Translations under genes and position numbers: made by a program
From: Syntrophorhabdales bacterium
GTDB lineage: Bacteria; Desulfobacterota; Syntrophorhabdia; Syntrophorhabdales; WCHB1-27
DNA: 64,000 nucleotides
Direction of reading: 5' to 3'
Assembly: GCA_035315185.1 (NCBI GenBank)
Contig: DATFYE010000101.1
Coordinates: 115-64,114 of the forward strand
Shown: positions 1 through 64,000 of the stretch, one piece after another
Layout: every line of letters begins with the position of its first letter
Position numbering within the stretch: position 1 is the stretch's first letter
Notes under the pieces: model-generated
The model's database searches: none
What the model was told of the DNA's origin: nothing
Seen by the model: only the letters and a program-made list of their open reading frames with translations

Positions 1-168
1 GTAGGACATTTCTACTTTGCGTTGACATTTGCCCAAATTTTGCTTGAAATGCGGGAGCACCAATGGTAATCGTTAACTGTGTTAATTCAGTCGCAGTCTT
101 GGGGAAGTGCACAAAAGACTCTTGCAGGGGCACCCACTATACTAACGAAGGCACGGAACTAACTCTGA

Positions 169-954
169 ATGAATGAATCAGACCTTAAACGTTTAGAAGA
201 AGCAGCAAAACTGCTTGAGAATCCCAGGTGGATTGCAAAGATTACCAATATGGTTGGAATGCCGATTGATTGGGCAATAAGAAACCTTCCCAAAGGCGCA
301 AGTTCAATGATAACAAAAGCAACACAAAAAGCTATAACAAAGGCTGTCGTAGTAGCAGTATCGACAATGGACCGAAAATATCGAGGTAAACCCTCTACGT
401 GGGCACATAGGTTTGCAGTGGTTACCGCTGGCGGTGCAGGAGGCTTTTTCGGTTTGCCTGGTTTAGCTATTGAATTACCCATATCAACAGCAATCATGCT
501 CAGATCAATAGCGGATATCGCAAGAAGTGAAGGCGAAAATATTGAAAATATTGACGCACAGCTTGCATGTGTCCAGGTATTTGCATTAGGGGGTTCTAAA
601 AGAAGTGATGATGCACCGGAAACAGGCTATTACGCTGTACGCATAGCACTCGCTCGTGCGCTCACTGAAGCAGGCGAGTTCATTGCCGAGAGAGGATTCG
701 TAGAAGAGGGCGCAACCGTCATAGTGCGTTTGATTGCCAGAATTGCTTCTAGATTTGGCGTGGTGGTTTCTGAGAAAGCGGCGGCAGAAACAGTTCCTAT
801 CGTCGGGGCGGCTGGTGGCGCTACAATCAACCTCCTTTTTATAAATCATTTTCAATCAATGGCACGTGGCCATTTTATAGTGAGAAGCCTTGAGCGCAAA
901 TGGGGCGAAGAAGTTGTAAAAAAGGAATATGAAAGGATTGCAAAAGAGATATAA
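169..954 (+). CDS. EcsC family protein
   Basis: 261-aa ORF. Overall pattern (N-terminal LLENPRWIAKITN, Gly/Ala-rich central segments, C-terminal FINHFQ..ARGHF) resembles EcsC-family proteins. Overlapping minus-strand ORFs have no features. Confidence 0.7.
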   Translation: MNESDLKRLEEAAKLLENPRWIAKITNMVGMPIDWAIRNLPKGASSMITKATQKAITKAVVVAVSTMDRKYRGKPSTWAHRFAVVTAGGAGGFFGLPGLAIELPISTAIMLRSIADIARSEGENIENIDAQLACVQVFALGGSKRSDDAPETGYYAVRIALARALTEAGEFIAERGFVEEGATVIVRLIARIASRFGVVVSEKAAAETVPIVGAAGGATINLLFINHFQSMARGHFIVRSLERKWGEEVVKKEYERIAKEI

Positions 955-1275
955 AGGGAACACGCATCATCTTGTCGTTGACAGACTCAAGAATCATTGA
1001 CTGGCTGCGAATTACGATACAACAGCAGGACGTCAGGCCAACAGCATGCCCTGCAACACAGCTCTGCAGGCTCAGACAGTCACTAGACCAACGAAACGAT
1101 ATCACTGCTTCCTGGAGGCTGGCCCTTCGAGCTAAACGGGTCTATTCATCACTTCGGTTGGAAATCGATAAACGCCTTTTCATGCACCAATATGTATAGC
1201 ATTGATAATAGACCGTATAATGACTAATTTTTATTAACAGCTATTCGATAAAACTGTTTTTTTTGAGAGGTGTAT

Positions 1276-1548
1276 ATGGACCGTCGCGATGAAATAGCAA
1301 AGGTTGCTCACGACCTATTTGAAAAGGATGGCAGGCTACACGGAAAAGACTTTGATCACTGGATTGAAGCCGAGGCAATAGTAAAGGCGAAGTATGAAAA
1401 AGGGAATGAAAGCAAGCCTGGAAAAGAAGTGACCGCATCCAAACCGAAGAAGAAGGCTTCAACAAAAACGGTAACAAGAAAGGCAGTAGCCAAACCAAAC
1501 GCAGCAAAAAAGATGGGAACAAAGGCAAAGACAAAAAAGATGGCATAG
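1276..1548 (+). CDS. DUF2934 domain protein with Lys-rich tail
   Basis: N-terminal IAKVAHDLFEKDGRLHGKDFDHWIEAE matches the DUF2934 pattern (IA.RAYELWE..GRP.G.D..DWL.AE). GAGAGG lies upstream of the ATG at 1276. The ORF track starts 2 codons earlier at a GTG. Confidence 0.6.
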   Translation: MDRRDEIAKVAHDLFEKDGRLHGKDFDHWIEAEAIVKAKYEKGNESKPGKEVTASKPKKKASTKTVTRKAVAKPNAAKKMGTKAKTKKMA

Positions 1549-1636
1549 ATGCCACGGGAGCCAAGCTCGAAGAATAACCCTTGGTGCATTTTGTAATAAT
1601 TAAAAATTAATAATAACTATTTCACAGGAGGCAATT

Positions 1637-1873
1637 TTGAAAAAAATGAGTGAAGATGTGTTTAGGATAAACATAACGCCACCAAGCCATACTTCTCCCT
1701 CGGTTCAGATTTTTGTACATGAATATGGTATTAAAGAGCCTGATAGAATTGCAAGCCAAACAGTAGAGGCAACAAAGGATAAAAGTAAAGACGAAATAGC
1801 CAAAGAAATAGGCCTGGAGATTATTAAAAATTCTAAGGTGTTAAAAGCATGGTTTAAAGAAAATAAAAAATAG
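1637..1873 (+). CDS. hypothetical small protein
   Basis: 78-aa ORF preceded by CAGGAGG. No recognisable family. The start could be TTG 1637 or ATG 1646. Confidence 0.4.
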   Translation: MKKMSEDVFRINITPPSHTSPSVQIFVHEYGIKEPDRIASQTVEATKDKSKDEIAKEIGLEIIKNSKVLKAWFKENKK

Positions 1874-2046
1874 AATTACACTAAAATTGATAGAGGGAGG
1901 ATGGGCTTATTATCGGCGCTTCTTCTCTCACTTTATTGCAACCACTCAAGCCACACAGGATAGCAGTGATGAGAAAGAAAAACGCTATCCTATGCATGGG
2001 TGCCCTCCTCGGGCTTTGATAGTCACTTTGCACATCAGCTTATGTG

Positions 2047-2140
2047 CCCTGTTGTAATTCAAGGCATCCTCTTATCCCTTGTCAATCCTACGTCCTTTCG
2101 GGTGGTACCGGCAATAAGTTACTGAGGTTCTGCCGTGAGC
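2047..2140 (+). repeat. possible degenerate sixth copy of the stress-leader element
   Basis: CCCTGTTGTAA (2047-) and AATAAGTTACTGAGGTTCTGCCG (around 2113-2135) resemble the two anchors of the element. The spacing between them is about 23 nt longer. Upstream of the Gly/Tyr-rich gene. Confidence 0.25.
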
Positions 2141-2252
2141 TATACCCGAAAGATATATCCGAAAGAGAGGGTCTCCATACCCCAAAGAGAGTTTACTCGA
2201 TTACCGTGGTCAGGTTACAATAATAGGTAGGAATGCACCAAAGGGGGATACC

Positions 2253-2657
2253 ATGAAAAAGACTGTTTTGATTGCCTTGCTTCTTCTCACTGGGATAGCA
2301 CTGGCCTTCCCGCAACCAGGTTACTCATGGGGTCATCGTGGGTGGGGTGGTCACCGTGGTGGGTGGTACGGTCCGGGGGCGGTTATAGGGGCAGGTATAG
2401 GGGCAGCGGCAGCTGTTGTGGGCGCGGGTGCAGCGGTTGTTGGTGCTGTCGTCGGCGGCCCAGGGTATGGGTATAATAGTGGCCCAGGGTATGGGTATTA
2501 TGGACCACCAGCTGCCTACGGCTACCCCCAGCCTGCCTACGGTTACCCCCCTCCGGTCTATGGGTATGGGTACCCTTATCACGGACCGCGGTACTATCCC
2601 GGCTACAGGTACCCTGGTTATTACGGTGGAAGGGGCCATTACGGACACCGCTGGTAG
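2253..2657 (+). CDS. secreted Gly/Tyr/Pro/His-rich low-complexity protein
   Basis: Signal-peptide-like N-terminus (MKKTVLIALLLLTGIALAF). Next comes a Gly/Ala hydrophobic stretch, then GYGY/PPxxYGYP repeats, with His/Arg/Trp-rich ends. GGGGGA RBS-like run upstream. Confidence 0.6.
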   Translation: MKKTVLIALLLLTGIALAFPQPGYSWGHRGWGGHRGGWYGPGAVIGAGIGAAAAVVGAGAAVVGAVVGGPGYGYNSGPGYGYYGPPAAYGYPQPAYGYPPPVYGYGYPYHGPRYYPGYRYPGYYGGRGHYGHRW

Positions 2658-2918
2658 ATCAGGACAAGCCTGTTCTCTCACCCGCGCCCGACCACAGTAC
2701 ATGCGGAAAGCGTAGCGCTTAATCCTCGCAAACATGAAACTCGATCTGACTATCTGATGGCCTATACGAACATTGCCGATCCCTAGTTAACAAACGATGA
2801 TGCCCTACTTGACAAGTGTAGTAACTGATTTACGATTATGAGAGAGGCTGACCCGAAAAAACCAAACCCTCCGTGAGACGGGGGCGGAAAGCGCCGGGTG
2901 GCAGGCCGGGCGTATCAT

Positions 2919-2956
2919 GCTTTTTTCTGAAACTGGAGTGAGCATCAGAAAAAAGC
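2919..2956 (-). terminator. perfect 12-bp inverted repeat immediately 3' of the YggT-like gene
   Basis: GCTTTTTTCTGA (2919-2930) pairs with TCAGAAAAAAGC (2945-2956) around a 14-nt loop. It starts 1 nt after the stop codon. The stem is AT-rich, so it is atypical for an intrinsic terminator. Confidence 0.4.
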
Positions 2957-3250
2957 TTATACGTCAGTCTCTTTACGAGAATAGGGAAAAATCATCAGAA
3001 GTAAGTATCCTGCTATACCATACACGATAAGCGCGGCAAGGGTGGCAAAATCAACCACGAAACCTGACAATTTCCAGTCCGGAAGGATTTTGGCAAATGG
3101 CGCTACAAGCCGCGCCGTGGCACCATAAAGCCAGGCAACGAACGGCGTGCCTGCATTAACTACCAAAAACTTAAATATCAGTCTGAAAGTTAAAAGTAGT
3201 TCGATAATGCCCAAGACAATATTAATGAAAGCCCTGATAATTCTAAACAT
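2957..3250 (-). CDS. YggT family membrane protein
   Basis: 97 aa with two hydrophobic segments. Pattern IIELLLTFRLIFKFL...NAGTPFVAWLY..T..LV.PF resembles YGGT repeats. Confidence 0.6.
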   Translation of the reverse strand: MFRIIRAFINIVLGIIELLLTFRLIFKFLVVNAGTPFVAWLYGATARLVAPFAKILPDWKLSGFVVDFATLAALIVYGIAGYLLLMIFPYSRKETDV

Positions 3251-3653
3251 AAATTTGTTTCAATTCTGTCTTAAGTTAATATAACTCCTATGCTCCTTCG
3301 TATGCTATTGCTGAAAATGTTCTGTTACTACTATCTAACCATAGTCTTCCGTGTAGTCAAGGTCGAAAAAATAGTTTGTCAACGGCCAAACGCAAAAAAC
3401 GCCTGAAATAAGCGTTTTCGTAATGAAAATAAACGATTAGTAACTGTTAACTTTCAGAATCGGCTCACGGTGAAGGTTAGGTAGGTGGAAGCAAAGTATG
3501 GACTGCTGCCTCTTACGATTCATTTTTGCATTTTGCCTTTCAATACGACATTACAAATTGGAAAGCCAGCCCATCTTTCGTGGTCATCGGGCACAGGTCT
3601 TACGCCACCAGAACAAACATTGGCCGGCAGAAAAAGTGTCGGGTTGCTCTTTA

Positions 3654-3929
3654 ATGACTCCTCTCGTGCAGCTGGAGGCTGCCGTCATCGGCGGGAGGGT
3701 TATCATCAAACCAGCGACCGTGAAGGAACTGGGAGACGTGATACAGGAAGCCCTGGGGGGGATGGGAGAAAAGCAGGGGCAAGCCCTGAGACATACGGTG
3801 ATTGCCCCCACGTTTAAGAACACGGGTGACAAAGGGAAAACCGCCGTCAAAAAACCTGCCAGAGATATTCTTCTAGCAGCATCTATTCTTCGAAGTGGTT
3901 ACATTTCAGCATTGTCCAGGATGCATTAG
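3654..3929 (+). CDS. hypothetical protein (weak call)
   Basis: Protein-like C-terminal part of ORF 3498..3929, starting at MTPLVQLEAAVIGG. No RBS and no family recognised. Confidence 0.25.
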   Translation: MTPLVQLEAAVIGGRVIIKPATVKELGDVIQEALGGMGEKQGQALRHTVIAPTFKNTGDKGKTAVKKPARDILLAASILRSGYISALSRMH

Positions 3930-4060
3930 TATCAGGTGCAGACTCACCTGCTTCTTCCTACTCAAATCGCGTGTCTTAACTTCGCCTCCGCCATGCCACA
4001 GTACATACATGCAAAGCCCCAGGAATAGAACAACTACCCCGCGACGCGGACCTCCGCTCC

Positions 4061-4088
4061 TTGACAATCCCAAGAAAGCAGATAAAAT
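4061..4088 (+). promoter_or_regulatory. sigma70-like promoter candidate for the SDR/Spt-like/PAP2_C operon
   Basis: TTGACA (4061-4066), 16-nt spacer, TAAAAT (4083-4088). It lies about 90 nt upstream of the SDR start. Confidence 0.5.
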
Positions 4089-4175
4089 TAGGAAAGTTAT
4101 TCTCCCTCGCCCTTCCCCATCAACGGGAGGAAGGGCGGGGAGTGAAAAATTTTACGAGTCAGGAAGAAGAATTCA

Positions 4176-5156
4176 TTGAGAGCTTTGGTCACCGGAGGCA
4201 CAGGATTTATCGGAAGCCATTTGATAGAAGCGCTTATTCGAAAAGGAGTGCAAGTCCGCTGTCTCCTTCGAAGGACCAGTGATGTGAAGTGGCTGAAAGG
4301 TCTCCCTATCGAATTCGTTCCTGGCGATTGTAGTGATAAGACTTCTTTAGGGGAGGCAGTAAGGGGTGTCGATTGGGTATTCCATTTGGCAGGTGTGACC
4401 AAGGCGATCAAAGAGGAAACCTATTTTGAAGTAAACGGCCTTGGAACAGAAAATATGATCCATGCTTGTCTCGAAAATAATCCTCGTCTTCAAAAATTCA
4501 TCTATATTTCCAGCCAAGCAGCGGCAGGGCCAAGTAGAAATGGCATCAACAAAAAGGAGTCAGACCCCTGCGAACCGGTTTCCGTTTATGGCCGGAGCAA
4601 GCGCATGGGAGAGGAATCGGTTCTCGTCCATGCCCATGAACTTCCGGCTCTCATCCTTCGGCCTTCTGCTGTCTACGGGCCAAGAGATAAGGACATCTTT
4701 GCCTTATTCAAATGCCTCTCCAGAAGGATCAAACCCTGTCTCGCGGGTCAGTACCAACGCCTCAGCCTCTGTTATGTGCAGGATATCGTCCAGGGAATTC
4801 TGTTGGCCGTTGAGACTCAGGCAAAGAGTGGAGAAATCTTTTTCCTCTCTGATGGCAATGGCTACCGGATGGAGGAGATCGGTGATATTCTTGCACACGC
4901 AATGGGGATAACCGCTTTACGCATCCGTGTTCCCGGACGAATGGTAAAGGGTATCGCCGGTTTTTCGGAATATCTTTCTAAATTGTTTGGGAGGCCTTTC
5001 CTCCTTAACAAAGATAAAGCAGAAGAAATCGTCCAAAAAGAATGGGTGTGCGATATCACAAAACCCAAAACCCTCTTGGGCTTTAAACCAAGGGTTCTAC
5101 TCCCGGAGGGGGCCAGATTAACCTTTGAATGGTACAAAAAAGAAAAATGGTTATAA
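4176..5156 (+). CDS. NAD-dependent epimerase/dehydratase-family SDR (possible ceramide/ketosphinganine reductase-like)
   Basis: N-terminal Rossmann motif VTGGTGFIGSHL. Extended-SDR YxxxK (YGRSKRMGE). TTG start gives a canonical N-terminus. Confidence 0.85.
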   Translation: MRALVTGGTGFIGSHLIEALIRKGVQVRCLLRRTSDVKWLKGLPIEFVPGDCSDKTSLGEAVRGVDWVFHLAGVTKAIKEETYFEVNGLGTENMIHACLENNPRLQKFIYISSQAAAGPSRNGINKKESDPCEPVSVYGRSKRMGEESVLVHAHELPALILRPSAVYGPRDKDIFALFKCLSRRIKPCLAGQYQRLSLCYVQDIVQGILLAVETQAKSGEIFFLSDGNGYRMEEIGDILAHAMGITALRIRVPGRMVKGIAGFSEYLSKLFGRPFLLNKDKAEEIVQKEWVCDITKPKTLLGFKPRVLLPEGARLTFEWYKKEKWL

Positions 5157-5175
5157 CATAAGAACGAGGTCGCCC

Positions 5176-6357
5176 ATGGATATCCTTGAAAAGTGCGCAC
5201 AAGCCGCGGAGTATGAATCCGGATTGAAGGAAAGTGGCCACTATTTCCTATTTCGGAGGCTCGAATCCCCGCAGGATTCTGAGGTGGTGGTCAACGGGAA
5301 GAGAGTGATCATGATCGGTTCCAACAATTACCTTGGACTCACCAACCATCCCCGGGTGAAGGAAGCAGCGATCAAAGCGATTGAAAAATATGGTACCGGC
5401 TGTGCCGGTTCACGGATTCTAAATGGGAATGTTGATATCCACGAAGAACTGGAAAAGAAGTTGGCGAGGTTCTTGCGGAAGGAAGCTGCTCTGGTCTTCG
5501 CAACCGGCTACCAAACCAATCTGGGGGTGATCTCTGCTCTTGTGGGCCGGAACGATGTCGCTATTATCGATATGTACGATCATGCAAGCATCATGGACGG
5601 CTGTCGCCTCTCCTTCGGCGAGGTCAAGAAATACCGGCATAACGACATGGACGCTCTCGAAAGAGCTCTCGAAGGAACCAAGGAAAAAGACAAACTGATC
5701 ATCGTCGATGGCGTCTTCAGCATGGAAGGAGATATTGCTGATCTCCCTGCCATTGTGAAGCTGGCCAGGACCTATGGAGCGAGGATTATGCTGGATGACG
5801 CCCACGCGATCGGCGTTCTTGGAGATGGAGGACGGGGAACGGCGGAGCATTTTGGCCTGGAAAGCGAAGTAGATCTTATCATGGGAACCCACAGCAAATC
5901 CCTTGCCGCCATCGGCGGCTTTATCGCAGGGCCATCAGATGCGATAAGTTGGATCAAACACATTGCTCGCTCGATGATGTTCAGCGCCAGTCTCCCCCCC
6001 TCCCTGGTGGCATCGGCGAGTACCGCTTTGGACATCATCGAAGAAGAGCCCGAATTAAGAGCCCGGCTTTGGAGAAATACGCACAAGATGCTGAAAGGAT
6101 ATAAAACGCTCGGATATGATACGGGAACGAGCGAAACTCCGATCATCCCCGTCGTTATTAAAGACACCATGAAAACTTACGAGATGTGCAGGCTCCTCTT
6201 CGAAAACGGGGTTTTTGTCAATGCGGTCATTAGCCCTGCAGTCCCGCAAGGACGAGAACTCCTCAGGACAAGTTACATGGCGACCCATACGGAGGAACAG
6301 CTGGATAAGGTCCTGGCTGCCTTCGAAAAGGTGGGAAGACAGGTGGGAGTGATCTGA
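5176..6357 (+). CDS. alpha-oxoamine synthase, serine palmitoyltransferase-like (PLP-dependent)
   Basis: GSNNYLGL, GTGCAGSRILNG (the Spt-like GSR.LNG variant), DDAHAIG, and PLP lysine in THSKSLAAIGG. The ATG at 5176 follows GAACGAGG. The ORF-track N-terminal extension overlaps the SDR gene. Confidence 0.85.
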   Translation: MDILEKCAQAAEYESGLKESGHYFLFRRLESPQDSEVVVNGKRVIMIGSNNYLGLTNHPRVKEAAIKAIEKYGTGCAGSRILNGNVDIHEELEKKLARFLRKEAALVFATGYQTNLGVISALVGRNDVAIIDMYDHASIMDGCRLSFGEVKKYRHNDMDALERALEGTKEKDKLIIVDGVFSMEGDIADLPAIVKLARTYGARIMLDDAHAIGVLGDGGRGTAEHFGLESEVDLIMGTHSKSLAAIGGFIAGPSDAISWIKHIARSMMFSASLPPSLVASASTALDIIEEEPELRARLWRNTHKMLKGYKTLGYDTGTSETPIIPVVIKDTMKTYEMCRLLFENGVFVNAVISPAVPQGRELLRTSYMATHTEEQLDKVLAAFEKVGRQVGVI

Positions 6358-6409
6358 CGGAAACCGACAACACGACGACATACCGCCGGCATAGGAAGGA
6401 AGGCTGGCC

Positions 6410-7261
6410 TTGAACTTAAATGCAACGGACAGAATAACTATACTCTATAATGTCATCCTGGTTATTTTCATTTTCATTTTCAGGGATAAGATCGCAGCAT
6501 ACGCGCACCATCTCGCCTTTAATCTCTCAGTTATCCTTATGGTCCTTCTATTAAGCTTCAGGAGGAGGAGCAGTTTGTCGGCCCGTACGATGGTGAGCCT
6601 CTGGTATCCAGCGGTCCTGTACTGGCTACTTTACTATCAGACCGGGTTGATCAACAGGGTTGTCGTGCCCGAGTTCCTTGATGGCTTTTTTATGAATCTG
6701 GATGTCCGGATCTTCGGCGAATTTCCCGCCTTGTTCCTCCGTGGGAAACAGGGGAACCCATTCCTCGACGAGTTTTTTCACTTTTTTTACTTTAGTTATT
6801 ATTGGGTAATTCCCCTGACCGGCATTTTGCTGTTCCGCAAGGATATAAAGGCCTTCGAGAGAGCCATTTTCCAGCTTTCCTCCTTGCTCTATCTCTGTTT
6901 TGCCATCTTCATCCTGCTGCCGGTTGAGGGACCGTTAGCATTGCGAAATGAATATTATCATCGGGGTGGCCCGTTTCAGACAATCGTCGATTTTGTTTGG
7001 GCCGGGGGAGAACTTCCTGGCGCAGCCTTTCCAAGTTCCCATGTTGCAGCTATGTTTCTTGTAGCGTGGTGGGGGAGCACGCATTTTAAAAGGATGAAAA
7101 TCCCTTACTGGTTGACCTGCCTGTTCCTGTCAATTGCCACTGTCTACTGCATGTTTCATTATGCCGTCGATGTTATGGGAGGGCTGTTCCTCGGGGTTCT
7201 GGCAGTACTTACGCTTAACCGGGTGGACATAAAACGCTATTACGAGAAGACCTTTCGCTGA
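6410..7261 (+). CDS. PAP2_C-type integral membrane phosphotransferase (sphingomyelin/IPC-synthase-like)
   Basis: Polytopic membrane protein. Has the C2/C3 motifs PSSHVA and FHYAVDV but lacks the KxxxxxxRP C1 motif, as in Aur1/SMS-type enzymes. TTG start. Confidence 0.55.
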   Translation: MNLNATDRITILYNVILVIFIFIFRDKIAAYAHHLAFNLSVILMVLLLSFRRRSSLSARTMVSLWYPAVLYWLLYYQTGLINRVVVPEFLDGFFMNLDVRIFGEFPALFLRGKQGNPFLDEFFHFFYFSYYWVIPLTGILLFRKDIKAFERAIFQLSSLLYLCFAIFILLPVEGPLALRNEYYHRGGPFQTIVDFVWAGGELPGAAFPSSHVAAMFLVAWWGSTHFKRMKIPYWLTCLFLSIATVYCMFHYAVDVMGGLFLGVLAVLTLNRVDIKRYYEKTFR

Positions 7262-7266
7262 TTCCT

Positions 7267-7938
7267 CTATCGATCGCTGACCGTCTTCGCGACAAAAATA
7301 CAAAACAGAAGCCAGGCAAATCCTGTTGCGTACCCTGCGAGGACATCTGAAAGCCAATGAACGCCCAGATAGACGCGACTAAAACCTATGAGGAGGATCA
7401 GGAGGGCCAGCAAAGTAGCCACTATCCATTTTACTGTGGCGTTATTGATAAAGCGGAAGGTCAAGTATATGCAGAAACCATAGATCACGGTAGCGGAAAA
7501 GACGTGACCGCTCGGAAAACTGGAGCCAAAGACGTACATCTCCGTTTTGGGCCGAGGTCTTTGAAAAATAACCTTGAGGATATTGAGCACAGCCTGTCCA
7601 ATGGCGACACCAAGAAAAAGAGCTAGGAGTCTCCACCAGTTCTTTCTGATGAAAAGGATTACGCCGACTATTATGGCCACCATTACTACCAGGAAAATGT
7701 TGCCAAGACTGGTTATAGTCTCCAAAGGCCCGGTTAATCCAGGATTTGCCACTCTGATTACATATGCGTTGATCTTGAGATCAAGATGGAAAAGTGTTCC
7801 CTTCTCATTTAAGGAATCGATCATCGCCGCGAAGGAAAGAATACTGAGAGCGAAGCACGTCACGCCCACAGTGAGGCCTAGTCCATGCCACTTTCCTACC
7901 CGAAACCTGTCTTTTATGAAACCCCACGCCTTGGCCAT
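7267..7938 (-). CDS. PAP2 family lipid phosphatase
   Basis: All three PAP2 motifs are present: KVIFQRPRP, PSGH, SRVYLGVHWLSD. Start moved to ATG 7938 (MAKAWGF), because the longer ORF overlaps the upstream gene. Confidence 0.8.
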   Translation of the reverse strand: MAKAWGFIKDRFRVGKWHGLGLTVGVTCFALSILSFAAMIDSLNEKGTLFHLDLKINAYVIRVANPGLTGPLETITSLGNIFLVVMVAIIVGVILFIRKNWWRLLALFLGVAIGQAVLNILKVIFQRPRPKTEMYVFGSSFPSGHVFSATVIYGFCIYLTFRFINNATVKWIVATLLALLILLIGFSRVYLGVHWLSDVLAGYATGFAWLLFCIFVAKTVSDR

Positions 7939-7961
7939 TTGAGAGCCTGTTATAAGGGCAA

Positions 7962-8468
7962 CTACTTCGGCACCATCTTTTCGCGCCACTGCTCTCCCGT
8001 CTGCAGGTCTTTGCCATACACCTCGATATAATGAACTTTGGGCCCCGTCATCCCGCCGGAAGCGTTGATGTACATCTTCTCCAAGACAGCCGGCCGGCCG
8101 TTGATGATCGCTTCGGCACGGACGACATCCTTCTCCTCCTTCACGGTGATCTGCCACACGGGGGCGGCCATCAGGCTCATCTTATAGCCGTTTACCGACG
8201 GGTCCGGCTTGATGCTAAAACCGTAGGCCTTTTTCTTCTCCATCCAGGTGAGTTTCTCCCGGTGACCGTCCTCGGCAAGCATGACCCAGTAGGCGATCAC
8301 CGGCTCCTTGGGATCCAGTTTGCCGTCCGCGGTGAGCTGGGCGTCGTAATGCACGACGTTGGCGTTCGTGTTTCGCTCTATGGTGAAGAGCGGCGAAGTT
8401 TTTATCTGAGCCGCGGCCGGCGCGGCCAGCAGCGCCAGAACGGCGAACCACCAGATTGCCTTTTTCAT
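7962..8468 (-). CDS. secreted DUF4833-like protein
   Basis: Signal peptide MKKAIWWFAVLALLAAPAAA. GGAGG RBS before ATG 8468. Pattern LFTIERNTNANVVHYDA..YWVM resembles DUF4833. Confidence 0.55.
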   Translation of the reverse strand: MKKAIWWFAVLALLAAPAAAQIKTSPLFTIERNTNANVVHYDAQLTADGKLDPKEPVIAYWVMLAEDGHREKLTWMEKKKAYGFSIKPDPSVNGYKMSLMAAPVWQITVKEEKDVVRAEAIINGRPAVLEKMYINASGGMTGPKVHYIEVYGKDLQTGEQWREKMVPK

Positions 8469-8748
8469 GAGACCTCCTTCCCGGGTAAGGGTTTCACTGC
8501 GAACCATAGCATAGGCGACGAGTCTGCCCCCCACTTATTGTACCAGTTCCAGACTTATACTACCTCCCTTTTTTTGAGGCCCTGCCAGGAGAGTTCCGTG
8601 AGAAGGGCGCTATCGTCTCCCCGGTCCGGGTGGTTCTACCCGTGAGCGTCGTGCAGCAGACGGATGGGGTTGCGCTTCATCCTTCAGCTTGAGATTTCGA
8701 TCATTTCTTCGTATAGTATCTTACAGTAAGTTTGTACCGGAGGAAGCT

Positions 8749-9021
8749 TTGCCCACCACGTTCGAACGACTGCGGCAACTTTTCATAGCCCACTTTGATT
8801 ACAAAAGTGAAGAACTGACAGCCACGACGACGCTCGAAAATTTAGGCCTCGATTCTCTCGATATCATCGAATTCATGTTTGATATCGAAAATGAATTCAA
8901 TATCAGAATTCCTGACCGGGAGTTTAAGGTAACAACAATACAGGACATGGTAGATGCTCTGGACCGGTTCATCTCGGAACAAGATTCGGAACAAGATATA
9001 GGGTCTTCAAGTAATAATTGA
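8749..9021 (+). CDS. acyl carrier protein
   Basis: Phosphopantetheine site LGLDSLDIIEF. GGAGG lies 5 nt upstream of TTG 8749. Acidic C-terminal tail. Confidence 0.8.
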   Translation: MPTTFERLRQLFIAHFDYKSEELTATTTLENLGLDSLDIIEFMFDIENEFNIRIPDREFKVTTIQDMVDALDRFISEQDSEQDIGSSSNN

Positions 9022-9039
9022 GCTCAAGATGGATTATTT

Positions 9040-10278
9040 ATGAAACGGAAAGTTGCCGTCACAGGACTGGGCATTATTTCCCCTTGTGGGAATAGTATCG
9101 ATGATTTCTCATTCAATCTCATGGCCGGCAAGTCTGGGGTTAGAAGAATCTCTTCAGCCTATTCAAGCCAGCTTTCGGTAAAGATTGCCGCTGAAGTCGA
9201 TTTTAATCCTCTCGACTATTTCGTTAAGAAACAATTGTCCGGTATGGACCGTGTCAGCCAATTCGCTTTAGCTGCCGCTTCTCAAGCCTGGAAAGATTCA
9301 GAGCTCTCTCTGGATGCGAAAGAAAAAGAGCGAGCGGGAGTGTATATCGGTTGCGGTATGGGTGGGGGGAATACCATAGAGGATCTATACGATCAACTAT
9401 TCAAGCATAACGCCGACAGGGTAAGACCGCTCACGGTGCTCATGGTGATGAATAACGCTTCTGCTTCCCACATATCGATAGAATATGGTCTCTCAGGGCC
9501 CTGTTTGACACTATCCACTGCCTGTGCTTCCTCGGCAAACGCTATCGGGGAGGCTTTCCGGCAAGTCAGAGATGGATATGTTGACGTGATGCTCGCGGGA
9601 GGGGCCGAGGCCTTCTTGACCTATGGAGGTTTCCGAAGCTGGGAAGCTCTCAGGGTGCTCGCTGTCGAAGACCCCGAAGACCCGTCAAAATCCTGTAAGC
9701 CATTCTCCAAAAACCGTACCGGTTTAGTAATGGGTGAGGGTGCCGGCATGGTGGTGCTTGAGGAGATGGAAAGGGCCGTAAGACGGGGAGCACCGATTTA
9801 CGCGGAGCTTATTGGCTATGGTTCCACATCCGATGCCGGTCATATCACCAGACCTTCTCTCGAAGGGCAGGCGCGAGCGATGGCGGAAGCACTCGAAGAC
9901 GCAGGCTTATTGCCTGAAGATATAGACTATATCAATGCTCATGGGACGGCAACTGAGTGGAATGATCTATCGGAGACACAAGCCATCAAGAAGGTATTTG
10001 GCGATTATGCCTGCAAACTTCCCGTCAGCTCCACAAAATCGATGCATGGCCACACCATGGGAGCAGCCGGCGCTATTGAATTCATTGCTTCACTGCTTGC
10101 GATAAAAAATCAAGCCGTGCCCCCAACGATCAACCTTGACCAACCTGACCCGCAGTGCGACCTCGACTATGTCCCGAATATCGGTCGTACGGGGGTGACG
10201 GTGCATAGCGTGATGTCAAATGCTTTCGCTTTTGGAGGAAGCAATGCAGCGCTCATTGCCGGGAAAATGAAGGGGTAG
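9040..10278 (+). CDS. beta-ketoacyl-ACP synthase II family (FabF-like)
   Basis: Active-site Cys in LSTACASSANAIG. His motifs NAHGTAT and SMHGHTMGAAG. C-terminal FAFGGSNAAL. Confidence 0.9.
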   Translation: MKRKVAVTGLGIISPCGNSIDDFSFNLMAGKSGVRRISSAYSSQLSVKIAAEVDFNPLDYFVKKQLSGMDRVSQFALAAASQAWKDSELSLDAKEKERAGVYIGCGMGGGNTIEDLYDQLFKHNADRVRPLTVLMVMNNASASHISIEYGLSGPCLTLSTACASSANAIGEAFRQVRDGYVDVMLAGGAEAFLTYGGFRSWEALRVLAVEDPEDPSKSCKPFSKNRTGLVMGEGAGMVVLEEMERAVRRGAPIYAELIGYGSTSDAGHITRPSLEGQARAMAEALEDAGLLPEDIDYINAHGTATEWNDLSETQAIKKVFGDYACKLPVSSTKSMHGHTMGAAGAIEFIASLLAIKNQAVPPTINLDQPDPQCDLDYVPNIGRTGVTVHSVMSNAFAFGGSNAALIAGKMKG

Positions 10279-10286
10279 GAATAGAG

Positions 10287-10952
10287 GTGGCACGTGTGGC
10301 AAAAAATGAGTACGTTCAGATCGATAGGCGTACGCTGGGACCCATCAATACTACCTGCGATTCCAATTGCTACACTAATTGCTACATAATTACCTGTCCC
10401 CACACCGGAGATAGCGTGTTGATAGACGCGCCCGCAGAAGCACCTGAAATTCTAAAGCAGTTGAAAGGGACCAATCCCAGATACATACTGATAACTCATG
10501 GCCATACGGATCATGTCGGGGCACTATCCGAGCTAAAGTCGAAGCTAAGGATTCCCGTTGGTGCCCATCGTCTGGACGCCGATGGTCTTTCTGAGCGACC
10601 TGACTTTCTCCTGCATGACGGCGAAGAAATATCCTTTGGAAACATACGTCTCAAAGTCCTTCATACGCCTGGTCACACACCCGGCAGTGTCTGCTTCTTA
10701 ATAGGAAAGCATCTTATTTCGGGAGACACTATCTTCCCTGGAGGCCCGGGTAAGACAGGGTCGCCGGGTGATTTAAACCAAATAATCAAATCCATAACCA
10801 GTAAGGTCTTTGTCTTGCCTGATGATACAGAGATATACCCTGGCCACGGCGATCCCACCATAGTGAGAAAAGAGAAGACAGAACTTGCCATCTTTTCCTC
10901 CCGTCCCCATGATCCTGATCTGTTCGGGGACGTACTTTGGCTTTCATCCTAA
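10287..10952 (+). CDS. MBL-fold metallo-hydrolase
   Basis: THGHTDHVG metal-binding motif, later HTPGHTPGS and GHGD. GTG start assumed. Confidence 0.8.
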   Translation: MARVAKNEYVQIDRRTLGPINTTCDSNCYTNCYIITCPHTGDSVLIDAPAEAPEILKQLKGTNPRYILITHGHTDHVGALSELKSKLRIPVGAHRLDADGLSERPDFLLHDGEEISFGNIRLKVLHTPGHTPGSVCFLIGKHLISGDTIFPGGPGKTGSPGDLNQIIKSITSKVFVLPDDTEIYPGHGDPTIVRKEKTELAIFSSRPHDPDLFGDVLWLSS

Positions 10953-11098
10953 CCATTTTTTGGATGGACTACCGTAGTATCTCTACTGCTCACGTTCCCG
11001 TATCAGTGCTTCGGAGCAAGATGTCGGCAAATAGGAGCGAGCAGAGCATATTAATTTTGAAGATTGCGTATCCGGTAAATCTTGCTGCCTGTTACCGG

Positions 11099-11209
11099 TC
11101 CAATCCCTGTAGCAAAAAGACGACACGCTCGTACACGAAAGCGTTACAAAATAATTGTTGGTTCTGCGACAGACACGATTGATTGTCTGTTGTATCGTAT
11201 ATACAGAGG
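11099..11209 (+). repeat. stress-leader element copy A (homology to copy C extends to about 11270)
   Basis: tCCAATCCCTGTAGCAAAAAGACGACACGCTCGTACACGAAAGCGTTACAAAATAATTGTTGGTTCTGCGACAGAC, then hairpin ACAGAC/GTCTGT, then TGTAT..ATACAGAGG. The 56-nt core matches copy C at 53/56 by hand count. About 75 nt upstream of the CsbD gene. Confidence 0.85.
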
Positions 11210-11283
11210 CGATACCAGCATGTTCACAATCAACATCCTAAACATTTACGCGCCTCTTATACATCGATCTAAGGAGGAATACC

Positions 11284-11463
11284 ATGAAATCGAGCATTAG
11301 GGACAAGGCGGAAGGCACCTTTCACGAAGCAAAGGGTAAAGCCAAGGAAATGGCCGGGAAAATCACCGATAATCCCAAGTTGGAGTCCAAAGGCAAAGCC
11401 GAAAAGATAGCCGGCAAAGTGCAAGAAAAGGTCGGCCAGGTCAAGAAGGTCCTGGGGAAGTAG
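11284..11463 (+). CDS. CsbD family stress protein (59 aa, below the ORF-track cutoff)
   Basis: AAGGAGG at 11271-11277, ATG at 11284. MKSSIRDKAEGTFHEAKGKAKEMAGKITDNPKLESKGKAEKIAGKVQEKVGQVKK matches the CsbD pattern. Confidence 0.75.
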   Translation: MKSSIRDKAEGTFHEAKGKAKEMAGKITDNPKLESKGKAEKIAGKVQEKVGQVKKVLGK

Positions 11464-11479
11464 TAAGAGCGGGCGTATC

Positions 11480-11668
11480 ATGTACCAAGGGAGGCAAACA
11501 ATCGGCGAGATCATCGACAAGACCAAAGGCAGAATCAAGCAAGCTGTGTGGGCGACCTGACCGGTAACAAAAGGGTCAAGCGAGAGGGCGAGAGGGACGA
11601 ACGCAAGGCCAAGTCGAAAGCGCGGTGAAGGATGCGAAGTGCACGGTCAACGGAAGAATCCAAAACTG
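11480..11668 (+). pseudogene. CsbD-like gene disrupted by two frameshifts
   Basis: Three consecutive frames read IIDKTKGRIKQAV / GDLTGNKRVKREGERDERKAKSKA / VKDAKCTVNGRIQN. Together they reconstruct a CsbD-like sequence. Confidence 0.45.
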
Positions 11669-11705
11669 ACACAGATGTTTAACAAAATGAAGGGAGGAAC
11701 TTACC

Positions 11706-11792
11706 ATGGATACGACAACGCTCATCATCATCGCCGTCGTGTTGTTCCTCGTGTTCGGCGGGAGCGGCGGTTACTATTGGACTAGACGGTAG
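11706..11792 (+). CDS. 28-aa single-TM peptide (hypothetical)
   Basis: GGGAGGAAC RBS, then ATG 11706. MDTTTLIIIAVVLFLVFGGSGGYYWTRR. Confidence 0.35.
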   Translation: MDTTTLIIIAVVLFLVFGGSGGYYWTRR

Positions 11793-11923
11793 GCGTCACT
11801 TCTCACATTATTTTGACGCAACAGATTCACGATAGTTTGACATGTTGCAGGATTGTTTAACCGGAGGGGGATACGATTTCCCTTAATCAGATGTGAAATT
11901 AAAATTCAAGGAGGAGAAAGAAA

Positions 11924-12376
11924 ATGAAGAAAGCATTGATGATGGCACTCACCGTAGTGATCAGCGTCGCCTTTGTCACGGTAGCGTTTGCCCAGGCACC
12001 TGCGGGAACACCCGAGCAAAAGACGACAACGACAACGACAACCACAACACCTGAGAAGAAGGTAACTACAACGACAACCGAAACAACAAAAAGCAAGGGC
12101 ATGTCGTTCAGGGGCAGAGTCACGGCCATGGATACGGCGGCGAAAATGATGACCGTGAAGGGCAAGAAAGGCGATATGACCTTCGATGTTTCAAACGCTA
12201 AGATGAAGGGCCAGCCTAAGGCCGGCGACAGAGTCAGGGTGCAGTACACGGAGATGGATGGCAAGATGATGGCCTCCTGGGTCACCATGCATCGAGCGAA
12301 GACGACGAAGACAACCACAACAAAAACAACGGAGACGAAAGAAGAAACTACTACTCCTGCTGCTCCTGCGAAGTAA
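11924..12376 (+). CDS. secreted protein with poly-Thr linkers and a Met-rich central domain
   Basis: AGGAGGAG RBS and a signal peptide ending AFAQA. T9 and T5 runs flank a domain of about 80 aa (FRGRVTAMD..MMTVKGKKGDMTFDV..GDRVRVQY). A second Thr-rich tail follows. Confidence 0.6.
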   Translation: MKKALMMALTVVISVAFVTVAFAQAPAGTPEQKTTTTTTTTTPEKKVTTTTTETTKSKGMSFRGRVTAMDTAAKMMTVKGKKGDMTFDVSNAKMKGQPKAGDRVRVQYTEMDGKMMASWVTMHRAKTTKTTTTKTTETKEETTTPAAPAK

Positions 12377-12393
12377 GAGTCGCAACCACAGTG

Positions 12394-12429
12394 CAAAAAA
12401 AGGGGGGGGATTGGTTCTCCCCCCTTTTA
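12394..12429 (+). terminator. rho-independent terminator
   Basis: AGGGGGGGGA / loop TTGGTT / CTCCCCCC followed by TTTTAT, about 18 nt after the stop codon. Confidence 0.65.
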
Positions 12430-12648
12430 TTCTGCCCTACCACTGCCCTCGATCGGTGTGAACATATGCGCCGAACAATCGATCGGTCCAGACGGTGGAG
12501 GAGCTTATGAACCTACGGAAAGAAAGTGTGGATAAGAGAATATTGCTGACGTCGCTGTCAAAATAGGTAACCGTCTCGGCCTCCGTCGTTCCGGTGGTGA
12601 GCGTCAGGGTCCTATGGAACTTCGAAGCCTTACCTGAGACCGCGTAAC

Positions 12649-13596
12649 TCAGTGATGCTCGTATACTACGGGTTGCGAGACGGATTCCGGGGAAACAAAA
12701 TCTAATTCCACCGACTCTGGAGGAGAGGTGGCCCGGCTGCTGCTGGAAGCAAGGCCCCGTGTTTCCTCCTTCGCTGCGGCTGTGAGCTCGGAGACGTTGC
12801 GTTCAGCTCTTGGGAGACGTATAACGATCTCGCGGCCCACCTCGTATTCTGTACGAGCCAGCGTTATATCTCGAAGGTGAATCAGAGACGAAAAGGAATT
12901 GATCGCGAAATCGATGGGGTCGATGGCCGGACGGAAGGTGGAATCGTAACGACGGCTGGTGCACGAAAAGATCTCGTGCCCGTCCAGTGTCGAGACCATT
13001 CTCACCCGTGCGCTAACTCGCCAGGCTGAGAGGAAAAAGGCGTAGTACGCCTCATAACTGAGCAGCTCGCCGTAGACCACGGTATCAGCATCCAGCCAGC
13101 GCCCGAGCTCTTCGGGGGAGACGGCGTTGAGTTTGTCCCTGTCGGTGATTCCGTGATGGGCCAACACAGCATCTACCGTTAATAAAGGGACGAGGAGGAA
13201 TTCTCGTGTGGCGAGATCACCAGCAAGGGAACGGCGCACCCGGTTGGTATGGGTCCATGACCACCTCTTTAGCTCTTCCTTATCGCGAGTCTTGACTGAA
13301 ACCCTATCAATTAAGTAGGTGCCTTTCCCCTCATCGACAAAGGGCAGCACTGCAATCTTGCGTGGCGGACGTTTTTGATAATCTCCGGCGATCACGAATG
13401 ATGTGCTTCCCGGATCGGCATCCATGATACGATCGTACCAGGTCATGCGTCCGTGCGTTTCTATCTCCTTTTCGGTCAGGAAGAAGGGGCTCGGCTGGGG
13501 TTGCGTGCTCGCGCATCCCGCGAGCAGCACCAGCAGCAAAAAACATACATAAAGCCGACACCAGGATGATCCAGGTTTCGTGGACAGTGCGGTCAT
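12649..13596 (-). CDS. lipoprotein, unknown function
   Basis: Lipobox LLAGC after a hydrophobic signal. GGAGG RBS. Family not recognised with confidence. Confidence 0.55.
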   Translation of the reverse strand: MTALSTKPGSSWCRLYVCFLLLVLLAGCASTQPQPSPFFLTEKEIETHGRMTWYDRIMDADPGSTSFVIAGDYQKRPPRKIAVLPFVDEGKGTYLIDRVSVKTRDKEELKRWSWTHTNRVRRSLAGDLATREFLLVPLLTVDAVLAHHGITDRDKLNAVSPEELGRWLDADTVVYGELLSYEAYYAFFLSAWRVSARVRMVSTLDGHEIFSCTSRRYDSTFRPAIDPIDFAINSFSSLIHLRDITLARTEYEVGREIVIRLPRAERNVSELTAAAKEETRGLASSSSRATSPPESVELDFVSPESVSQPVVYEHH

Positions 13597-14069
13597 CTGT
13601 GCTTCCTCCGTTCGTCGTACCCCACAGGGCTCTTCTCAACCCTTTGTCATCCTACTTCCTATGTTCTTCCTCCCCTCCTTCAGGTTTTCCTTGAGGCTGA
13701 GACTGTTGTGGCTTCCGTAACGCTGTGAGCTCTTGTAAGAGCTGTTTTATGTGCTGTCTTCCCATCAGTAAGTCCTGAGTCGTTCACATCAATTTCTTTC
13801 CAATGTAAGGCATCTTCGACAAGGCCGCAACAAACAGAGATGGTCCTCGGCGGCTTAAATACATGTTTGTTCGGGTTAAATGTCATTTGTCGTATATACT
13901 ATTACATGGCTGGCTTGTGGGACAAGGAAAACTTTGGAACTTTGAACACGGCCGTTACGCTTACGATACACCTTTGTCGAGCTGCCGAAGCATTTCTTTT
14001 CAGTAATAGGCAATAAGGTGATCTCTACCTCTTCCCCGTAATATCTCTACTGTTTCTTGCGGGTGATAA

Positions 14070-15425
14070 CTAATGCTTCCCCATTGAGTCGCAAGCCCCT
14101 GCAAATGGTTGTGGATTTCTCAGGCCTTTGAAATAACGTTTACGGGTGGATAGATTGACCCCAGCGTACACTTGGCAACCCAATAGAGTCCTTTTCCATG
14201 GGCTCATGCCAAAGAATCGTTTCAACATTGCGCCCACAGAATAGGCTTGTCTGTTCAAGTGGGCGTAGCCGCTAATGAGCTCGTCAGCAGTCATGCCCTT
14301 GGGTTGAAAGAGGAGTGTATCCGGAGGATGTCCACGGAGCCACCAGTCACGCACAAACAACCTGCCTTCGCTTAAGAGACGCTTATATAACCGTGTTCCC
14401 GGATAAGGAGTGAGAATCCTTAGCTGGACAGCATCCATACGACATCTCATTATAAACTCAAGGGTCTGCTCGAACACATCCTTGTTTTCGTAATCAAATC
14501 CAAAAACAAAGGAGCCGAGTATACCGAAACCTTCGCCATGGAATCGACGCATTGCCTCATAGAAATCGATGCTCAGGTTCTTTATTTTCTTCACCTCATT
14601 CTGTGTTCCTTTCTGTACCGATTCGAATCCGATCAAAAGGCCCATGCACCCTGAACGTCTCATCAACCTGAGCAGCTCCAAATCCTCAGCCAACGACACT
14701 GTTCCCTGTCCCAGCCATAGCCGCCGAAGAGGTATCATTTCAGTAAAAAGTTTTTTAGCTGCATTCCGGTTCAGTCCAAGGGCGTCATCGACGAAGAAGA
14801 GGTGAGGGGAATCAATAGCCTCTATCTCGGCAACCACCTCGTGAACCGGCCTGACTCGATACTGATGCCCCAAGGTCTGGCCGATGGAACAGAATTCGCA
14901 ATCGTACGGACACCCGCGGGATGTCTCGACACCGATAGGAATAGGGGCATAACTATTACCCTGGGTTCCGGGGAAGAGATCTCGTCGTGGCTTCGGCAGG
15001 CCTTTGAGATCTGTCATTTTAGCGGCCCGATATAGTCTTTGCATCTGTTCCGAGGCGGCATCCGATACAAGCTGTGGCCAAATACCCTCCGCTTCTCCCA
15101 CAACGACGGCGTCTGCATGCTCTAAAGCTTCCTCAGGCAACACAGTAGGATGTATTCCTCCCATCACCACTTTCACAGCCTTCCGGCGATAGGTGTCAGC
15201 GATAGCATAGGCTCTAAGCGCAAGGTCGGTCATGACGGTGATACCCACCAAATCCACATCTTGATTCATGTCATCGGGAGCAAAAGCTTCATCGGCAATG
15301 GTTACTGTGTGGCCAGGCGGAGTAAGCGCCGCCAGAAGAGGAAGATTTACCCCTTGTAGCTTGAAAGGGCTGGATAGAGTCTCTTCACGTTGTTCGCGCG
15401 GTGCGATAAGTTTTATTTTCATCAT
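14070..15425 (-). CDS. B12-binding domain radical SAM protein
   Basis: N-terminal B12-binding-like Rossmann region (VDLVGITVMT.., VVMGGIHPT). CxxxCxxC cluster SRGCPYDCEFCS. ATGA overlap with the upstream gene. Paralog of 37594..38967. Confidence 0.9.
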   Translation of the reverse strand: MMKIKLIAPREQREETLSSPFKLQGVNLPLLAALTPPGHTVTIADEAFAPDDMNQDVDLVGITVMTDLALRAYAIADTYRRKAVKVVMGGIHPTVLPEEALEHADAVVVGEAEGIWPQLVSDAASEQMQRLYRAAKMTDLKGLPKPRRDLFPGTQGNSYAPIPIGVETSRGCPYDCEFCSIGQTLGHQYRVRPVHEVVAEIEAIDSPHLFFVDDALGLNRNAAKKLFTEMIPLRRLWLGQGTVSLAEDLELLRLMRRSGCMGLLIGFESVQKGTQNEVKKIKNLSIDFYEAMRRFHGEGFGILGSFVFGFDYENKDVFEQTLEFIMRCRMDAVQLRILTPYPGTRLYKRLLSEGRLFVRDWWLRGHPPDTLLFQPKGMTADELISGYAHLNRQAYSVGAMLKRFFGMSPWKRTLLGCQVYAGVNLSTRKRYFKGLRNPQPFAGACDSMGKH

Positions 15426-17185
15426 TCAGACTTGGGACCATTGCCGACAGGTCTCGAAACGCCCCAGCCCTCATCCGGTGGTGTAGGTATCATCTTCACC
15501 ACGTAATCGCCGGATCCATAAAGAGAGCCACTCACATAGTAACGCTCTCTGTTGTCCTCGGCTGTCAAAGAGAAAATCGATTTGTCGTAAGGACGAACCC
15601 GCAGGGACATCGGTACGTCCATCAGATCGAGGAGGGTCGCGAAATTGTTCAGATGGGAAACCCGGATGCCGGGGCGAATGCCGGCTATGGACCCCTTCTT
15701 GTCATATCGCTCGCCGACCACGAAGAACTCGGGTACGTCGGCGATCACCTTGTCAGGCTTCCCATGGCTATACACTTGCCCACGCTCGGCCAACGTCTGG
15801 CCATGGTCCGATGTGTACAGGATGACATAATTCTGATTTGTCGTACCGGAAACGAACGCCCGGAAGAATTGATCCACCTGAAAGCGAATCCCGTTGTCAT
15901 AGGTATTGACGAGCTTCTCGCGTCCGGTCGGGCTGGGGTCAACGGGTTCCAATGCTTTGGAAACCGGCTTCCAAACCGTAAAGGCCGGATCGTCCGGGTA
16001 TCTATTGCGATACTGGAAATGGAGACCCTTCTTGTTGACGAGAATGAAATAGCCGCCTCTTTCATTCAGAAGACTACTGAGAAAGCGGGCTACACCCACG
16101 TCCTTCGCGGTTTTAAGATCGATGTGACGCTCCACGAAGGACTGGTCGTTCATCCACCGGTCCAGGGATCTCACGCGACCCTTCCGGGCCTTTTTCATAA
16201 GCACAGAAAGGTAGCCATGATCGATGTCGATGTAGATGGTCTCGTAGCCCATTTTCTTTGCGTAATCAAAGAGGGTCGGGTTCTTGAGTGTTCGAAAGGC
16301 GTCGTCGGGAAATGCGTTGTGGCCGGAAACGAGATAGGCATTGCTCAAGTGGGAAAGGGTGCCGGCAGAAACAGAAATGCCGAGATTCTTCAGGCGCCCC
16401 TGGGTCTCGAGGGATTGAAGGAACGGTGTGGTGGCGCGCGGGTATCCGTTCAGACTGAGATTGCTGCCACGAACTGACTCATCGATGATATAGATGATGC
16501 TGTCAAGCGGCCGTTGGGAGGCGTGAAAGGTCGGCAGGTCTTCTCGGGGTCCATGATATTCGCGGAGTGTTTCGAACTCGTAATGAAGTGTTGTACGGAC
16601 GAAGGAGGTCAAAGGATTCACATTGAAATTGCGTTCAGGCACGTGGAGGAAGAGTGCGTAATTGGAAGCGAGGAGGTAGAACACCGGTAGTAGGCTGAGG
16701 GCGAGGGACTTTCGGAAGGTGGACCTGGAGGGGACGAGAATCAGTGTGGAGAGAACGAGTGCGTAAGGGAGAGCATACAAGAAGATGAGCGGATTGACAA
16801 AGCTTAAGATGGCTTCTCCGAGGGTGTCCACGCCGACGGTCAAGACGAGATACAGGTCGGTGCCTGTCATGAACTGGTCCAGCGTCAGCCAATAGGAGAA
16901 TTCGACGACTACAAAGAAAGCAGAAACAAGCAGGGCCACCGCGCGGGGAATTCTGGGGAGGAGAAGGATGAGATAGAAGAGGGCGACCACCTGGAGGAAG
17001 ACCAGCGCGAGGGCGCCCGAGAACTTCATGGTGCCGACGATCGGGAGCAAATGGAGTAGGGCTCGGTAATCGCTGAACCTGAAAATGGGATCAATGAGGA
17101 GAGCGAGCGTCGCCGCAACAAAGGCACTCATCGCACGGGGATAGGGTGCTTGAGTGATGGCGCGAAGGGGATGATACTTTGGCAT
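15422..17185 (-). CDS. membrane-anchored sulfatase-fold transferase (phosphoethanolamine-transferase/LTA-synthase-like)
   Basis: N-terminal polytopic TM region. C-terminal sulfatase-fold motifs IIDESVRGSNLS, SAGT(L)S and YTSDHGQ. The start ATG overlaps the permease stop (TGATG). Confidence 0.7.
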   Translation of the reverse strand: MPKYHPLRAITQAPYPRAMSAFVAATLALLIDPIFRFSDYRALLHLLPIVGTMKFSGALALVFLQVVALFYLILLLPRIPRAVALLVSAFFVVVEFSYWLTLDQFMTGTDLYLVLTVGVDTLGEAILSFVNPLIFLYALPYALVLSTLILVPSRSTFRKSLALSLLPVFYLLASNYALFLHVPERNFNVNPLTSFVRTTLHYEFETLREYHGPREDLPTFHASQRPLDSIIYIIDESVRGSNLSLNGYPRATTPFLQSLETQGRLKNLGISVSAGTLSHLSNAYLVSGHNAFPDDAFRTLKNPTLFDYAKKMGYETIYIDIDHGYLSVLMKKARKGRVRSLDRWMNDQSFVERHIDLKTAKDVGVARFLSSLLNERGGYFILVNKKGLHFQYRNRYPDDPAFTVWKPVSKALEPVDPSPTGREKLVNTYDNGIRFQVDQFFRAFVSGTTNQNYVILYTSDHGQTLAERGQVYSHGKPDKVIADVPEFFVVGERYDKKGSIAGIRPGIRVSHLNNFATLLDLMDVPMSLRVRPYDKSIFSLTAEDNRERYYVSGSLYGSGDYVVKMIPTPPDEGWGVSRPVGNGPKSE

Positions 17186-18300
17186 CACTTGCCCTCTTCC
17201 CATTTGGTGGCTATTATGCCCAGGATAAAGACCACGGCCGCAAAAACCCCTATGATCGCGGAGTATCTCAGCGCGGTCGTGTGGTCGACAAATATCATGG
17301 ATGCCCGGAGCCCCTCGTTCACGTAGTACAGAGGCAGTATCCTGGCGAGCGTCTGCAAGAAGTCCGGCATCATCTCGATGGGGAAGAAGCTCCCCGAGAG
17401 GAACATCATCGGGAACGTGATGGCGTTTGCCGCTGCTGCGGCGCTCTGCGCCTCCTTCACGAAGCGGGTGAGTATCATCCCGATTCCGACGAACGCGAAG
17501 ACGTCAAGCACAATGAACACGGGAAGCCAGGCATTTATCTGCAGGCTAACCTTAAACACGGCGTAGCTCGCCAGCAGCATCGCAATCGTGGATACGACCG
17601 CGAGTATGAACTGGTACAGGATGTTGGACAGTATCCAGTCGGTGCGGGTGATGGGCGTGGTGGATAGCTTCCTGATGACACCCTTCTGCCGCAGCTCCGT
17701 GTTCAAGTTCACCGTGCCGAACAGGCTTGCTGTCATCACCGCCATCGCGATGATGCCGGGGATGAAGAAGTCGATGAACCGGTACTTTTTGGTGAGTATA
17801 GAGCTCTCGGCCGTGTTGATAAACGGGGGCTGTCCGGATACCTCCTGGTTTATCACGGCGAAGACCGAGTTCAGTATTTGCATCTTTGTGGACGCCGAAC
17901 TAGAACTGGGGTCATATACGTAGGTAAGGGTAACTGATGCGCTGGGATCGTCGGTATCGATACGCTGATTGAAGGATCTTTCATAATCTTTGGGAATAAT
18001 GAGGAGAAGGTTGGCTTTGTTCTCTTTGGCGTACTCCGTGGCGTTGACGGCGGGGTCGACCTTGGTTATCTTGAGCTTCCCGTTAAGCTTTAGGGTCTCG
18101 ATGAGATGCGCCGAGGAGTTGGTGTGGTCGAGGTCCTGCACGTAAAGGTCGAAGCTCGCGTTGTCCTGGTCCATGAAAATGCTGCCGAACACGAGTATCA
18201 GGATGATCGGGAACGCAATCGTGAAGAACATTGCGGTCTTCTCGCGGTAGAAACTCTTAATGCTCACGACGAGATTAGCGCCGACCACGCGCAGGTTCAT
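17185..18300 (-). CDS. ABC-2 type transporter permease
   Basis: N-terminal TM segment, a large extracytoplasmic loop, then 5 C-terminal TM segments, as in ABC-2/YhhJ-like permeases. ATGA overlap with the ATPase gene. Confidence 0.8.
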   Translation of the reverse strand: MNLRVVGANLVVSIKSFYREKTAMFFTIAFPIILILVFGSIFMDQDNASFDLYVQDLDHTNSSAHLIETLKLNGKLKITKVDPAVNATEYAKENKANLLLIIPKDYERSFNQRIDTDDPSASVTLTYVYDPSSSSASTKMQILNSVFAVINQEVSGQPPFINTAESSILTKKYRFIDFFIPGIIAMAVMTASLFGTVNLNTELRQKGVIRKLSTTPITRTDWILSNILYQFILAVVSTIAMLLASYAVFKVSLQINAWLPVFIVLDVFAFVGIGMILTRFVKEAQSAAAAANAITFPMMFLSGSFFPIEMMPDFLQTLARILPLYYVNEGLRASMIFVDHTTALRYSAIIGVFAAVVFILGIIATKWEEGK

Positions 18301-19250
18301 TCCGCCTCCCTTCCCCCGGCAGGGCCTTCGCGGAGCGCTTCGCCAGTAAGTTTAAGGAACACCTCTTCGAGGTTGGGCTTGCGAACGTCCAGGGTGAGCA
18401 ACGACGCCCCGGCGTCCTTGATGGTGTTCAGTATCTTCCGTACGTCGTCCGTGTGCTCCACCCTGATCTTGATGTTCTTGTGGTTGTCATGGACCGGCTC
18501 AAAACCCATCTTCCGGACGATTTCAAAGGCTTTTTCATCGACGGACTGTAGCGTGAGGACCAGGTAATTCGCGTTGCTTTCTATGAGCTCCCCCGGGGAA
18601 CCCATCGCGATGATCTTCCCCTTCGAGATGATTGCGACCGTGTCTGCAAGAAGCTCCGCCTCCTCCATGTAGTGCGTGGTGAGAAATATCGTCTTCCCCT
18701 TCTTCTTCAAGCCCAACAGGACTTCCCACACCTCGCGCCTTGCGCGGGGGTCGAGCCCTGTTGTCGGCTCGTCGAGGAACACGACCTCGGGGTCGTTCAC
18801 GAGCGCAATCGCGATTCCGAGGCGCTGCTTCAAGCCACCGGAGAGGTTCTTGTACTGCTCTTTGGTCTTCTCCTTGAGGTTCACGAGCTCTATCAGGCCG
18901 TCGATATCGGTGTTCCTGACGCGGAAAAGTAGCGAGTAGTACTGCAGGGTCTCCCTGACCGTTATCCTGTCGAACGAGCTGAACCCTTGCGGGAGTACGC
19001 CGATGCGGGGGACGATGTCGTACTTCTTCTTCGTGACATCCAGCCCCAGAAGGCTCACTCTTCCCGACGTGGGCGTACGAATCGTATCGATGATCTCGAC
19101 GGTCGTGGTCTTTCCCGCGCCGTTCGGGCCCAGCAGGGCGAACACCTCGCCTTTCCTGACGTTGAATGATATGTCGTTCACCGCCAGCAAATCCCCGTAA
19201 CGCTTCGTCAGTTTCTCGACTTCGATTACGTGTTCAGCTTCTTTCATCAT
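18297..19250 (-). CDS. ABC transporter ATP-binding protein (ABC-2/DrrA-like)
   Basis: Walker A GPNGAGKTT, signature LSGGLKQR, Walker B VVFLDEPTTGLD. Confidence 0.9.
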   Translation of the reverse strand: MMKEAEHVIEVEKLTKRYGDLLAVNDISFNVRKGEVFALLGPNGAGKTTTVEIIDTIRTPTSGRVSLLGLDVTKKKYDIVPRIGVLPQGFSSFDRITVRETLQYYSLLFRVRNTDIDGLIELVNLKEKTKEQYKNLSGGLKQRLGIAIALVNDPEVVFLDEPTTGLDPRARREVWEVLLGLKKKGKTIFLTTHYMEEAELLADTVAIISKGKIIAMGSPGELIESNANYLVLTLQSVDEKAFEIVRKMGFEPVHDNHKNIKIRVEHTDDVRKILNTIKDAGASLLTLDVRKPNLEEVFLKLTGEALREGPAGGREAE

Positions 19251-19253
19251 GGA

Positions 19254-20450
19254 TTAGATTTTGCCTCTATGGGGCGGCGAACAAGGATGTGCTCCTGTCA
19301 GCCCCGGGGCCAGTACATCCGAGGCGGCGAGGGGGGAGACGGCGGGCCAGAACCCGAGGTATCTGAGGATCTTCTCGATCACCGCCTGCTGATGGATAAG
19401 AAAACGGTCAATCACCGGCTGGCGGTGCTTGAATAAAATAAGGCTCGGGATAAACGTCGCACCCAGATGCGCTTTGGTTTTCTCCGCGCCCTGACCCGCG
19501 TGATAGAGAGGGATTTTTTGCTCGACGCAGTAGCGGACATTTTCAAGCCAGGACAACACATAAAGGTTGTATTTGCGGCCGAGCTCGTAATCCATGCAGA
19601 AATATTTATCCACCATCGCTTCTTGTCTTACGACGAGAAGGTTAAAAGCGGCCAGTTCTTCTTGCACAAAATAGAGCGTGTACTCGGCGCCCGGGACTCT
19701 CTCACAGATTTTTTCAAGAAATAAGCGGTTGTGCGCGCCAAACGCCATGGGACCCCGCTCCACTGTTTCCAGATAAAGCTTGTAGATCCTGTCCAGAAAA
19801 GGAGAAATATTGCGACTTCGAATCACCCTGACTTCGTGGAAGGCACGCATTTTGCGACGCAGGTCTTTTCTCGCGGCTCTTGAAAGGCGGCTTAAGTATT
19901 CCTCCAGGCTGTTAAAAGTAATCGGCAGTCGGGCGCAAGGCAGACCTTGAACCCGGTTGAACTTTTTGAATACTTCGCCGGGGAGTTTGCCGTGATGATT
20001 AAAGTTGTAAAACGCCACGATGTCGCTTTTAAGTTCGGTCGCGAGCGTTTGTAAGGCGTCCAGGGCCATTTTCCATGCCGCCTCAAGGGTGCCTGCATCA
20101 ATTTGAGGATCAATCCCGATTTCACTCCATTCCCCTACTAACAGTCCCACGCCTAAAACACGGGGATGAAAAATTGAGGGGATGAGACGGACTGCCGCTT
20201 TCAGCGATGTCTTGATCCATCCCCGCGCAAAAGTGGACAAATCAAAAAGGCTTTCAAACAAAGGCAACAAGAGAATAGGAGCATCATCTTTTGACACCAC
20301 GATACTCCGCAGGTTAAAACCGTCAATACCCGATTCTTGCAACAGAGAAAGAAGAGGGGCAGTACTGGAAGGCTCCGGAAAAAGCCGTCCTAGTTCCGCC
20401 GACGACACTACGTCTAACCGGGGCACGCAATTGCAGGTAAGGTTATTCAT
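19254..20450 (-). CDS. FemAB-like/DUF482-type GNAT-fold acyltransferase
   Basis: C-terminal half (SLEEYLSRLSRAARKDLRRK.., YHAGQGAEKTKAHLGATFIPS) matches the pattern I recall for the DUF482/BioF2-like acetyltransferase family. 8-nt overlap with the PPTase gene. Confidence 0.55.
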   Translation of the reverse strand: MNNLTCNCVPRLDVVSSAELGRLFPEPSSTAPLLSLLQESGIDGFNLRSIVVSKDDAPILLLPLFESLFDLSTFARGWIKTSLKAAVRLIPSIFHPRVLGVGLLVGEWSEIGIDPQIDAGTLEAAWKMALDALQTLATELKSDIVAFYNFNHHGKLPGEVFKKFNRVQGLPCARLPITFNSLEEYLSRLSRAARKDLRRKMRAFHEVRVIRSRNISPFLDRIYKLYLETVERGPMAFGAHNRLFLEKICERVPGAEYTLYFVQEELAAFNLLVVRQEAMVDKYFCMDYELGRKYNLYVLSWLENVRYCVEQKIPLYHAGQGAEKTKAHLGATFIPSLILFKHRQPVIDRFLIHQQAVIEKILRYLGFWPAVSPLAASDVLAPGLTGAHPCSPPHRGKI

Positions 20451-21195
20451 GGCCCGTCGGTCTCCAATTCAAGAGGGCGATGGAAAGCCACATCTTCACC
20501 TGGGGAAGAGAATGTACCCATAGGGACCGGCCAGTAGTTATGGGAAACCGCGCCAGCGCCTTTCCTGATAAGCCCACCGGAAAGGTATACCCGCCGTTCT
20601 CCCCTATTGGCCCCTCTACCGACGGATAGACGGTGATTTGCCGCGGATCCACGAGATGGAATGCACAGCCCAGGGCCTTAACAACGGCTTCCTTGACAGA
20701 CCAAAGCAGGGCTGATGCCTTTTCCAAATCTCCGCCCGCCAACCTCAAGGCGTGTTGAAGCTCTTGTGTATGGAAGACCCGGTGAAAGGGGTATTCTCCT
20801 TGGAATTCATCGGTCCCCGCCACATCGATGCCGATCTCAGACTCATCTCCACAGAGAGCGGCCCAGACCTTTCCCCCACCTTGGCTGAAGGAGATGGCCG
20901 GACCCTGATATTCTCCCAACAGGAGATGGGGCCTGCCAAGCGGGCCGCGGACCACCTGAATCGGGAAAGCAGCGCTGTTGGAGGATTGACAGCGTTTCCA
21001 AAGAGGACTTTCCATCGCCGCTAGGTGATCCCACAGGATCGAGACTAAACGGGTTTCGGCGGCATGTGGCATGGATGCATAGAAGACGGGTCCCCTTCCA
21101 TGAACGGAACTCACGGCATGAACGGTTGATCCTTGGCGATCCTTTGTCGCATCTACTTCCATCCTTCCCAAAAGCTGCGTTCTTTCTGGGCCCAT
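20443..21195 (-). CDS. 4'-phosphopantetheinyl transferase (Sfp type)
   Basis: Motifs GRPHL, ISFSQ, IGIDVA and WSVKEAVVKALG. Start uncertain (the N-terminal 60 aa or so are atypical). Confidence 0.8.
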   Translation of the reverse strand: MGPERTQLLGRMEVDATKDRQGSTVHAVSSVHGRGPVFYASMPHAAETRLVSILWDHLAAMESPLWKRCQSSNSAAFPIQVVRGPLGRPHLLLGEYQGPAISFSQGGGKVWAALCGDESEIGIDVAGTDEFQGEYPFHRVFHTQELQHALRLAGGDLEKASALLWSVKEAVVKALGCAFHLVDPRQITVYPSVEGPIGENGGYTFPVGLSGKALARFPITTGRSLWVHSLPQVKMWLSIALLNWRPTGHE

Positions 21196-21200
21196 AATGC

Positions 21201-24200
21201 TCAGTCCGAAACCCAGTGCATGCGCATAGTATGGACCTGCATGATGGTGCGGCCTTGATCGTCAATCCCTCTGGCGTCCCAGGAGAGGCCTTCCTCGTCC
21301 TGTGCCCGCATGCGGGCCTCCAGGGTTATCTGTTCTCCCACCCGGCATTTTCGCAAAAACCTTATCTCCCCGATTTCCATGGGAATCATAGATCGTCGCT
21401 CCGCTGGGTCCGTTGCGGCGGTGTGGAAGCCGGCCAACTGCAGGAGGGCCTCAAAAAGGTAGGGAGAATACTGGTACCGTGCGTTCCGCGGATTTGCGAA
21501 ATCACTTGTCTCCCGGTAGATGGTTGCGCCCCGTACCACCCCCGGGCCGGCACCGTCAAGGAACTCGATCACGCGATACCTGCCTTCGAGGCCGCTGCGG
21601 TCTTTGTACCATTTAAGCACTTTCTTATGATCCATAGGGCTCGTCCGCAGTTCGTCCGGCCGGACAGGAAAATCAGGGAGCCCCTCCCCCAGATATCCTC
21701 CACCGCCATCCGCGCCATCCGTGCCATCAAGGATGACCTGGCCCTCGCAGTGCGGGATGAAGCGGTCGGTCAACCTCCCGGCGGGGGAGATCTCCTGTGC
21801 TGCGAGAGAGACCTCGCACAATACCTCCCGAAGACCCGTGCCGGCCCGGCGGCAGGAGATCCTGGAAGGCCGTGAAATCCCGGGAGGACATTGGATCATG
21901 TCCATGAGCCGCACCTGGCGAACACCTCGCACCTGCAGGTGGGGATACAGGATCCGGGCGGCTTCCATGAATGTCTCCAGAACCATGGCGGCCGAGACCA
22001 GGGGATGCTTGACGAACCTGAAAGGCCTGTGATCCGCGATCCAAAGATCCTTCTCCAGGGAGAAAGATCTGAAGGCCTCCAGTTCATCCCGACGGATGTC
22101 CAGGCAGGAGATCCTCTCTATCATGGGGAAGTCCCCGGGGCTGAAGGAGACGGTGCCTCCAACCAGTTCTCCACCGGTCGAAGGACGGGTTGTATCATCG
22201 AGCAGTGACGTATTCACGGATGGCAGCCTCCTCATGAACATCACCCACACGTCGTCGGCCGTGGATGCAAAGAGTTCCCGGCAGAACAATCCCGCAAGCT
22301 CATTTACATGGACGTACGCCACGCCCTTCCGCTTCATCAGCTCCCGGACCTCCGGATCCTCGGCCATGCCCGCCCCCTCGACAGGGGAAAGCATCAAGGC
22401 CTTGAACCGGATGGCGCCGTTTTTCCGGCGGAGGGCTCTGAGTAGCGCAGACATCATCCGGTTGGCTGCAGCGTAGTTGGCCTGGCCGGGATTCCCCTGG
22501 ATCGCGGCCGCCGAGGAAAGGCCCACGAAAAACCTCAAGCCGGCCCCCTCCCCAGCCGAGAATAGGTTCCAGGCCCCGAGGAATTTGACGTCCGTGACCG
22601 TGGAGAAATCATCCGGGGTCATTTGGCTCAAAAGGCCATCCCTGAGGACTCCGGCGCCGTGAATAATCCCGTCGATCTTGCCATAGCGGCTTGCCACTTC
22701 ATTCATGATCGCGCGGACTGCCTTGGGGTCAGTCACATCGCAGGTGTGGTACGCTGCGTCGATCCCTGAGGCGTGCAAATCCGCCAAGGTCCGGGCGATC
22801 TCCGATGCCCTGTGGTCGGAAGTGAACCCCTCGGAAGACGAACGTTCGGGGTACGGCTTTGCGGGATTGGTGCCTGGATCGAGAGAAGTCCTCCCCAGGA
22901 AGACCAGGCGGGGCGCGAAAGGCACAAGGCAGCGGGCCAGGTGGGCGCTGATCCCCGTTGCGCCTCCGGACATGACTACAACGTCTCCAGGGCTTATATT
23001 CAGACTTGACGAATCCCCGAAGATCGAGGGGGCTACGTGCGCCTCCGAAGTGAAGACCCTGCCATCACGATGCATGATCTCCACCACGGTGCATCCTCTG
23101 TCCAGAGCATTGCGCAGAGCAACGCCTATGTCGGTATCCCCGTCGATTTCCAATGTGCGAAACTGGACCGATGGGTGTTCCTGCGCCGCGCTCAAAAAAA
23201 GCCCGAGCATCCCTTCCGCCAGCAGCCGAACGGGAGTTTCGCTATCCTCCCTGGAATGAATCAGCACCACAAATTTCTTGGCCGGTGATTGAAGAAACGC
23301 CTTCAGCAGGAGAAAGAGCCCCCTTAGAAGCCGCGAAATATCCACCAAGTTTCTTAACCTCCCCGACGCACCTTGACAGAGGTTGATGACCACCCCGGAA
23401 AGGGACGACAGGCCCGCTATGCTATCTACAGCCCCGGAGGCCCCTTCATCGGTTCGAATGTCATAGCCCTCTTCGCCCGGACCCAAGTTCCCTTGCATGA
23501 ACAGCATTGGAAGCGTATCAACCCCGTAATCCAGTCGGAGGATGTCCCCTGCACTTCTGGCAATCCCGCCATCCCTGTCGGGTGAGAGAAGGAGGACTGA
23601 CTCGCCCGGGCTCAATTCCATGGGAATAGAGGCCGCCAACTTTACAGTGGCCTGGTTGAATACGAGCCGCTTTAGGCTCACCTCATCCTCTGAGGACTTC
23701 AGGATTTCATTCCGCACTTCAGGGTCAACAGCCTCGGTGGCCGGCTGAAGGCTGGTGCCTCCCTGTCTGGCGATAACCTTAGAGATCCTTTGAGCGATGT
23801 CCTTCACGGTACGGACGCCTATAAAGTCCTCTAATTCGATAGTGATCCCGAATTGGCGTTCCGCACCATCCATGATGATGGGGAGCCGGCTCGATCGAAT
23901 GGACAGGTCTCTTCTGAGATCCATATTGGGTTGGATCTCGTCCCTATTGAATCCTGTAGCATCCATGATAATTCGAATGAGCCTCTCCATAAGATCTTGC
24001 TGCTCAGACGCCTCACCTGGGGCAGGGACGAGGGGGGGGGATACAGGGGCAGGGGGACGCGGAGACACTGAGACACGGAGAGGCGGAGCCTCTCCCCCTG
24101 TTGCAGAACCCACAAGCATGGATTCGATAACGGATGATAGGTCGCCTTCTTGGAATGTTGGGTCAAGCTCCTGGCGGATGGCTTCCAGGATGTTGGGCTT

Positions 24201-27200
24201 GAGGGAGCCGCCGAAGGTCTCTATCACGAATCGGTTGATTTCCCTTTGAATGATGCTCTCCACCGGGTTGGAGTCTGCAAGCCCCGGTTCCGACGTTCGT
24301 AACGCGGGTGCCGGGGCGATTCGGTGAGATTCGGGAGTTTTTCTGAATGCAGAGGGGGAAACAAACCTCGGTTCTCCATCAACCTTCAGATGACCTTGAA
24401 CGAAGAGTTGAGCAAGAGCGGTCTTGTAGGTCAGGCCCTCTGTGGAAGAAAGGCACGTCGGGATACATACCGATTCAGGAAGCGTGTCCGCGATGAGATT
24501 GCTCAGTGTTTCGCCGGGGCCCACCTCCACGAAGAGCCGGACTCCGTAGTCGTTCCAAAGGGCCTGGACGTTATTCATCCAGTGGACGGTAGATTCCAGG
24601 TGGGCCATCAGGATTCGCCTGATCTCATCGGGATCTGATGGATACGGTGCCATGATCGTGTTGGAGATGACGGGAATCCGCGGGGAATGAAATGGAATGG
24701 AGGCAATGTACGCCTCGAGCTCATCATGGATGACCTTCATGATAGGGGAGTGGAAGGCCATGCTGACCCGCAAGAGGGTGGCCCGGTGGCCCATTTCCTT
24801 CAATCGTTTGCAGAGATCCTTGACCGCCTCTGTGCCGCCGCTCAGGACGATCTGGTTCGGTGAATTGATATTGCCGATGTGGATATTGTCCCGTCCCCGG
24901 ATCATCTCTTGCAGCAGATCCGAAGGGACGTCCGTGGCCGCCATAACGCCGGGGTCCACGTGCATGCCGGCGGCCTTGTCCATGCAGAGGGCCCGCTTGT
25001 TCACGATTCGAAACCCGTCCTCCGGGGAATAGACACCGGCCATGCACAAGGCGGTCAGCTCGCCCAAGCTATGGCCGGCCATGGCCACAGGATGGATGCC
25101 GAGGGTCGTGAGGTGTCGAGCCATGGCATGTTCCATGGCGAACATGGCAGGCTGCTGCCACCGCGTCTTCTGAAGATTTTCCTCTTGATCGTGGAACAAT
25201 AAGTGAAGGAGGTCGAAGTCCGCTACGGCTGCAGTCCGATCCATCCACTCCCTGATGACGGGAAAGGACTCGTAGAGCTCCCGTCCCATTCCGCTATACT
25301 GTGACCCCTGTCCTGGAAATACAAAGGCGAGCGGTAGGGCCGGCACATCCTTGCGGCTCATGAAAATTCCCTGTTGCGCCAGGGACCTCAATGCCTTGGG
25401 CGAGGCGATTCCGGATTCGGCAAGGAGGGCCGACCCCTCGACGACATTGAGCGCCTCCTCTTCAGATTGCGCCACGACGGCCATCCGGCAGTTACGGCCG
25501 TCCATCTCGGTCCGGAAGAAAGAGACGCCCTGGAGCGTGGGAGTGCCTCCACCCTTCTCTCCAGGGAGACTGGGCCCTCTGCCCGGGGAGACTAGTATGG
25601 TATCCACTTCATCCATGGTCTGCTCCACCTGCACAACGTAGTTGGAACCTCCGAACCCGAAGGCGTTCACCTGAAACCTTCTTGGCTGGTTGTCCCTACC
25701 CCTCCAATCAAGGGGCTCCGGGCCGATGAGGAGACCCGATCCTTCCAGGTCGATTTCCGGGTCTGGATGCATATAGTTGAGGGTGGGAGGAAAAATCCCC
25801 GCCTTCATGGCCGTGACCCCTCGAATGAGGTTATTAATGCCCGAGGCGCCCAGCGTGTGTCCGATCTGGGATTTGAACGAGGTGATCACGGTGCGCCTGG
25901 TGGAATTGAAGACGGACTTCAGGGCACGGGCCTCCTCCAGGTCTCCTTGCCGGGTGCTCGTGGCATGGCATTCCACCAGGTCCACTCCATCGGGCCCATA
26001 GGGTAGCCCTCGGAAAGAGGCGCGGATGGCGATCTCTTGGGTGACACTGGCGGACTCCACCATGCCCAGATGGTTGTTGCTCGCTCCCATGCCGGTGATG
26101 ACGGCGTGGACAGGCGCCCCTCTTGCGCGGGCCAAACTTTCCCGCTCGATGACGATCATTCCCCCGCCTTCGCCGAGGACCATCCCGTCTCTTTCAGCAT
26201 CGAAGGGGCGGGAGGTCTCCTGAGCGGGTCTTTCGTGTCCGGACACCCCGTAAAGTGCGCCCAGGGCGGAGAATTCCACAAAATGCAGGTGTGTGAGATT
26301 TTCCTCGCCCCCTCCGACGATGGCTGCATCGATGATGCCGTTTCGGATCATCTGGACGGCGCTGTGAAGTGCGACCAATGAGGTGGCGCAGGCTGCGGAG
26401 ACGGAATAGCTGGGCCCCATGAACCCATACCGGTTGCAGACGAAGCCGCCCGCTGCGCAGTTGAGTCTGCCCAGGAGCGTGCTGTCGTCCGGGGCCATGC
26501 GTCCGGATTTCACCTCCTGTTCGATAGCGCTCTCCTGATCCGGCGTGAGGTGAATGGCCCTTTTGATGGCGGCAAGGATGTCGTAAAAGTACCCCCTGAC
26601 GATCATGTTGGTGAGGGTCCCCGCCGCCTCTCCCGAGTTCTGGGAGATCAGGACTCCGATTCGCTCGCGTGGGATGTCTGACTCCAGGATGCCGGATGCC
26701 CGGATGGCCCTGTCCGCAAGCCACATGGTCATCCTTGTGGCCACGGTCATGCTCCGGAAATCATGGGGAGGAATCCCGAGTTCACTGCGGGAGGCATGAA
26801 AATCCGCGAAGGCGCCCACCTTGCAGTAGGTCTTGTCCGGGACGTGCAGCCGGGGATCATAAAAACGCTCATGATCCCACCGGGAAGGCGGAACCAATGT
26901 AATACCGCTCTTCATGGCCAAGCTTGCAGCCCACACCTCCTCCGGGCTCTTTCCCAGGGCGTTGATGATGCTCATCCCGGTGATGGCAACCCTTTCGGAA
27001 TCGTCTCTGCGGGGGGCGACTCGTTTCAGCCCACGGCCGACCCCGGAGGACGGAGTTTCCAGGGTTTTCTCGATTGACCCCACAACCGGCTGATACAGCA
27101 GGAGAGGACCTTCGGCAAGCTCGCGGTGAAAGGACTGCAGCGTCTGATCCTTAACGATGAGGCCGGCGCACGCCCCACTCATGAATTGCCCGCGCTCCAG

Positions 27201-29126
27201 ACAGGCCCGCTCATCCAGAGCCACCCCTCCTGGCCTGTCCATACCCCGGGCCGCAGTGAAGAGGCTCCCCGCAGCCATCTCCTCCATGCTCGTCCGGAAA
27301 GAGGCCTCGTCCTGATGACCCGCTGCAAACTCCCTCTCCAGAGACAAAATAGCTGCCACCCTGGGGGTCCTCAAAGCGCGCACCCGAAGCCCGGTGTGCC
27401 GGCCCGAAACGGCCGTTCCCCCCGGCGGCGATTCCAGGACCATCCTCTGATAGAGCGTTGTCAAGGCGCCCGTTTCAACGATCTCCCGGGTGGCCAGGTA
27501 AATGGTGCCCATTTGGATGGCATCCGCGCCCAGCATGGCGGCCAAGAATGCTGTCTCCCGATTAAAGATTCCCCCAGCAAGGATCACCCGACAGTTTTGG
27601 AAAAGGGTGGGCGCGCGCCGCTTGAGATCCAACACCATTTGAGCAAGGGTGAGCGTGCTGTGCTGCCCCACATGGCCGCCGGCCTCATATCCCTCGCAGA
27701 CCACGTACCGGGCGCCGGCTTCCAGGACGAGCTTCAGCAGGGCCTCATCGGGCGCGATATACATGACCGCTATGCCGCACTCTATCAATTCCCTTAAAGA
27801 GGAGAGATCGCCACCCGCGATCACGACAAACCGGGGTCTCTGTTTCTTTATCCAGGCCAGTTGCGTCTCCCTGAAAGGGTTTTCTACCAAAGAGACGAGA
27901 TTCACTGCATAAGGGCGCCCGCCCATGATCTCCGGCAGGCGTCCCAGCCTCCGGTCAAGGGCCTCCGCGTCCATCAGGCCAAGGGCGATAGTGGGCAATC
28001 CACCGGCATCGGCAACTCTTGAGGCAAACTCCGGGACATCGGTGATCCAGGACATGGCGCCCTGGATAAAAGGATAGAGGGTTCCCATCTCTCTGGCTAC
28101 AGGGCTGTCCAGAAAGCAATTCTTTTTTGCCTCGGCCAGGCGGCATACGTTACGAATTTCGTCCATGAAGGCTTTCACGGCCTCCTCGGTTCCGGTCCCG
28201 AAACGCTCAACGAACGACGCGGCAAAGGCAGCTTCCACGCCCAGAGGGATGACCTCGTCCTGACCGAAATGGCTCTCCAGCGGGTGGAGGGCCCTGGCAT
28301 GCACCTGGCTTACGAAGGCGCGGCGGCTTTCCTCCTCGATCTTTGCTCCGTACAGCAAGTCCTCGAACGCCTGGATCTCCCTGAACGCATGCGAGTTTCC
28401 CTTATTAAAAAGGCGACAGGGAACCTCGAGGTCCAGGCCCACCAGATCAGTAGAATCGAGGCGGAGGTTGGAGAGCCGCTGGTGTTGAAACGCATCGATA
28501 GCAACCATATCCGTCAGCCAATGGAGGCTCTCGAAAACGATCCCGGTTGCCCCGGTCGACAGGAATGCCGCTGCCGCCTCAGGGGTGCAGATGCCTCCCC
28601 AGATGAGGACGTCGGGAGGCTTTAAGGCTGTGCGCAGCATTTCCTTGACCATCGAATAGAGAGCCATGGTCGTCTCACCGCTCACGAATCCGGAGGCCTC
28701 GCATCCTTTCAACACGATGCGCCCGACGCCCGAGCTATCCTTTAAAATCACTGCCAGGACATCCATGTCGCCGATGATCGGAAAGCAACGGTTGTTTTCC
28801 GACAATTCCCTCAATCTCTGTAGGAAGCTGGAAGACTCTCCTTGAAAAAACTGGGGGTGGCACTCTATCCAGATGTCGTGGACCCCTGTTTCCTTCAATA
28901 ACTGCCCCAATGATGGATCAAAGAAGGTAGGGACAGAAATCTTGATATCCCTCACGTGGGCGGCAGGGTCAGCCTTTCGTAAGAAAGAACGTAACCCGTC
29001 CACCCCCATAATGGAAAAATCGAAGACGGCTCTGCACCCTGTTCGCTGAGCCATCTGAATCACCGATGGGATGATCTCATCGGGCCGCCAGACGAAACCG
29101 ATAATAGAAACCCGATGCTCAGCCAC
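21201..29126 (-). CDS. iterative type I FAS/PKS-like synthase: NMO-like(degenerate)-ER-KS-AT-ACP-KR-DH
   Basis: 2641-aa ORF with domain motifs in the order listed in the domain features below. No thioesterase or reductase release domain is seen. Confidence 0.95.
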   Translation of the reverse strand: MAEHRVSIIGFVWRPDEIIPSVIQMAQRTGCRAVFDFSIMGVDGLRSFLRKADPAAHVRDIKISVPTFFDPSLGQLLKETGVHDIWIECHPQFFQGESSSFLQRLRELSENNRCFPIIGDMDVLAVILKDSSGVGRIVLKGCEASGFVSGETTMALYSMVKEMLRTALKPPDVLIWGGICTPEAAAAFLSTGATGIVFESLHWLTDMVAIDAFQHQRLSNLRLDSTDLVGLDLEVPCRLFNKGNSHAFREIQAFEDLLYGAKIEEESRRAFVSQVHARALHPLESHFGQDEVIPLGVEAAFAASFVERFGTGTEEAVKAFMDEIRNVCRLAEAKKNCFLDSPVAREMGTLYPFIQGAMSWITDVPEFASRVADAGGLPTIALGLMDAEALDRRLGRLPEIMGGRPYAVNLVSLVENPFRETQLAWIKKQRPRFVVIAGGDLSSLRELIECGIAVMYIAPDEALLKLVLEAGARYVVCEGYEAGGHVGQHSTLTLAQMVLDLKRRAPTLFQNCRVILAGGIFNRETAFLAAMLGADAIQMGTIYLATREIVETGALTTLYQRMVLESPPGGTAVSGRHTGLRVRALRTPRVAAILSLEREFAAGHQDEASFRTSMEEMAAGSLFTAARGMDRPGGVALDERACLERGQFMSGACAGLIVKDQTLQSFHRELAEGPLLLYQPVVGSIEKTLETPSSGVGRGLKRVAPRRDDSERVAITGMSIINALGKSPEEVWAASLAMKSGITLVPPSRWDHERFYDPRLHVPDKTYCKVGAFADFHASRSELGIPPHDFRSMTVATRMTMWLADRAIRASGILESDIPRERIGVLISQNSGEAAGTLTNMIVRGYFYDILAAIKRAIHLTPDQESAIEQEVKSGRMAPDDSTLLGRLNCAAGGFVCNRYGFMGPSYSVSAACATSLVALHSAVQMIRNGIIDAAIVGGGEENLTHLHFVEFSALGALYGVSGHERPAQETSRPFDAERDGMVLGEGGGMIVIERESLARARGAPVHAVITGMGASNNHLGMVESASVTQEIAIRASFRGLPYGPDGVDLVECHATSTRQGDLEEARALKSVFNSTRRTVITSFKSQIGHTLGASGINNLIRGVTAMKAGIFPPTLNYMHPDPEIDLEGSGLLIGPEPLDWRGRDNQPRRFQVNAFGFGGSNYVVQVEQTMDEVDTILVSPGRGPSLPGEKGGGTPTLQGVSFFRTEMDGRNCRMAVVAQSEEEALNVVEGSALLAESGIASPKALRSLAQQGIFMSRKDVPALPLAFVFPGQGSQYSGMGRELYESFPVIREWMDRTAAVADFDLLHLLFHDQEENLQKTRWQQPAMFAMEHAMARHLTTLGIHPVAMAGHSLGELTALCMAGVYSPEDGFRIVNKRALCMDKAAGMHVDPGVMAATDVPSDLLQEMIRGRDNIHIGNINSPNQIVLSGGTEAVKDLCKRLKEMGHRATLLRVSMAFHSPIMKVIHDELEAYIASIPFHSPRIPVISNTIMAPYPSDPDEIRRILMAHLESTVHWMNNVQALWNDYGVRLFVEVGPGETLSNLIADTLPESVCIPTCLSSTEGLTYKTALAQLFVQGHLKVDGEPRFVSPSAFRKTPESHRIAPAPALRTSEPGLADSNPVESIIQREINRFVIETFGGSLKPNILEAIRQELDPTFQEGDLSSVIESMLVGSATGGEAPPLRVSVSPRPPAPVSPPLVPAPGEASEQQDLMERLIRIIMDATGFNRDEIQPNMDLRRDLSIRSSRLPIIMDGAERQFGITIELEDFIGVRTVKDIAQRISKVIARQGGTSLQPATEAVDPEVRNEILKSSEDEVSLKRLVFNQATVKLAASIPMELSPGESVLLLSPDRDGGIARSAGDILRLDYGVDTLPMLFMQGNLGPGEEGYDIRTDEGASGAVDSIAGLSSLSGVVINLCQGASGRLRNLVDISRLLRGLFLLLKAFLQSPAKKFVVLIHSREDSETPVRLLAEGMLGLFLSAAQEHPSVQFRTLEIDGDTDIGVALRNALDRGCTVVEIMHRDGRVFTSEAHVAPSIFGDSSSLNISPGDVVVMSGGATGISAHLARCLVPFAPRLVFLGRTSLDPGTNPAKPYPERSSSEGFTSDHRASEIARTLADLHASGIDAAYHTCDVTDPKAVRAIMNEVASRYGKIDGIIHGAGVLRDGLLSQMTPDDFSTVTDVKFLGAWNLFSAGEGAGLRFFVGLSSAAAIQGNPGQANYAAANRMMSALLRALRRKNGAIRFKALMLSPVEGAGMAEDPEVRELMKRKGVAYVHVNELAGLFCRELFASTADDVWVMFMRRLPSVNTSLLDDTTRPSTGGELVGGTVSFSPGDFPMIERISCLDIRRDELEAFRSFSLEKDLWIADHRPFRFVKHPLVSAAMVLETFMEAARILYPHLQVRGVRQVRLMDMIQCPPGISRPSRISCRRAGTGLREVLCEVSLAAQEISPAGRLTDRFIPHCEGQVILDGTDGADGGGGYLGEGLPDFPVRPDELRTSPMDHKKVLKWYKDRSGLEGRYRVIEFLDGAGPGVVRGATIYRETSDFANPRNARYQYSPYLFEALLQLAGFHTAATDPAERRSMIPMEIGEIRFLRKCRVGEQITLEARMRAQDEEGLSWDARGIDDQGRTIMQVHTMRMHWVSD
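21204..22139 (-). other. synthase domain: PKS-type dehydratase / double hot-dog (aa 2330-2641)
   Basis: LWIADHRPFRFVKHPLVSAAMVLE resembles the N-terminal DH His motif. The C-terminal half is hot-dog-like. Catalytic competence not established. Confidence 0.6.
22377..22994 (-). other. synthase domain: ketoreductase (aa 2045-2250)
   Basis: SGGATGIS NADPH motif. LSSAAAIQGNPGQANYAAAN with the catalytic Tyr. Confidence 0.85.
23772..24005 (-). other. synthase domain: single ACP with atypical Ser motif (aa 1708-1785)
   Basis: DLRRDLSIRSSRLPIIM aligns with the canonical DLGIDSIKRVEI. The putative Ppant Ser is aa 1745. A Pro/Ala-rich linker precedes it. Confidence 0.6.
24447..25337 (-). other. synthase domain: acyltransferase (aa 1264-1560)
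   Basis: FVFPGQGSQ, GHSLGE (aa 1351-1356), MAFHS (malonyl-type xAFH). Confidence 0.85.
25617..26996 (-). other. synthase domain: ketosynthase (aa 711-1170)
   Basis: Active-site Cys in VSAACATS (about aa 913). ECHATST and GHTLGASG His motifs. FGFGGSN. Confidence 0.9.
27087..28109 (-). other. synthase domain: enoyl reductase, PfaD/FabK (nitronate monooxygenase) type (aa 340-680)
   Basis: YPFIQGAMSWI, CEGYEAGGHVG (aa 477-487), ILAGGI, GADAIQMGT. Confidence 0.8.
28137..29126 (-). other. synthase domain: N-terminal degenerate NMO/TIM-barrel-like module (aa 1-330)
   Basis: KGCEASGFVSGETT (aa 140-153) parallels the ER motif CEGYEAGGHVGQHST but lacks the His. Boundaries approximate. Confidence 0.45.
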
Positions 29127-29171
29127 TATATCCAGCCCCTTCCTTCAAGGCGATACGTTCACCTTTTAAAA

Positions 29172-30293
29172 TTATAAAGACTTTCTGAATATGCGATATT
29201 TTTTGTACTTTTTTGCGCCAGCTTCCTCTATCAATGAGTTGATGGACTCGTTGTCCTCCAGGGTCCAGCCCAACTCCAGATAATGATATTTCTCTTTTTT
29301 CCTCACAACCTCATAGATGTGGTGGAAGGCTAACATGGGGAGTCCCAGTTGTCGGTACTTCTCCTTGATCCCGAACATCAACAACCGCAATCCGTTGATC
29401 TCCCGCCGATACATGAGGAACTTCAGCACACCCATCAGACCGATCCGCCCGTTGAGACGCTTGAGCAATGGGTTAATGTCAGGAAAGATCACGCAGAACG
29501 CTGCGGGCTCATCCTCATAATAGATGAAGAAAACCATGTCCGGATCCACGAATTCCATTACGTTCTTTTGAATGTCCCGCATCTCATTATCGCTCAGGGG
29601 GACGAAACCCCAGTTACTGGACCAGGCGGCATTATATATCTCTCTGATCAGAGCAAACTCAGAGTCCGGATCCTTCGGACGAGAGACCCTGATGTGAATA
29701 CCTCTTTTTTGGGTGATCCGCTCAGCAAGACGATCCATCCACTCGGGAAGCCGGTAATCGCCATCTATCAAAAAGGCCGCCAGGTCCTTTTCTTTGGTGA
29801 AACCGCACGATTCTACCAACCCTGGGTAGTACGGCGGGTTGTAAGCCATCATCAAGGCAGGCGGATAATTGAATCCCTCAATGAGCAGGCCCACCTCGTA
29901 ATTGGTGGACGGGTTGAGCGGGCCTCTCAGGAAGGTCATCCCCTTCTGGCGAACCCACGTCTCCACGGAAGAGAAGAGGGCCGCCGCGGCCTCCGGATCG
30001 TCAGCACATTCGAAGAATCCCCAAATGCCCATCTTTTCGCTGTGAAACTGGTTATAATGGCGGTCTATAATGCCTACAATCCTTCCCACCGTCTCCGAAC
30101 CGCGTCGGGCCAGAAAGAGGATACGCTCGGAAAACTCCCAGAAAGGGTGTCTGCTGGAGTCCAGCATCCGGCGAACCTCCTTCTTAAGGGGAGGAACCCA
30201 GTTGGGGTACTCAGCATAGATCTTCCATGGGAGGTCAATGAAGTCCTTTAATGCCGAGCCGCCTTCGACAGCAATAATCTCTATGCTGGCCAT
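29172..30293 (-). CDS. GNAT-fold acyltransferase-like protein (family not named)
   Basis: 373 aa. The C-terminal segment GIKEKYRQLGLPMLAFHHIY..LELGWTLEDN looks like a GNAT acyl-CoA-binding core. The N-terminal half also looks GNAT-like. 45 nt upstream of the synthase gene. Confidence 0.5.
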   Translation of the reverse strand: MASIEIIAVEGGSALKDFIDLPWKIYAEYPNWVPPLKKEVRRMLDSSRHPFWEFSERILFLARRGSETVGRIVGIIDRHYNQFHSEKMGIWGFFECADDPEAAAALFSSVETWVRQKGMTFLRGPLNPSTNYEVGLLIEGFNYPPALMMAYNPPYYPGLVESCGFTKEKDLAAFLIDGDYRLPEWMDRLAERITQKRGIHIRVSRPKDPDSEFALIREIYNAAWSSNWGFVPLSDNEMRDIQKNVMEFVDPDMVFFIYYEDEPAAFCVIFPDINPLLKRLNGRIGLMGVLKFLMYRREINGLRLLMFGIKEKYRQLGLPMLAFHHIYEVVRKKEKYHYLELGWTLEDNESINSLIEEAGAKKYKKYRIFRKSL

Positions 30294-30330
30294 AATCGTT
30301 CCCTTCGAGAGGTTACCACCGAAACATTAC

Positions 30331-30359
30331 AAATTAGCATGTACAGAGTCTTGACGCAA
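30331..30359 (-). promoter_or_regulatory. sigma70-like promoter candidate for the synthase operon
   Basis: On the minus strand: TTGCGT (30359-30354), 17 nt, TAATTT (30336-30331), about 38 nt upstream of the GNAT-like start. Confidence 0.35.
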
Positions 30360-30376
30360 AATTTCTAAGGCAGAGA

Positions 30377-30943
30377 TTACTTTTCCACTTGTTTTCGTAT
30401 TCTTTCAACATCTGCATGCTTCACGTATCCAACGATTCGAAACCATAGCGGACGGAATCCATATCCCCCGTGCTCCATTTCCTGGATCGCGTCTTCTTTC
30501 GTCCATCCTTGCTCTACCACTCTGAACATCGCGATCATAACACCCACTCTATCCGCACCACGCGAACAGTGTATCAGGAAAGGACCGTTTTCCCTTTTGC
30601 GGATTATTCGTAGAACTCTGACTACGTCTGCATCTTCAATATGCCACACATTTACGCTCAACTCTTCAACGCGTAATCCTGTCCCCTTGATCTTATCAGA
30701 ATCAGAATAGAACGCCCGCAGGTTTATTATGGTCTTTATCCCCAGCTCCTTGAGGTTCTTCATCCCTTCCTCAATTGGCTGCTCGCTTCTATAAAGATAA
30801 TCGGTGACCTTAAAAAGATTAGCAACTCCCCGCAACTGGACCGGCGTCGCCCATTCTGCCGGCCGATTGGGTTCTACTCTGTTTGAAGCGCAACTCAGGG
30901 CGGAGGACACAAAAATCAATAGCAGGGGAATTGCTTTTATCAT
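30377..30943 (-). CDS. secreted/lipoprotein dual-specificity (Cys-based) phosphatase
   Basis: Signal with Cys (SSALSCAS). P-loop HCSRGADRVG (HCxxGxxR). Confidence 0.75.
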   Translation of the reverse strand: MIKAIPLLLIFVSSALSCASNRVEPNRPAEWATPVQLRGVANLFKVTDYLYRSEQPIEEGMKNLKELGIKTIINLRAFYSDSDKIKGTGLRVEELSVNVWHIEDADVVRVLRIIRKRENGPFLIHCSRGADRVGVMIAMFRVVEQGWTKEDAIQEMEHGGYGFRPLWFRIVGYVKHADVERIRKQVEK

Positions 30944-31115
30944 ATGAGTTTTTCCAGCATTGTCTTTTGTTGCTAAGAGATGTCTTTAGCTATTATTGAG
31001 AACAAAATAGATTCTTGTCAAGTAATGTCACGACATAATGAGAGAAGCATGCTTGAGAATCCCGAAGGACATGGTGCTTAAACCTTGAAGATTTCCGAAT
31101 TCGTGCTGAAGTTTG

Positions 31116-32543
31116 ATGATGAATAAAATTTTTTCTTTCTTTTTCTTCTCTCTGTTGGTTTCCATCGTGACTCTCGGCGGTGGATGTGCGACCTTGCCGA
31201 ACGTTACTGAAACGATTAATGAGGCACCGACGACCCAGGCACCGCCTCAAATCGCTTCGGCCAAAGGACTATTATCTCCCAAACAGAGCAAGGCCCTCAT
31301 GGAACGATTGCAGCGATCCGTCGACCCGACGGACATGCTGCAACGCTATAGCGCTGTAATAGAATCGGTGAGTGAAAGCCCGTTGACGAAGGGAAACAAA
31401 GTCACGCTGCTCGTTGATGGTGCGGCTACCTATGCCGCCATGTTCAAAGCGGTGGAGAATGCCAGAGACCATATCAACATTGAAACCTATACCATGGAAG
31501 ATATTGAAGACGAGACGGGTCGTAAATTTGCCGATCTATTGTTGCAGAAGCAGGCAGAAGGTCTCCAGGTAAATCTCATCTATGACAGTTTAGGCAGTTT
31601 CAGCACTCCCGCTGCATTCTTTCAGCGCCTGCGCGATGGAGGAATACAGGTTCTCGAATTTAACCCGCAAAATCCACTCAAGGCCCACGGAAAATGGCGC
31701 CTGGCCAAATCGGATCACCGCAAGATTCTGATCGTCGACGGCAAAGTGGCCATCACCGGGGGCGTTAACATCAGCCAGGTTTATTCAAGCGGGTCTTCCG
31801 GAGTTGGAGGTGAAAAAGAGGCAGAGATACCATGGCGTGATACGGACGTTCAGATCGAAGGTCCTGCCGTGGCCGAGTTCCAGAAACTGTTTCTTGACAC
31901 GTGGCAGCAGCAGAAGGGTCCGAAACTCCCCGATCGGAACTACTTCCCCGATATGAAGGAACAGGGAAATGCCCTGGTGGGGGTGTTGGGCAGCACCCCG
32001 GGGGAGGCCAACAGGATCACTTTTATCATGTACGTGGCCGCCATCACGTTTGCCGAGAACTCGCTCCATATGACGAATGCCTATTTTGTCCCCGATTCGC
32101 AGATACTCAAAGCCCTCACCGATGCCGCAAAGCGCGGTGTAGATGTAAAAATTATTCTTCCTGGAGCCACCGATAGATCGCTGGCCCAATATGCGGGACA
32201 ATATCATTACTCCGATCTTTTGAAATCGGGGGTGAGGTTGTACAAACGCCGTAATGTCCTGCTCCATGCAAAAACTCTGGTAATTGACGACGTCTGGTCG
32301 ACCGTAGGCTCCACCAATATGGAGTGGTGGAGCTTTTCAACCAATGACGAGGTGAACGCGGTTATTCTGAACCGCGAGTTCGCTATGGAAATGGAGAAGA
32401 TGTTCGCCAGGGATCTTGCGGAGTCCGACCAGATTCGATGGGAAGAGTGGAAAAAGAGACCTTTGCTCATCAAGATCAGGGAGTGGTTCTCGCATCTATT
32501 TGCTCACCGGTCGGATAGTAACGTCGAAAATGGATTTGCTTAG
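31116..32543 (+). CDS. phospholipase D / cardiolipin synthase family protein
   Basis: Two HKD motifs: HRKILIVDGKVAITGGVNIS and LHAKTLVIDDVWSTVGSTNM. N-terminal signal/lipobox-like LGGGC. Confidence 0.85.
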   Translation: MMNKIFSFFFFSLLVSIVTLGGGCATLPNVTETINEAPTTQAPPQIASAKGLLSPKQSKALMERLQRSVDPTDMLQRYSAVIESVSESPLTKGNKVTLLVDGAATYAAMFKAVENARDHINIETYTMEDIEDETGRKFADLLLQKQAEGLQVNLIYDSLGSFSTPAAFFQRLRDGGIQVLEFNPQNPLKAHGKWRLAKSDHRKILIVDGKVAITGGVNISQVYSSGSSGVGGEKEAEIPWRDTDVQIEGPAVAEFQKLFLDTWQQQKGPKLPDRNYFPDMKEQGNALVGVLGSTPGEANRITFIMYVAAITFAENSLHMTNAYFVPDSQILKALTDAAKRGVDVKIILPGATDRSLAQYAGQYHYSDLLKSGVRLYKRRNVLLHAKTLVIDDVWSTVGSTNMEWWSFSTNDEVNAVILNREFAMEMEKMFARDLAESDQIRWEEWKKRPLLIKIREWFSHLFAHRSDSNVENGFA

Positions 32544-32577
32544 ATAGTTACTCGGCCTCCGGCCCCCCACTTTTTTT

Positions 32578-32689
32578 TCAATCCCTGTAGTAAAAAAGAC
32601 CACACGCTTGTCTGCATGAAAGTACTACAAAATAATTGTTGGTTTTGCGACAGACGTGAGTCTCCGCTTGTCGTATCGTACTGTAGATG
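32578..32689 (+). repeat. stress-leader element copy B
   Basis: tCAATCCCTGTAGTAAAAAAGACCACACGCTTGTCTGCATGAAAGTACTACAAAATAATTGTTGGTTTTGCGACAGAC plus hairpin CGACAGACG/CGCTTGTCG. A T8 tract lies just upstream. About 97 nt upstream of ATG 32786. Confidence 0.8.
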
Positions 32690-32785
32690 TCTTTCCTGGT
32701 GCAGATAATGAAGACTTATTGTGATTTATCAGGTGAGCATCGGAGAGTTTTTCTTAAGACTAATAAACATGGAGGACTAAAAAAC

Positions 32786-33061
32786 ATGCGCGTCACTTAC
32801 CGTCACGAATTAACGAAACAGATTTCACCGGCTCTAAATTATGCTGAAACAAGTACACCTTTTCATGGCGGGAATGGAAACGGAGAAGACACTGTCGCTG
32901 GCAGGGTACATAAAATTCTCGTGTTAACGTTGGCATGTTTCGACAAGTGGCTGAAACCTCTGGTCTCACAGGCAGAAAGGCAGAGCCTGAGTCCTATTCA
33001 GGAGTACGATCCCTATGTACAGGGCTTGCTGAGATCTCTCCAGAGCCAGCGAAGGGATTGA
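32786..33061 (+). CDS. hypothetical protein
   Basis: ATG preceded by GGAGGAC. No recognised family. Confidence 0.35.
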   Translation: MRVTYRHELTKQISPALNYAETSTPFHGGNGNGEDTVAGRVHKILVLTLACFDKWLKPLVSQAERQSLSPIQEYDPYVQGLLRSLQSQRRD

Positions 33062-33129
33062 ACATGACCGGAACAAGTAATGAAAATATTGTAGCTACAT
33101 AAGAAGAGAAAAATAGCGCAAAGAAGAAC

Positions 33130-33399
33130 ATGAAAAGGCGCATTACTTTCAAGTTTCATGCACCAGGAGCGAAGAGTGTTCATCTCGCCGGGACTTTCAA
33201 TGGATGGGATACAAGTTCCCGTCCTCTCAGGCAGGACAAGAGGAGCAAGGTAAAGGGCATGTGGCAAAGGACTTTCTACTTGGAACAAGGTGTCTATGAA
33301 TACCGCTTTATTGTTGATGGTAGACGGCACGATGATCCAAGCGTCACGGAACGACGGACAAATGAGTTTGGCAGCTTCGATTGCGTTATTTGGGTATGA
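33130..33399 (+). CDS. glycogen-binding (CBM48/AMPK-beta-like) domain protein
   Basis: ITFKFHAPGAKSVHLAGTFNGWD...G.W...LEQGVYEYRFIVDG matches the CBM48 early-set pattern. Confidence 0.65.
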   Translation: MKRRITFKFHAPGAKSVHLAGTFNGWDTSSRPLRQDKRSKVKGMWQRTFYLEQGVYEYRFIVDGRRHDDPSVTERRTNEFGSFDCVIWV

Positions 33400-33463
33400 C
33401 GGGAAAGACTCAACAGGTGGCAGGCCATTATGTTTGCACCTTATTAGCGGAAAGGAGGCAACC

Positions 33464-33610
33464 ATGCTTTGGACCATATGCGTAATTCTCTTCATTTTGT
33501 GGTTGTTGGGATTTATTAGTGGCCACACGGGTGGTGGACTCATTCATATCCTGGTGGTTATTGCCGTCATCGTGTTAGTCGTCCAACTTATTCAGGGACG
33601 AAGAGGATAG
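33464..33610 (+). CDS. lmo0937-family small membrane protein (48 aa)
   Basis: AAAGGAGG RBS. MLWTICVILFILWLLGFISGHTGGGLIHILVVIAVIVLVVQLIQGRRG. Confidence 0.65.
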   Translation: MLWTICVILFILWLLGFISGHTGGGLIHILVVIAVIVLVVQLIQGRRG

Positions 33611-33768
33611 TAGCGATTCAGAGCCTTGCCGGAGAGGGTGAGGTGTCTGGAAAGGAGGTGGTGGGCAGGTCCGGAAACATTGTGCCGAGGTTTGCGATGC
33701 CTTCAGGAGAAAAGGTCTCGCAAATAACCATTTCACTCACAAATTTATTACAAGGAGGAGTACTCGCT

Positions 33769-34083
33769 ATGAAAAAAAGAAATGTCTTTATTCCCTTTTT
33801 GCTCGTTCTCATGCTGATCGCCACCTTTGCGTCCTGTGCATCCACACCCAAACAGGAAAGCACCGGTGAATATGTCGACGATTCGGTCATCACGACCAAG
33901 GTAAAATCCCTGCTCGCAGCGGATGATTTTCTCAAGTCATTCCAGATCGGTGTCGAAAGTTACAAGGGCATTGTCCAACTGAGCGGCTTCGTTAATTCCC
34001 AGAATGCCGTCGATAAGGCAGGTCAAATAGCAGGGAGCGTCAAAGGGGTCAGATCGGTAAAGAATAATCTGATCGTGAAGTAG
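33769..34083 (+). CDS. BON domain lipoprotein
   Basis: GGAGG RBS. Lipobox FASCAS. BON pattern DDSVITTKVKSLL...IGVESYKGIVQLSGFV...VKGVRSVKNNL. Confidence 0.8.
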   Translation: MKKRNVFIPFLLVLMLIATFASCASTPKQESTGEYVDDSVITTKVKSLLAADDFLKSFQIGVESYKGIVQLSGFVNSQNAVDKAGQIAGSVKGVRSVKNNLIVK

Positions 34084-34225
34084 GCGATTGTTGTCCTAAT
34101 CACTGATGGAGCAAAGGCGGCCACAGCCAGACATTTCCATGTTACCTCGCCGGCGCATGCGGCCGACCCGGGTTCCACCCGGCGGTTGATGCGTCGGGCG
34201 TAGGGCACTGAAAAAGGAAAAAACG

Positions 34226-34687
34226 ATGCGGGCGATTGGCAACCTGCTCTGGTTTATTCTCGGCGGGGTATGGATGGGGCTTGCATGGTGGATTGCCGGT
34301 TTGCTGGCGTATGTGTCGGCAGTCGGTATCCCCTGGGGTAAGGCATGCTTCGTTATCGGCCAGTTCACCTTCTTTCCATTCGGTAAAGAAGCAATCAGTC
34401 GGAAAGAGCTAACACAGAAAGATGATATTGGCACCGGTTCCCTGGGAACCGTCGGAAACGTTATTTGGTTCGTCTTTGCCGGCATCTGGCTGGCGCTCGG
34501 GCATGTGTCTTCAGCTTTACTTAACTTCATCACGATTATCGGTATTCCGTTTGGGATACAACACCTGAAATTGGCCGGTATTGCGCTGGCCCCTATCGGC
34601 AAAACGATTGTCTCGAAAGAAGTGGCAGCAGCTGCAAGAAAGGCCAACGAGGAGGCAAGGGTGGCGGCTTTGCGGAAGAACGCCTAA
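34226..34687 (+). CDS. YccF family inner membrane protein
   Basis: Duplicated NLLWFILGG.W / NVIWFVFAGIW and GIPFG motifs typical of YccF. Confidence 0.85.
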   Translation: MRAIGNLLWFILGGVWMGLAWWIAGLLAYVSAVGIPWGKACFVIGQFTFFPFGKEAISRKELTQKDDIGTGSLGTVGNVIWFVFAGIWLALGHVSSALLNFITIIGIPFGIQHLKLAGIALAPIGKTIVSKEVAAAARKANEEARVAALRKNA

Positions 34688-34723
34688 CTCTTAGAGAGGG
34701 ACGCGCCGGTCGATGAGAAAACA

Positions 34724-36229
34724 ATGAAAGTACTTCTCGTGTATCCCAAGTACCCCGATACCTTCTGGAGCTTCAAGTATGCCCTGACGTTCATATCCAA
34801 AAGAGCTCTTCACCCACCACTCGGCCTGTTAACGGTCGCCGCAATGCTTCCTGAGGAATGGGAGAAACGGCTCATAGACATGAATAGTGCGAACTTGAAA
34901 GACCAGGACCTTCAATGGGCGGACTATGTGTTCATTGGTGCCATGGCCGTCCAGAAGGAATCGACCAGACAGGTCATTTCCAGGTGCAAGGAGTTGGGAG
35001 CTAAGATCGTTGCGGGGGGTCCGCTCTTCACTGCGGCCTGCGACGATTTCCAGGAAGTGGACCACCTGGTACTCAATGAGGCCGAGACTACATTCCCGCT
35101 CTTCTTAGGAGACCTTGCCAAGGGTACAGCCAAACATCTCTATACCTGCAACACATTTCCCAGTCTGGACAAGACGCCCATCCCCCTGTGGGAACTTATT
35201 GATATGAAAAGATACGTCTCGATGAATATTCAATATTCCCGGGGTTGCCCCTTTAGCTGCGAATTTTGCGATATTACCACCCTTTATGGCCGCAGGAGTC
35301 GAACCAAGAGCGTGGACCAGATACTCGATGAATTGGAAGCTCTGTATTTACTTGGCTGGAGGGGTGGCGTCTTTTTTGTTGATGATAATTTCATAGGCAA
35401 CAAGAAGAAACTCAGGGAAGATGTCTTGCCCGCGATGATCGACTGGATGAAGAGAAGAAAATATCCCTTTGATTTTGGGACTGAAGCATCAATAGATCTC
35501 GCGGACGATGAAGGACTGATAAAGCTGATGATCCAGGCCGGCTTTGAATCTGTTTTTGTCGGCATCGAAACGCCGGATGATCGGGCCCTGAAGGAATGCA
35601 GCAAATTCCAAAACGCAAACCGTGATCTCGTCGCCAGCGTGAAAAGAATCCAGAAGTTCGGTTTAAGTGTGCGAGGGGGCTTCATCGTGGGATTTGACAA
35701 TGATGCTCCTGACATATTTCAACGACAGATCGAGTTCGTCCAAAAAAGCAGGATTATTACCGCCATGGTAGGGATGCTGAATGCCCCGCGTGGGAGTCGA
35801 CTCTACGAACGCCTTCAAAGAGAAGGCAGGTTGTTAAAGGATGCTTCCGGCGATAACACGGATTTCTCAACCAACATTCTCCCCAAGATGGGTTACGAAA
35901 AGCTTGCCGAGGGATATCGAAAGATAATCGGCGGTGTCTATTCGCCTGAATTGTACTATCAACGCGTGAAGGCGTTTCTAAGGGAATACCGGCCTCTGGA
36001 AAAGAGAAAAAGACACATCGATCTCAGGTATATCTGGTCTCATTTCAGTTACTTCGGCGCCCCTTTGAAGTCTATGGTGGTATTAGGCATGAAGGATAAA
36101 AAAGCCAGGCTCTACTATTGGAAGCTCCTTTTTTGGTCTCTGTTCAGACGGCCCCGGCTCCTTCCCATGGCACTAACTTATTCCATCTATGGGTTCCATT
36201 TCCGAAAAGTCTTGGGAGATCATCGGTAA
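34724..36229 (+). CDS. B12-binding radical SAM protein with DUF4070-like C-terminus
   Basis: MKVLLVYPKYPDTFWSF N-terminus. CxxxCxxC in SRGCPFSCEFCD. Long C-terminal helical extension. Confidence 0.9.
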   Translation: MKVLLVYPKYPDTFWSFKYALTFISKRALHPPLGLLTVAAMLPEEWEKRLIDMNSANLKDQDLQWADYVFIGAMAVQKESTRQVISRCKELGAKIVAGGPLFTAACDDFQEVDHLVLNEAETTFPLFLGDLAKGTAKHLYTCNTFPSLDKTPIPLWELIDMKRYVSMNIQYSRGCPFSCEFCDITTLYGRRSRTKSVDQILDELEALYLLGWRGGVFFVDDNFIGNKKKLREDVLPAMIDWMKRRKYPFDFGTEASIDLADDEGLIKLMIQAGFESVFVGIETPDDRALKECSKFQNANRDLVASVKRIQKFGLSVRGGFIVGFDNDAPDIFQRQIEFVQKSRIITAMVGMLNAPRGSRLYERLQREGRLLKDASGDNTDFSTNILPKMGYEKLAEGYRKIIGGVYSPELYYQRVKAFLREYRPLEKRKRHIDLRYIWSHFSYFGAPLKSMVVLGMKDKKARLYYWKLLFWSLFRRPRLLPMALTYSIYGFHFRKVLGDHR

Positions 36230-36383
36230 GTGACGTGGGCGAGAACGTGCAGCAGGTGAGTGGCAACGCAGGGCGGCTGAGGGATTTCGTCCAGGACGTC
36301 GGCAACTGTACGACCTTAGTGATGGGTTCTTTGGAGGCCGGTTTTAAGACGGGCTTCGGGGTCCTTTTGAAGAAACTAATTTC

Positions 36384-36417
36384 GGGAGGTGCCCGTTTGA
36401 ATATCCTCCCTTATTTT
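36384..36417 (+). terminator. terminator-like hairpin
   Basis: GGGAGG (36384-36389) pairs with CCTCCC (36405-36410), followed by TTATTTT. The 15-nt loop is long. Confidence 0.35.
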
Positions 36418-36437
36418 GACGAGCAAAGGAGGTAGCA

Positions 36438-36734
36438 ATGGGAAATGAAAAAAGTTGTTCCGGGATGTGCTGTGTGCTGTCGTTTTTGACCGGTACTATT
36501 GTGGGAGGCGGTATTGCTCTCCTGGCAGCCCCGAAATCGGGAAAAAGGACAAGGGAGCAGTTGAAGACGATGGCGGGGGACGCGAAAGAGAAGGCAGAGG
36601 GTTACTACGATGAGATGAAGGACAAAGCGTCCGAAGCAACGGACAAAGTCCAAGGCTATTACCAAGAGGCAAAGCGAACGGTGGAATCTACAGTGGACGC
36701 AGTAAAAAAGACTTTCCAGAAAGCCAAAGAGTGA
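36438..36734 (+). CDS. YtxH domain protein
   Basis: TM segment, then APKSGKRTREQLK and a helical Lys/Glu-rich tail. AAGGAGG RBS. Confidence 0.75.
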   Translation: MGNEKSCSGMCCVLSFLTGTIVGGGIALLAAPKSGKRTREQLKTMAGDAKEKAEGYYDEMKDKASEATDKVQGYYQEAKRTVESTVDAVKKTFQKAKE

Positions 36735-36852
36735 TGCTGCCGGGTCCACGAACCAGCCCCTGCAGGTGGTGGGCGGCATCGTGCTGCTGGCTATAGGAAG
36801 CAAGAAAGGCTGATGAGAGGACGTTCACGGATAAGCTGAAAGGAGGAGAGCT

Positions 36853-37008
36853 ATGCTGGGAACTATTTTGATTATCGTCGTGATTTTGATGCTGGTAGGT
36901 GCAATGCCCAGATGGCCTCACAGCCGAGGGTGGGGTTACTACCCGAGCGGCGGGCTGGGACTTGTCCTGGTCATTCTGATCATCCTGCTGCTACTGGGTC
37001 GGCTTTAG
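36853..37008 (+). CDS. DUF3309 family small membrane protein (51 aa)
   Basis: AGGAGGAG RBS. MLGTILIIVVILMLVGAMPRWPHSRGWGYYPSGGLGLVLVILIILLLLGRL. Confidence 0.75.
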   Translation: MLGTILIIVVILMLVGAMPRWPHSRGWGYYPSGGLGLVLVILIILLLLGRL

Positions 37009-37168
37009 GCGGCCGAGCACTCTTGGTGTCACGCGCAAAAAATAACACCAAGGACTCTTGAACGTATGGCGGCGAACTTGAACCTCAAATCGGCTGCACT
37101 CAGCAGCACATAGCCGGGAGCGGACCCCTGTGGCCTGCTTTCGTTGACAAAACAGGGAGGGTTATATC

Positions 37169-37360
37169 ATGCCTTTAATTCACGTGGTGGTGGTACTGAT
37201 CGTGGTTGGTGTTGTTCTCTGGCTCATCAACCGATTCATCCCGATGGCGGGCTCCATTAAGACGATCTTGAATGCCGTCGTGGTCATTGCCGTTGTCTTG
37301 TGGCTCCTGAGCGTTTTTGGAGTTCTTGGTTCGCTCTCCAATATCCGCGTGGGGAAGTAA
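37169..37360 (+). CDS. small two-TM membrane protein (Thivi_2564-like)
   Basis: GGGAGGG RBS. The LWLINRFIPM.G.IK.ILN.VVVIAVVLWLL pattern matches that family as I recall it. Confidence 0.55.
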   Translation: MPLIHVVVVLIVVGVVLWLINRFIPMAGSIKTILNAVVVIAVVLWLLSVFGVLGSLSNIRVGK

Positions 37361-37447
37361 CTGTCTAGGTTCGCCGCATACGGGACACCGGGATACGGTG
37401 GATCTGGCTCGCCACCGACCGTCTGGAACCTATTTCGGTATGTAACT

Positions 37448-37530
37448 TCCAATCGAAATGCCCGTAACAAGAATGATGACACGCTCGTCTATGGAAGTAG
37501 TACAAAATATTTGGTGGTTCTGCGGCAGAC
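37448..37530 (+). repeat. stress-leader element copy D (5' variant, lacks the hairpins)
   Basis: TCCAAT..CCCGTAACAAGAATGATGACACGCTCGTCTATGGAAGTAGTACAAAATATTTGGTGGTTCTGCGGCAGAC. About 64 nt upstream of ATG 37594. Confidence 0.7.
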
Positions 37531-37593
37531 CGGACACTTTATTTCTTGCAACCTAAACAATATGCAAAAGAATTTCTTAAGGCTGCCTCGGTA

Positions 37594-38967
37594 ATGAGAC
37601 TCTTATTGGTTGCACCTTCCAACAAGTTGGGGAGAAAAGTGCTTAAAGCCATTAGGATGCCCCAATTGGGTCTCCATATTCTGGCCTCACTGACGCCGGA
37701 CGATGTTGACATCACCGTTATGGATGAACAAATCAAAGAGATAGATTATTCTTTGCACTTCGACCTGGTTGGGATTTCGTGCATGACTGCAACGGCCAAT
37801 AGAAGCTATTACTTGGCCGATACGTATAGACAAAAAGGTTCCAAAGTCGTTCTCGGCGGAATTCATCCCACCATTTTACCGGAAGAAGCCATACAGCACG
37901 CCGATGCCGTGGTCATCGGAGAGGCAGAAGGCTGCTGGGCAGACGTCATCGCCGATTTCAGAAAGAATAAACTCGGGAGATTCTATCATGTCCCCGCCCC
38001 CGATCTCTCAAAGTATCCTTTACCACGGAGAGATTTTCAGATTGACAAGACGCTCTTTAATTGTGTGGGGCTGGCGACGACCAGAGGGTGCCCGTACGCC
38101 TGTGAATTCTGTTCGGTGACCGATTTCTATGGCGGGAAAATCAGGCATAGACCGGTTTCCATAGTTGTCGAGGATATCAAGCAGTCCGGCTCAAAGGCGT
38201 TTTTGATCCTGGACGATAACGTCACCGGGCACCCGCAATATTCCAAAGAATTATTTGAAGCGCTGATATCGCTGGGCATCAAATGGGTGGGACAAAGCTC
38301 CCTATCCCTGGCGAAAGATAAGGAGATGCTGAGATTGTGTCGCCAGTCCGGCTGCGCGGCCTTATTCTTCGGGGTTGAGTCTGTATCGCCCGCAAGCCTG
38401 ATCGGCATGAAAAAATCACTCAAATCTATAGAAGAGACTGAGGATGCCATTAAGATTATCCAGGATCATGGTATCGCCTTCCACCCCTCCATTATTCTGG
38501 GATTTGATACGGACACGAAAGCCATTTTCGATGATACCCTGGAGTTTTTGGCGAGGACCAGGCTTCCCACGATGGCCTTAAACGTCCTGACGCCTTATCC
38601 CGGAACACGACTATACCAGCGTTTCAACGATCAGGGACGAATCATATCCCACGACTGGAGCCATTACGACCATCATACCGTCGTATTTCAACCGAAGAAC
38701 ATGACTCCCCAGGAGCTTGCCGAAGGACAGCGTTATGTCCAAAGCGAGTTTTATTCTTTCTCTTCGATCCTTCGGCATATTCCCTCTCTTTTGAGGGTGT
38801 CTCCTGTAAACCTCAGGCGGGCTTTGATTTTACTGTTAGTTAATTTCGCCGGTAAACACGTTGCGAAATACATCGACACTTCCCTTGATTGGGCTGTTAG
38901 CAAGGAACAGTGGAATCTGCAGGACGTCCAGCCAGACGATATGCCAAAAGAATATGCCATCCGGTAA
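37594..38967 (+). CDS. B12-binding domain radical SAM protein
   Basis: FDLVGISCMT, VVLGGIHPT, TRGCPYACEFCS. Clear paralog of 14070..15425. ATG 37594 is preferred over the TTG at 37546, which lies inside the repeat region. Confidence 0.9.
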   Translation: MRLLLVAPSNKLGRKVLKAIRMPQLGLHILASLTPDDVDITVMDEQIKEIDYSLHFDLVGISCMTATANRSYYLADTYRQKGSKVVLGGIHPTILPEEAIQHADAVVIGEAEGCWADVIADFRKNKLGRFYHVPAPDLSKYPLPRRDFQIDKTLFNCVGLATTRGCPYACEFCSVTDFYGGKIRHRPVSIVVEDIKQSGSKAFLILDDNVTGHPQYSKELFEALISLGIKWVGQSSLSLAKDKEMLRLCRQSGCAALFFGVESVSPASLIGMKKSLKSIEETEDAIKIIQDHGIAFHPSIILGFDTDTKAIFDDTLEFLARTRLPTMALNVLTPYPGTRLYQRFNDQGRIISHDWSHYDHHTVVFQPKNMTPQELAEGQRYVQSEFYSFSSILRHIPSLLRVSPVNLRRALILLLVNFAGKHVAKYIDTSLDWAVSKEQWNLQDVQPDDMPKEYAIR

Positions 38968-39099
38968 GAAAAAAGAAACAGACGGAAAGCGTGCCCGCGC
39001 AATAACCTCTGAATAGTGGTATATTTATGTAAAGTGATTCTCCATGCCATTGAAGATGCCACCGACGTGGAGTAGACAGATAAAATGAGGTAAAGAGTT

Positions 39100-41088
39100 A
39101 TGAAAAACCTTACAGCGTTGAAAGCTTCCGAAACCCGGTACCGGAGACTCTTCGAAACAGCCCAGGACGGGATCCTGATCCTCGACGCAGAAACGGGACA
39201 GATAGATGACGTGAACCCGTTCCTGATAGATATGCTGGGCTATACCTACAAAGATTTCCAGGGAAAGAAGCTCTGGGAGATAGGTGAATTCAAAGACATC
39301 CAGGCAAGTAAAGAGGCGTTCAGGGAATTGCAGGATAGAGGGTATGTGCGTTACGACGATTTGCCGCTGGAAACAAAAAAGGGGCGGAACATCAGGGTGG
39401 AGTTTGTGAGCAATACCTATCAGGTTAACCATCACAAAGTTATCCAGTGCAATATTCGGGATATCACCAATCGAAAACATGTGGACCATGAAGTTCGGGA
39501 AGCCCACTCCTACGCCGAAGCGATGATCGACACGGTGCGCGAACCCCTTCTGGTTTTGGATGAACACCTGAAGGTGCTCTCCGCCAGCCGCAGTTTCTAT
39601 GATACCTTCAGGGTAGCTCCCGGCGAGACTGTGGGAAACTTTATCTACGACCTCGGAAACGGACAGTGGAGTATCCCCCGGCTCCGGAAATTGCTTCGGG
39701 ACATCCTTAAAAATACCAAACTCGATAACTATGAGGTTGACCACCTGTTCCCGACTATCGGCCACAAATTCATGCGTCTCAATGCACGGCGCATTTACAA
39801 GGAAAACGTCGGCACAAAGATGATCCTCCTTGCCATTGAAGATGTCACGGACTTGAAGCAGAGAGATGAAGCATTGAAAGCTTCTGAAACCCGGTACCGG
39901 AGACTCTTCGAAACAGCCCAGGACGGGATCCTGATCCTCGACACAGAAACGGGGCAGATAGATGACGTGAACCCATTCCTCGTAGATATGTTGGGCTATG
40001 CATACAAAGATTTCCTGGGAAAGAAGCTCTGGGAGCTCGGTGCGTTCAAAAACATCGAGGCAAGCAAGGTGGCGTTTACGAAACTACAGCGCAAAGGGTA
40101 TGTGCGTTACGACGATTTGCCGCTCACCACAAAAGACGGACGGGAGATTGACGTAGAATTTGTCAGCAATGTTTATCAGGTTAACCATCACAAAGTCATC
40201 CAGTGCAATGTCCGCGACACTACCGACAGAAAACGGGCTGAAGAAGAACTCCGGAAGGCACACGATGAACTGGAAAGACGGGTAACAGAGCGGACCGCTC
40301 AACTGTCTGAATCGAACAGGCTGCTCAGGCAGGAAATCGCTGCACGTAAAATCGTTGAAGAACAACTGGAGGACTCCCGGGAACGACTGCGCTACCTCAG
40401 CACCCATTTGCGGAAGGTAAGAGAACAGGAAAGGACGTCTCTCTCGCGCGAACTCCACGACGAATTGGGGCAGGTCCTAACCGGCATAAAAATGGATGTC
40501 GCATGGATAGGAAGAAAAACACCGGAAGACAATACACTGATCGTTGAAAGAGTGAATTCGTTACTCACGCGTCTTGATGATGCCATCCTTTCCGTTCAGA
40601 GAATTTCGATGGCATTGAGGCCGCCGGCCCTGGATGATTTTGGCCTGCAGGAAGCGATGAAGCTGGCAGCGGAAGATTTCGAAAAGAGGACAAAGGTTGC
40701 CTGCGAAATTATTTCAAAGCCACAGAAGATACTCCTCGAAGGGGAAATTTCTACAGAGGCCTTTCGTATTTTTCAGGAAGCGCTTACCAACATCGCCCGG
40801 CATGCAGGCGCGCAGAAGGTCACCGTATCCTTGCGACACGCAGGAGATACGTTCAGTATGGAAGTCAGAGATAACGGGAGGGGCATTACAAAAAAAGAGA
40901 TCAGAGATCCGAAGTCTATCGGATTAACGGGCATGCGCGAACGAGCGTTTGCCATAGGGGGAACTCTGACCGTTACCGGCACGCGGGGAAAAGGGACGAC
41001 CGTTACCTTGAGCGTTCCGCTCAGTGAAGGGAAAGAAGAGCCTGACATACGAAAGCGTCGCCCGAAGAAACCGCCGAAGAAGGGATGA
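39100..41088 (+). CDS. multi-PAS sensor histidine kinase (HisKA_3/NarX-type)
   Basis: Three PAS-like modules and a coiled coil. H-box SRELHDELGQ. HATPase_c N and G boxes (EALTNIARHA, DNGRGI, GLTGMRERA). Confidence 0.9.
   Translation: MKNLTALKASETRYRRLFETAQDGILILDAETGQIDDVNPFLIDMLGYTYKDFQGKKLWEIGEFKDIQASKEAFRELQDRGYVRYDDLPLETKKGRNIRVEFVSNTYQVNHHKVIQCNIRDITNRKHVDHEVREAHSYAEAMIDTVREPLLVLDEHLKVLSASRSFYDTFRVAPGETVGNFIYDLGNGQWSIPRLRKLLRDILKNTKLDNYEVDHLFPTIGHKFMRLNARRIYKENVGTKMILLAIEDVTDLKQRDEALKASETRYRRLFETAQDGILILDTETGQIDDVNPFLVDMLGYAYKDFLGKKLWELGAFKNIEASKVAFTKLQRKGYVRYDDLPLTTKDGREIDVEFVSNVYQVNHHKVIQCNVRDTTDRKRAEEELRKAHDELERRVTERTAQLSESNRLLRQEIAARKIVEEQLEDSRERLRYLSTHLRKVREQERTSLSRELHDELGQVLTGIKMDVAWIGRKTPEDNTLIVERVNSLLTRLDDAILSVQRISMALRPPALDDFGLQEAMKLAAEDFEKRTKVACEIISKPQKILLEGEISTEAFRIFQEALTNIARHAGAQKVTVSLRHAGDTFSMEVRDNGRGITKKEIRDPKSIGLTGMRERAFAIGGTLTVTGTRGKGTTVTLSVPLSEGKEEPDIRKRRPKKPPKKG
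39118..39480 (+). repeat. PAS module duplication, copy 1
   Basis: Encodes LKASETRYRRLFETAQDGILILDAETGQIDDVNPFL...HHKVIQCNIRD. Near-identical to 39874..40236. Confidence 0.85.
39874..40236 (+). repeat. PAS module duplication, copy 2
   Basis: About 10 mismatches in the first 160 or so aligned nt by hand count versus copy 1. Divergence is higher in the second half. Confidence 0.85.
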
Positions 41089-41091
41089 TCG

Positions 41092-41724
41092 ATGCTTCGT
41101 GTCGTTATTGCCGATGACCACCCGGTCGTGCTCAAAGGCCTGAAAGAGATTCTTTCGGAAGGCTTCGACAAGGTGCTACTTGATGAAACCACCACGGGTT
41201 ATGAGCTTCTACAGAATGTTCAGAAAAATCAGTACGATTTGGTCCTTCTCGATATTTCTCTTCCTGACATAAATGGGCTGGAAGTCCTTAAAGAAATTAA
41301 AAAGAAAAAACCGAAACTCCCCGTCCTTATCATAAGCATGTATCCCGAAGAGCAATACGCACTCCGTGCCATGAAGGCCGGGGCACAGGGTTATCTCACA
41401 AAACGCAGTGCATCGGATGAGCTGGTGCTGGCGGTACGTAAAATTTTGTCCGGCAAGAGATATATCAGCCCGGCATTTGCCGAAAAGATGCTGTATGACT
41501 TCGAGTCGAATGCAGAAAAACCTCCTCACGAACGACTCTCCGATCGAGAGCTTCAGGTGCTCGGTATGATCGGCGGAGGAAAGGCAGTGAATCAAATCGC
41601 AGAAGAGCTCCACGTGAGTGCAAACACCGTAAGGACCTATCGGACCCGCATTTTGGAAAAGATCGGTGTGAAAGGAACCAGCGAATTGATTCATTATGCC
41701 GTCACGCACAGCCTGGCAGAATAA
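41092..41724 (+). CDS. NarL/LuxR-family response regulator
   Basis: REC domain (VVIADDH, DLVLLDISLPD, K in the KAGAQGYL region). C-terminal LuxR HTH (LSDRELQVL..IAEELHVSANTVRTYR). Confidence 0.9.
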   Translation: MLRVVIADDHPVVLKGLKEILSEGFDKVLLDETTTGYELLQNVQKNQYDLVLLDISLPDINGLEVLKEIKKKKPKLPVLIISMYPEEQYALRAMKAGAQGYLTKRSASDELVLAVRKILSGKRYISPAFAEKMLYDFESNAEKPPHERLSDRELQVLGMIGGGKAVNQIAEELHVSANTVRTYRTRILEKIGVKGTSELIHYAVTHSLAE

Positions 41725-41848
41725 AAAGAGCCTTTCAGTAAGACAATCACTCATGTTCCGCATTTTTATTAAAAGCTTACCGTGTTCAAGAGCCTTACAC
41801 GGCGAACAACAGTGCATATAATTTAGATAAGTAATTGTCCGTCACGGA

Positions 41849-43291
41849 GTGAAAGCCATGAGAGCAAAACGAAAAAAGAGTCTGATGATCGCGGGCGGTG
41901 TTGTCGTCCTGATCGTAATCGCTGCGCTTGTGGCTGTCCTCCTATTCGATATCAATTCCTACAAGTCGAAGATCGAAACCGCTGCCTCCGGGGCGACCGG
42001 CCTGGATGTCAGAATCAAGGGGAGGATGGGACTCTCTTTCTTTCCCTTTGGTGTATCGGCGAAGGATATCCATGTTGCCAACAAGGGGGCAGAAATCCTC
42101 TCCCTTGAACGCCTCAAACTGCGGGTGGAGTTGATGTCCCTGCTGAAGAAGCAACTCAACGTGACCGGTTGCGAGCTTGTCAGGCCGGCCGTCGCGATCG
42201 TGAAGGACGCTGAGGGGAAATACAATTTCGAAAGTACTCAAAAAATATCGACTGAAGGGTGGCTGGGAACAGCTTCCGGTTTGCATGAGCTCAAGCTGTC
42301 TAAGGGGGCGCTTGTCTATCTTGACAAGAAGACGGGTGTAAAAACCGAGTTGAAAGAAATCAATCTGGCTATCGGGGATCTATCGGTAGGGGATACCTCA
42401 GGTGACATTATCAAAAACGTCTCATTCACGGGAAGCTTCGACTGCAAGGAGTTACTGCAAAAGGATCTCAGGATCGAGAACCTCAAGGCTCCCGTGAAGG
42501 CGGACAAAGGAGTATTCTCCCTCAAACCCCTTACCATGGACGTCTTCGACGCGAAGGGTGAAGGAGATCTCACGGCAGACGAGTCTGCTTCCGACATTGC
42601 GTATAAACTCAACGTGAAGGTGTCAAACCTAGACTTCGAAAAACTTGAGGAGTTCTTCGGCACAAAGAAAGTGATCGGCGGGAAGGGTGAACTCTCTGCC
42701 TCCCTGACGGTGAAAGAAAAGGGAGGGCGTATTCTGATGAGCAACCTGGACGGTACGTTCGCTCTCCGGGGCGATGATCTCGTCACGTATACTATGGACC
42801 TCGACAAAGTCCTCACAAAGTATGAAACGAGCCAGAAGTTCCACCTCGCCGACGTGGTCGCTTTCTTCTTCGTCGGTCCTCTTGGTACGGTTGCGCTCAA
42901 GGGGTACCGCTACGGGGACTTTTACTACCAGGCCCAGGGAGGACAGGGCGCCATCACCCAGTTTATCTCCCACTGGAAGATACAGAACGGTGAGGCCGAG
43001 GCTGCGGACTGCGCCCTCGCGACGCACCATAATCGAGTTGCTCTTATTGGCAAGCTCAATCTTGTCAGCGAGCGATTCGACCATGTAACCGTGGCGCTTC
43101 TCGATGACAAGGGATGCCCAACCTTCAAACAAACCATCAACGGTTCCTTTGACAGTCCCCGTGCGGGCACCGTGACCGGGGTCGAGTCTCTTGCCGGCCC
43201 ATTTTTTGATCTTTACAGGAAGGCAAAACGTTTTGCTCAGGCCGGCAAATGCGAGGTCTTCTATAACGGTGCCGTGCAGCAACCCCGCTGA
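41849..43291 (+). CDS. AsmA family protein
   Basis: N-terminal TM anchor followed by FDINSYKSKIETAASGATGLDVRIKG, typical of AsmA. The start could be GTG 41849 or ATG 41858. Confidence 0.7.
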   Translation: MKAMRAKRKKSLMIAGGVVVLIVIAALVAVLLFDINSYKSKIETAASGATGLDVRIKGRMGLSFFPFGVSAKDIHVANKGAEILSLERLKLRVELMSLLKKQLNVTGCELVRPAVAIVKDAEGKYNFESTQKISTEGWLGTASGLHELKLSKGALVYLDKKTGVKTELKEINLAIGDLSVGDTSGDIIKNVSFTGSFDCKELLQKDLRIENLKAPVKADKGVFSLKPLTMDVFDAKGEGDLTADESASDIAYKLNVKVSNLDFEKLEEFFGTKKVIGGKGELSASLTVKEKGGRILMSNLDGTFALRGDDLVTYTMDLDKVLTKYETSQKFHLADVVAFFFVGPLGTVALKGYRYGDFYYQAQGGQGAITQFISHWKIQNGEAEAADCALATHHNRVALIGKLNLVSERFDHVTVALLDDKGCPTFKQTINGSFDSPRAGTVTGVESLAGPFFDLYRKAKRFAQAGKCEVFYNGAVQQPR

Positions 43292-43407
43292 CACGCATTC
43301 TCTTGTTTCCCTAACCTTTTCTTTTTCCACTATTTCAGCTTAGCAGTAATTATTATGCTTGTGTTGCGAATAACTATACATCCTTAAGGTGAGAAAACGT
43401 TTCCGAT

Positions 43408-43474
43408 GCAATTCGGGTAGCAAGAATGATGACATGAAGATTGTTGTTTATGGGACAGACAGAGAACATACAGC
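43408..43474 (+). repeat. stress-leader element copy E (internally deleted)
   Basis: GCAATTCGGGTAGCAAGAATGATGACA..ATTGTTGTTTATGGGACAGAC. It shares the 5' variant with copy D. About 105 nt upstream of ATG 43580. Confidence 0.55.
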
Positions 43475-43579
43475 CTGCTAGAATTCATAGTTACCATAAA
43501 CGGGTGGAGAGAACGAGCGCTCCCCTGAAACGCCTCTGCGTGTTGAGACGCAGAGAGTAAACTCATAAGGAGACAGATC

Positions 43580-44026
43580 ATGAAACGAAGTACCCGTCAG
43601 TTCATTGTTGCGGTGTCGATCCTTGCCTTTATCGTTCTCGTAGGTACCACTCTCTCGCTGGCAGCCTCTAAGGCACCGACTCCAAAGGTCGTTAGTGTCG
43701 AGGAACGTATCAAAACGCTTCATACCGCGCTCAATATCACCCCGGAACAGGAAGAGTTATGGAATAACGTCGCGCAGGTGATGCGGGACAATTCGAAGAC
43801 GATGGAGGCGCTCATCGCCGCACGGTCAGCAAAAGCAGGCACCACGAACGCGGTCGAAGATTTCAAGTCCTATGGCGAAATTACCCAGGCGCATGCAGAC
43901 GGCATCCAGAAATTCATCCCAGTCTTCGAGGCCCTCTACAACAACATGTCGGACGCCCAGAAGAAGAATGCCGACACCGTATTCGCACAACGCCACCAGG
44001 CGAAGTCAAAGGCCAAGGGCAAATGA
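43580..44026 (+). CDS. periplasmic Spy/CpxP-like (LTxxQ-type) protein
   Basis: Signal peptide. LNITPEQEELWNNV and later MSDAQKKNADTVF repeats resemble LTxxQ motifs. AAGGAGA RBS. Confidence 0.55.
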   Translation: MKRSTRQFIVAVSILAFIVLVGTTLSLAASKAPTPKVVSVEERIKTLHTALNITPEQEELWNNVAQVMRDNSKTMEALIAARSAKAGTTNAVEDFKSYGEITQAHADGIQKFIPVFEALYNNMSDAQKKNADTVFAQRHQAKSKAKGK

Positions 44027-44061
44027 CCGCGACTGCCACAACGTAAGAACGGGAGGACACT

Positions 44062-44334
44062 ATGAAAATCAAGAGTTTTAGTTCAATGGTCGGCAAGATC
44101 GCGATGGCGCTCGTCTTCGCCTCAGCGATCGGCGGTATGTTCATCGCGCCGGCGTTCGGCAGAGATAACGATAGACGCGGAGGGCATGAGGAGCGCGGCC
44201 GGTACGAGCACGGTCGTCGTGTGTATCACCCCCGTACCTACTACGGGGCACCTGTCTATGCGCCACCACCGGTCGTCTATGCCCCGGCTCCGTCACCGGG
44301 CATCAGCCTCGTCTTCCCCATCCATATACGGTAG
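44062..44334 (+). CDS. small secreted Arg/His/Tyr/Pro-rich protein
   Basis: GGGAGGA RBS and a signal peptide. Low-complexity RGGHEERGRYEHGRRVYHPRTYYGAPVYAPPPVVYAP. Confidence 0.5.
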   Translation: MKIKSFSSMVGKIAMALVFASAIGGMFIAPAFGRDNDRRGGHEERGRYEHGRRVYHPRTYYGAPVYAPPPVVYAPAPSPGISLVFPIHIR

Positions 44335-44379
44335 GGAATACGCAGCCGTAGGCCGCTTGAGGGCTCGGGGCCTCGGTAC
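44298..44379 (+). repeat. 80-nt repeat, copy 1 (overlaps the 3' end of 44062..44334)
   Basis: GGGCATCAGCCTCGTCTTCCCCATCCATATACGGTAGGGAATACGCAGCCGTAGGCCGCTTGAGGGCTCGGGGCCTCGGTAC. Confidence 0.75.
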
Positions 44380-44484
44380 CCCACGACGTCCCCTGGATGC
44401 ACGGGCTTCACCATGAAGGACCTGTGTGTGGTCGTCTTACCGAAACAGGTATGCAGAACAAGACCCGAAAAGGAGGTACAAACC

Positions 44485-45132
44485 ATGCATCATAAAGCCT
44501 TGTTGTTCACTACCCTTATGTTTCTTCTTATCATGGCCCCTGTTTTTTCTCCGGCCTCAAGAGCCCAGGCCGCCCGAGAACCATCCGTCAAAGCCGATGA
44601 GCCGGGATCTCACTTCCAAAAAGCCGTTGAGCTCTTCGTAAAGAAAGACTTGAAAGCAGCTGCATCCGAGATTCGAAAAGGGGCAGGATTTCTCAAGCGG
44701 AAAGCAAAGAGCGCCACAAAGGAGGGCAAGGAAGGCCTCAGTGCGTCGGCTCAGGAACTAGAGAAATTGGCTAAGGACGTCGAAAGAGGGGGCGTGACCT
44801 CTGAGAAGCAACTCAAGGATACCTTCGCGAGATCATACGAAGCCTTATCGAATCACGAATACCGGAGGGCTTCTGAATCCTGGGCTAAGAAAAAGACACG
44901 AGAGACCGGCCAAGCTCTCACGAATGCAGCGGCCGACATGGAGCAGGCTGCAAAGTGGTCTGGCCGCGAGCTGGAAACAGGCACGGCAGATACCATAGAC
45001 TACGCACGTGCGGTTGGCGGTAAACTCATAAAGGGAGCCGGCTGGACCGCGGATGAGGTGGACAAGGGTATCAAAGGAATAAGCAGCGCACTTTCAAAGT
45101 TTGGAGAAAAGGTGGAGCCCAAAGATAAGTAA
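44485..45132 (+). CDS. secreted helical Lys/Glu/Ala-rich protein (hypothetical)
   Basis: AAAGGAGG RBS before ATG 44485. Signal peptide ending SRAQA. The ORF-track N-terminal extension was discarded. Confidence 0.5.
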   Translation: MHHKALLFTTLMFLLIMAPVFSPASRAQAAREPSVKADEPGSHFQKAVELFVKKDLKAAASEIRKGAGFLKRKAKSATKEGKEGLSASAQELEKLAKDVERGGVTSEKQLKDTFARSYEALSNHEYRRASESWAKKKTRETGQALTNAAADMEQAAKWSGRELETGTADTIDYARAVGGKLIKGAGWTADEVDKGIKGISSALSKFGEKVEPKDK

Positions 45133-45170
45133 TGAGCGCTGGTATGCCGGGCTTTGTTGTGTTAATCGTC

Positions 45171-45250
45171 GGGCATCAGTCTCGTCTACCCCATCCACAT
45201 TCGATAGGGAATCCTCAGCGTCGACCGCTCGAGTGCTCAGGGCTCGGTAC
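45171..45250 (+). repeat. 80-nt repeat, copy 2
   Basis: GGGCATCAGTCTCGTCTACCCCATCCACATTCGATAGGGAATCCTCAGCGTCGACCGCTCGAGTGCTCAGGGCTCGGTAC. In one frame it reads SGISLVYPIHIR-stop, against PGISLVFPIHIR-stop in copy 1. Confidence 0.75.
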
Positions 45251-45336
45251 TCTCAGACAGAGCCGAAGCCCCTTGCTTACGTATGGGTGGGTCATATATT
45301 CGTATGCCAGGTGACAAACAAAAGAAAGGAGAGGGG

Positions 45337-46155
45337 ATGACTTCCCTCGACCGTATACATAGCTCGAACCCACTGATAACCGTGCTTACACTCATCGGCC
45401 GGGGGACCTTCCGTCTTCTCGGCAATTTCGGTGCAATGGCCATTTTCTTTTCCCTGGCCTTCATCAACATCTTCCGAAGAAAGCAACTCCGGGAGATCGT
45501 AAAGCAGGTATATTATATCGGCGCCACATCGTCCTTGATCGTAATGCTGGTGGGCCTTTTCACCGGTATGGTGCTCGGATTGCAGCTTTTCTACACCCTG
45601 GTAAAGTTTGGCTCTGTAGGGGCTCTCGGGTCTGCCGTATCCCTCTCCCTTGTCAGGGAAATGGGGCCGGTCCTCGCCGCCATTATGATCACTGCCCGCG
45701 CCGGCTCCGGCATGGCCGCGGAGATCGGGATCCTTCGCATCTCGGAGCAGGTCGATGCCCTCTACGCAATGAGGGTCGATCCCGTACGGTACCTTATCAG
45801 CCCGCGGATCGCTGCCTCAATCATCAGCTTTCCCTTGCTCACCGCCTTTTTTGACCTGATCGGGATCATCGGAGGGTATCTCACCGGTGTCCTGCTGTTG
45901 GGAACAAATGGAGGCACGTACTTTTATCGTGTGCACTCTTCCCTGAATATGGTGGACGTCAGAGGAGGTTTCATCAAAGCCCTGGTTTTTGCCGCAATCG
46001 TCTCCTGCGTCTGCTGCTTCCAGGGGTATTTCTGCCATATGCGGACCGGCGGTTACGGAGCCAAGGCCGTCGGCCTTGCTACCATCTCGGCAGTCGTGCT
46101 CTCGTGTGTGATGATCCTCATTGCAGATTACGTCTTAACGTCGTTTCTCATGTAG
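45337..46155 (+). CDS. mlaE: MlaE-family ABC permease
   Basis: Pattern REMGPVLAAIMITARAGSGMAAEIG.LRISEQVDAL is typical of MlaE/Ttg2B. GGAGAGGGG RBS before ATG 45337. Confidence 0.88.
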   Translation: MTSLDRIHSSNPLITVLTLIGRGTFRLLGNFGAMAIFFSLAFINIFRRKQLREIVKQVYYIGATSSLIVMLVGLFTGMVLGLQLFYTLVKFGSVGALGSAVSLSLVREMGPVLAAIMITARAGSGMAAEIGILRISEQVDALYAMRVDPVRYLISPRIAASIISFPLLTAFFDLIGIIGGYLTGVLLLGTNGGTYFYRVHSSLNMVDVRGGFIKALVFAAIVSCVCCFQGYFCHMRTGGYGAKAVGLATISAVVLSCVMILIADYVLTSFLM

Positions 46156-46163
46156 GCCCGGCG

Positions 46164-47411
46164 ATGGCCATTCCTTTAATAGAATTCAGAAACATCACCA
46201 AGCGCTTTGGCGACAAGACTGTACTCGACAAGGTCAACCTCAAAATTTATGAAAACCAGATCACGACGATTATCGGGAAGAGCGGCACGGGCAAAAGCGT
46301 GCTTCTCAAACATATCATCGGACTTCTCAAGCCGGACGAAGGCGCAATTCTCTTTCGCGGAAAGCCCGTTGCTGCCATGAAGAAGAATGAATGGGAGGAT
46401 TACAGGAATGGGGTCGCCTACCTGTTCCAGAACAATGCGCTCCTCGACTCGATGACGGTCTTCGATAACGTTGCCTTTCCCCTCCAACAGACGACGAATC
46501 TCGACAAGATCGAGATCGAAAAAAGGGTAGCGAAAAAGATCGAGGACCTGGAACTTACCGAAGCGGTCGATAAGTATCCTTCGGAACTCTCGGGCGGGAT
46601 GCAGAAACGGGTAGCCCTGGCGCGGGCCCTGGTGACGGACCCGAAGATCATACTCTTTGACGAGCCGACCACGGGTCAGGACCCTATTCGGAAGAACATG
46701 ATCCTCTCCATGATCGTCCATTACAGGAGAAAGTTCGGGTTTACCGCCGTACTGATCAGCCATGACATTCCCGACGTTTTCTTTATTTCGGATCGGCTTG
46801 TCATTCTCTGGGAAGGAGCGGTCGGCTTTGAAGGGACCTACGAAGAGGCCGTCAGGCTGAAACTTCCCATGATCGACGAGTTTCTCCGCAGCCTTGAGGG
46901 TTTCCAGGACGAGCTGACGGGTCTGCTTTCCCGGGAGGCGTTCAAGGGGCAATACGCCGCGATGCTGGGGGGCAGCGCCGGGATATCAACCGCTTCCGCC
47001 GCGCTTTTCAGCGTCGAATTCGATCTACTGCACGAGGCGCTGGGACCGCAGGCGGCCGTGGAAGTCCTCAGGGCACTTGGCGAATACGTGAACCGCCGCT
47101 TCAAACCCATGGGCGGCTTCTCGGCCCGTCACAGCAGGGATCAGATCCTGACCATATTCCCTAACACGAGCCCTGATCAGGCGCGGCAACTGGTGGCCGA
47201 CTTTGTGCCGGAATTGAACCAGGAGGCCCTTGCCCGAATTCAGACTATTGCACAGGCAAAGATGGGTGCACAGGCATGTCCCGAGATCCAGGTCAGTGCG
47301 GGAATCACGGAAGTCTCTTCTACTGACGAGATCGATCAGATAATCGTAAAAGCTGAAGCGAACCAACAGATTGTCGCAACACATCAAGGCGGCTCCGGAG
47401 GAAGCGAGTGA
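46164..47411 (+). CDS. MlaF-type ABC ATPase fused to a degenerate GGDEF-like domain
   Basis: Walker A GKSGTGKS, signature LSGGMQKRVALARAL, Walker B ILFDEPTTGQD. The C-terminal 170 aa or so align to GGDEF (DELTGLLSREAF .. FSVEFDLL .. GFSARHSRDQILTIFPNT .. VSAGITEV), with HSRDQ in place of GGDEF. Confidence 0.85.
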   Translation: MAIPLIEFRNITKRFGDKTVLDKVNLKIYENQITTIIGKSGTGKSVLLKHIIGLLKPDEGAILFRGKPVAAMKKNEWEDYRNGVAYLFQNNALLDSMTVFDNVAFPLQQTTNLDKIEIEKRVAKKIEDLELTEAVDKYPSELSGGMQKRVALARALVTDPKIILFDEPTTGQDPIRKNMILSMIVHYRRKFGFTAVLISHDIPDVFFISDRLVILWEGAVGFEGTYEEAVRLKLPMIDEFLRSLEGFQDELTGLLSREAFKGQYAAMLGGSAGISTASAALFSVEFDLLHEALGPQAAVEVLRALGEYVNRRFKPMGGFSARHSRDQILTIFPNTSPDQARQLVADFVPELNQEALARIQTIAQAKMGAQACPEIQVSAGITEVSSTDEIDQIIVKAEANQQIVATHQGGSGGSE

Positions 47412-47896
47412 TGAAAAAATATTCAATGGAAACGGTTGTCGGCGTTTTCGTGGTGATCGGTCTCATATGTGTGGGATATATGACTGTGAAGCTCGGCAAA
47501 CTCTCGCTGTTTGGAGAGGAGACCTACCCGCTTAAAGCCCGGTTTGCGTCGGTCTCCGGACTCAGGGTTGGTAGCGCGGTCGAAGTCTACGGCATCGAGG
47601 TAGGCAGCGTGATGCACCTCGGCATAGACGCTGAGAGACAGATGGGGGTCGTTGATATGAACATCAACAAGGGCGTGAAGGTTTACGACGATGCGGGGGC
47701 AACCATCAAGACCTCCGGACTCATCGGGGATAAGTATGTGAAAATCGATCCCGGAGGAGCGGGCGTTGTCCTGAAACCGGACGGCATGATCACGCAGACC
47801 TCTGTGCCGGCGGATATAGAAGATCTTATAGGCAAGTATGCATTCGGGGACGTGAAGAAGGAACCTGACAAAGCCCCGGAAAAACCTGCCAAGTGA
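47408..47896 (+). CDS. mlaD: MlaD (MCE domain) protein
   Basis: N-terminal TM anchor. MCE pattern YPLKARFASVSGLRVGSAVEVYGIEVGSV..GLIGDKYVKIDPG. ATGA overlap with the ATPase gene. Confidence 0.85.
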   Translation: MMKKYSMETVVGVFVVIGLICVGYMTVKLGKLSLFGEETYPLKARFASVSGLRVGSAVEVYGIEVGSVMHLGIDAERQMGVVDMNINKGVKVYDDAGATIKTSGLIGDKYVKIDPGGAGVVLKPDGMITQTSVPADIEDLIGKYAFGDVKKEPDKAPEKPAK

Positions 47897-47960
47897 TCGA
47901 GGAGAGCATCATGAATAAATGGCTGGCCAGGGAGGCCCTTCGCAAAAAGGTGGGCAAGGG

Positions 47961-50633
47961 ATGAGCCGCATGCACGTGATGTTCAATCCCAAAACAATAG
48001 CTCTGATCGGCGCAACCGACAAGGAAGGCGCCGTGGGACGGACTATCCTGGAGAACCTGCTCCGGTCAAAAGAGAGGAGGATATTTCCGGTAAACCCCCG
48101 TACGAACAAAGTATTGGATGTGGAGAGCTATCCCACCATCGCAGGCGTACCCGGGCATGTGGATCTGGCCGTTGTGGCAACTCCTGCCCGGTCAGTGCCC
48201 GAAGTGGTTGAGGAATGCGGCCAGGCAGGCGTAGAGGGGGTAGTAATAATCTCCGCCGGGTTTAAAGAGATTGGTGAAGAAGGCACGCGACTGGAGAGCG
48301 AAATAGAACGAATCAGAAAAAAATACGGGATGCGTATTTTGGGACCAAACTGCCTCGGTTTCGTACGGCCTCCCCTGGATTTTAATGCGACGTTTCTCAG
48401 GGGTAAGCCTCCTGCCGGAAATATCGCTTTCATCTCTCAGAGCGGTGCCCTCGGCAGCGCGATACTCGATTGGGCGGTCAGCGCCGGGGTAGGCTTTAGC
48501 ATGTTTGCATCACTCGGCTCCATGATCGATGTCGACTTTGGCGACATGATCGATTTTCTGGGAGATGACGAGGCCACCAGGAGCATCCTGATCTATATGG
48601 AGGGTGTGGGCAACGCGAGAAAATTTATGAGTGCGGCCAGGGCGTTCGCCCGCCGCAAACCTATCATTATTTTGAAGCCGGGGCGATTTGCACAGAGTGC
48701 AAGGGCAGCCCATTCCCACACCGGCGCTATGGCAGGGGACGACGCGGTATACGAAGCGGCCTTCAGGAGGGCCGGCGCCGTGAGGGTCGGCGAAATAGCG
48801 GAACTCTTCGATGCTGCCGAGGTTCTTGATTCGAAGAGGCTGCCGGCCGGTCCGCGGCTCGCCATAGTAACATCCGCCGGCGGACCTGGTGTGATGGCCA
48901 CCGACGCGCTTATTCACCTGGGTGGGGAGCTGGCGGAACTCTCTGGCGAGAGCATGAAGCAACTCAATGCATTGTTGCCGCCTTACTGGAGTAAGGCCAA
49001 TCCTGTCGACCTGCTTGGAGACGCAACCGTCGACAGGTTCACGAAATCGCTCGCTATATGCCTCGGTGATCCCAAAGTAGACGGGGTGCTTGTCATTTAC
49101 GTGCCCATGGACTCTGCCCCTTCAACCCAGGTTGCGCAAGCGGTGGCCGATTGTGCAAAAAATGCCTGGAAGCCTGTCATTGCAACGTGGATGGGGGCAG
49201 AAGACGTGGAAGAGGGGAGACGCATTTTTGTTGAGAATAGCATCCCGCACTACGACACCCCGGAGGAGGGTGTCCGAACTTATGTGAATATGTGTAGGTA
49301 TAAGAGACATCTCGACCAGCTCTATGAGACTCCTGACGAGTTGCCGGCGCAGAAAGCGCCCTCGAAAGATCACCTGAAAGAGCTTCTCAAGATCGTCCTC
49401 AAGGAAGGACGAACGCTTCTCAACGAGGAAGAGTCCAAGGATTTTTTGATGACCTACGGCATCCCGGTGACGCCGGCGCAGCTTGCCCGGGATTCCGAAG
49501 CGGCGGTACGCATCGCGGAAAAGGTGGGCTATCCGGTCGTTATCAAGGTCGTCTCGCCTGACATCTCCCACAAAAGCGATGTGGGCGGCGTCATCATGGG
49601 GATCGATTCGAGCGCAGCCCTCAAAGAAGCCTACGAGAAGCTGATGGAAAGGGTGAAGCAACGCGCCCCGGCGGCGGCCATAACGGGCGTAGCCGTCGAG
49701 AAGATGTTTACCGATATTGATTATGAGCTCATTCTCGGGACCAAGAAGGATAAGGACTTCGGTTCTGTTATCCTCTTCGGGATGGGCGGGACTATGGCGG
49801 AGTTCATCAAAGATTTTTCAATTGGACTCCCGCCGCTCAACCAGACATTGGCAAAGATGCTGATGCAGGACACCAATGTATATAAAATGCTCCAGGGCTT
49901 TCGGGGCAAACCGCCGGCTGATTTTGAAGGGCTCGAGGAAATCCTTGTCAATTTTTCGAACCTTATCGTCGACTTTCCCGAAATAGCTGAAATCGACATA
50001 AATCCTCTTGCCATAGCGAATGGCAAAGCCTCAGCGCTTGACGCACGAATCGTTATTAACAAAGATTATGACGCTATTGGTCGATCGGCCTACCCGCACT
50101 TGATCATCACTCCTTATCCGACCAAGTACATTACGCCCTGGAAACTGTCCGATGGCACCGAAGTGCTTCTGAGGCCCATACGGCCTGAAGACGAGCCCGC
50201 GGAGCACGAGATGCTCGCTTCGTTGTCTCAAAAAACATTGAGGACCAGGTTCTTCTCCCTTATCAAAGATATATCTCATGAGTGGCTTATCCTTTTCTGT
50301 AATATCGACTACGACCGGCACATGGCGATAGTTGCGGAGATGGAGGAAAATGGAACGAAAAAGATGGTAGGGGTTGCACGACTCATTATGAACCAGGACC
50401 TGACGTCCGGCGAACTGGCTGTTCTCGTGCAGGATAGGTTCCAAGGGAAACACCTTGGGTCCAAATTCGTAGAGGTTCTCGTCGGGATAGCCCGGGAAAG
50501 GGGCCTCGAGGAAGTCCGGGCGGATGTCCTTACCGAGAATGAGAGCATGCTCAACGTCTTCAGGCGGTTGGGGTTCACGACTCATTGGGCTGTGGGCGGC
50601 ACGAGCGAAGCCGTGCTGAAGCTGAAAGAATAA
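47961..50633 (+). CDS. Pat-like protein: ADP-forming acyl-CoA synthetase domains fused to a C-terminal GNAT
   Basis: CoA-binding N-terminus (PKTIALIGATDKEG), a ligase-CoA domain, an ATP-grasp domain (GYPVVIKVVSPDISHKSDVGGV) and a GNAT core (VQDRFQGKHLGSKFVE). Start ATG 47961 chosen. Confidence 0.88.
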   Translation: MSRMHVMFNPKTIALIGATDKEGAVGRTILENLLRSKERRIFPVNPRTNKVLDVESYPTIAGVPGHVDLAVVATPARSVPEVVEECGQAGVEGVVIISAGFKEIGEEGTRLESEIERIRKKYGMRILGPNCLGFVRPPLDFNATFLRGKPPAGNIAFISQSGALGSAILDWAVSAGVGFSMFASLGSMIDVDFGDMIDFLGDDEATRSILIYMEGVGNARKFMSAARAFARRKPIIILKPGRFAQSARAAHSHTGAMAGDDAVYEAAFRRAGAVRVGEIAELFDAAEVLDSKRLPAGPRLAIVTSAGGPGVMATDALIHLGGELAELSGESMKQLNALLPPYWSKANPVDLLGDATVDRFTKSLAICLGDPKVDGVLVIYVPMDSAPSTQVAQAVADCAKNAWKPVIATWMGAEDVEEGRRIFVENSIPHYDTPEEGVRTYVNMCRYKRHLDQLYETPDELPAQKAPSKDHLKELLKIVLKEGRTLLNEEESKDFLMTYGIPVTPAQLARDSEAAVRIAEKVGYPVVIKVVSPDISHKSDVGGVIMGIDSSAALKEAYEKLMERVKQRAPAAAITGVAVEKMFTDIDYELILGTKKDKDFGSVILFGMGGTMAEFIKDFSIGLPPLNQTLAKMLMQDTNVYKMLQGFRGKPPADFEGLEEILVNFSNLIVDFPEIAEIDINPLAIANGKASALDARIVINKDYDAIGRSAYPHLIITPYPTKYITPWKLSDGTEVLLRPIRPEDEPAEHEMLASLSQKTLRTRFFSLIKDISHEWLILFCNIDYDRHMAIVAEMEENGTKKMVGVARLIMNQDLTSGELAVLVQDRFQGKHLGSKFVEVLVGIARERGLEEVRADVLTENESMLNVFRRLGFTTHWAVGGTSEAVLKLKE

Positions 50634-50698
50634 TTGGGCTGTGATCGTGGGAAAGAACGCCTTGACTCTTCTATTTTGAGGAACTACTTTTCTTCGTA

Positions 50699-51436
50699 AT
50701 GATAGAAGCACGTTATCTCAGCACCCTCTTTCTCCTTCTCCTCGTGCCGGCTCAAGGCCTGGCCTTCCCTGACACGATCGAGAGTGGCCCGGCGGGCCGG
50801 AGCCACGTTGAGACATACCATTACGAGGCTGTGGCGGCAGGTAAAGAGAACGACAAGGAAGAAATCGAGCTTGCTTTTTCTTTCGAGGAAAACAGCGCTG
50901 CATATGCTTCAACGATAGTCTCTGCAAAGTCAGACGAGCGCATAACCATCAACATGACCAAGGAAGGGAATTTGATTTCAGGGGCCAGGAGTCTCCGCAA
51001 AAGCCCTGGAGGCCCCACCGAGGAGAAGATATGGAGAGACGGAAGAACGGCATACGTCCAGCAAACCTCCGGAACGGATAAAAAGACCATACAGCTGGAT
51101 ATTCCCGAAGGCAGAACTCTGGCTATTGAGGGCTCCCTCCTTGTGCTCCTCAGGTTTTTCCCTTACGACAGTACCACCCGATGGGATCTTTTCATGATTG
51201 ATTTCTCGGGAGAATCCATTACCGCCACTGCCCGTCAGGCCGGCATTGAGCGTATCACCGTGCCTGCGGGCGAATTCTCCTGTTACCGGATGGAGGTCCT
51301 TATCCATACCTTCATCCTGAGCCCAAAAATAGTCTGTTGGGTTACCACGGAGAAACCCCATTTCGTGGTAAAGAGCGAGGGGAAGAGAAGCCTGCTTAGC
51401 CCCAAATATATCACTATGTTAATTGGCAAGCAGTGA
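50699..51436 (+). CDS. hypothetical secreted protein
   Basis: Signal-like N-terminus. Beta-rich composition. No family recognised. Confidence 0.4.
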   Translation: MIEARYLSTLFLLLLVPAQGLAFPDTIESGPAGRSHVETYHYEAVAAGKENDKEEIELAFSFEENSAAYASTIVSAKSDERITINMTKEGNLISGARSLRKSPGGPTEEKIWRDGRTAYVQQTSGTDKKTIQLDIPEGRTLAIEGSLLVLLRFFPYDSTTRWDLFMIDFSGESITATARQAGIERITVPAGEFSCYRMEVLIHTFILSPKIVCWVTTEKPHFVVKSEGKRSLLSPKYITMLIGKQ

Positions 51437-51583
51437 GAAAGCGATTGACGGTATCGGTGACGCGGCAAACTCCGATAGCGAAAGACTGATCTGCCGCATT
51501 AAGCCTGTTGTTAGGTACGCAGGTTATTGCGGAACCCGAGCACAAAAATCAATAGTTGACTGAGAAGAAAAGGCTAATTCTGG

Positions 51584-51696
51584 TCCATATCCCCGTTGTA
51601 AAAAAGACGACACGCTCGTACACGAAACCGCTACAAAATAATTGTTGGTTCTGGGACAGACATGAGGGAGTGTCTGCTGTATCATAAATACAGAGG
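51584..51696 (+). repeat. stress-leader element copy C (homology to copy A extends to about 51760)
   Basis: TCCATATCCCCGTTGTAAAAAAGACGACACGCTCGTACACGAAACCGCTACAAAATAATTGTTGGTTCTGGGACAGAC, with hairpins CAGACA/TGTCTG and CTGTAT/ATACAG. The downstream block GCCTCTTGTACATCAATCT matches GCCTCTTATACATCGATCT in copy A. Confidence 0.85.
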
Positions 51697-51818
51697 TAAT
51701 AACATTGCCTTTACGATTGAACGCTTTCATTAACAAGCCTCTTGTACATCAATCTTTGGTTCCATTTTCATAGTAAGTCAGGGCGCCCCGCTGGTTGTCC
51801 CGCGAATGGAGGCATAAG

Positions 51819-52037
51819 ATGACGAATAAAACGAGACTTATCTTTGTTATCGCAGCCACTATTTCCGCTGTCTTCTGTCTGCTGATGAGTACGCAGTTTG
51901 CCTTTGATATTGCTAACCAGGCACTCTCAGTAGTTGCGAATGCACTCGGCCTACATGAGGCGCCTAGACTTTCTGCTCTGCCGGTATTGGTAATTCCCGG
52001 TCTGTATCTTGCCTTCAGGCAGAGAAGACACTCATAA
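51819..52037 (+). CDS. small two-TM membrane protein (hypothetical)
   Basis: GGAGG RBS before ATG 51819. Hydrophobic segments. Confidence 0.4.
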   Translation: MTNKTRLIFVIAATISAVFCLLMSTQFAFDIANQALSVVANALGLHEAPRLSALPVLVIPGLYLAFRQRRHS

Positions 52038-52451
52038 CTTAGACTTCGTACTTAGTAAGGAAGGATAGGTAGCGACTGAAGAAGGGCCTGAGACGTCCGT
52101 ATTGCGGGATATACGTCTGCATCCGGGACTGACGCCTACAACCAAAAGTTGAGCGAAAAAAGAGCAAGCGCCGTCAAAGGATACCCCATTAACGAAGGGC
52201 TCACTTCATCGGATAGCGCTGCGCGAGCGGCATCGAGAACCAAAGAACTCAACCAGGACCGCTACCAAAATATAATACTCGTGGGCGGCTTTATCTTCAG
52301 CTATCACTCGTATTCGTACATTGGAAACGAAACCAGGCGCGGATCGTCTCGCCATCGGGCCCCACTCAACTTGCCGCTGAAACAGTCCAATCTTCAAACA
52401 AGGCTTTAGGTTGCATCACTCTTTGTGACATCGATCCCGTACAACAATCCG

Positions 52452-52937
52452 CTAAAAAAGCACCCACCAAATAAAGGTGCCGACCATGACCACGCCAAGC
52501 GCGATCTTGACGACACTGCCGACCATAAAACCTATGAAGGTTCCCCAGCCGGAACGAAGAGCCTCTCGATGGGTTCTGCCTCTCAGCAGTTCCCCCGCCG
52601 CCGCTCCGACAAAGGGTCCGAGGATGAGGCCAGGAAACCCCGCTGCCAGCGTGCCGATCAGACCGCCAATGAGCGATCCGCACGCCCCGAATCGTGATGC
52701 ACCATACCTTTTTGCGCCTATCGCTCCCGCGTAAAAGTCGAGAAGCAGAACGAGACCGGTAACCACGGACCAACCGACAATCGCTGCCAGACCGTAAGCT
52801 TGCCAGCCTGTTGCAAAACCGTAAAGGAGATAACCTGCGTAGATGAGAAGAATGCCTGGAATGACCGGCAGGACCGTTCCCACAAGACCTACCGCCATAA
52901 TCAGGAGGGTGACGATCGTCCAGAGCGCCTTCATCAA
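52452..52937 (-). CDS. DUF456 family membrane protein
   Basis: LPVIPGILLIYAGYLLY.., GAKRYGAS..G, GLILGPFVGAAAGEL pattern typical of DUF456. Confidence 0.8.
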   Translation of the reverse strand: MMKALWTIVTLLIMAVGLVGTVLPVIPGILLIYAGYLLYGFATGWQAYGLAAIVGWSVVTGLVLLLDFYAGAIGAKRYGASRFGACGSLIGGLIGTLAAGFPGLILGPFVGAAAGELLRGRTHREALRSGWGTFIGFMVGSVVKIALGVVMVGTFIWWVLF

Positions 52938-52981
52938 ATAAATCTAATGGCGAGAAGCCATAATTTCAATCGAAGGGGCGG

Positions 52982-53332
52982 CTATCTTTCCATGAAGATG
53001 TCGGGGTTATCGGGTGGACCAGCAGCATGGTCGCGAAGGAGGCCCAGAAGCAGAAGGTGTTCATCAAAACTGGGGAGAGCCTCGATGAGCTGGCAAAGAA
53101 ATGCGGCATCGACGCGGAAGGGCTGAAAGGAAGTATAACAGCGGCCCTCGGCCCATTTGTCACGCTTCGTAAGTGGACCATGGCGCAGGCTCCTTCCTAC
53201 AAGATATTTTCTCATTGCATCATTTCGTGCTTCATTACAGTAGGTGGTAATGGCCGAGATTCTCGTCTCGTCGGCGTACGATCTTTGCAGGTGTTCTTGA
53301 GACTTTTCAAGCTGAGAAATTCTTCCTACTGA
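52982..53332 (+). pseudogene. remnant of the C-terminal part of an FAD-dependent oxidoreductase (fumarate-reductase/KstD-like)
   Basis: The frame reads ..HEDVGVIGWTSSMVAKEAQKQKVFIKTGESLDELAKKCGIDAEGLKGSITA..GPF... This is the substrate-domain/linker pattern of flavoprotein reductases. There is no N-terminal FAD-binding part. Confidence 0.35.
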
Positions 53333-53491
53333 AATGCGCAACGCCGCCTGCTCCGGAGAGATTGAAGATTACGCATTGGTAATGTGCAATCTCCAGGCGA
53401 TTCTTGACTACCAAATTTGTAGATGCTGTACGACTTCTCCTTTCATCTTCTCATTGCAGTAGTTCACAATACTCGCCTCAGTCAGGCTTGA

Positions 53492-54985
53492 TCACACAAC
53501 TCTCTTGAAATCGATGAATCCCTGTTCCACATCTGTGTGAATCAGTTGCACCCGAATCTTCTGGCCCACGTCGATGCCTTCGAAACCATGCACCAGTCTC
53601 CCTTCAACAGGAGGATCAAGAAGACGGGCCCACGTGCCTTTCGGGGCCGCGCCGGTAACGATGGCATCGAAGCGTTCCCCGATTCTTGCCTCCAGCAGCA
53701 TTGCGGCTGCCGATTTTCCGACCTGCCGTTCCACCTTTTTGGCTGCATTTTCTTGTTCTGTGCAGTGTTTACCCAACGCCTCCAGGTCTTCTCTTTCATA
53801 AGGTACGGGATGTTGACCCATCGCAGCCTTCAGCAGCCGCTGCGTGATGAGGTCCGGATACCGGCGGTTAGGGGCTGTGGAATGAGTATAGTCCCCAACA
53901 GCGAGACCAAAGTGTCCGGGGGCAGTCTCTCCGGGAAGTTCTGCAACGTATTCACCCGGTCCCATGAGCTTGATCACCGAGAGGGAGAGGTCGGGGAATC
54001 TAAGCGGATCGGCTGCTTTCTCTTTCATTAGAAACTCCTCCAGCGCCGCTGCATCTGGATCATAAGGAAGCTTGAAGCCATGTTCCGCCGCAAGGTCGAC
54101 AATCCGTTCCCATCGTTTTGGAGTGCGCACCACGCGGCGGAGCGAAGGGAATGTTTTTGACGAGAGATACCGGGCGCTCACACCGTTTGCGGCTATCATG
54201 AAATCCTCAATAAGCTCGGTAGCGCGGTTCTTTATCTCCACTTCCAGCCCACGGATCTCATTACCGTCAAATACCGGTCTGGCTTCAACGGTTTCAAGAC
54301 TGAGGGCCCCGTGCAGGTGGCGAAGGTTCTTCATGCTTTGTGCTACCCTGTCCTGGATGCGCAGATTCTCATCGAGTCCATTTACCGCAGCAATAGCCTC
54401 GGGCACCGTCCCCTTCCCCTCCAGCCATGCCGCGACGCTGTTATACGCGAGCTTTGCATGATTGCGGACACGGGCCCGGTAGATATCCGAGGTCTGTAAC
54501 GACCCGTCTTGGCCGATCACCATTTCAATCACAATCGCCGGTCGATCCTCATTGAAGTTCAACGATGTGAGGTTGGTGGAAAGTTCTTCGGGAAGCATGG
54601 GGAACATCGTGGCAGCCGTATATACCGAGGTAGTATTGTAGCGGGCGTGATCGTCAATTGCCGAGCCATTCTTGACGATCGAGTCCACGTCGGCCACGGC
54701 AACAAGGATCCTTACTTGATCTCCGGGCATCCCTTCGGCAACGGTAAGCTGATCCAGATCAAGGGAGTCATCGTTATCAATGGAAGCCCACGGAAGGCTC
54801 CTGAGGTCGTGAACCTGCTCACCGTCGGTTACGGCAGATAGCGAAGCATCCTGTAAGGGAGCCGGAATCCCGGCAAGTTCGGTGAGTGCTTCAGCAGAAA
54901 AGTCAGGGAGTAATCCTCTCTCAAGCATCGCCCTCCGGGCGATTCTCCGGAGAGTGGCCCGGTGCCCTTTATCGTTCGTATTCAT
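53492..54985 (-). CDS. RNB domain ribonuclease (RNase II/R family) with C-terminal S1-like domain
   Basis: RNB motifs IDNDDSLDLDQ, HFGLAVGDYTHSTAPNRRYPDLITQR. The C-terminal FDAIVTGAAPKGTWARL is S1-like. Confidence 0.88.
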   Translation of the reverse strand: MNTNDKGHRATLRRIARRAMLERGLLPDFSAEALTELAGIPAPLQDASLSAVTDGEQVHDLRSLPWASIDNDDSLDLDQLTVAEGMPGDQVRILVAVADVDSIVKNGSAIDDHARYNTTSVYTAATMFPMLPEELSTNLTSLNFNEDRPAIVIEMVIGQDGSLQTSDIYRARVRNHAKLAYNSVAAWLEGKGTVPEAIAAVNGLDENLRIQDRVAQSMKNLRHLHGALSLETVEARPVFDGNEIRGLEVEIKNRATELIEDFMIAANGVSARYLSSKTFPSLRRVVRTPKRWERIVDLAAEHGFKLPYDPDAAALEEFLMKEKAADPLRFPDLSLSVIKLMGPGEYVAELPGETAPGHFGLAVGDYTHSTAPNRRYPDLITQRLLKAAMGQHPVPYEREDLEALGKHCTEQENAAKKVERQVGKSAAAMLLEARIGERFDAIVTGAAPKGTWARLLDPPVEGRLVHGFEGIDVGQKIRVQLIHTDVEQGFIDFKRVV

Positions 54986-55113
54986 GGGACATGCCTCCTG
55001 CCTCTTATTTCAGAAATCACCGACTACTCAGTATTGGAACATTGCATAAAAAATATGGCAACAGAAATGAGTCTGTTTCCACCAGAATCCCATTTTTATC
55101 GGAAAGTTGGTCC

Positions 55114-55770
55114 TTAAAAAAAGATCCCATAGATTCCAATCAATACGAGAAGCAACCCGGAGACCGGTCCGGTCACAGTCCCGATCCATCGATACCGTAT
55201 AGAGCGACCCGCGCTTCTACCAGCCCAAATGGCAATAATACTAAAGATAACGACAAAAGAGGTGACCAGAGAGAGGCTTAAGCCCAGCAGGCCGGCTGCC
55301 ACGCCGTTGACTAGATTATTCAATGTCAATGCGACGCCCAAAAGAACAGTTTCTCGAATATGAATATGCGTGGAGCAAACCTTATCTAAAAAAAACGGGT
55401 CGTCAAGAAACTTCAGTATATTGCTGAACATAACGTGTTGCGAAATGACTTTTCTTGCGTCCTGGAGTTGCTCTACGGAGGACCCGGCTTTGCGCACCCG
55501 CCTTGTCCCCTGTATGATGACCCAGACCCCTATCCCAATCAGTATCAATCCTCCGACGACAGTGGCCAGCTCAGGCTTTAAGACACGGTATAGTGAAGCC
55601 CCCGCAAGCATTGAGAGGAGAGTTCCGGTACCGCTTATAAGGGCGATGATAAGATTGGAAGTAAAGGAGATACAGGTTCCTCTGACTCCATAGACAATTC
55701 CTACGCCTACGTTGTCAAAGTTACTCGAAGTTGCCAGAGCCAAGATCGACAGCAGGTGTATGGTGTGCAT
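55114..55770 (-). CDS. YtaF/MntP (DUF204) family membrane protein
   Basis: Two DUF204-like halves (SSNFDNVGVGIVYG and ALTLNNLVNGVAAG) separated by a cytoplasmic insert, as in YtaF. Confidence 0.6.
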   Translation of the reverse strand: MHTIHLLSILALATSSNFDNVGVGIVYGVRGTCISFTSNLIIALISGTGTLLSMLAGASLYRVLKPELATVVGGLILIGIGVWVIIQGTRRVRKAGSSVEQLQDARKVISQHVMFSNILKFLDDPFFLDKVCSTHIHIRETVLLGVALTLNNLVNGVAAGLLGLSLSLVTSFVVIFSIIAIWAGRSAGRSIRYRWIGTVTGPVSGLLLVLIGIYGIFF

Positions 55771-55885
55771 TTCCTTATCCCGAGAGAATCACGGTCTATG
55801 TGCTTGAGCCGCTCTCAATCCCTTCGAAGAGAACTTTTCCGGGCTGGCACGCTACCGTGCCCGTTACTCTTGAGGCTCCCTGCTT

Positions 55886-56464
55886 TCAAGGCCGGCCCTC
55901 CATCCGGTCCGTCTCCCTCTTGTGCAAGAAATAGATGATATAGACCAGGGCACCGGTCCAAAGTATGCCGAGAATGATCCAATGTTCGTACTGTCTCACA
56001 TTGACCATGACTGCCCGTGCTGCAGCCCCGAAAAGATAGCCGACAAACGCCACTACCACGGACCAGACGAGCGCCCCGATCAGATTGAGGATAACAAAAC
56101 GGCTGGTACTGATGCCGCTCAAGCCAAAGGCAAACGGTGTCACCGTGCGAAGGCCGTACATGAAACGAAACCCGAGGACGACGAGGGTCCGGTACTGGTC
56201 AAAAAGCTGCAATACCCTTGCAACCTTGGTCTCCCAGGCAGGTCGCCTGTGCAGGAAGGTCTTACCCTTCATCCGTCCGACAAAGAAATAGAACTGATCT
56301 CCCGCCAGACTCCCCAGAAAGGCGGCCAGTATGACCCATTGCAGCTTCAGGTATCCGCCGTGCGCTGCAAAGCCTGCGGCGATCAAGATGGTTTCTCCTT
56401 CGAAAAATGTGCCAACAACCAACGCCATGTACCCATAGTGCGAGACCAGATACTCGAAAGTCAT
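55886..56464 (-). CDS. DedA family membrane protein
   Basis: GTFFEGETILIAAGFAA.., GDQFYFFVGR.G, FRFMYGLRTVTPF motifs. Confidence 0.85.
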   Translation of the reverse strand: MTFEYLVSHYGYMALVVGTFFEGETILIAAGFAAHGGYLKLQWVILAAFLGSLAGDQFYFFVGRMKGKTFLHRRPAWETKVARVLQLFDQYRTLVVLGFRFMYGLRTVTPFAFGLSGISTSRFVILNLIGALVWSVVVAFVGYLFGAAARAVMVNVRQYEHWIILGILWTGALVYIIYFLHKRETDRMEGRP

Positions 56465-56848
56465 GCGCTTCTTCTCAAGCCCCGAGCCCGTGACAAAAAC
56501 CAGACTCCAACGTGGAGCTTAACCGGGAACTTGGAATAATTCTTTTCAACATCGTTGCACGGCCGCCATCTTATTTCTGTACAGGACACTCAGGCATTTC
56601 TGCAGAAAAAAGGGACCCCAACACTGAGAAAGCATTATGGTCCCTGCAAATAAGGATAGTACCGGTCTTGGAGTAAAGCAAGGAACGCAGAACGTGGTCC
56701 ATTTGACATCTCACCCATTGTAGGGAAAACTGTTAACCTCTTCAGGCTTCCGTGGATTGAATGAAGCCACGGCTGGGGTGGCACCAGGACGACGTGCTGC
56801 GGATGCGCGAAGGCGGCATCCTGCAAAGCGGGAAAGGAGAAGATCGTG

Positions 56849-59296
56849 ATGACTAAATCACCGGTTGCTCAAACCACTGCGTCAGGGAACCCCCTGAGCG
56901 CCGACGAACTTCGGAAGATCGACGCCTATTGGCGTGCAACTCTTTATCTCTGCGTCGGCATGATTTTTCTAAAGGACAATCCTCTCCTGAGAGAGCCCCT
57001 TAAGATGGAACACATTAAGCGGCGCCTCCTGGGCCATTGGGGATCGGACCCCGGTCAGACGTTGACTTGGGTGCACCTGAACCGGTTGATCAAGAAGTAT
57101 GACCTGAACATGATCTATATCTCAGGGCCCGGTCACGGCGCGCCCGCCACCCTTTCCAACGCTTACCTCGAAGGAGCCTATTCCGAGATCTACCCGGATA
57201 AGAGCGAAGACTTAGAGGGCATGCGAAAGTTCCTCAAAGAGTTCTCCTTCCCCGGAGGCATCGGCAGCCACTGCACTCCCGAGACCCCCGGCTCGATTCA
57301 CGAGGGTGGCGAACTGGGCTATAGCATATCCCACGCCTTTGGGGCGGCCTTCGATAACCCTGATCTGATCGTTGCAGTCATGGTGGGCGACGGTGAGGCC
57401 GAGACCGGGCCTCTGGCCACGGCCTGGCACTCCAACAAGTTTCTCAATCCCATCCGTGACGGCGCGGTACTCCCCATCCTGCACCTGAACGGCTACAAAA
57501 TTGCCAATCCAACGGTGTTGGCAAGAATTAGCCACCAGCAGCTTGAGAGTCTGTTTATCGGCTACGGGTATAAACCCTACTTTGTCGAAGGTTCTAACGT
57601 TGAAGCGATGCACCAGTTGATGGCCCAAACGCTGGAGACGGTGATCGCGGAGATCAAGAAGATCCAGCACGAAGCCCGCACCACTGGCATTACTCAGCTG
57701 CCCGAGTGGCCGATGATCGTGCTTCGCACGCCCAAAGGCTGGACGGGCCCCAAGGAAGTGGACGGTCACAAGGTGGAAGATTTCTGGCGTGCTCACCAGG
57801 TGCCCTTCCAGGTTCACGAAAATCCTGCTCACCTGAAGCTGCTCGAGGAGTGGATGCACAGCTACAGGCCCGAGGAACTGTTTGACGAGAAGGGCAAGCT
57901 GATTCCGGAGCTGAAGGCATTGGCTCCCGCCGGCACTCGACGCTTGAGCGCCAACCCCGTTACTAATGGAGGCTTGGTGCGCACTTCACTTCGCCTGCCG
58001 GAGTTTCGTAACTACGCTGTCGAAGTGACCAGGCCCGGCAGCGCCATGGTCGGGAACACACAAGTTCTGGGCGTCTTCCTGCGCGACGTGATGCGCAACA
58101 ACATGACCAGTTTTCGGGTCTTTGGTCCGGATGAAACTGCCTCCAACCAACTCACGGCCATTTACGAAGCCACCAAGAAGACCTGGATGGAGGAAATCAA
58201 GCCCGAGGATGCGGATGGCAGCGAACTCTCCCCTCACGGTCGGGTAATGGAGATGCTCAGCGAGCACACGTTAGAGGGCTGGCTGGAAGGATACCTGCTG
58301 ACCGGGCGTCACGGTCTCTTCGCTTCGTATGAAGCCTTCATCCATGTGATCGACTCGATGTTCAACCAGCATGCCAAGTGGCTGGAGAAGTGCCAGGATG
58401 TCCCTTGGCGAACTCCCGTTTCTTCACTGAACATATTGATCACTTCCGTCGTCTGGCGCCAGGACCACAACGGCTTCAGCCACCAGGACCCCGGCTTTCT
58501 GGACCTGGTCACCAACAAGAGCGCGAAGGTGACGCGTATCTACCTGCCGCCCGATGCCAACTGTCTGCTGTCGGTGGCGGACCACTGCCTGCGCAGCACA
58601 AACTATGTCAATGTTATCGTTTCGGATAAGCAGCTTCACCTCCAATATCTGACCATGGATGAAGCCATCCAGCACTGTTCCAAGGGCATCGGCATCTGGG
58701 ATTGGGCCAGCACCGACCAGGGAGGCGAACCCGACGTAGTATTGGCCTGCGCGGGCGACATCCCCACCACGGAAGCCCTGGCGGCAGACGCTTTGCTCCG
58801 TGAGCACTTTCCCGATCTCAAGATCCGTTTCATCAACGTCGTCGACCTGTTCAAGCTGGAACCGCAGACCGAACACGGCCATGGCCTGTCAGACCAGGAG
58901 TTTGACAGCCTGTTCACCACAGACAAGCCGATCATTTTTGATTTTCATGGCTACCCCTGGCTGATCCACAAGCTCGCTTACCGGCGCACCAACCACAAGA
59001 ACCTGCACGTGCGCGGCTACAAGGAACACGGCAATATTGATACGCCGCTGGAGCTCGCCATTCGCAACCAGATCGATCGTTTCAATCTGGCGATTGATGT
59101 CATCGACCGGGTCCCCAAGCTGCGAATTATAGGGGCTCAAGTCAAGGAGTGGTTAAAGAACCAGATTATCGAGAATACCAACTATGCGTATGAGCAGGGT
59201 ATCGATAAGCCCGAGTTCACCGATTGGAAGTGGCCTGGGGGACGTGAGCCGGACACAGGGTCAAGGGGCATGGGTCAAGGGTCAAGGAAAAAATGA
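56849..59296 (+). CDS. xfp: phosphoketolase (xylulose-5-P/fructose-6-P)
   Basis: [44 protein letters not shown], a full-length match to the XFP pattern. A short Gly/Ser/Arg-rich C-terminal tail. Confidence 0.93.
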
Positions 59297-59333
59297 CCAC
59301 GCGCACCACAATGCTTTCAATGGATACCCGCCA

Positions 59334-61892
59334 TCACACCTCGCGAGCTTTGTTTACCACAAAACGCCGGTAGAAGAGTTGCTTGACTCCCTCTGCTGCA
59401 GAGAGGTAGACCACGACCATACCGGCAAGCAGCAGGAAGAACAAGGGAGGGGGCGCCACAAAACCCAGGTACGCGCCTAATGGTGACAGGGGCAACACAA
59501 CGGCTACGGCTACGGTAATCAGGGCGCCGATCGCCAGCCATCGGTTCGGGCGGCTCTTCAGCGGGTTTCTCTGGGTACGGATGATAAAAATGACCAGCAC
59601 CTGCGTGGCCATCGATTCGATGAACCAGCCCGTATGAAAGAGGGCTTCACCCGCATGGAAAATCTTGAGCATAATGTAAAACGTAAGGAAGTCAAAGACT
59701 GAACTGACCGGTCCCATAGCAAGCATGAAATTGCGGATCAGCTTCATATCCCACTGCCGCGGACGGATCAGATACTCCTCGTCAACCTTGTCTAAAGGGA
59801 TCGGTATCTCGGAAAAGTCGTAGAGGAGGTTGTTGAGGAGGATCTGTCCCGGCAACATCGGAAGGAAGGGAAGGAAGAGCGAGGCGCCGGCCATGCTGAA
59901 CATGTTGCCGAAATTGGAGCTGGTCCCCATCATGATGTATTTCATTATGTTGCCGAAGGTGCGCCGTCCCTCGAAGACCCCTTCGGCAATCACATTCAGG
60001 TCACGTTCCAGCATGATCATGTCCGCGGCATCTTTCGCTACGTCGACAGCAGTATCAACAGAAAAGCCGATGTCTGCGGAATGGAGCGAAGGCGCATCGT
60101 TTATGCCGTCACCTAGATAACCGACTACTCGCCCGCGCCGCTTGAGCGCCAGAATGATCCTGTTTTTCTGGGCCGGCGCAACCCGGCAGAACAAGTCTAC
60201 AGTCTCTACCTGCGCCAGCAGCGCTTGGTCATCCATCTGCTGGATTTCCGGACCCGTGAGCGCTCTCCCCTCGGGAAGACCGAGTTGCCGGCAGATATGC
60301 TGTGTCACGAGGTCATTGTCACCGGTAACGACTTTCACCTTAATTCCTGCCGAAGTAAGCCGGGCGAGGGCTTCTTTGGCGCTCGCCTTGGGCGGGTCGA
60401 GAAACGCGGCAAAACCGACAAAGGTCAGCTCTGTCTCGTCACTTACCACGGCATGAGGGTGATCGGCGGCCACAGGATGCCATGCGATGCCCAGAACCCG
60501 AAAACCGTCGCGCCCCAGGCTCTCATAAAGACCCTTGATTGTGTTACGCGTCGTTTCGTCCAAAGGCCGCAGATCATTCTCGCCCTCCCCTTCACACCTG
60601 GTCGAGAGCCTGAGAATATCTTCCGGCGCTCCCTTGACTACGAGGATCCTTGCCTGGCTCCTCTCGATAAGCACCGAGACGCGCCGCCGCTCGAAGTCGA
60701 AAGGGACCTCATCGATCTTTCGCCAGCCGCTCGCGTCAATCTCTCGGTGCTCGAGGATCGCGTCATCGAGGGGACTCTTCAGGCCGGTCTCGAAGAAGCT
60801 ATTCAAGTACGCCAGTTCCAGGACCCGGGAGCTCTCCTGTCCAAGACCATTCACGTGGCGCTCCAGATGAATGCGAGCCTCCGTGAGGGTACCTGTTTTG
60901 TCCGTACAGAGCACATCCATGCTGCCGAGGTTCTGGATGGCTGACAATCGTTTCACGATCACCTTTTTTGCCGCCATGCGCAGGGCCCCCTTCGAGAGGG
61001 TGACCGAAACCACCATGGGCAACATTTCCGGGGTGAGGCCAACAGCGAGGGCTACGGCGAAAAGGAAAGATTCCAGCCACGGCCGATGAGAAAGGGCGTT
61101 GACCAGCAGAACGAACAAAACAAGGAGAATCGTTAACCGCATGATCAGGAGACCGAAGCGGTGGGTGCCATGCTCAAACGCCGTGGGGGGCGCCTTTGCC
61201 ACGAGACTATCCGCAATTTCGCCAAACGCAGTATGTGATCCCGTGCGGCAGACCAGGATTTTCGCAGAGCCGCTGATGACCGAGGTGCCCATGAGCACTG
61301 CATTAGCGGCCGAGAGAAGCTCCTTTTCCTCAGGCAATTCACCCGGGATCTTTTCTACGGGATAAGGTTCTCCTGTGAGGAGGGCCTGGTTCAAAAAGAA
61401 ATCCTTTGCTTCGAGAATTCGCCCATCACCGGGTATCAGGTCCCCAGCCGCGAGCAGGACAACGTCTCCGGGCACCAATCCTTCCAGCGCAAGGTCGGAA
61501 GGTTTACCGTCCCGTAGCACCTGGACGCGCACGGCTACCGACTGGCGAAGGCGTTCTGCCGCTTCCCCGGCCCGGTGCTCCTGAATGAAATCGAGAGTGA
61601 CGCTGACGAGAATGATGGTGCTGATGATAATGAAGCCGGTAAGATCGCCGGTAAGCGCTAATATGCAACTGGCAACCAGCAGAATGATGACGAGAGGATT
61701 GCGGAATTTCGCCAGATACTGTAAAAGCACCGCACTTTTTTTTGTTGCGTGCACTTGATTGGGCCCGAAACGGGTGAGGCGTGCGGCCGCCTCTGCACTT
61801 GTCAGCCCGGAAGGGCCGGAGGCAACCTGTTCCAGGAGAACAGGGGTTGGCAGTTGCCAGAATGCGTTCTGTTCTTGAGGAGTAAATTTCAC
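59334..61892 (-). CDS. mgtA: magnesium-translocating P-type ATPase
   Basis: DKTGTLT phosphorylation site, TGDN, GDGINDAP, and an MgtA-type N-terminus (LPTPVLLEQ..SGLTSAEAAARL..FGPN). Confidence 0.9.
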   Translation of the reverse strand: MKFTPQEQNAFWQLPTPVLLEQVASGPSGLTSAEAAARLTRFGPNQVHATKKSAVLLQYLAKFRNPLVIILLVASCILALTGDLTGFIIISTIILVSVTLDFIQEHRAGEAAERLRQSVAVRVQVLRDGKPSDLALEGLVPGDVVLLAAGDLIPGDGRILEAKDFFLNQALLTGEPYPVEKIPGELPEEKELLSAANAVLMGTSVISGSAKILVCRTGSHTAFGEIADSLVAKAPPTAFEHGTHRFGLLIMRLTILLVLFVLLVNALSHRPWLESFLFAVALAVGLTPEMLPMVVSVTLSKGALRMAAKKVIVKRLSAIQNLGSMDVLCTDKTGTLTEARIHLERHVNGLGQESSRVLELAYLNSFFETGLKSPLDDAILEHREIDASGWRKIDEVPFDFERRRVSVLIERSQARILVVKGAPEDILRLSTRCEGEGENDLRPLDETTRNTIKGLYESLGRDGFRVLGIAWHPVAADHPHAVVSDETELTFVGFAAFLDPPKASAKEALARLTSAGIKVKVVTGDNDLVTQHICRQLGLPEGRALTGPEIQQMDDQALLAQVETVDLFCRVAPAQKNRIILALKRRGRVVGYLGDGINDAPSLHSADIGFSVDTAVDVAKDAADMIMLERDLNVIAEGVFEGRRTFGNIMKYIMMGTSSNFGNMFSMAGASLFLPFLPMLPGQILLNNLLYDFSEIPIPLDKVDEEYLIRPRQWDMKLIRNFMLAMGPVSSVFDFLTFYIMLKIFHAGEALFHTGWFIESMATQVLVIFIIRTQRNPLKSRPNRWLAIGALITVAVAVVLPLSPLGAYLGFVAPPPLFFLLLAGMVVVYLSAAEGVKQLFYRRFVVNKAREV

Positions 61893-62129
61893 CGGCTTAC
61901 ATTCCTTTTCCAGAACTTAAGTTTACTTTACGTGGAGATTGTTGCTGTCTCTTGCATTATTGCACGAGGGGAGAAGATTTTCCACGTCAATCGAGACACC
62001 CTCGCATAGGAGAATTGACTGCATAGTTGAAACACGTCCGGCCGGCAGAGCAATAGGACTTTCCGACGCCGTGTGCGGCACAGCCGACCGGTCTGTTGAA
62101 AATAGCAATGGAAAGGTTCAACTAACAGC
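61893..62129 (-). promoter_or_regulatory. long structured 5' leader of mgtA (candidate Mg2+-responsive attenuator/riboswitch)
   Basis: On the minus strand TAGTTGAA can pair either with a nearby TTCAAC or with a distal TTCAACTA. Further mutually exclusive stems exist (CGAGGG/CCCTCG, TGTCTC/GAGACA). A GUCGGAAAG string recalls the M-box, but overall similarity is weak. Confidence 0.35.
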
Positions 62130-62159
62130 TTGACATCGCCTTTTTCATTTCCCTATACT
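62130..62159 (+). promoter_or_regulatory. sigma70-like promoter
   Basis: TTGACA (62130-62135), 18 nt, TATACT (62154-62159), upstream of the desaturase-like ORF. Confidence 0.5.
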
Positions 62160-62224
62160 CACCTAATGGACGGCGAAAGCCTTGCTGGTCTGATGTCAAA
62201 AGACTCCCAGTCGGGGAAGTTCCC

Positions 62225-62938
62225 ATGACGCAGAAACAGGAAATTCACGGGAGACCTGCCGGCCAGTCTGGCCAGCCTAAGAGATCGATCCTAAACCTGG
62301 AGTTTGGTGAAGACAGGGGCTTCGAGATAGATGTCCGGCAACGGGTCAATGCATACTTCCAACAGGGCACCGGGCGGTCGCCAACGGGTTCCTGGCCGAT
62401 GTACCTGAAGACGGCTATCATACTTGCCTGCTTCGCGACCTCCTACGTGCTGCTGGTGTTCGTGGCCAGAAGCGTGTGGCAGGGCCTGCCTCTGGTTATT
62501 CTGCTCGGCTTGTCCGTGGCGGGCATCGGCTTCAACATTGCCCATGACGGCGGACATAGGGCCTATGCGAAGGCCATCTGGGCCAACAAGTTGGCGGCAA
62601 TGACGGTGGACCTAATTGGAGTCAGCTCCTACGTCTGGTTCTGGAAACACGCCGTCATCCATGACCGGTATGTCAATATTACCGGCTACGACACCGATTG
62701 CGATATCGGCATTCTCGGTCGACTCTCGCCGCACAGCAAGCGGCTCCTGTTTCACCGATGGCAGCATTTTTGTCTCTGGCGGTCCGCGTTACTAGGATCG
62801 GTACCCCAATTGACATTGAGCGTTTTATGCCCATCTTATACGATAGGAGCAAAACCGCCTCGTTCGGCCAGCAACCTCACACGAGGAAGGCAGAGAAGGA
62901 CGGAAGAAACGGAGGAGAAGGATGATCCCACAAATTAA
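62225..62938 (+). pseudogene. truncated membrane fatty-acid desaturase
   Basis: First His box HDGGH. The second box is degenerate (WKHAVIHDRY instead of HxxHH). Homology (HRWQHF) ends and the frame runs into unrelated sequence. The third His box is absent. It overlaps the next gene. Confidence 0.55.
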
Positions 62939-63440
62939 AAAGATTCTTTACGCCACCGACCTTACGAAGAACTCGTCGTACGCATTTTATTTCGCCGCGG
63001 ATCTGGCGCAGAAGCATGATGCACAGATCGTGATCCTCCACTGCATAGCATCGATTCCAAGCCAGGCGTACTTCGAAGTAGGCTCGAAGGGTGACAGGAT
63101 CCTTGACAGGGCGAAAGCACAGGAGAAGGAGGACGATGTTGCCGACATCAAGAAGCACTTACAGGAATTCTGCCAGAAGGTCGAACCTCAGATTGGCCTG
63201 CCCTGCGTCAGCCTCGTATCCGAGGTCATCGTCAGGGAAGGCCACCCCGTGGAAGAAATCCTGAACGCGGCAGATACGAAGGGGTGTGACGTGATCGTCC
63301 TCGGGACCCACGGAAAAGGGTGGTTGAAACAGGCCTTTCTCGGCAGCGTGGCCCGTTCAGTGCTGGAGAGGACCCGAAGACCGGTTTTCATCATTCCGCT
63401 GCCATCTGACAAAACGAGCGTCGACTGGGCTGCGATCTGA
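62922..63440 (+). CDS. universal stress protein (UspA family)
   Basis: KKILYATDLT.., VILHCI, DVIVLGTHGKGWLKQAFLGSVARSVLERTRRPVFIIP. Confidence 0.85.
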   Translation: MIPQIKKILYATDLTKNSSYAFYFAADLAQKHDAQIVILHCIASIPSQAYFEVGSKGDRILDRAKAQEKEDDVADIKKHLQEFCQKVEPQIGLPCVSLVSEVIVREGHPVEEILNAADTKGCDVIVLGTHGKGWLKQAFLGSVARSVLERTRRPVFIIPLPSDKTSVDWAAI

Positions 63441-63519
63441 GGTATCCACGCCGGACAGATTGAATTGTTTCACAGCTTCTCATCGCTGGATTTGAAGCGA
63501 AGTTATTAAAGGAGGACAC

Positions 63520-63693
63520 ATGCCGACATGCGTCAAATGCGGTTCTCCAACCGCGTGCTGGGCGATCGTCGATAAGGAAAACTACTTAAAAGAGTACTGT
63601 GACAATTGCTTTAAAAAGTATGACCTGGCGAACTATAAAAAAGAAATGGATGAGTACCACAGGAAAGAGAAAGAGGAGAAGGCAAGACAGTGA
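63520..63693 (+). CDS. 57-aa zinc-ribbon-like protein (hypothetical)
   Basis: AAAGGAGG RBS. CVKC..(19 aa)..CDNC Cys pairs followed by a Lys/Glu-rich tail. Below the ORF-track cutoff. Confidence 0.45.
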   Translation: MPTCVKCGSPTACWAIVDKENYLKEYCDNCFKKYDLANYKKEMDEYHRKEKEEKARQ

Positions 63694-64000
63694 TGACCGT
63701 TATCATTGCCTTGAACTGCTTTCCGAATAACTATTAGTACCCAACACAATGGTTGGGCTCGCGTTAGTCTATGCACAATGATCTCTGCTTCTAAAGACCA
63801 GACTGCTTTCTGGCGGCTGTGACGATTACGGTCCTGCTCGAACAGATCACCGGGACAATCGGGGGAATAAAGGTGATAGTAAAGGAGCCTTTCAAGAAGG
63901 AGAAGTAACCCGGTCAAGCCATGAGGGCTTCCAGTCATTGTCGTAATGACTATGCTCGTCTTCATTAGTGTGCTATCATAGGTAATGAAGGCCCGGGTCT

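Follow-up and report, generated by a model that had tools for sequence, protein, structure and literature searches.

The block at positions 4061-10952 of the window, the 64,000-nt stretch of DNA analysed here from an uncultured anaerobic deltaproteobacterium-type genome (Desulfobacterota, Syntrophorhabdales-like), is probably the core of a locus for phosphosphingolipid biosynthesis, a reading to which we give, from sequence, a probability of roughly 0.8. The core enzymes for a ceramide-based phospholipid are very probably encoded by the window (Table 1). The core sphingolipid pathway itself is already known. What is new is its coupling to a PKS, a dedicated ACP/FabF/thioesterase-like module and a PAP2_3 gene as conserved fourth gene. 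A sequence-only reading had proposed an eight-gene sphingolipid-type set, and all eight genes, with the motifs quoted for them, were found as intact ORFs, the positions it gave being exact or very close. The sphingolipid-type assignment was supported, and no check possible at this level overturned it. Position 4061, taken as the start of the block, is non-coding and corresponds to a near-consensus promoter-like site. The claimed enrichment of the window in envelope-lipid functions also held, as the Cls, AsmA, Mla and DedA genes were all located.

Table 1. Features of the window discussed in the text, in order of position.
Feature	Position	Strand	Length (aa)	Support
Predicted sigma-70-like promoter of SDR-SPT-PAP2_3 operon (TTGACA-16-TAAAAT)	4061-4088	+		11/12 consensus matches
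GC-rich conserved hairpin, operon 5' UTR	4102-4142	+		
Extended SDR, CerR-like 3-keto reductase	4176-5156	+	326	Pfam Epimerase 141.6 bits
Serine palmitoyltransferase (SPT)-type alpha-oxoamine synthase (AOS)	5176-6357	+	393	PDB, NCBIfam, tree, motifs
PAP2_3 (AUR1/IPC-synthase-like) membrane enzyme, putative ceramide phospho-headgroup transferase	6410-7261	+	283	Pfam PAP2_3 66 bits
Classical PAP2 lipid phosphatase (motifs C1, C2, C3), variable accessory gene	7267-7938	-	223	
DUF4833 secreted protein	7962-8468	-	168	Pfam 119 bits, signal peptide
Promoter-like site for ACP-KAS-MBL (TTGAGA-17-TATAGT)	8689-8717	+		
Specialised acyl carrier protein (ACP), DSL motif	8749-9021	+	90	PP-binding 50.3 bits
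FabF-type beta-ketoacyl-ACP synthase II (KAS II)	9040-10278	+	412	TIGR03150 503.5 bits (cut-off 493.75)
Glyoxalase-II/YcbL-like MBL hydrolase, possible thioesterase	10287-10952	+	221	HGHTDH motif
PKS operon tail	14070-21195	-		
B12-radical SAM enzyme (tail)	14070-15425	-		
EptA-like phosphoethanolamine transferase (tail)	15422-17203	-		
ABC-2 ATPase and permease (tail)	17185-19250	-		
FemAB-like GNAT (tail)	19254-20450	-		
PPTase (tail)	20443-21195	-		
Iterative type I FAS/PKS (FabK-like ER, KS, AT, ACP, KR, DH)	21201-29126	-	2641	
bCerS/YghO-family tandem-GNAT N-acyltransferase, PKS-linked paralogue, likely ceramide synthase	29172-30293	-	373	YghO homology
Cls	31113-32543			
AsmA	41849-43291			
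MlaE/F/D	45283-47896			
DedA/VTT	55886-56464			

The ORF of the AOS opens at 5125, and the ATG at 5176 fits 393-aa homologues. The GSRILNG motif and the catalytic residues His136, Asp207/His210 and Lys241 are all there. Its top PDB match is the SPT of Sphingobacterium multivorum (3A2B, 432 bits), against 282 bits for Kbl, 278 and 266 for cysteate acyltransferases and 229 for BioF. The top NCBIfam model is CFB-type SPT at 553 bits, a score under the SPT equivalog cut-off of 640 that would allow for another amino-acid specificity. In a neighbour-joining tree run against BioF and Kbl, the enzyme shares a clade (98% bootstrap) with every operon-linked SPT and with that of S. multivorum, which has been characterised biochemically. 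It also groups with E. coli BL21 Spt (43% identity) at 89% bootstrap, Kbl and BioF staying outside, in agreement with the Spt-like nature proposed for it. It is assigned to the Bacteroidetes/delta-proteobacterial SPT subgroup and not to that of Caulobacter (Rhodobacteria). The prediction of Spt-like genes in Desulfobacterota (PMC11334938) is a precedent for such an enzyme here.

The SDR carries the motifs GGTGFIG (GxxGxxG) and YGRSK (YxxxK). It matches the SPT-operon SDRs of other phyla at 162-272 bits, compared with 58 bits for the generic extended SDR RfaD. On homology (28% identity, E = 2e-39), it is specifically related to 'epi', which is the counterpart of Caulobacter CerR in E. coli BL21, and this bears out the likeness drawn earlier between this epimerase-like protein beside Spt and the Caulobacter-type reductase. 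The Rossmann motif lies right at the protein start, and the SDR has no signal peptide. CerR of Caulobacter is reported to be periplasmic (PMC11087976), and this difference was counted against the sphingolipid reading.

The enzyme encoded at 6410-7261 had been described as a PAP2_C transferase. Its SSH and HYAVD motifs (PSSH at 208, HYAVD at 250; His-His-Asp) and its transferase-like type stand, but the Pfam family above threshold is PAP2_3 (cut-off 27), PAP2_C remaining under its cut-off (24.5 bits against 27). The family profile aligns with the yeast AUR1 structures 9IVC and 9VJ3 over ~190 positions, a weak match (21 bits, E = 0.0014) that covers both catalytic motifs. The predicted structure of the protein was unusable (pLDDT 39).

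With the PAP2_3 protein as query, a scan of genomes gave 79 loci from about ten phyla, among them Gemmatimonadota, Fibrobacterota, Verrucomicrobiota, Marinimicrobia, Deferrimicrobia, Desulfobacterota and Planctomycetota. SPT lies within 6 kb of PAP2_3 in 43 of the 52 loci having enough flank. The commonest operon order is SPT, 373-aa protein, SDR, PAP2_3; 28 loci have the full set of three ceramide genes, with the 373-aa homologue between SPT and SDR. Given this linkage across phyla and the synteny of the window gene set in at least 13 related genomes, the gene set is not due to chance. Upstream of the operon, both promoter hexamers show little or no variation among 13 related loci, and across 13-14 loci a non-coding stretch of ~140 nt there keeps 73-90% identity. 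For the 86-nt UTR, the predicted folding energy is -33.4 kcal/mol (z = -3.67), and covariation lends the hairpin limited support.

The search for a ceramide synthase had been directed to the GNAT-fold enzymes of the nearby synthase operon. The operon was right, but the enzyme is likely the product of its first gene, a 373-aa protein without a Pfam family, and not the FemAB-like GNAT. The 373-aa protein aligns with E. coli BL21 YghO over its full length (32% identity, E = 3e-68), the hhalign probability is 100%, and GNAT matches were obtained as well. YghO, the E. coli counterpart of the Caulobacter ceramide synthase, is given as the homologue of CC_1154 in PMC9386255. Between the FemAB-like GNAT and the bCerS/YghO family, no similarity could be detected. 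The FAS/PKS gene follows the bCerS paralogue after 45 bp and has no thioesterase domain. This operon has its tail 3 kb from the sphingolipid block and its head at a distance of 18 kb. Since the window bCerS homologue shares just 34-41% identity with the in-operon copies and belongs to a separate clade of PKS-linked paralogues, its acceptor could differ. Its adjacency to the PKS is repeated in L085, L086, L012 and L021. The SPT cluster adjoins the PKS operon in several arrangements (window, L002-L013, L012, L021 and L086, the last with both bCerS paralogues side by side), and the SPT/ACP-KAS cluster has PKS operon tail genes as immediate neighbours in at least 11 related loci.

Downstream of the second promoter-like site, a ribosome-binding site (GGAGGAAG) precedes the TTG at 8749, the true start of the ACP, which agrees with an independent gene call. 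The ACP scores under every housekeeping AcpP cut-off and has no AcpR-specific similarity, the resemblance being limited to the phosphopantetheine-site motif. The KAS II has the motifs ACAS, HGTAT and HGH (Cys-His-His), and the top PDB match of the MBL hydrolase is 2XF4, a hydroxyacylglutathione hydrolase (109 bits). These family matches agree with the description of a FabF-like KAS and an MBL hydrolase beside the ACP instead of an acyl-ACP synthetase. The pair of KAS and ACP is kept in 12 related loci and the MBL hydrolase gene in a subset of relatives only; the three genes are missing from several related loci (L007, L011, L026), and some Gemmatimonadota loci have a LuxE-like acyl-protein synthetase instead. 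Between the two operons, the DUF4833-PAP2 pair lies on the opposite strand as had been noted, with both families matched. The classical PAP2 carries KVIFQRPRP, PSGH and SRVYLGVHWLSD and occurs, among relatives, in the window and L001 only. DUF4833 is kept beside PAP2_3 in the Desulfobacterota/Planctomycetota clade (13 loci); no relative in the PDB and no literature were found for it.

We hypothesize the following pathway. The SPT, recognised by family and clade, would condense L-serine and a long-chain acyl thioester, its presumed substrates, into 3-ketodihydrosphingosine. The CerR-like SDR, by its homology and operon position, would reduce the 3-keto group before or after N-acylation. N-acylation would be carried out by the bCerS/YghO homologue, whose gene no longer lies in the SPT operon and is probably transcribed together with the thioesterase-less iterative type I FAS/PKS, plausibly the donor of its acyl chain. 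A ceramide synthase homologue heading a FAS/PKS operon hints at sphingolipids with unusual acyl chains. From its family and motifs, the PAP2_3 enzyme may act like AUR1 or sphingomyelin synthase, using its His-His-Asp triad to transfer a phospho-headgroup from a glycerophospholipid, for example PE, PG or PI, to the ceramide C1 hydroxyl with release of diacylglycerol. No inositol-synthesis genes (MIPS, PIP synthase) lie within the window. It is tempting to propose, from its position, that the ACP/FabF/MBL operon is a dedicated acyl-chain supply, in which a thioesterase-like hydrolase would go with elongation on an ACP reserved for it and which would stand in for AcpR and the acyl-ACP synthetase of Caulobacter. 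The classical PAP2 phosphatase and DUF4833 would be accessory genes.

The two halves of this scheme could be independent. SDR-SPT-PAP2_3 would then rely on a ceramide synthase from elsewhere in the genome to make an ordinary sphingolipid, and the PKS operon with its YghO-like acyltransferase, perhaps also ACP-KAS-MBL, would make a different amide-linked or exported lipid, their adjacency reflecting a shared envelope-lipid island and not one pathway. This is conceivable but rather doubtful. The divergence of the PKS-linked paralogue is in its favour, as are the in-operon bCerS copy also kept in L086 and L021, the L085 locus (373-aa gene and PKS without SPT within 10 kb upstream), the canonical four-gene operon of Gemmatimonadota and other phyla with no PKS nearby, and the general richness of the window in envelope-lipid genes. 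However, close relatives have no second bCerS homologue within 10 kb of SDR-SPT, and the PKS operon stands beside PAP2_3/SPT in at least four gene orders in two phyla, which is hard to explain without functional linkage. Moreover, a PKS without thioesterase needs an off-loading acyltransferase.

It is unlikely that the AOS uses alanine, glycine or cysteate and yields 1-deoxysphingoid bases or capnine-type sulfonolipids in place of classical sphingolipids. Its sub-threshold equivalog score would allow for this, sequence alone cannot tell its specificity, and in euxinic waters 1-deoxyceramides and sulfono-derivatives dominate, with Desulfobacterota as candidate producers (PMC11334938). Nevertheless, the enzyme is far nearer to the characterised SPT, whose clade it shares, than to the cysteate acyltransferases of the PDB, and the AUR1-like headgroup transferase of the same operon would imply a free C1 hydroxyl, provided only by a serine-derived base. 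Very unlikely, in turn, is that the PAP2_3 protein is a lipid phosphatase (acting, for example, on ceramide-1-phosphate, sphingoid base phosphate or lipid A) and no headgroup transferase. A PgpB-type phosphatase from B. subtilis is the lowest-E-value single PDB match, but that match is limited to the 56-residue C3 region, whereas the AUR1 alignment spans both catalytic motifs. The protein belongs to the PAP2 superfamily (PF01569, 31.3 bits), although its PAP2_3 score is well above this. Source annotations call it a 'membrane-associated phospholipid phosphatase', yet the C1 motif KxxxxxxRP, present in the neighbouring classical PAP2, is absent. Thus, the ordinary phosphatase that the sequence-only reading had named as a risk gives way to a PAP2_3/AUR1 transferase-like type.

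Taken as the core of a phosphosphingolipid locus, the block resembles the Spt/bCerS/CerR systems of Caulobacter crescentus (CCNA_01220, _01212, _01222) and E. coli BL21 (spt, yghO, 'epi'): the window has a member of each of the three enzyme families, and other phyla unite the genes in a single operon of the same logic. The operon includes a PAP2_3 gene, whereas the Caulobacter headgroup is built by Cpg enzymes (PMC11324152). Unlike in Caulobacter and BL21, the bCerS gene is detached, joined to a PKS operon and of a distinct paralogue clade. The SPT subgroup also differs from that of Caulobacter, and the ACP is not AcpR-like.

Rhizobia have an AcpXL/FabF very-long-chain module, which shares with the window a private ACP and dedicated chain-handling enzymes. 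The AcpR/AasR acyl-ACP supply for Spt in Rhodobacteria (PMC9386255) has the same features beside sphingolipid genes; in the window, however, there is no acyl-ACP synthetase, and the FabF condensing enzyme and the glyoxalase-II-like hydrolase go with the ACP. As for the headgroup, the AUR1-like IPC synthase BT_1522 of Bacteroides gives precedent for such an enzyme on bacterial dihydroceramide (PMC9246714). AUR1/BT_1522 IPC synthases and sphingomyelin synthases share with our protein the PAP2_3 family and the His-His-Asp motifs without a C1 phosphatase motif, but its sequence similarity to AUR1 is only remote, and its gene lies inside the SPT operon and not in an inositol-lipid cluster. Finally, PKS-derived sphingolipids are known in Pseudomonas, where the SgaAB(C) cluster of P. 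fluorescens MYb115 likewise links an iterative type I PKS with an SPT-type AOS and a reductase in the genome; its known products include phosphoglycerol sphingolipids (PMC12134224). There, the PKS lies next to the AOS, its product goes into the long-chain base, and a eukaryote-like KDSR serves as reductase, whereas in the window the PKS is probably co-transcribed with a ceramide-synthase paralogue, the reductase is CerR-like and a separate ACP/FabF module is added.

The 4061-10952 block contains eight intact genes arranged in three transcription units, as listed in the table. The genes of unit 1 are separated by intergenic gaps of 19 and 52 nt, while unit 2 runs on the minus strand, convergent on unit 1. 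All the motifs quoted in the sequence-only reading were found when the proteins were checked for them. Its start of the gene set at 4061 was misplaced, being promoter-like and not coding. For DUF4833, no structure, literature or NCBIfam match was found. Upstream of the SDR gene, a non-coding stretch of ~140 nt (4035-4175) is shared by 13-14 related genomes with 73-90% identity. Its -35/-10 hexamers are invariant, and its 5'-UTR part contains a GC-rich hairpin (4102-4142). The 86-nt UTR of the SDR operon folds with -33.4 kcal/mol (z = -3.67) and has no Rfam match. This stretch may have a part in regulating the sphingolipid operon. The ~3 kb of low coding density that precede it (955-4035) contain only short ORFs without Pfam matches, gave no Rfam or tRNA match and, except for the promoter-proximal part, are not kept in the related loci. 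Across the window as a whole, searches for Rfam families and tRNAs were negative.

Features of the putative sphingolipid genes and their promoter-like sites
Feature	Coordinates	Strand	Unit and remarks
Promoter-like site, near-consensus	4061-4088	+	before unit 1
SDR, extended	4176-5156	+	unit 1
Alpha-oxoamine synthase, 393 aa	ATG 5176, end 6357	+	unit 1; length as in homologues
PAP2-superfamily membrane protein, 283 aa	6410-7261	+	unit 1
Classical PAP2 phosphatase	7267-7938	-	unit 2
DUF4833 protein, with signal peptide	7962-8468	-	unit 2
Second promoter-like site	8689-8717	+	start of unit 3
ACP	TTG 8749, end 9021	+	unit 3
FabF-type KAS II	9040-10278	+	unit 3
Glyoxalase-II-like MBL hydrolase	10287-10952	+	unit 3
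373-aa protein without Pfam match	29172-30293	-	45 bp upstream of the 2641-aa type I synthase

The alpha-oxoamine synthase (AOS) is predicted to be of the serine palmitoyltransferase (SPT) type, for which L-serine and a long-chain acyl-CoA or acyl-ACP would be the substrates. It matches Pfam Aminotran_1_2 with 200.6 bits, and its Lys241, His136 and Asp207/His210 align to residues of the SPT from Sphingobacterium multivorum, supporting a PLP-dependent AOS fold. Among the NCBIfam models, the best score was obtained with NF047600 (CFB-type SPT), 553 bits against an equivalog cut-off of 640 that the protein misses, followed by Kbl (412), BioF (396), ALAS (268) and CqsA (222). The best PDB match is also S. 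multivorum SPT (3A2B/8GUH, 432 bits), followed by a Thermus BioF/Kbl enzyme (321), Sphingomonas SPTs (299-307), Kbl (282) and cysteate acyltransferase (278). We built a neighbour-joining tree (500 bootstraps) with S. multivorum SPT, E. coli BL21 Spt, Kbl, BioF and 21 AOS genes from related loci; HemA, CqsA and CapB, which score much lower in the NCBIfam and PDB comparisons, were left out. The window enzyme and S. multivorum SPT form a clade with 98% support, and this clade joins E. coli BL21 Spt with 89%, Kbl and BioF falling outside. Thus, the grouping with BioF or Kbl that would have spoken against an SPT is absent from the tree, and the assignment proposed in the sequence-only reading is supported.

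In bacterial ceramide synthesis Spt acts together with bCerS and CerR, and homologues of the three are present in the window, so that it is predicted to encode the enzymes of the known pathway. As reference for bCerS and CerR we used the E. coli BL21 cluster, since yghO, the fatty-acyl-AMP ligase, 'epi', the ACP and spt of BL21(DE3) are homologues of Caulobacter CC_1154 (bCerS), aasR, CC_1164 (CerR), acpR and spt, respectively (PMC9386255). The 373-aa protein aligns end to end with YghO (32% identity over 379 positions, E = 3e-68), with an hhalign probability of 100%. Members of the bCerS/YghO family score 26-34 bits with Pfam Acetyltransf_1 (cut-off 20.7), the window protein itself 16 bits, and the profile of the 373-aa family gives weak matches to GNAT structures. 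The top Foldseek matches of its AlphaFold2 model, which is of low confidence (pLDDT 51, shallow alignment), are all tandem-GNAT or FemX proteins. The 373-aa protein is put forward as a candidate ceramide synthase, predicted to N-acylate the sphingoid base or 3-ketosphinganine. As nearest candidates for a ceramide synthase, the sequence-only reading had named the GNAT-fold enzymes of the synthase operon. The operon was the right one, the 373-aa protein being its first gene, but the GNAT candidate, the FemAB-like protein at 19254-20450, is unrelated: it was discarded because it resembles neither YghO nor the profile of the family.

The SDR has an extended-SDR fold with the NAD(P)-binding GxxGxxG and the catalytic YxxxK motifs. 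It scores 128 bits (E = 2e-39) with the CerR homologue 'epi' of E. coli BL21 against 58 bits with RfaD, and 162-272 bits with SDRs from SPT operons of other phyla against only 107 bits with the best SDR in the PDB. By score, it goes with the operon SDRs and not with a generic extended SDR. The protein begins MRALVTGGTGFIG and has no signal peptide, and neither has its E. coli homologue, whereas Caulobacter CerR has been reported to be periplasmic. Periplasmic location is a trait of one CerR member and does not define the family.

The third gene of unit 1 had been labelled PAP2_C, a family in which it scores 24.5 bits, just under the cut-off of 27; the significant Pfam family is PAP2_3, with 66 bits against a cut-off of 27. 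The protein contains PSSH (208-211, C2) and HYAVD (250-254, C3) and lacks the C1 motif (KxxxxxxRP), which is carried by the neighbouring classical PAP2. His211, His250 and Asp254 are invariant in 14 diverse homologues. A profile of diverse homologues aligned ~190 positions, including both motifs, to the cryo-EM structures of yeast AUR1, a remote match (E = 0.0014), and only the C3 region to a PgpB-type phosphatase. A PDB search with the single sequence gave no match, AUR1 being reached only by the diverse profile, and the AlphaFold2 model (pLDDT 39, shallow alignment) was unusable. In Bacteroides, the AUR1 homologue BT_1522 is a proven IPC synthase (PMC9246714). Taken together, the C2 and C3 motifs, the missing C1, the AUR1 profile match and the BT_1522 precedent indicate that PAP2_3 most likely transfers a phospho-alcohol to ceramide, with a glycerophospholipid as donor. 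The window contains no inositol genes, and we found nothing specific in the literature on a bacterial ceramide phosphoethanolamine synthase. A DSP/PTP-like phosphatase (30377-30943, minus strand) and a cardiolipin-synthase-type PLD enzyme (31113-32543, plus strand) recur beside sphingolipid genes in several arrangements, also in the related loci L008, L010 and L086. Both may take part in headgroup chemistry.

Further information about PAP2_3 came from its distribution. Genomes, one for each GTDB species, were scanned with an alignment of PAP2_3 homologues, which yielded 349 relatives; the loci of the best 79 (handles beginning with L) were used. Their gene content was determined by tblastn with the window proteins and counted over the 52 loci that extend 4.5 kb or more upstream. 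Among these best 79 of 349, an SPT homologue lies within 6 kb of PAP2_3 in 43 of the 52 loci and the SDR is present in 42 of 52. SPT, SDR and a homologue of the 373-aa protein occur together in 28 loci, where the bCerS homologue stands between SPT and SDR; the window copy is 18 kb off, inside the same conserved supercluster. The order SPT, 373-aa protein, SDR and PAP2_3 on one strand is shared by Gemmatimonadota, Fibrobacterota, Akkermansiaceae, Marinimicrobia, Deferrimicrobia and one deltaproteobacterial genome. PAP2_3 is thus a conserved fourth gene of the operon. For Gemmatimonadota, Fibrobacterota and similar phyla, our literature search brought up nothing specific on an operon of this kind.

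Some relatives depart from this arrangement. In L046 (10524-13599) and ~10 other loci of Gemmatimonadota and Akkermansiaceae, the operon continues with a 224-aa protein, a double-PDZ protein and a LuxE-like acyl-protein synthetase. Four loci of Phycisphaerales/Sedimentisphaerales (L015, L017, L018 and L021) encode a PAP2_3 65-70% identical to that of the window together with a divergent AOS, only 34% identical and outside the SPT clade in the tree, with bCerS-like and SDR-like genes alongside. This Planctomycetota AOS may use a different amino-acid substrate. Planctomycetota and Desulfobacterota have probably exchanged PAP2_3 and PKS genes by horizontal transfer. In the complete genome of Thermodesulfobacteriota ORM2a (L011, 8735-9685), the SPT ORF next to PAP2_3 ends after 316 aa and no SDR is found upstream. 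Here the cluster may be degenerating.

The origin of the acyl chains could lie in unit 3. Its ACP scores under every AcpP cut-off in NCBIfam, as a specialised carrier would, and its match to AcpR is limited to the DSL site (24.6 bits); we discarded it as an AcpR orthologue because similarity appears only around that site. The KAS passes the FabF equivalog cut-off, and the MBL protein is nearest to YcbL-type glyoxalase II, a thioester hydrolase. Pfam and NCBIfam searches detected no AMP-ligase (acyl-ACP synthetase) in the block, confirming the earlier observation that FabF and MBL accompany the ACP in its place. This differs from the AcpR/AasR system, as no AcpR-type ACP with an acyl-ACP synthetase stands next to spt. 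The ACP-KAS pair is kept in 12 related loci and the MBL gene only in a subset, and some Gemmatimonadota operons have a LuxE-like acyl-protein synthetase instead of the ACP/FabF/MBL module. Judging by its position, it is plausible that the module is dedicated to providing SPT or bCerS with acyl chains.

A second source of chains is suggested by the operon that the 373-aa protein heads. The 2641-aa synthase has FabK-like ER, KS, malonyl-AT, ACP, KR and DH domains and no thioesterase, and it is followed downstream by genes for a PPTase, the FemAB-like protein, an ABC-2 exporter, an EptA-like transferase and a B12-radical SAM enzyme. The window bCerS homologue belongs to a tight clade, 79-91% identical across Desulfobacterota and 82% in a Sedimentisphaerales genome, which is distinct from the in-operon copies (34-41% identical to it). 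This PKS-linked clade heads the same synthase operon in every context examined (the window, L012, L021, L085 and L086), and in the close relatives L002, L004-L006, L010, L013, L026 and L027 the tail of the PKS operon directly adjoins the SPT/ACP-KAS cluster. Both bCerS paralogues stand side by side in L086, a Geobacteraceae MAG, where positions 5620-17134 hold SDR, AOS and in-operon-type bCerS, PAP2_3 on the opposite strand, and then PKS-type bCerS, a 281-aa gene and the PKS. That the SPT cluster and the PKS operon adjoin each other repeatedly, in two phyla and with differing gene orders, speaks for a single pathway. We hypothesize that the PKS-linked bCerS paralogue would off-load the acyl chain built by the synthase onto the sphingoid amine. 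It is tempting to propose that the ~26-kb supercluster (4061-30293) is the basis for sphingolipids whose N-acyl chain or long-chain base comes from a dedicated iterative type I synthase, with this paralogue as off-loading amide synthase; we hold this proposal as tentative, with a probability of about 0.3. Very-long-chain (C32-C39) N-acyl sphingolipids have been described in euxinic water and tentatively linked to Desulfobacterota, their source organism and pathway not being known (PMC11334938). If the proposal is true, the supercluster would give the biosynthetic origin of these C32-C39 acyl sphingolipids of anoxic waters, and PAP2_3 would be established as the widespread headgroup transferase for bacterial ceramide. 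Those lipids are 1-deoxy forms and would not need PAP2_3.

Whereas the SPT cluster and the PKS operon lie directly side by side in relatives, an insert of ~3 kb (10953-14069) keeps them apart in the window. This insert holds an ORF for a Thr-rich secreted 150-aa protein (11924-12376), a GNA1162-like lipoprotein gene (12649-13596) and a strong bidirectional terminator-like hairpin (12402-12424). Three B12-binding radical SAM genes lie within the 64 kb (14070-15425, minus strand; 34724-36229 and 37546-38967, plus strand), and all of them weakly match the NCBIfam 'lipid biosynthesis B12-binding/radical SAM' model as well as enzymes of the hopanoid or BchE type. Modification of lipid chains could be their role. 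Further downstream, an Mla operon (MlaE 45283-46155, MlaD 47408-47896) includes an MlaF-like ABC ATPase with a C-terminal GGDEF-like domain, an unusual fusion (46104-47411, plus strand). Directly after the Mla genes, 47919-50633 (plus strand) encodes a 904-aa fusion of ADP-forming acyl-CoA synthetase and GNAT with the architecture of Pat-type protein acetyltransferases.

Bacterial sphingolipids are predicted in dozens of phyla, but knowledge of how unusual chains arise and of what follows ceramide in the pathway is confined to a few model organisms. Spt-like genes had been predicted in Desulfobacterota and ~40 phyla (PMC11334938); no sphingolipid content was found in the PNAS 2024 paper on sulfate-reducer lipidomes. 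The Spt, bCerS and CerR core is an already known bacterial pathway. Compared with the literature searched, three features appear to be new: PAP2_3 as a conserved member of ceramide operons across many phyla, the PKS-linked bCerS paralogue clade, and the ACP/FabF/MBL module in place of an acyl-ACP synthetase. The locus and its 79 relatives (the best of 349) point to an AUR1-like enzyme as a conserved fourth gene of the ceramide operon in many phyla. In anaerobic Desulfobacterota and Planctomycetota, they also bring to light a paralogue of the ceramide synthase that is tied to a type I fatty-acid/polyketide synthase. Confirmation of these findings would yield gene candidates, open to testing, both for the headgroup step and for those very-long-chain sphingolipids that serve as environmental biomarkers. 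For sphingolipids derived from a PKS, SgaAB of Pseudomonas is a precedent (PMC12134224). Unlike SgaAB-type systems, the PKS is here not directly paired with the AOS, lying 15 kb from it and paired with the bCerS paralogue, and the reductase is an extended SDR and not of the KDSR type.

Follow-up and report, generated by a model that had tools for sequence, protein, structure and literature searches.

The window analysed here, a 64,000-nucleotide stretch of a Syntrophorhabdales genome, carries an operon in which a 2641-aa synthase is surrounded by genes for acyl transfer, tailoring and export, and the question raised by this locus is which lipid such an assembly makes. A sequence-only reading had described a synthesis-plus-export lipid operon around a single-chain, fully reducing synthase lacking a release domain, together with an Sfp-type 4'-phosphopantetheinyl transferase (PPTase), two proteins of acyltransferase fold, a sulfatase-fold transferase (EptA-type in our searches), a B12-radical SAM enzyme and an ABC-2 pair, and our analyses upheld this description. 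The operon is, however, connected to known biology. As the window encodes a bacterial ceramide synthase (bCerS) homologue and a serine palmitoyltransferase-like (Spt) module, the operon appears not to be self-contained but to form one arm of a sphingolipid pathway.

Organization of the operon

An ORF check of the window revealed eight tightly packed genes on the minus strand, spanning 14070-30293:

29172..30293, minus: P8, bCerS-family tandem-GNAT N-acyltransferase, 373 aa, first operon gene (bCerS homology)
21201..29126, minus: iterative type I synthase, 2641 aa, GTG start (Pfam/NCBIfam)
20443..21195, minus: Sfp-type PPTase (ACPS, 43 bits)
19254..20450, minus: FemAB_like/Acetyltransf_6-fold protein, accessory (weak Pfam matches)
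18297..19250, minus: ABC ATPase, DrrA/NodI-like (TIGR01188, 275 bits)
17185..18300, minus: ABC-2 permease (ABC2_membrane_3, 129 bits)
15422..17203, minus: EptA/MCR-type membrane phosphoethanolamine-transferase homologue, accessory (full-length alignment to MCR-1 and EptA)
14070..15425, minus: B12-binding radical SAM enzyme, accessory (B12-binding and Radical_SAM domains; CxxxCxxC present)
30377..30943, minus: lipoprotein Cys-phosphatase (CX5R), lineage-specific neighbour outside the operon (domain search)

The ORFs and domains lie on the minus strand where they had been placed, and Pfam/NCBIfam searches bore out every domain call. However, nine genes had been counted where the gene list holds eight, and the block had been extended to 30359, a position from which translation runs into a stop; the ATG is at 30293. 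The packed junctions were confirmed, with gaps of 45, 5 and 3 nt and overlaps of 8, 4, 1 (or 19) and 4 nt; the EptA-like gene overlaps its neighbour by 1 nt, as first described, with an ATG at 17187, and by 19 nt with a start at 17203. The phosphatase gene lies 83 nt upstream of the operon, and the best promoter-like site is upstream of this gene. It had been put forward as a possible tenth member, but was found in only one of 30 loci and is not part of the core. The synthase gene, which by eye had looked GC-richer than its flanks, has a G + C content of 0.591 (GC3 0.70), compared with a window value of 0.526; the ABC genes (GC3 0.78-0.79) and the P8 and EptA-like genes (0.66 each) are likewise high in GC3. 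Among related loci, the synthase exceeded the far flank in 36 of 37, by a mean of 6.5 points.

A fully reducing synthase without a release domain

Pfam/NCBIfam searches and profile comparison gave the domain order pseudoER-ER(FabK type)-KS-AT-ACP-KR-DH, with matches to NMO/FabK-type ER, KS, AT, PP-binding, KR and PS-DH:

28089..29126, minus: degenerate second enoyl reductase (pseudo-ER), residues 1-346 (EASGF where the ER has EAGGH)
27027..28088, minus: FMN-type enoyl reductase (ER; FabK/PfaD type), residues 347-700 (NMO 82 bits, FabK model 144 bits)
25617..27026, minus: ketosynthase (KS), residues 701-1170; Cys913, His1054, His1090 (Pfam and motif conservation)
24447..25346, minus: acyltransferase (AT), residues 1261-1560; GHSLG, and MAFHS as malonyl-type motif (Pfam/NCBIfam and motifs)
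23757..24011, minus: single acyl carrier protein (ACP) domain, residues 1706-1790; probable phosphopantetheine site Ser1742 (PP-binding match and motif)
22347..23756, minus: ketoreductase (KR), structural and catalytic halves, residues 1791-2260; Tyr2218 (Pfam and motif)
21204..22346, minus: PKS-type double-hotdog dehydratase (DH), residues 2261-2641; His2366, ExxxQ 2559-2563 (PS-DH and PKS_DH_N)

The same searches found no thioesterase, reductase or condensation domain, in agreement with the full reducing cycle without a release domain read earlier from the sequence. The six domains of that reading (ER-KS-AT-ACP-KR-DH) are all present, but the seventh, the N-terminal degenerate ER, had been missed. 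The pseudo-ER matches NMO only weakly (E 0.03), aligns with the ER domain in hhalign (E 4e-4, 204 columns) and retains a mean identity of 78% across the synthase family, while the ER domain itself matches FabK in the PDB (2z6i, 105 bits). The active sites are intact: catalytic motifs were 90-100% conserved in 80 homologues, with the EAGGH motif of the ER invariant. More than 1000 homologues were found, the best 120 of which share 71-86% identity across classes and phyla.

A ceramide-synthase homologue and an Spt module in one window

P8 aligned end to end with the bCerS of Caulobacter, taken as the ORF bracketed exactly by the published bcerS primers (34% identity over 380 aa, E 1e-70; hhalign probability 100%, E 6e-83), and its AF2 model (pLDDT 95.5) shows a tandem GNAT fold. 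On sequence grounds, P8 can be assigned to the bCerS family. The synthase-adjacent homologues are a subgroup of their own, with 42-76% mutual identity as opposed to 33-41% to Spt-adjacent ones; the subgroup includes the distant locus L074, where a synthase C-terminus (33% identical) is followed by a PPTase and then by the bCerS-like gene. Four of nine sampled distant family members adjoin an Spt-like gene. A few bCerS-family members sit in non-sphingolipid settings, with acyl-AMP ligase, methyltransferase and glycosyltransferase genes and without Spt, so the family may also acylate other amines.

In the same window, 13-25 kb from the operon, an Spt module occupies 4176-10952:

4176..5156, plus: NAD-dependent epimerase-family SDR, candidate sphingoid-base 3-keto reductase (Epimerase, 142 bits)
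5176..6357, plus: Spt-like alpha-oxoamine synthase (NF047600, 553 bits); the longest version of the ORF starts at 5125
6410..7261, plus: PAP2_3/PAP2_C membrane protein, candidate head-group transferase (domain search)
7267..8157, minus: second PAP2-family membrane protein (domain search)
7962..8534, minus: DUF4833 secreted protein, conserved neighbour (domain search and loci)
8689..9021, plus: stand-alone ACP with LGLDSLD (PP-binding, 50 bits)
9040..10278, plus: FabF-like ketosynthase (TIGR03150, 503.5 bits, above the cut-off of 493.75)
10287..10952, plus: MBL-fold (glyoxalase II-like) hydrolase, possible thioesterase (domain search; recurs with the KS)

The Spt-like gene lies about 23 kb from P8 on the opposite strand. 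Its product is 46% identical to Caulobacter Spt (E 9e-114), and both its best family match and its best PDB match are Spt (432 bits in the PDB, against 282 for KBL). In related loci the SDR recurs beside the Spt-like gene, and the PAP2 gene between Spt/bCerS' and bCerS; the FabF-like KS recurs as well, and the stand-alone ACP beside the KS is conserved in 10 loci. Five further loci encode a single protein that combines the alpha-oxoamine synthase with a fatty-acyl-AMP ligase and an ACP. As Spt thus has its own acyl supply in the adjacent ACP and KS, the synthase would not be needed for the base.

A conserved core with variable candidate head-group genes

The related loci all derive from MAGs of Desulfobacterota, Nitrospirota, Acidobacteriota and other groups. 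Gene order, the loss of which in relatives would have told against the first reading, was conserved among them, and a core of bCerS, synthase, PPTase and ABC-2 exporter was kept in 40-44 of 44-49 loci: the P8 homologue adjoins the synthase in 44 of 49, 43 of 44 have the PPTase, and 40 of 44 the ABC ATPase and permease. The repeated occurrence of this arrangement, in dozens of loci and in more than one phylum, is far beyond chance. The FemAB-like (21/40), EptA-like (17/40) and radical SAM (22/40) genes each occur in about half of the loci and are accessory. A divergent clade carries a distant B12-radical SAM gene after the PPTase.

Among 30 loci whose flanks were complete, at least 16 had an Spt-like gene no more than 10 kb from the synthase; a rough estimate for such proximity by chance is a few per cent. 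About one third of the loci, mainly Nitrospirota/Thermodesulfovibrionales and Aminicenantes, have no Spt within this distance. Around the fixed core, the head-group enzymes vary by lineage (EptA-like, PAP2, glycosyltransferases), a pattern that would fit a membrane-lipid anchor.

The FemAB-like protein has weak Pfam matches, E 3e-5 (FemAB_like/Acetyltransf_6) to 3e-3, ATE_C among them, and no detectable sequence similarity to P8. The EptA-like protein aligns over its full length with EptA/MCR-1 phosphoethanolamine transferases and keeps the catalytic Glu, Thr, Asp-His and His motifs. The ABC pair shares folds and motifs with DrrAB/NodIJ-type exporters (DrrA model, 275 bits), and the Pfam/NCBIfam matches agree with the export function first assigned to it. 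All scores of the EptA-like protein and the ABC pair fall under the curated cut-offs.

Proposed pathway and alternative readings

We consider it somewhat more probable than all other outcomes combined that the operon provides the N-acyl arm of a ceramide-type sphingolipid pathway in bacteria and contributes head-group and export functions to it. Our analyses establish the homology of P8 and Spt to characterised Caulobacter enzymes, the domain content with its intact active sites, and the conserved synteny; which way the acyl chain flows, what accepts it, how long it is, which head group is added and what the exporter carries are inferred. Activation of the synthase's only ACP to holo-ACP would fall to the PPTase; the synthase would then iterate, with the AT loading malonyl units, the KS condensing them, and the KR, DH and FabK-type ER fully reducing each round to give a saturated acyl chain, while the catalytically inactive ER copy at the N-terminus is probably the partner of the functional one. 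Lacking a thioesterase, the synthase would hold the chain on its ACP until the bCerS homologue uses it to N-acylate a sphingoid base. Characterised bCerS has reportedly been assayed with acyl-CoA, and direct transfer from the megasynthase ACP to the base is an assumption. To form the base, the nearby Spt-like enzyme would join an amino acid to an acyl chain supplied by the ACP of the module itself, a supply that the FabF-like KS and MBL hydrolase would accompany, and the SDR would reduce the 3-keto group of the base. Moving the lipid from the inner leaflet or inner membrane may be the task of the DrrAB-like pair, and an EptA-like (where present) or PAP2 enzyme may attach a phospho head group from the periplasmic side. 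Where present, the B12-radical SAM enzyme may modify the chain and the FemAB-like protein may add a further acyl or aminoacyl group. This simple model leaves unexplained why Desulfuromonadales loci carry two bCerS paralogues for a base with one amine. The loci without a nearby Spt, the distance and opposite strands of Spt and P8 in the window, and the non-sphingolipid settings of a few family members also count against it.

The synthase might instead supply the long-chain base through Spt, with P8 N-acylating it from an ordinary acyl donor. There is a precedent in SgaA/SgaB/SgaC of Pseudomonas fluorescens MYb115, where a monomodular iterative type I PKS dedicated to sphingolipids yields sphinganines together with its partners, an alpha-oxoamine synthase and a reductase (PMC12134224; likened by description), and Spt-like genes often neighbour our synthase. 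However, the Sga PKS feeds an adjacently encoded alpha-oxoamine synthase, whereas here the constant neighbour is the N-acyltransferase, Spt has a separate acyl source (its own ACP and KS, or the ligase-ACP fusion), and the synthase-adjacent bCerS homologues stand apart as a subgroup; exporter, EptA-like and radical SAM genes are also not described for Sga. We regard this reading as unlikely. Slightly less likely still, in our view, is that the product is a non-sphingoid N-acyl aminolipid (of an amino acid, amino sugar or other amine), with the nearness of Spt secondary and confined to some lineages. The loci without a nearby Spt, the Spt-free contexts of some bCerS-family members and the many kinds of amine acylated by tandem GNATs speak for it, but the end-to-end alignment of P8 with a proven ceramide synthase, the Spt-like neighbours of distant family members and the full Spt/SDR set in the window itself point the other way.

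The high identity across phyla, together with the presence of every activity of the saturated fatty acid cycle, would also suit a housekeeping type I fatty acid synthase, conserved through essentiality among general membrane-biogenesis genes, and such a role was suggested in a 2011 survey for a possibly comparable Pfa-like cluster, 'Type S', of Desulfobacterium autotrophicum (PMC3098273). This is very improbable: the synthase nearly always travels with a ceramide-synthase homologue, a dedicated PPTase and an exporter, the same window has a FabF passing its equivalog cut-off, the distribution across taxa is patchy with a near-constant G + C content unlike each host's flank, and one MAG holds two copies (L004 and L038). 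We give equally little credence to a secondary-lipid pathway of known Pfa-like type (PUFA, heterocyst-glycolipid-like, alkylresorcinol or olefin) unconnected to amide lipids. The KS-AT-ACP-KR-DH part does resemble PfaA and the ER resembles PfaD/FabK, but the TIGR02813 score (427 bits) is far under the cut-off of 1010, and KS-CLF, a FabA-type DH pair, tandem ACPs, type III PKS and OleABCD are all absent from the cluster.

Comparison with known systems

The closest counterpart of the proposed sphingolipid pathway is that of Caulobacter crescentus, with Spt CC_1162, bCerS CC_1154 and CerR CC_1164 (PMC11087976, PMC11324152). Besides the bCerS and Spt homologues, the two share an epimerase-family SDR beside Spt, a dedicated ACP in the Spt module, nearby head-group genes and a lipid presumably bound for the outer membrane. 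In Caulobacter, however, the region has no iterative synthase, PPTase or ABC-2 exporter, whereas here bCerS heads an operon with all three. The window lacks the acyl-ACP synthetase (AasR) of Caulobacter and has the FabF-like KS and MBL hydrolase instead; its candidate SDR shows no signal peptide by eye, while CerR is reported to be periplasmic; and its head-group candidates are EptA-like and PAP2 proteins rather than phosphoglycerate genes. The hosts of the cluster, in contrast to Caulobacter, are anaerobes.

With PfaA/PfaD and Pfa-like 'secondary lipid synthases' (PMC3098273), the synthase shares the KS-AT-ACP-KR-DH order, a PKS-type C-terminal DH, an FMN-type FabK-like ER and a dedicated Sfp-type PPTase. 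It differs in fusing the ER and PfaA-like parts on one chain behind a dead ER copy and in having one ACP instead of 3-9; the operon also lacks PfaB and PfaC (KS-CLF, FabA-type DH), so there is no visible route to cis double bonds. The ArsA/ArsD type I fatty acid synthase of Azotobacter and HglE-type synthases are likewise dedicated and iterative, lack a thioesterase and hand the long ACP-bound chain straight on (PMC3098273 and general background), as we propose here, but their domain arrangement differs, and their receiver is a type III PKS or a reductase instead of a putative tandem-GNAT N-acyltransferase.

No characterised cluster of such content was found in the literature searched, as had been suspected from the sequence, although the known bCerS/Spt link had been overlooked; nor did that literature contain a link between a bCerS homologue and a dedicated fatty-acid synthase and lipid exporter. 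Since the bCerS homologue is coupled to its own giant synthase and a lipid exporter, the operon product is most likely an unusual sphingolipid in anaerobic bacteria, and its pathway would represent a novel route to sphingolipids in bacteria. If the EptA-like protein acts on ceramide, the range of acceptors used by the EptA family would be extended.

Organization and conservation of the cluster

In the window, part of a Syntrophorhabdales MAG, the ORF map resolved the cluster into eight minus-strand genes spanning 30293 to 14070, with genes and junctions as claimed in the sequence-only reading (gaps of 45, 5 and 3 nt; overlaps of 8, 4, 1 (or 19) and 4 nt). That reading had counted nine genes, although its own list contained eight, and had placed the operon end at 30359, where there is no start codon, the ATG lying at 30293. 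Its domain calls were upheld by Pfam and NCBIfam searches. The PPTase gene follows that of the synthase, and the other features discussed here are as follows.

29172-30293 (-): P8, first gene of the operon, 373 aa
21201-29126 (-): synthase, 2641 aa
17185-19250 (-): ABC pair, DrrA-like ATPase then ABC-2 permease
15422-17203 (-): EptA-like protein
14070-15425 (-): rSAM, radical SAM protein
30377-30943 (-): phosphatase, upstream neighbour of P8
5176-6357 (+): Spt-like alpha-oxoamine synthase
4176-5156 (+): SDR adjoining the Spt-like gene
6410-7261: PAP2 protein

With one genome scanned for each species, 68 related loci were obtained, all in MAGs (L-numbers below label loci). Their hosts belong to Desulfuromonadales/Geobacteraceae, Desulfobulbaceae, Syntrophorhabdales, Syntrophaceae, Desulfomonilia, Deferrisomatales, Thermodesulfovibrionales/Nitrospirota, Aminicenantes and Acidobacteriota.

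Occurrence of genes in the related loci (loci with the gene / loci with sufficient flank)
P8 (first gene): 44/49
PPTase: 43/44
ABC ATPase: 40/44
ABC-2 permease: 40/44
FemAB-like: 21/40
EptA-like: 17/40
rSAM: 22/40
Phosphatase: 1/30

Based on these counts, P8, the synthase, the PPTase and the ABC-2 pair form the core of the cluster, and the remaining genes are accessory. The phosphatase, previously proposed as a tenth operon member, was rejected because it was present in a single locus. A promoter scan found a single strong promoter-like site, upstream of the phosphatase gene, and terminator-like sites were no more frequent than chance in a terminator scan.

Clustering of the ORFs in these loci also revealed recurrent neighbours, namely an alpha-oxoamine synthase, an epimerase-family SDR, PAP2 proteins, a stand-alone FabF-like KS with an ACP, an MBL-fold hydrolase and a DUF4833 protein. 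These are also found in the window, at 4176-10952, beyond the coordinates of the sequence-only reading. Some related loci have no nearby Spt.

The suspicion that the synthase gene is GC-rich was confirmed by computation (GC 0.591 and GC3 0.70, vs 0.526 for the window), and high GC3 was also found in P8, the ABC genes and the EptA-like gene. The GC content of the synthase exceeded that of the far flanks in 36 of 37 related loci and occupied a narrow band across loci, with host flanks spanning 0.445 to 0.67. The GC excess is a family-wide property, and the pattern is compatible with either a horizontally spreading cassette or a strong compositional constraint.

Several further observations concern the surroundings of the cluster. 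In 31 loci (L002-L066; e.g., L017:9057-9902), a predicted lipoprotein of 281 aa with no Pfam match separates the synthase from the bacterial ceramide synthase (bCerS) gene; it is missing from the window. A cardiolipin-synthase-like PLD gene (31113-32543, +; TIGR04265 287 bits, cut-off 290) diverges from the phosphatase gene, and an 88%-identical copy stands beside the cluster in seven loci by ORF clustering, or 4/30 by a stricter count. Envelope-lipid transport genes also lie near the cluster (41849-43291, 45283-47896): an AsmA-like protein is followed by MlaE, an MlaF-like ATPase extended by a further C-terminal domain (weak GGDEF match) and MlaD; homologues of MlaE and the MlaF-like ATPase directly adjoin the bCerS gene in Thermodesulfovibrionales loci (L006, L013, L019). 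Directly after the Mla genes, an ORF of 904 aa (47919-50633, +) fuses an ADP-forming acetyl-CoA synthetase-like protein to a GNAT domain, the architecture of Pat-type protein acetyltransferases. A fatty-acid-desaturase-family ORF (62225-62938, +; PF00487 40 bits) is present in this presumably strictly anaerobic lineage. The ORF at 11924-12376 (+) encodes a small secreted protein with long threonine runs (TTTTTTTTTTPEKK...); an ORF of equal length occupies the opposite strand, and either may be the gene.

The first gene belongs to the bacterial ceramide synthase family

P8 has no Pfam match above threshold; its family is very large, with 7783 representatives after clustering at 50%. An AlphaFold (AF2) model built from 76 diverse representatives (pLDDT 95.5) contains two GNAT domains and no transmembrane segments, and its Foldseek matches in the PDB are tandem GNATs (5kgh, 2wpw, 7q3a and MshD). 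The predicted fold can thus be assigned with confidence to the tandem GNATs, like MshD and other two-domain N-acyltransferases, with the RQLGLP motif in the C-terminal domain. Paralogy of P8 and the FemAB-like protein was considered and rejected, as the two share no sequence similarity.

As a reference, the Caulobacter bCerS was recovered using the bcerS cloning primers EK1199 and EK1200/1313 (supplement of PMC11087976), the forward primer being searched as an exact pattern in a metagenome collection. Two contigs carried both primers exactly, 1152 nt apart. On another contig, the published spt primer lay 8 kb upstream of the bCerS ORF, and LptF/G-like genes adjoined, in agreement with the described Caulobacter region (PMC11324152); the cerR gene was absent from the contigs recovered. 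P8 aligned end to end with the recovered 384-aa bCerS (34% identity over 380 aa; BLASTP E 1e-70 and 9e-69), and the latter matched the P8 family profile with an hhalign probability of 100% (E 6e-83), which together identify P8 as a bCerS-family protein. N-acylation of a sphingoid base is the candidate activity of P8.

Nine distant members of the P8 family were placed in their contigs. In four, the direct neighbour is an Spt-like gene, which in two of the four has an epimerase-type SDR alongside; two others adjoin a type I synthase or PKS. The association of the bCerS family with Spt and an epimerase-type SDR was seen at L073, L075, L077 and L078 and in Desulfuromonadales loci. The contexts of the distant members agree with the report that the bacterial ceramide synthase gene is often clustered with spt and cerR (PMC11334938). 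In the window, the Spt and SDR genes are about 23 kb from P8, on the opposite strand.

Three contexts of distant bCerS-like genes deserve detail, two of them showing coupling to other megasynthases. L074:1-4881 encodes, in order, a synthase-like KR-DH (a synthase C-terminus, 33% identical to the synthase of the window), a PPTase, a bCerS-like protein and three glycosyltransferases; at L079:2408-9523, a bCerS-like gene and the gene for a canonical highly reducing type I PKS point towards each other. P0241, a 784-aa protein (L080:6001-8355), has two stretches matching the bCerS-like query, best at residues 410-782, and resembles a tandem duplication or a fusion; its gene neighbourhood is of the type II secretion/pilus ATPase kind and includes no lipid genes.

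Architecture of the synthase

An NCBI protein with the bare annotation "SDR family oxidoreductase" matches the synthase at 100% identity. Its domains are arranged in the order ER (FabK/PfaD type), KS, AT, one ACP, KR and a PKS-type double-hotdog DH, and no thioesterase, reductase or condensation domain was found with Pfam or NCBIfam models. The ER is of the FMN-dependent PfaD/FabK type (NMO 82 bits, FabK 144 bits), fused into the synthase chain, and its best solved relative is FabK (PDB 2z6i, 105 bits).

The other domains stood as originally called, but residues 1-346 (28089-29126, -) had been left unassigned. Profile-profile comparison identified this segment as a degenerate ER copy (E 4e-4, 204 columns). 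EASGF replaces EAGGH here, so that the histidine is gone. The pseudo-ER has a mean identity of 78% across the family, nearly as conserved as the catalytic domains, and is therefore presumably functional, probably as a structural partner of the live ER. We know of no description of a dead ER duplicate at the N-terminus of a megasynthase.

The family is large and conserved to a striking degree: it comprises more than 1000 proteins at E<1e-50, and the best 120 homologues share 71-86% identity across about 2600 residues. Conservation in 80 homologues was 90-100% for the KS Cys/His/His, the AT GHSLG and MAFHS motifs, the ACP serine region, the KR Tyr, the DH His and ExxxQ, and the ER EAGGH. A role as a housekeeping FAS I was considered and rejected. 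Literature searches for the synthase yielded no relevant description, whether from sulfate reducers, Syntrophorhabdus or Geobacter or in connection with sphingolipids. In one MAG, MFD10007.bin.2.36, the whole cluster occurs twice, on separate contigs (L004 and L038), with synthases 87-89% identical to that of the window. In many loci from long-read MAGs the synthase is split into several ORFs, probably through frameshift errors.

The Spt module and the chain made by the synthase

The Spt-like protein shares 46% identity (E 9e-114) with the Caulobacter Spt encoded on the same contig as the recovered bCerS. In the PDB it matched Spt (3a2b/8guh) at 432 bits vs 282 for KBL and 278 for cysteate acyltransferase, and its best NCBIfam model is Spt (NF047600), at 553 bits more than 100 bits ahead of the next but under the equivalog cut-off of 640. 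By these comparisons the protein is nearer to proven Spt than to KBL, BioF or ALAS. The adjoining SDR is a candidate CerR, assigned at family level only (NAD-dependent epimerase/dehydratase, 142 bits).

In the Pseudomonas SgaAB system, called the first PKS cluster shown to act in sphingolipid synthesis (PMC12134224), the PKS feeds an alpha-oxoamine synthase, and it is possible that the synthase described here likewise feeds Spt. The cluster differs from SgaAB, however, in that the gene adjoining the synthase in related loci is bCerS rather than an alpha-oxoamine synthase; in the window, Spt is encoded on the opposite strand, at a distance of about 15 kb, and the invariant partner of the synthase across loci is bCerS, not Spt. 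Moreover, the synthase-adjacent bCerS homologues form a separate subgroup, 42-76% identical mutually and 33-41% to the Spt-adjacent ones, and Desulfuromonadales loci encode both kinds in the order SDR, Spt, bCerS', PAP2, bCerS, lipoprotein, synthase. The Spt branch also has its own acyl supply, an ACP with a FabF-like KS in the window and ten loci, or a fatty-acyl-AMP ligase-ACP-alpha-oxoamine-synthase fusion in five others. Feeding of Spt fits these observations less well; the constant bCerS partnership, the separate bCerS subgroup and the Spt branch's own acyl supply point instead to an amide-linked chain as the product of the synthase.

The ligase-ACP-alpha-oxoamine-synthase fusion, of roughly 1170 aa (L042:17445-20960, -; also L007, L051, L053 and L061), takes the place of the stand-alone Spt in Desulfobulbaceae-type loci, in company with a SPASM radical SAM gene and another resembling glycosyltransferases.

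Candidate export, head-group and tailoring genes

The two ABC genes overlap by 4 nt. The ATPase scored 275 bits with TIGR01188, narrowly under the cut-off of 312, and the permease 129 bits with ABC2_membrane_3; from these matches the pair is classed as DrrAB/NodIJ-like. Ceramide flippases and transporters were stated as not identified in the Caulobacter literature (PMC11087976); subsequent work put forward Lpt paralogues and a flippase (PMC11324152).

The EptA-like protein combines an N-terminal membrane domain with a sulfatase-fold domain bearing the Thr nucleophile and metal ligands, and contains the motifs IDESVR, AGT, SDHG and YSHG. Full-length MCR-1 aligns with its residues 17-531, and EptA with residues 24-535; its score with the family model is far under the cut-off (NF028537, 94 vs 500 bits), making it a distant EptA/MCR relative. 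A reasonable guess is that it adds phosphoethanolamine to ceramide, and the PAP2 protein (PAP2_C match) is a further head-group candidate.

The rSAM matched PF02310 (44 bits), PF04055 (52 bits) and DUF4070, with CxxxCxxC as CPYDCEFC, and is assigned by these matches to the class B (cobalamin) radical SAM enzymes. It reached no functional subfamily cut-off in NCBIfam, and a PDB sequence search gave distant matches only. A distant B12-rSAM also follows the PPTase in a divergent synthase clade, which suggests that the rSAM acts on the synthase product. Two more B12-binding radical SAM genes (34724-36229, +; 37546-38967, +) lie a few kb from the cluster, making three in the window, none of which reaches a functional subfamily cut-off. 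The FemAB-like protein showed weak fold-level matches only, including aminoacyl-tRNA transferases, and nothing in the PDB sequence search.

Comparison with known systems

The synthase scored 427 bits with the PfaA model TIGR02813, vs a cut-off of 1010, and has a single PP-binding domain rather than tandem ACPs. Neither the cluster genes nor the window's other annotated ORFs include a PfaC-type KS-CLF, a FabA-type DH pair or PfaB. The cluster does resemble Pfa systems in its FMN-dependent PfaD/FabK-type ER, but here the ER is part of the synthase chain. Because their defining parts are absent, membership in the PUFA, hgl, ars and ole systems was ruled out. The cluster might be related to the "Type S" Pfa-like cluster (2011) of Desulfobacterium autotrophicum.

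The difference from pfaABCD PUFA, hgl, ole and ars in the sequence-only reading was thus borne out, but the cluster is not unconnected to characterised pathways: through its bCerS and Spt homologues it appears to belong to the bacterial sphingolipid pathways. Compared with known bacterial sphingolipid systems, it adds a dedicated megasynthase, linked to the ceramide synthase, and an exporter; no description of a megasynthase-ceramide synthase cluster was found in the literature searched.

Implications for anaerobic sphingolipids

We know of no biosynthetic enzyme for C32-C39 amide chains. In euxinic waters, 1-deoxyceramide-type sphingolipids carry such exceptionally long chains, often odd-numbered or functionalised (PMC11334938), and a link between them and the cluster is appealing but speculative. 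We consider it unlikely, yet worth stating, that the synthase is a dedicated very-long-chain FAS whose C32-C39 products a specialised bCerS transfers as the amide chains of 1-deoxyceramide-type sphingolipids. If so, the extra carbons or functional groups would be explained by the B12-rSAM, the ABC-2 pair would be the first bacterial exporter of ceramide to be identified, and the FemAB-like protein would be an aminoacyl-ceramide (e.g., lysyl-ceramide) synthase.

Bacterial sphingolipids were long considered rare, and their core enzymes Spt, bCerS and CerR have been defined only recently. Environmental lipidomics finds abundant, structurally odd ceramides in anoxic settings, and we know of neither their makers nor the enzymes involved. 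The cluster offers a mechanism, a megasynthase coupled to a ceramide synthase, with a layout, to our knowledge not described before, in which a dead and a live ER are fused to a PfaA-like module, and the ABC-2 pair is a candidate for the poorly defined ceramide transport step. The gene set is widespread and very strongly conserved in uncultured anaerobes of the Desulfobacterota, Nitrospirota, Acidobacteriota and Aminicenantes. The cluster also suggests that a distinct biosynthetic arm escapes surveys relying solely on Spt, bCerS and CerR.

Follow-up and report, generated by a model that had tools for sequence, protein, structure and literature searches.

GNAT-fold enzymes that pass an acyl chain from a carrier protein into an amide include OlsB, the FeeM-type N-acyl amino acid synthases and the LuxI-type AHL synthases. 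In bacterial sphingolipid synthesis, the ceramide synthases (bCerS/CerS; Caulobacter CC_1154/CCNA_01212 and E. coli B YghO, ECD_02850) are two-lobed GNAT proteins of about 375 aa with no transmembrane segment. CC_1154 is the N-acyltransferase of dihydroceramide synthesis and YghO its homologue (Fig. 9 legend, PMC9386255); CC_1154 has been named cerS, with CC_1156/CC_1155 as LptF2/LptG2 in the same numbering (PMC11324152). The rhodobacterial literature describes the bCerS family as acyl-CoA N-acyltransferases, and in rhodobacteria Spt is supplied by the free-standing AcpR and AasR (PMC9386255). A different solution is seen in PfSgaAB(C) of Pseudomonas fluorescens MYb115, where a TE-less, fully reducing iterative type I synthase makes a long acyl chain for sphingolipid, and the adjacent partner, an α-oxoamine synthase (AOS) with Spt activity, releases this chain into the sphingoid base (PMC12134224). 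The PfSgaAB cluster contains no bCerS and is found mainly in Burkholderia and host-associated bacteria.

We analysed a stretch of 64,000 nucleotides from a Syntrophorhabdales bacterium (the window), in which ORF and domain analysis revealed two mutually unrelated GNAT-clan genes, here termed GNAT373 and Fem398, bracketing a TE-less synthase and its PPTase. The four ORFs agree exactly with the description given in an earlier, sequence-only reading. The features of the locus are as follows.

4176..5156, plus strand: NAD-dependent epimerase/3beta-HSD-type SDR, CerR-like (Pfam)
5125..6357, plus strand: AOS, Spt-like (PF00155)
6410..7261, plus strand: PAP2_3 protein, a PAP2-superfamily membrane protein (PF14378)
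9040-10278, plus strand: FabF-like KS (Pfam)
10287-10952, plus strand: metallo-beta-lactamase (MBL)-fold protein (Pfam)
12649..13596, minus strand: GNA1162-like lipoprotein (PF05643, 30 bits)
14070..15425, minus strand: B12-binding radical SAM enzyme (PF04055, PF02310, DUF4070)
15422..17203, minus strand: EptA-like membrane sulfatase-fold transferase, phosphoethanolamine-transferase family (PF00884, NCBIfam P_eth_NH2_trans)
17185..18300, minus strand: ABC-2 type permease (PF12698, PF01061; conserved in related loci)
18297..19250, minus strand: ABC transporter ATPase, DrrA-like (PF00005, DrrA1-3_C)
19254..20450, minus strand: Fem398 (398 aa), FemAB_like/Acetyltransf_6 (BioF2-like) GNAT-clan protein (Pfam, full-length homology)
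20443..21195, minus strand: 4'-phosphopantetheinyl transferase (250 aa; PF01648)
21201..29126, minus strand: iterative type I FAS/PKS-like synthase (2641 aa), ER(NMO)-KS-AT-ACP-KR-DH, single ACP (Pfam, NCBIfam)
29172..30293, minus strand: GNAT373 (373 aa), predicted tandem-GNAT N-acyltransferase of the bCerS/YghO family (YghO homology, GNAT profile matches)
30943..30377, minus strand: DSP/PTP-type phosphatase, flanking the operon (Pfam)
31113-32543, plus strand: PLD/cardiolipin-synthase-like protein, flanking the operon (Pfam)

The minus-strand operon is compact, with intergenic gaps of 45, 5, -8, 3, -4, -19 and -4 bp. GNAT373 is its first gene, the synthase follows 45 bp downstream, and Fem398 starts 8 bp before the PPTase gene ends; the lipoprotein gene may be the last member, past a 473-bp gap. 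GNAT373 and Fem398 are both real, strongly conserved genes, each with homologues among the hundreds found in public data at 78–100% identity.

In the synthase, Pfam recognizes NMO/ER, KS, AT, PP-binding, KR and PS-DH domains, and the C-terminus lies inside the DH. The same domain search found no thioesterase in the 2641-aa protein, in agreement with the earlier description. NCBIfam matches are PfaA/FabK/FabF/FabD-like, and catalytic motifs are present for the KS (Cys and two His), AT (GHSLG and MAFH), KR (YAAAN) and DH (His motif). The 250-aa protein is a PPTase of the ACPS superfamily (43 bits), encoded downstream of the synthase in 45 of 80 genome loci; in the remainder, the view stops at the 10-kb flank or at a contig end. 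When compared with SgaA as described, the window synthase differs in beginning with a FabK/PfaD-like ER. We considered the window as a locus of the PfSgaAB type and rejected this assignment: the TE-less reducing synthase fits, but the AOS is non-adjacent, at a distance of 15 kb and on the other strand, and the place of the adjacent partner is taken by a bCerS-type GNAT.

Searched alone, GNAT373 has no Pfam or NCBIfam match at E<=0.01, and in its weak or absent Pfam signal, as in its size and architecture, it resembles YghO. BLASTP aligned it with E. coli YghO (L168:6980-8122) over residues 4-373 at 32% identity (E 9e-69), and tblastn against plasmid records gave 1e-57. This full-length homology places GNAT373 in the bCerS/CerS/YghO family of bacterial ceramide synthases, its tie to CC_1154 running via YghO. 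The GNAT fold is indicated by distant relatives, 56 of 64 of which match Acetyltransf_1 (PF00583) in the C-terminal half, and by the family profile, which finds solved GNATs (2ge3, 3.7e-5; tandem GNAT 3tt2, 1e-4). A conserved R314-x-x-G317 motif fits the CoA/phosphopantetheine-binding motif of the fold. All top Foldseek matches were likewise GNATs, with tandem GNATs best, at TM 0.34–0.39 for a poor AlphaFold model (pLDDT 54). The sequence-only reading is borne out in its assignment of both proteins to the GNAT clan, and the comparison it proposed with the Caulobacter-type ceramide synthase gave a positive result for GNAT373. The proposed comparison with OlsB/GlsB-type enzymes had a different outcome, as neither GNAT373, Fem398 nor their relatives matched Acetyltransf_5 (PF13444; OlsB/GlsB) or FeeM (PF21926), even at E<=1, and OlsB-, FeeM- and LuxI-type enzymes have no detectable sequence relationship to either protein.

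Like bCerS, the GNAT373 family is associated with genes for Spt-like AOS and CerR-like SDR enzymes. Homologues of GNAT373 are carried by AOS-GNAT-SDR operons in Myxococcus and Streptomyces and by an AOS-GNAT pair in Planctomycetota, and in one protein (P0290) an AOS is fused to a GNAT373-family domain, so that the lipid-gene linkage looked for in the earlier reading is found repeatedly. The E. coli yghO locus has FAAL, epimerase, ACP, AOS and lptF/G genes alongside. A Roseomonas homologue sits after LptF/LptG paralogues, an order that agrees with the Caulobacter numbering. In Geobacter-type loci, Spt-like, CerR-like and PAP2_3 genes lie directly upstream of GNAT373. Identity between GNAT373 and the Spt-linked members is 32–41%, compared with 33–51% within the Spt-linked set. 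Outside the clade of GNAT373, the closest relatives are 44–46% identical to it; they stand alone, and the flanks examined show no Spt, CerR or PKS gene around them, which counts against a firm assignment of the clade's acceptor.

What sets GNAT373 apart from the bCerS systems is its fixed position upstream of the 2641-aa TE-less type I synthase and PPTase; yghO is adjoined by glcC and a FAAL gene and the Roseomonas homologue by upstream LptF/G, and neither by a synthase. The synthase lies downstream of GNAT373 in 76 of 80 genome loci, the other 4 being cut by contig ends, and in every untruncated locus the two are directly adjacent or separated by one lipoprotein gene. GNAT373 is thus an invariant partner of the synthase. 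These loci span Thermodesulfobacteriota, Nitrospirota, Planctomycetota, Aminicenantes and Binatia, and come from anaerobes in wetland, peat, soil and sediment metagenomes. Across these phyla GNAT373 forms a tight clade (76–94% identity), and no family member outside it exceeds 54% identity. Beside GNAT373, genes for DSP/PTP-type phosphatases and PLD-like proteins recur in loci L019, L022, L037 and L060.

Further parts of the window match sphingolipid-type loci elsewhere. Two AOS enzymes encoded ahead of GNAT373 homologues, from Myxococcus and Planctomycetota, share 56% and 53% identity, respectively, with the Spt-like AOS of the window, and the CerR-like SDR shares 38% with the SDR encoded after the Myxococcus homologue. 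In L138, L145 and L166, the AOS and SDR genes form a contiguous stretch with the cassette. PAP2_3 genes are present in the Myxococcus locus as well as in the Geobacter-type loci, and the protein presumably acts in phospho-head-group transfer, as its superfamily suggests. The EptA-like protein, which scores 94 bits against P_eth_NH2_trans, far below the cut-off, is a candidate head-group enzyme. In related loci the ABC ATPase gene comes after Fem398, or straight after the PPTase, and the radical SAM gene is conserved downstream of the ABC genes. The KS and MBL-fold gene pair is conserved in L105, L138 and L166 (79–91% identity); within the sequence covered, the MBL gene is also seen in L128 and L146 and the KS gene in L145.

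In light of these data, we propose that the region encodes the core of a sphingolipid-type cluster in which the bCerS-family GNAT373 takes its acyl chain from the ACP of the TE-less synthase, a reading to which we give roughly even credence. In this scheme, the PPTase would activate the single ACP, on which the synthase would build a saturated, possibly very long, acyl chain, while the Spt-like AOS (5125-6357) would make a long-chain base. GNAT373 would then bind the phosphopantetheine-linked acyl group and transfer it to the amine of the long-chain base or its 3-keto precursor, so that the chain leaves in amide linkage. Reduction of the 3-keto group would fall to the CerR-like SDR (4176-5156) and head-group addition to the PAP2_3 and EptA-like enzymes, and the ABC-2 transporter may export the lipid. 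Because GNAT373 is fixed upstream of a TE-less synthase and PPTase and forms so tight a clade, the donor is probably the synthase's own ACP, and we infer direct ACP-to-amine off-loading by GNAT373 to be the best-supported mechanism. The description of the bCerS family as acyl-CoA-dependent (PMC9386255) counts against an ACP donor. We also count against this reading that the serine motif of the ACP is atypical, and that the conserved MBL-fold protein, a possible alternative hydrolytic release enzyme, could cleave the synthase thioester.

A serious rival to off-loading by GNAT373, though a doubtful one on our analysis, is release by the AOS as in PfSgaAB. Here, the Spt-like AOS would move the ACP-bound chain onto serine or alanine to give a very long sphingoid base, with GNAT373 acting as an ordinary ceramide synthase; GNAT373 would then depend on acyl-CoA or housekeeping acyl-ACP and be merely co-transcribed with the synthase. 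In Pseudomonas fluorescens, deletions, labelling and enzyme assays established that the iterative PKS and AOS of PfSgaAB yield very-long-chain sphinganines (PMC12134224); no other PKS-dependent sphingolipid pathway of bacteria has been studied experimentally, and this one uses an AOS rather than an N-acyltransferase for release. Acyl-ACP is the preferred substrate of rhodobacterial Spt enzymes (PMC9386255), type-2 relatives carry the AOS in physical fusion with FAAL-ACP, and in Geobacter-type loci the AOS lies ~1–2.5 kb upstream of GNAT373. In the window, however, the AOS is at the far end of the cluster, and it is GNAT373 that keeps its place next to the synthase in all untruncated loci. Moreover, in the environmental lipids that correlate with Desulfobacterota and/or Bacteroidota, the chain reported to be extraordinarily long is the N-acyl one (PMC11334938).

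Turning to Fem398, its Pfam matches are Acetyltransf_6 (24.0 bits; cut-off 22), FemAB_like (23.7 bits, below the cut-off of 27) and ATE_C, with the first two covering the C-terminal half. Among its close relatives at E<=1, FemAB_like is matched by 23/23, Acetyltransf_6 by 22/23 and ATE_C, weakly, by 20/23. FemAB_like is PF04339 (DUF482/COG3146) and Acetyltransf_6 is PF13480, the 'BioF2-like acetyltransferase domain'; we know of no characterised member of either. Fem398's Pfam neighbours include aminoacyl-tRNA-dependent enzymes. A sequence-profile search of the PDB found no solved structure matching the family. Searches with tblastn reached Agrobacterium, Rhizobium and Sinorhizobium proteins (1e-37 to 1e-44), the Agrobacterium homologue scoring 49 bits on FemAB_like. 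Full-length identity is 25–28% to Agrobacterium, Rhizobium, Roseomonas and Xanthomonas members and 18% to a Nostoc member, in a colinear alignment with R194, R199, Y226, N270, Y297, G319 and K326 invariant and the basic cluster R194–R202 conserved. Fem398 is unrelated to bCerS, and the clade that it forms is highly conserved (78–100% identity).

Wherever its neighbourhood is visible, Fem398 adjoins either the PKS and PPTase or a FAAL-ACP-AOS megasynthase, usually with an ABC exporter downstream. Close relatives directly adjoin FAAL-ACP-AOS fusion genes, so that the suggested link between BioF2-like/FemAB_like proteins and α-oxoamine synthases is observed here too. The clade is tied to sphingolipid-type clusters with an ABC-2 exporter. 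Proteobacterial members of the wider FemAB_like/Acetyltransf_6 family, by contrast, belong to clusters of another kind, which encode EamA and an alpha/beta hydrolase together with a class III aminotransferase and an arginase-like protein. The Xanthomonas and alphaproteobacterial relatives share genes for amine-forming enzymes, namely the class III aminotransferase and the arginase-family protein, and for transporters, and the Xanthomonas relative adjoins ACP and KS genes. Fem398 is found in just 15 of 41 assessable cassettes (~37%) and occurs as well in clusters that lack the big synthase, which rules it out as a general off-loading enzyme. The sequence-only reading had put forward both GNATs as off-loading or N-acylating candidates, a role for which the two are not equivalent. 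In our reading, Fem398 is an optional tailoring enzyme outside the core, which travels with carrier-protein megasynthases and their exporter and most likely adds a second acyl (or aminoacyl) group to the amine lipid.

It is unlikely that Fem398 is instead an aminoacyl-tRNA-dependent transferase, which by FemX/ATE/MprF-like chemistry would aminoacylate the amine or a hydroxyl of a sphingolipid in its carriers. The FemAB_like and ATE_C matches among relatives and the conserved basic cluster point this way, as do the lysine-containing ceramides of anoxic waters and a non-significant Foldseek tendency towards FemX, ATE1, L/F-transferase and Sbb17, obtained with an unusable AlphaFold model (pLDDT 36). 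All these similarities are weak, however, and the sole model above its cut-off is Acetyltransf_6, which to our knowledge is not associated with tRNA dependence; furthermore, every visible context, close or distant, contains a carrier protein, KS or FAAL rather than tRNA-related genes.

We consider it improbable that the synthase is a general type I FAS, with release by hydrolysis (for example by the MBL-fold protein) or by glycerolipid acyltransferases and with both GNATs using ordinary donors. Shulse & Allen suggest that the Desulfobacterium autotrophicum Type S cluster, a putative equivalent, may be a 'core' FAS, and the MBL-fold gene beside the FabF-like KS is conserved in the cluster. Nevertheless, the cassette is patchy and has spread horizontally over five phyla (76–94% identity), single MAGs can hold two copies of it (L004/L010, L021/L038), and it sits among sphingolipid-type genes, an ill-suited setting for a housekeeping FAS. 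PKSs can have GNAT loading domains, and GNAT373 lies directly upstream of the synthase, but that it primes the synthase like a CurA-type GNAT_L, by malonyl decarboxylation or starter acyl transfer to the ACP, is hard to credit, given its full-length homology to ceramide-synthase-type N-acyltransferases, the lack of any CurA-type loader among the 42 PDB sequences matched by its family profile (A3) at E<=10, and a family linked or fused to AOS enzymes, not to PKSs in general.

Returning to off-loading by GNAT373, we regard this widespread cluster of anaerobes as a probable route to sphingolipids that receive their acyl chain directly from the synthase. C32–C39 N-acyl 1-deoxyceramides, which have no known biosynthetic source, correlate with Desulfobacterota and/or Bacteroidota (PMC11334938), and the cassette could explain these lipids.

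On its minus strand, the window carries a compact operon of eight genes, headed by the gene for the 373-aa GNAT-type protein (GNAT373) and with intergenic gaps, from GNAT373 to the B12-radical SAM gene, of 45, 5, -8, 3, -4, -19 and -4 bp. The genes, in order, are:

30293..29172, minus strand, GNAT373 (373 aa)
29126..21201, minus strand, synthase (2641 aa)
21195..20443, minus strand, PPTase (250 aa)
20450..19254, minus strand, the FemAB-type protein Fem398 (398 aa)
19250..18297, minus strand, ABC ATPase (317 aa)
18300..17185, minus strand, ABC-2 permease (371 aa)
17203..15422, minus strand, EptA-like transferase (593 aa)
15425..14070, minus strand, B12-radical SAM enzyme (451 aa)

A domain search gave the order of the synthase as NMO/FabK-like ER, KS, AT, one PP-binding domain, KR and PS-DH; the protein ends in the DH, and no thioesterase domain was found in it. 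Its catalytic motifs are intact, with the exception of an atypical ACP serine motif (LSIRSSRL), and the PP-binding match of the ACP is weak (E 5e-5). In this sole ACP (residues 1713-1780, window 23787-23990), DLSIRSSRL replaces the usual DSL-type phosphopantetheine-site motif. Since the operon layout, the synthase domains and the missing thioesterase all agree with it, the observation made in the sequence-only reading, that two GNAT-type genes bracket a TE-less synthase and its PPTase, is confirmed as written by the ORFs, domain content and motifs.

To see how widely GNAT373 and the synthase are linked, 80 genome loci, one per species, were compared, from Thermodesulfobacteriota, Nitrospirota, Planctomycetota, Aminicenantes and Binatia. 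GNAT373 identity across them is 76–94%. In 76 of the loci, GNAT373 has the synthase downstream of it; the other four end at contig ends or have short flanks. The gap between the two genes is about 45 bp in 39 loci, a pattern that includes the window, and 0.9–1.5 kb in about 32 of the 76 cassettes, where it is filled by a single gene for a 277-aa lipoprotein (277/278 aa, with an AGC lipobox and no Pfam family). Examples of this gene are:

L055:11119-11952, lipoprotein
L147:11136-11972, lipoprotein
L004, L021, L028, L033, L036, L041, L046, L051 and others, lipoprotein

Synthase identity across the same loci is mostly 66–90% by best-matching segment. The high identity of both proteins across five phyla implies that the GNAT373–synthase cassette has undergone recent horizontal spread under strong constraint. 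Many of the MAGs concerned come from peat, fen, bog or soil. Two of them hold two cassette copies each (L004 and L010 in MFD10007.bin.2.36; L021 and L038 in SRP067234_co1_129), with the lipoprotein gene present in L004 and absent from L010, and such duplicates suggest two paralogous lipid pathways per organism.

The complete 26-kb arrangement of the window recurs in two related loci (L138 and L166) and largely in a third (L145). It runs from a CerR-like SDR gene through an Spt-like alpha-oxoamine synthase (AOS), PAP2, KS, a metallo-beta-lactamase-fold (MBL) protein, rSAM, (Ept), ABC-2, ABC, Fem398 and PPTase to the synthase and GNAT373. Geobacter-type loci have the SDR, AOS and PAP2_3 genes immediately upstream of GNAT373.

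GNAT373 alone had no Pfam or NCBIfam match at E<=0.01, and no NCBIfam model matched Fem398. An exhaustive search nevertheless placed GNAT373 in a family of 7,783 cluster representatives at E<=1e-3, proteins of about 375 aa, with identities to members outside its own clade of at most 54%; the C-terminal half of 56 of 64 such relatives matched Pfam Acetyltransf_1. The family profile matched solved GNATs (2ge3 at 3.7e-5 and the tandem GNAT 3tt2 at 1e-4), while PDB searches with a single sequence or a close-family profile returned nothing useful for either protein. The AlphaFold2 models were poor for GNAT373 (pLDDT 54) and unusable for Fem398 (pLDDT 36), because the supplied alignments held close homologs only, all at >=78% identity. 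The Foldseek results on both models are therefore indicative at best; for GNAT373, every hit was a GNAT, with tandem-GNAT proteins and Rv1347c at the top but low TM scores.

The identity of GNAT373 was decided by its annotated relatives. A tblastn search of annotated records matched E. coli yghO, and full-length pairwise alignment with YghO gave 32% identity (E 9e-69). The N-acyltransferase gene of dihydroceramide synthesis has been listed as 'aca: CC_1154, yghO ECD_02850, Swit_3908 ...' (PMC9386255), and CC_1154 is cerS (PMC11324152). Beside yghO in E. coli lie genes for a fatty acyl-AMP ligase, epimerase, ACP and AOS, together with lptF/G; in Roseomonas, LptF/LptG paralogs are followed by the GNAT373 homolog, the order of the published Caulobacter numbering (CC_1156/CC_1155, CC_1154). 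Moreover, AOS–GNAT–epimerase operons were found in Streptomyces and Myxococcus stipitatus, an AOS–GNAT pair on one Planctomycetota contig, and an AOS fused to a GNAT373-family domain in a 780-aa protein (P0290). The Myxococcus genes flanking the GNAT homolog are 56% (AOS) and 38% (SDR) identical to those of the window, and GNAT373 is 32–41% identical to Spt-linked family members, which are 33–51% identical among themselves. Given the YghO match, the AOS- and SDR-linked homologs and these identities, we file GNAT373 as a putative member of the bacterial ceramide synthase (bCerS)/YghO family, the homology being measured to YghO and the Caulobacter protein linked through PMC9386255. One caveat concerns the nearest relatives beyond its own clade (44–46% identity), which stand alone: their examined flanks showed neither Spt nor CerR nor PKS genes. 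Thus the earlier interpretation held in part: the GNAT folds, the connection to ceramide synthase (through YghO) and the link to AOS (through AOS-linked homologs and loci) stood, while the OlsB-like relationship it expected was not borne out.

In the wider family, the bCerS-like domain is preceded by a PilZ domain in one fusion protein (P0358) and repeated in tandem in double-length proteins (P0241, P0391). L085:11274-14597 contains a second bCerS-like paralog, at 32% identity to GNAT373, whose operon also encodes a zinc-type alcohol dehydrogenase and a DAGK_cat kinase (lipid-kinase catalytic domain family) and is adjoined by two B12-radical SAM genes; this operon is another sphingolipid-type module. 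In Roseomonas haemaphysalidis (L169:6974-8134) and on other Roseomonas plasmids, the bCerS/YghO homolog after LptF/LptG is annotated 'dATP pyrophosphohydrolase', probably a propagated misannotation.

In the case of Fem398, hhalign detected no family relationship with GNAT373, so the two are not paralogs, and no similarity to YghO was found. In Pfam, Fem398 matched Acetyltransf_6 barely above the cut-off, with FemAB_like and ATE_C below it, a pattern seen throughout its close relatives. From end to end it aligns colinearly with alpha- and gammaproteobacterial FemAB_like/Acetyltransf_6 proteins (25–28% identity) and with one from Nostoc (18%), and a basic cluster, R194–R202, is conserved between it and annotated proteins of this type; searching the PDB by sequence, broader-family profile included, detected no solved structure. 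Fem398 is a new clade, defined by context, of the uncharacterised FemAB_like/Acetyltransf_6 family. The region following the PPTase could be assessed in 41 genome loci: Fem398 is present in 15, the PPTase is directly followed by the ABC ATPase in 23, and three differ. The 277-aa lipoprotein accompanies Fem398 in 11 of the 15 loci with it, as against 2 of the 23 without, the window being an exception with Fem398 and no lipoprotein. The sequence-only reading had treated the two proteins as equivalent off-loading candidates; this does not hold, as GNAT373 is invariant in the cassette and Fem398 is optional.

Across 80 metagenome loci, close relatives of Fem398 (>=78% identity) are found in three kinds of setting. 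In the first, as in the window, Fem398 follows the synthase and PPTase. In the second, a lipoprotein gene and then a FAAL-ACP-AOS fusion gene come after it, and the opposite strand carries the ABC genes together with a divergent bCerS-like GNAT (36–37% identity), a CerR-like SDR and two KS genes. In the third, it comes immediately after the FAAL-ACP-AOS gene and before ABC genes and rSAM. Wherever visible, the adjoining gene is a carrier-protein megasynthase, usually with an exporter downstream, independently of the big synthase. A Xanthomonas relative adjoins ACP and KS genes, and Xanthomonas and alphaproteobacterial loci share aminotransferase, arginase-like, EamA and efflux-transporter genes. 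Taken together, these megasynthase, amine-enzyme and exporter neighbourhoods favour a tailoring acyltransferase that depends on an acyl carrier and has an amine lipid as its substrate; that the reaction depends on aminoacyl-tRNA instead seems rather unlikely.

The lipoprotein gene adjoins Fem398 also in clusters without a synthase. Short pieces matching the GNAT373 3' end (92–96% identical) are found next to Fem398, ahead of the lipoprotein gene and leaving no space for a synthase (L087:2-247; in L088, L089, L090 and L094, about 126 bp just downstream of Fem398), and look like rearrangement scars between cassette variants. Distant Fem398 relatives in Xanthomonas sacchari (L177), Agrobacterium fabrum (L170) and Roseomonas gilardii (L171) belong to a cluster conserved in these proteobacteria, which encodes a HAD-IB phosphatase, class III aminotransferase, EamA and alpha/beta hydrolase. 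L177 and L170 add to it an arginase-like protein and efflux genes of ABC/TolC type (HlyD-type or RND-type adaptor), and L177 also ACP and KS; the cluster looks like a pathway, so far uncharacterised, that makes and exports an amine lipid. A placement of Roseomonas Fem-like genes inside the sphingolipid cluster was rejected, since the matches are far apart and the cluster type differs; on R. gilardii pRo-1, the GNAT373-like and Fem398-like matches are ~294 kb apart by coordinate and ~129 kb round the circle.

How, then, might the chain leave the synthase? The GNAT373–synthase–PPTase cassette is invariant and embedded among Spt-like, CerR-like, head-group and export genes. We infer that the bCerS-type GNAT373 would take the acyl chain off the synthase ACP and release it by forming an amide with a long-chain base. 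The strongest competing route is known from experiments on PfSgaAB of Pseudomonas fluorescens (PMC12134224), where the AOS releases the PKS-bound chain into a sphingoid base, and it is a serious, if less probable, alternative here. However, GNAT373 adjoins the synthase universally whereas the position of the AOS is variable, and in the 1-deoxyceramides of the euxinic Black Sea the very long chain is the N-acyl chain (PMC11334938); both favour release by N-acylation. Two minor alternatives are that the conserved MBL-fold protein releases the chain by hydrolysis and that GNAT373 acts as a loader.

The cluster and its surroundings contain three genes for B12-binding radical SAM enzymes (14070-15425, minus; 34724-36229, plus; 37546-38967, plus), which could methylate the lipid chains or carry out other C–C chemistry on them. 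Downstream lie an AsmA-family protein (41849-43291), MlaE (45283-46155) and an unusual fusion of an MlaF-like ABC ATPase with GGDEF (46104-47411), possible components of outer-membrane lipid trafficking. A 904-aa protein (47919-50633, plus), combining an ADP-forming acyl-CoA synthetase-like region (CoA_binding, Succ_CoA_lig, ATP-grasp_5) with a GNAT domain, has Pat-type protein acetyltransferase architecture and no relation to the lipid cassette.

Turning to the environment, the N-acyl chains of the Black Sea 1-deoxyceramides are mostly C32–C34 and reach C39, and odd carbon numbers are reported for over half of the very long N-acyl chains in environmental 1-deoxyceramides; the lipids correlate with Desulfobacterota and/or Bacteroidota, were 'not reported in any living organism' and came with no proposed pathway (PMC11334938). 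Tentatively, the cassette may be the missing source of C32–C39 N-acyl 1-deoxyceramides and related sphingolipids, with a ceramide synthase as megasynthase release enzyme (acyl-ACP to amide) and the pair of Fem398 and the 277-aa lipoprotein specifying a further acylated or aminoacylated variant. bCerS, Spt, CerR and PKS-derived sphingolipids (PfSgaAB) are already known; in the literature searched, we found no description of a cassette, spread horizontally among anaerobes, in which a bCerS-type acyltransferase is the constant partner of a dedicated type I synthase without a TE and of a PPTase. The genes of bacterial ceramide synthesis were defined as late as 2021–2022, and PKS-dependent sphingolipid synthesis, with the AOS as release enzyme, was first shown in 2024–2025. 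If true, the proposal would add a second way to couple a megasynthase to sphingolipid assembly and a new TE-independent release logic, in a cassette spread over at least five phyla of anaerobes. It would also give the uncharacterised FemAB_like/Acetyltransf_6 family a defined lipid context, and offer a concrete, testable gene set for the C32–C39 ceramides of anoxic water columns, which are of interest as environmental biomarkers and have so far had neither a known producer nor a known pathway.
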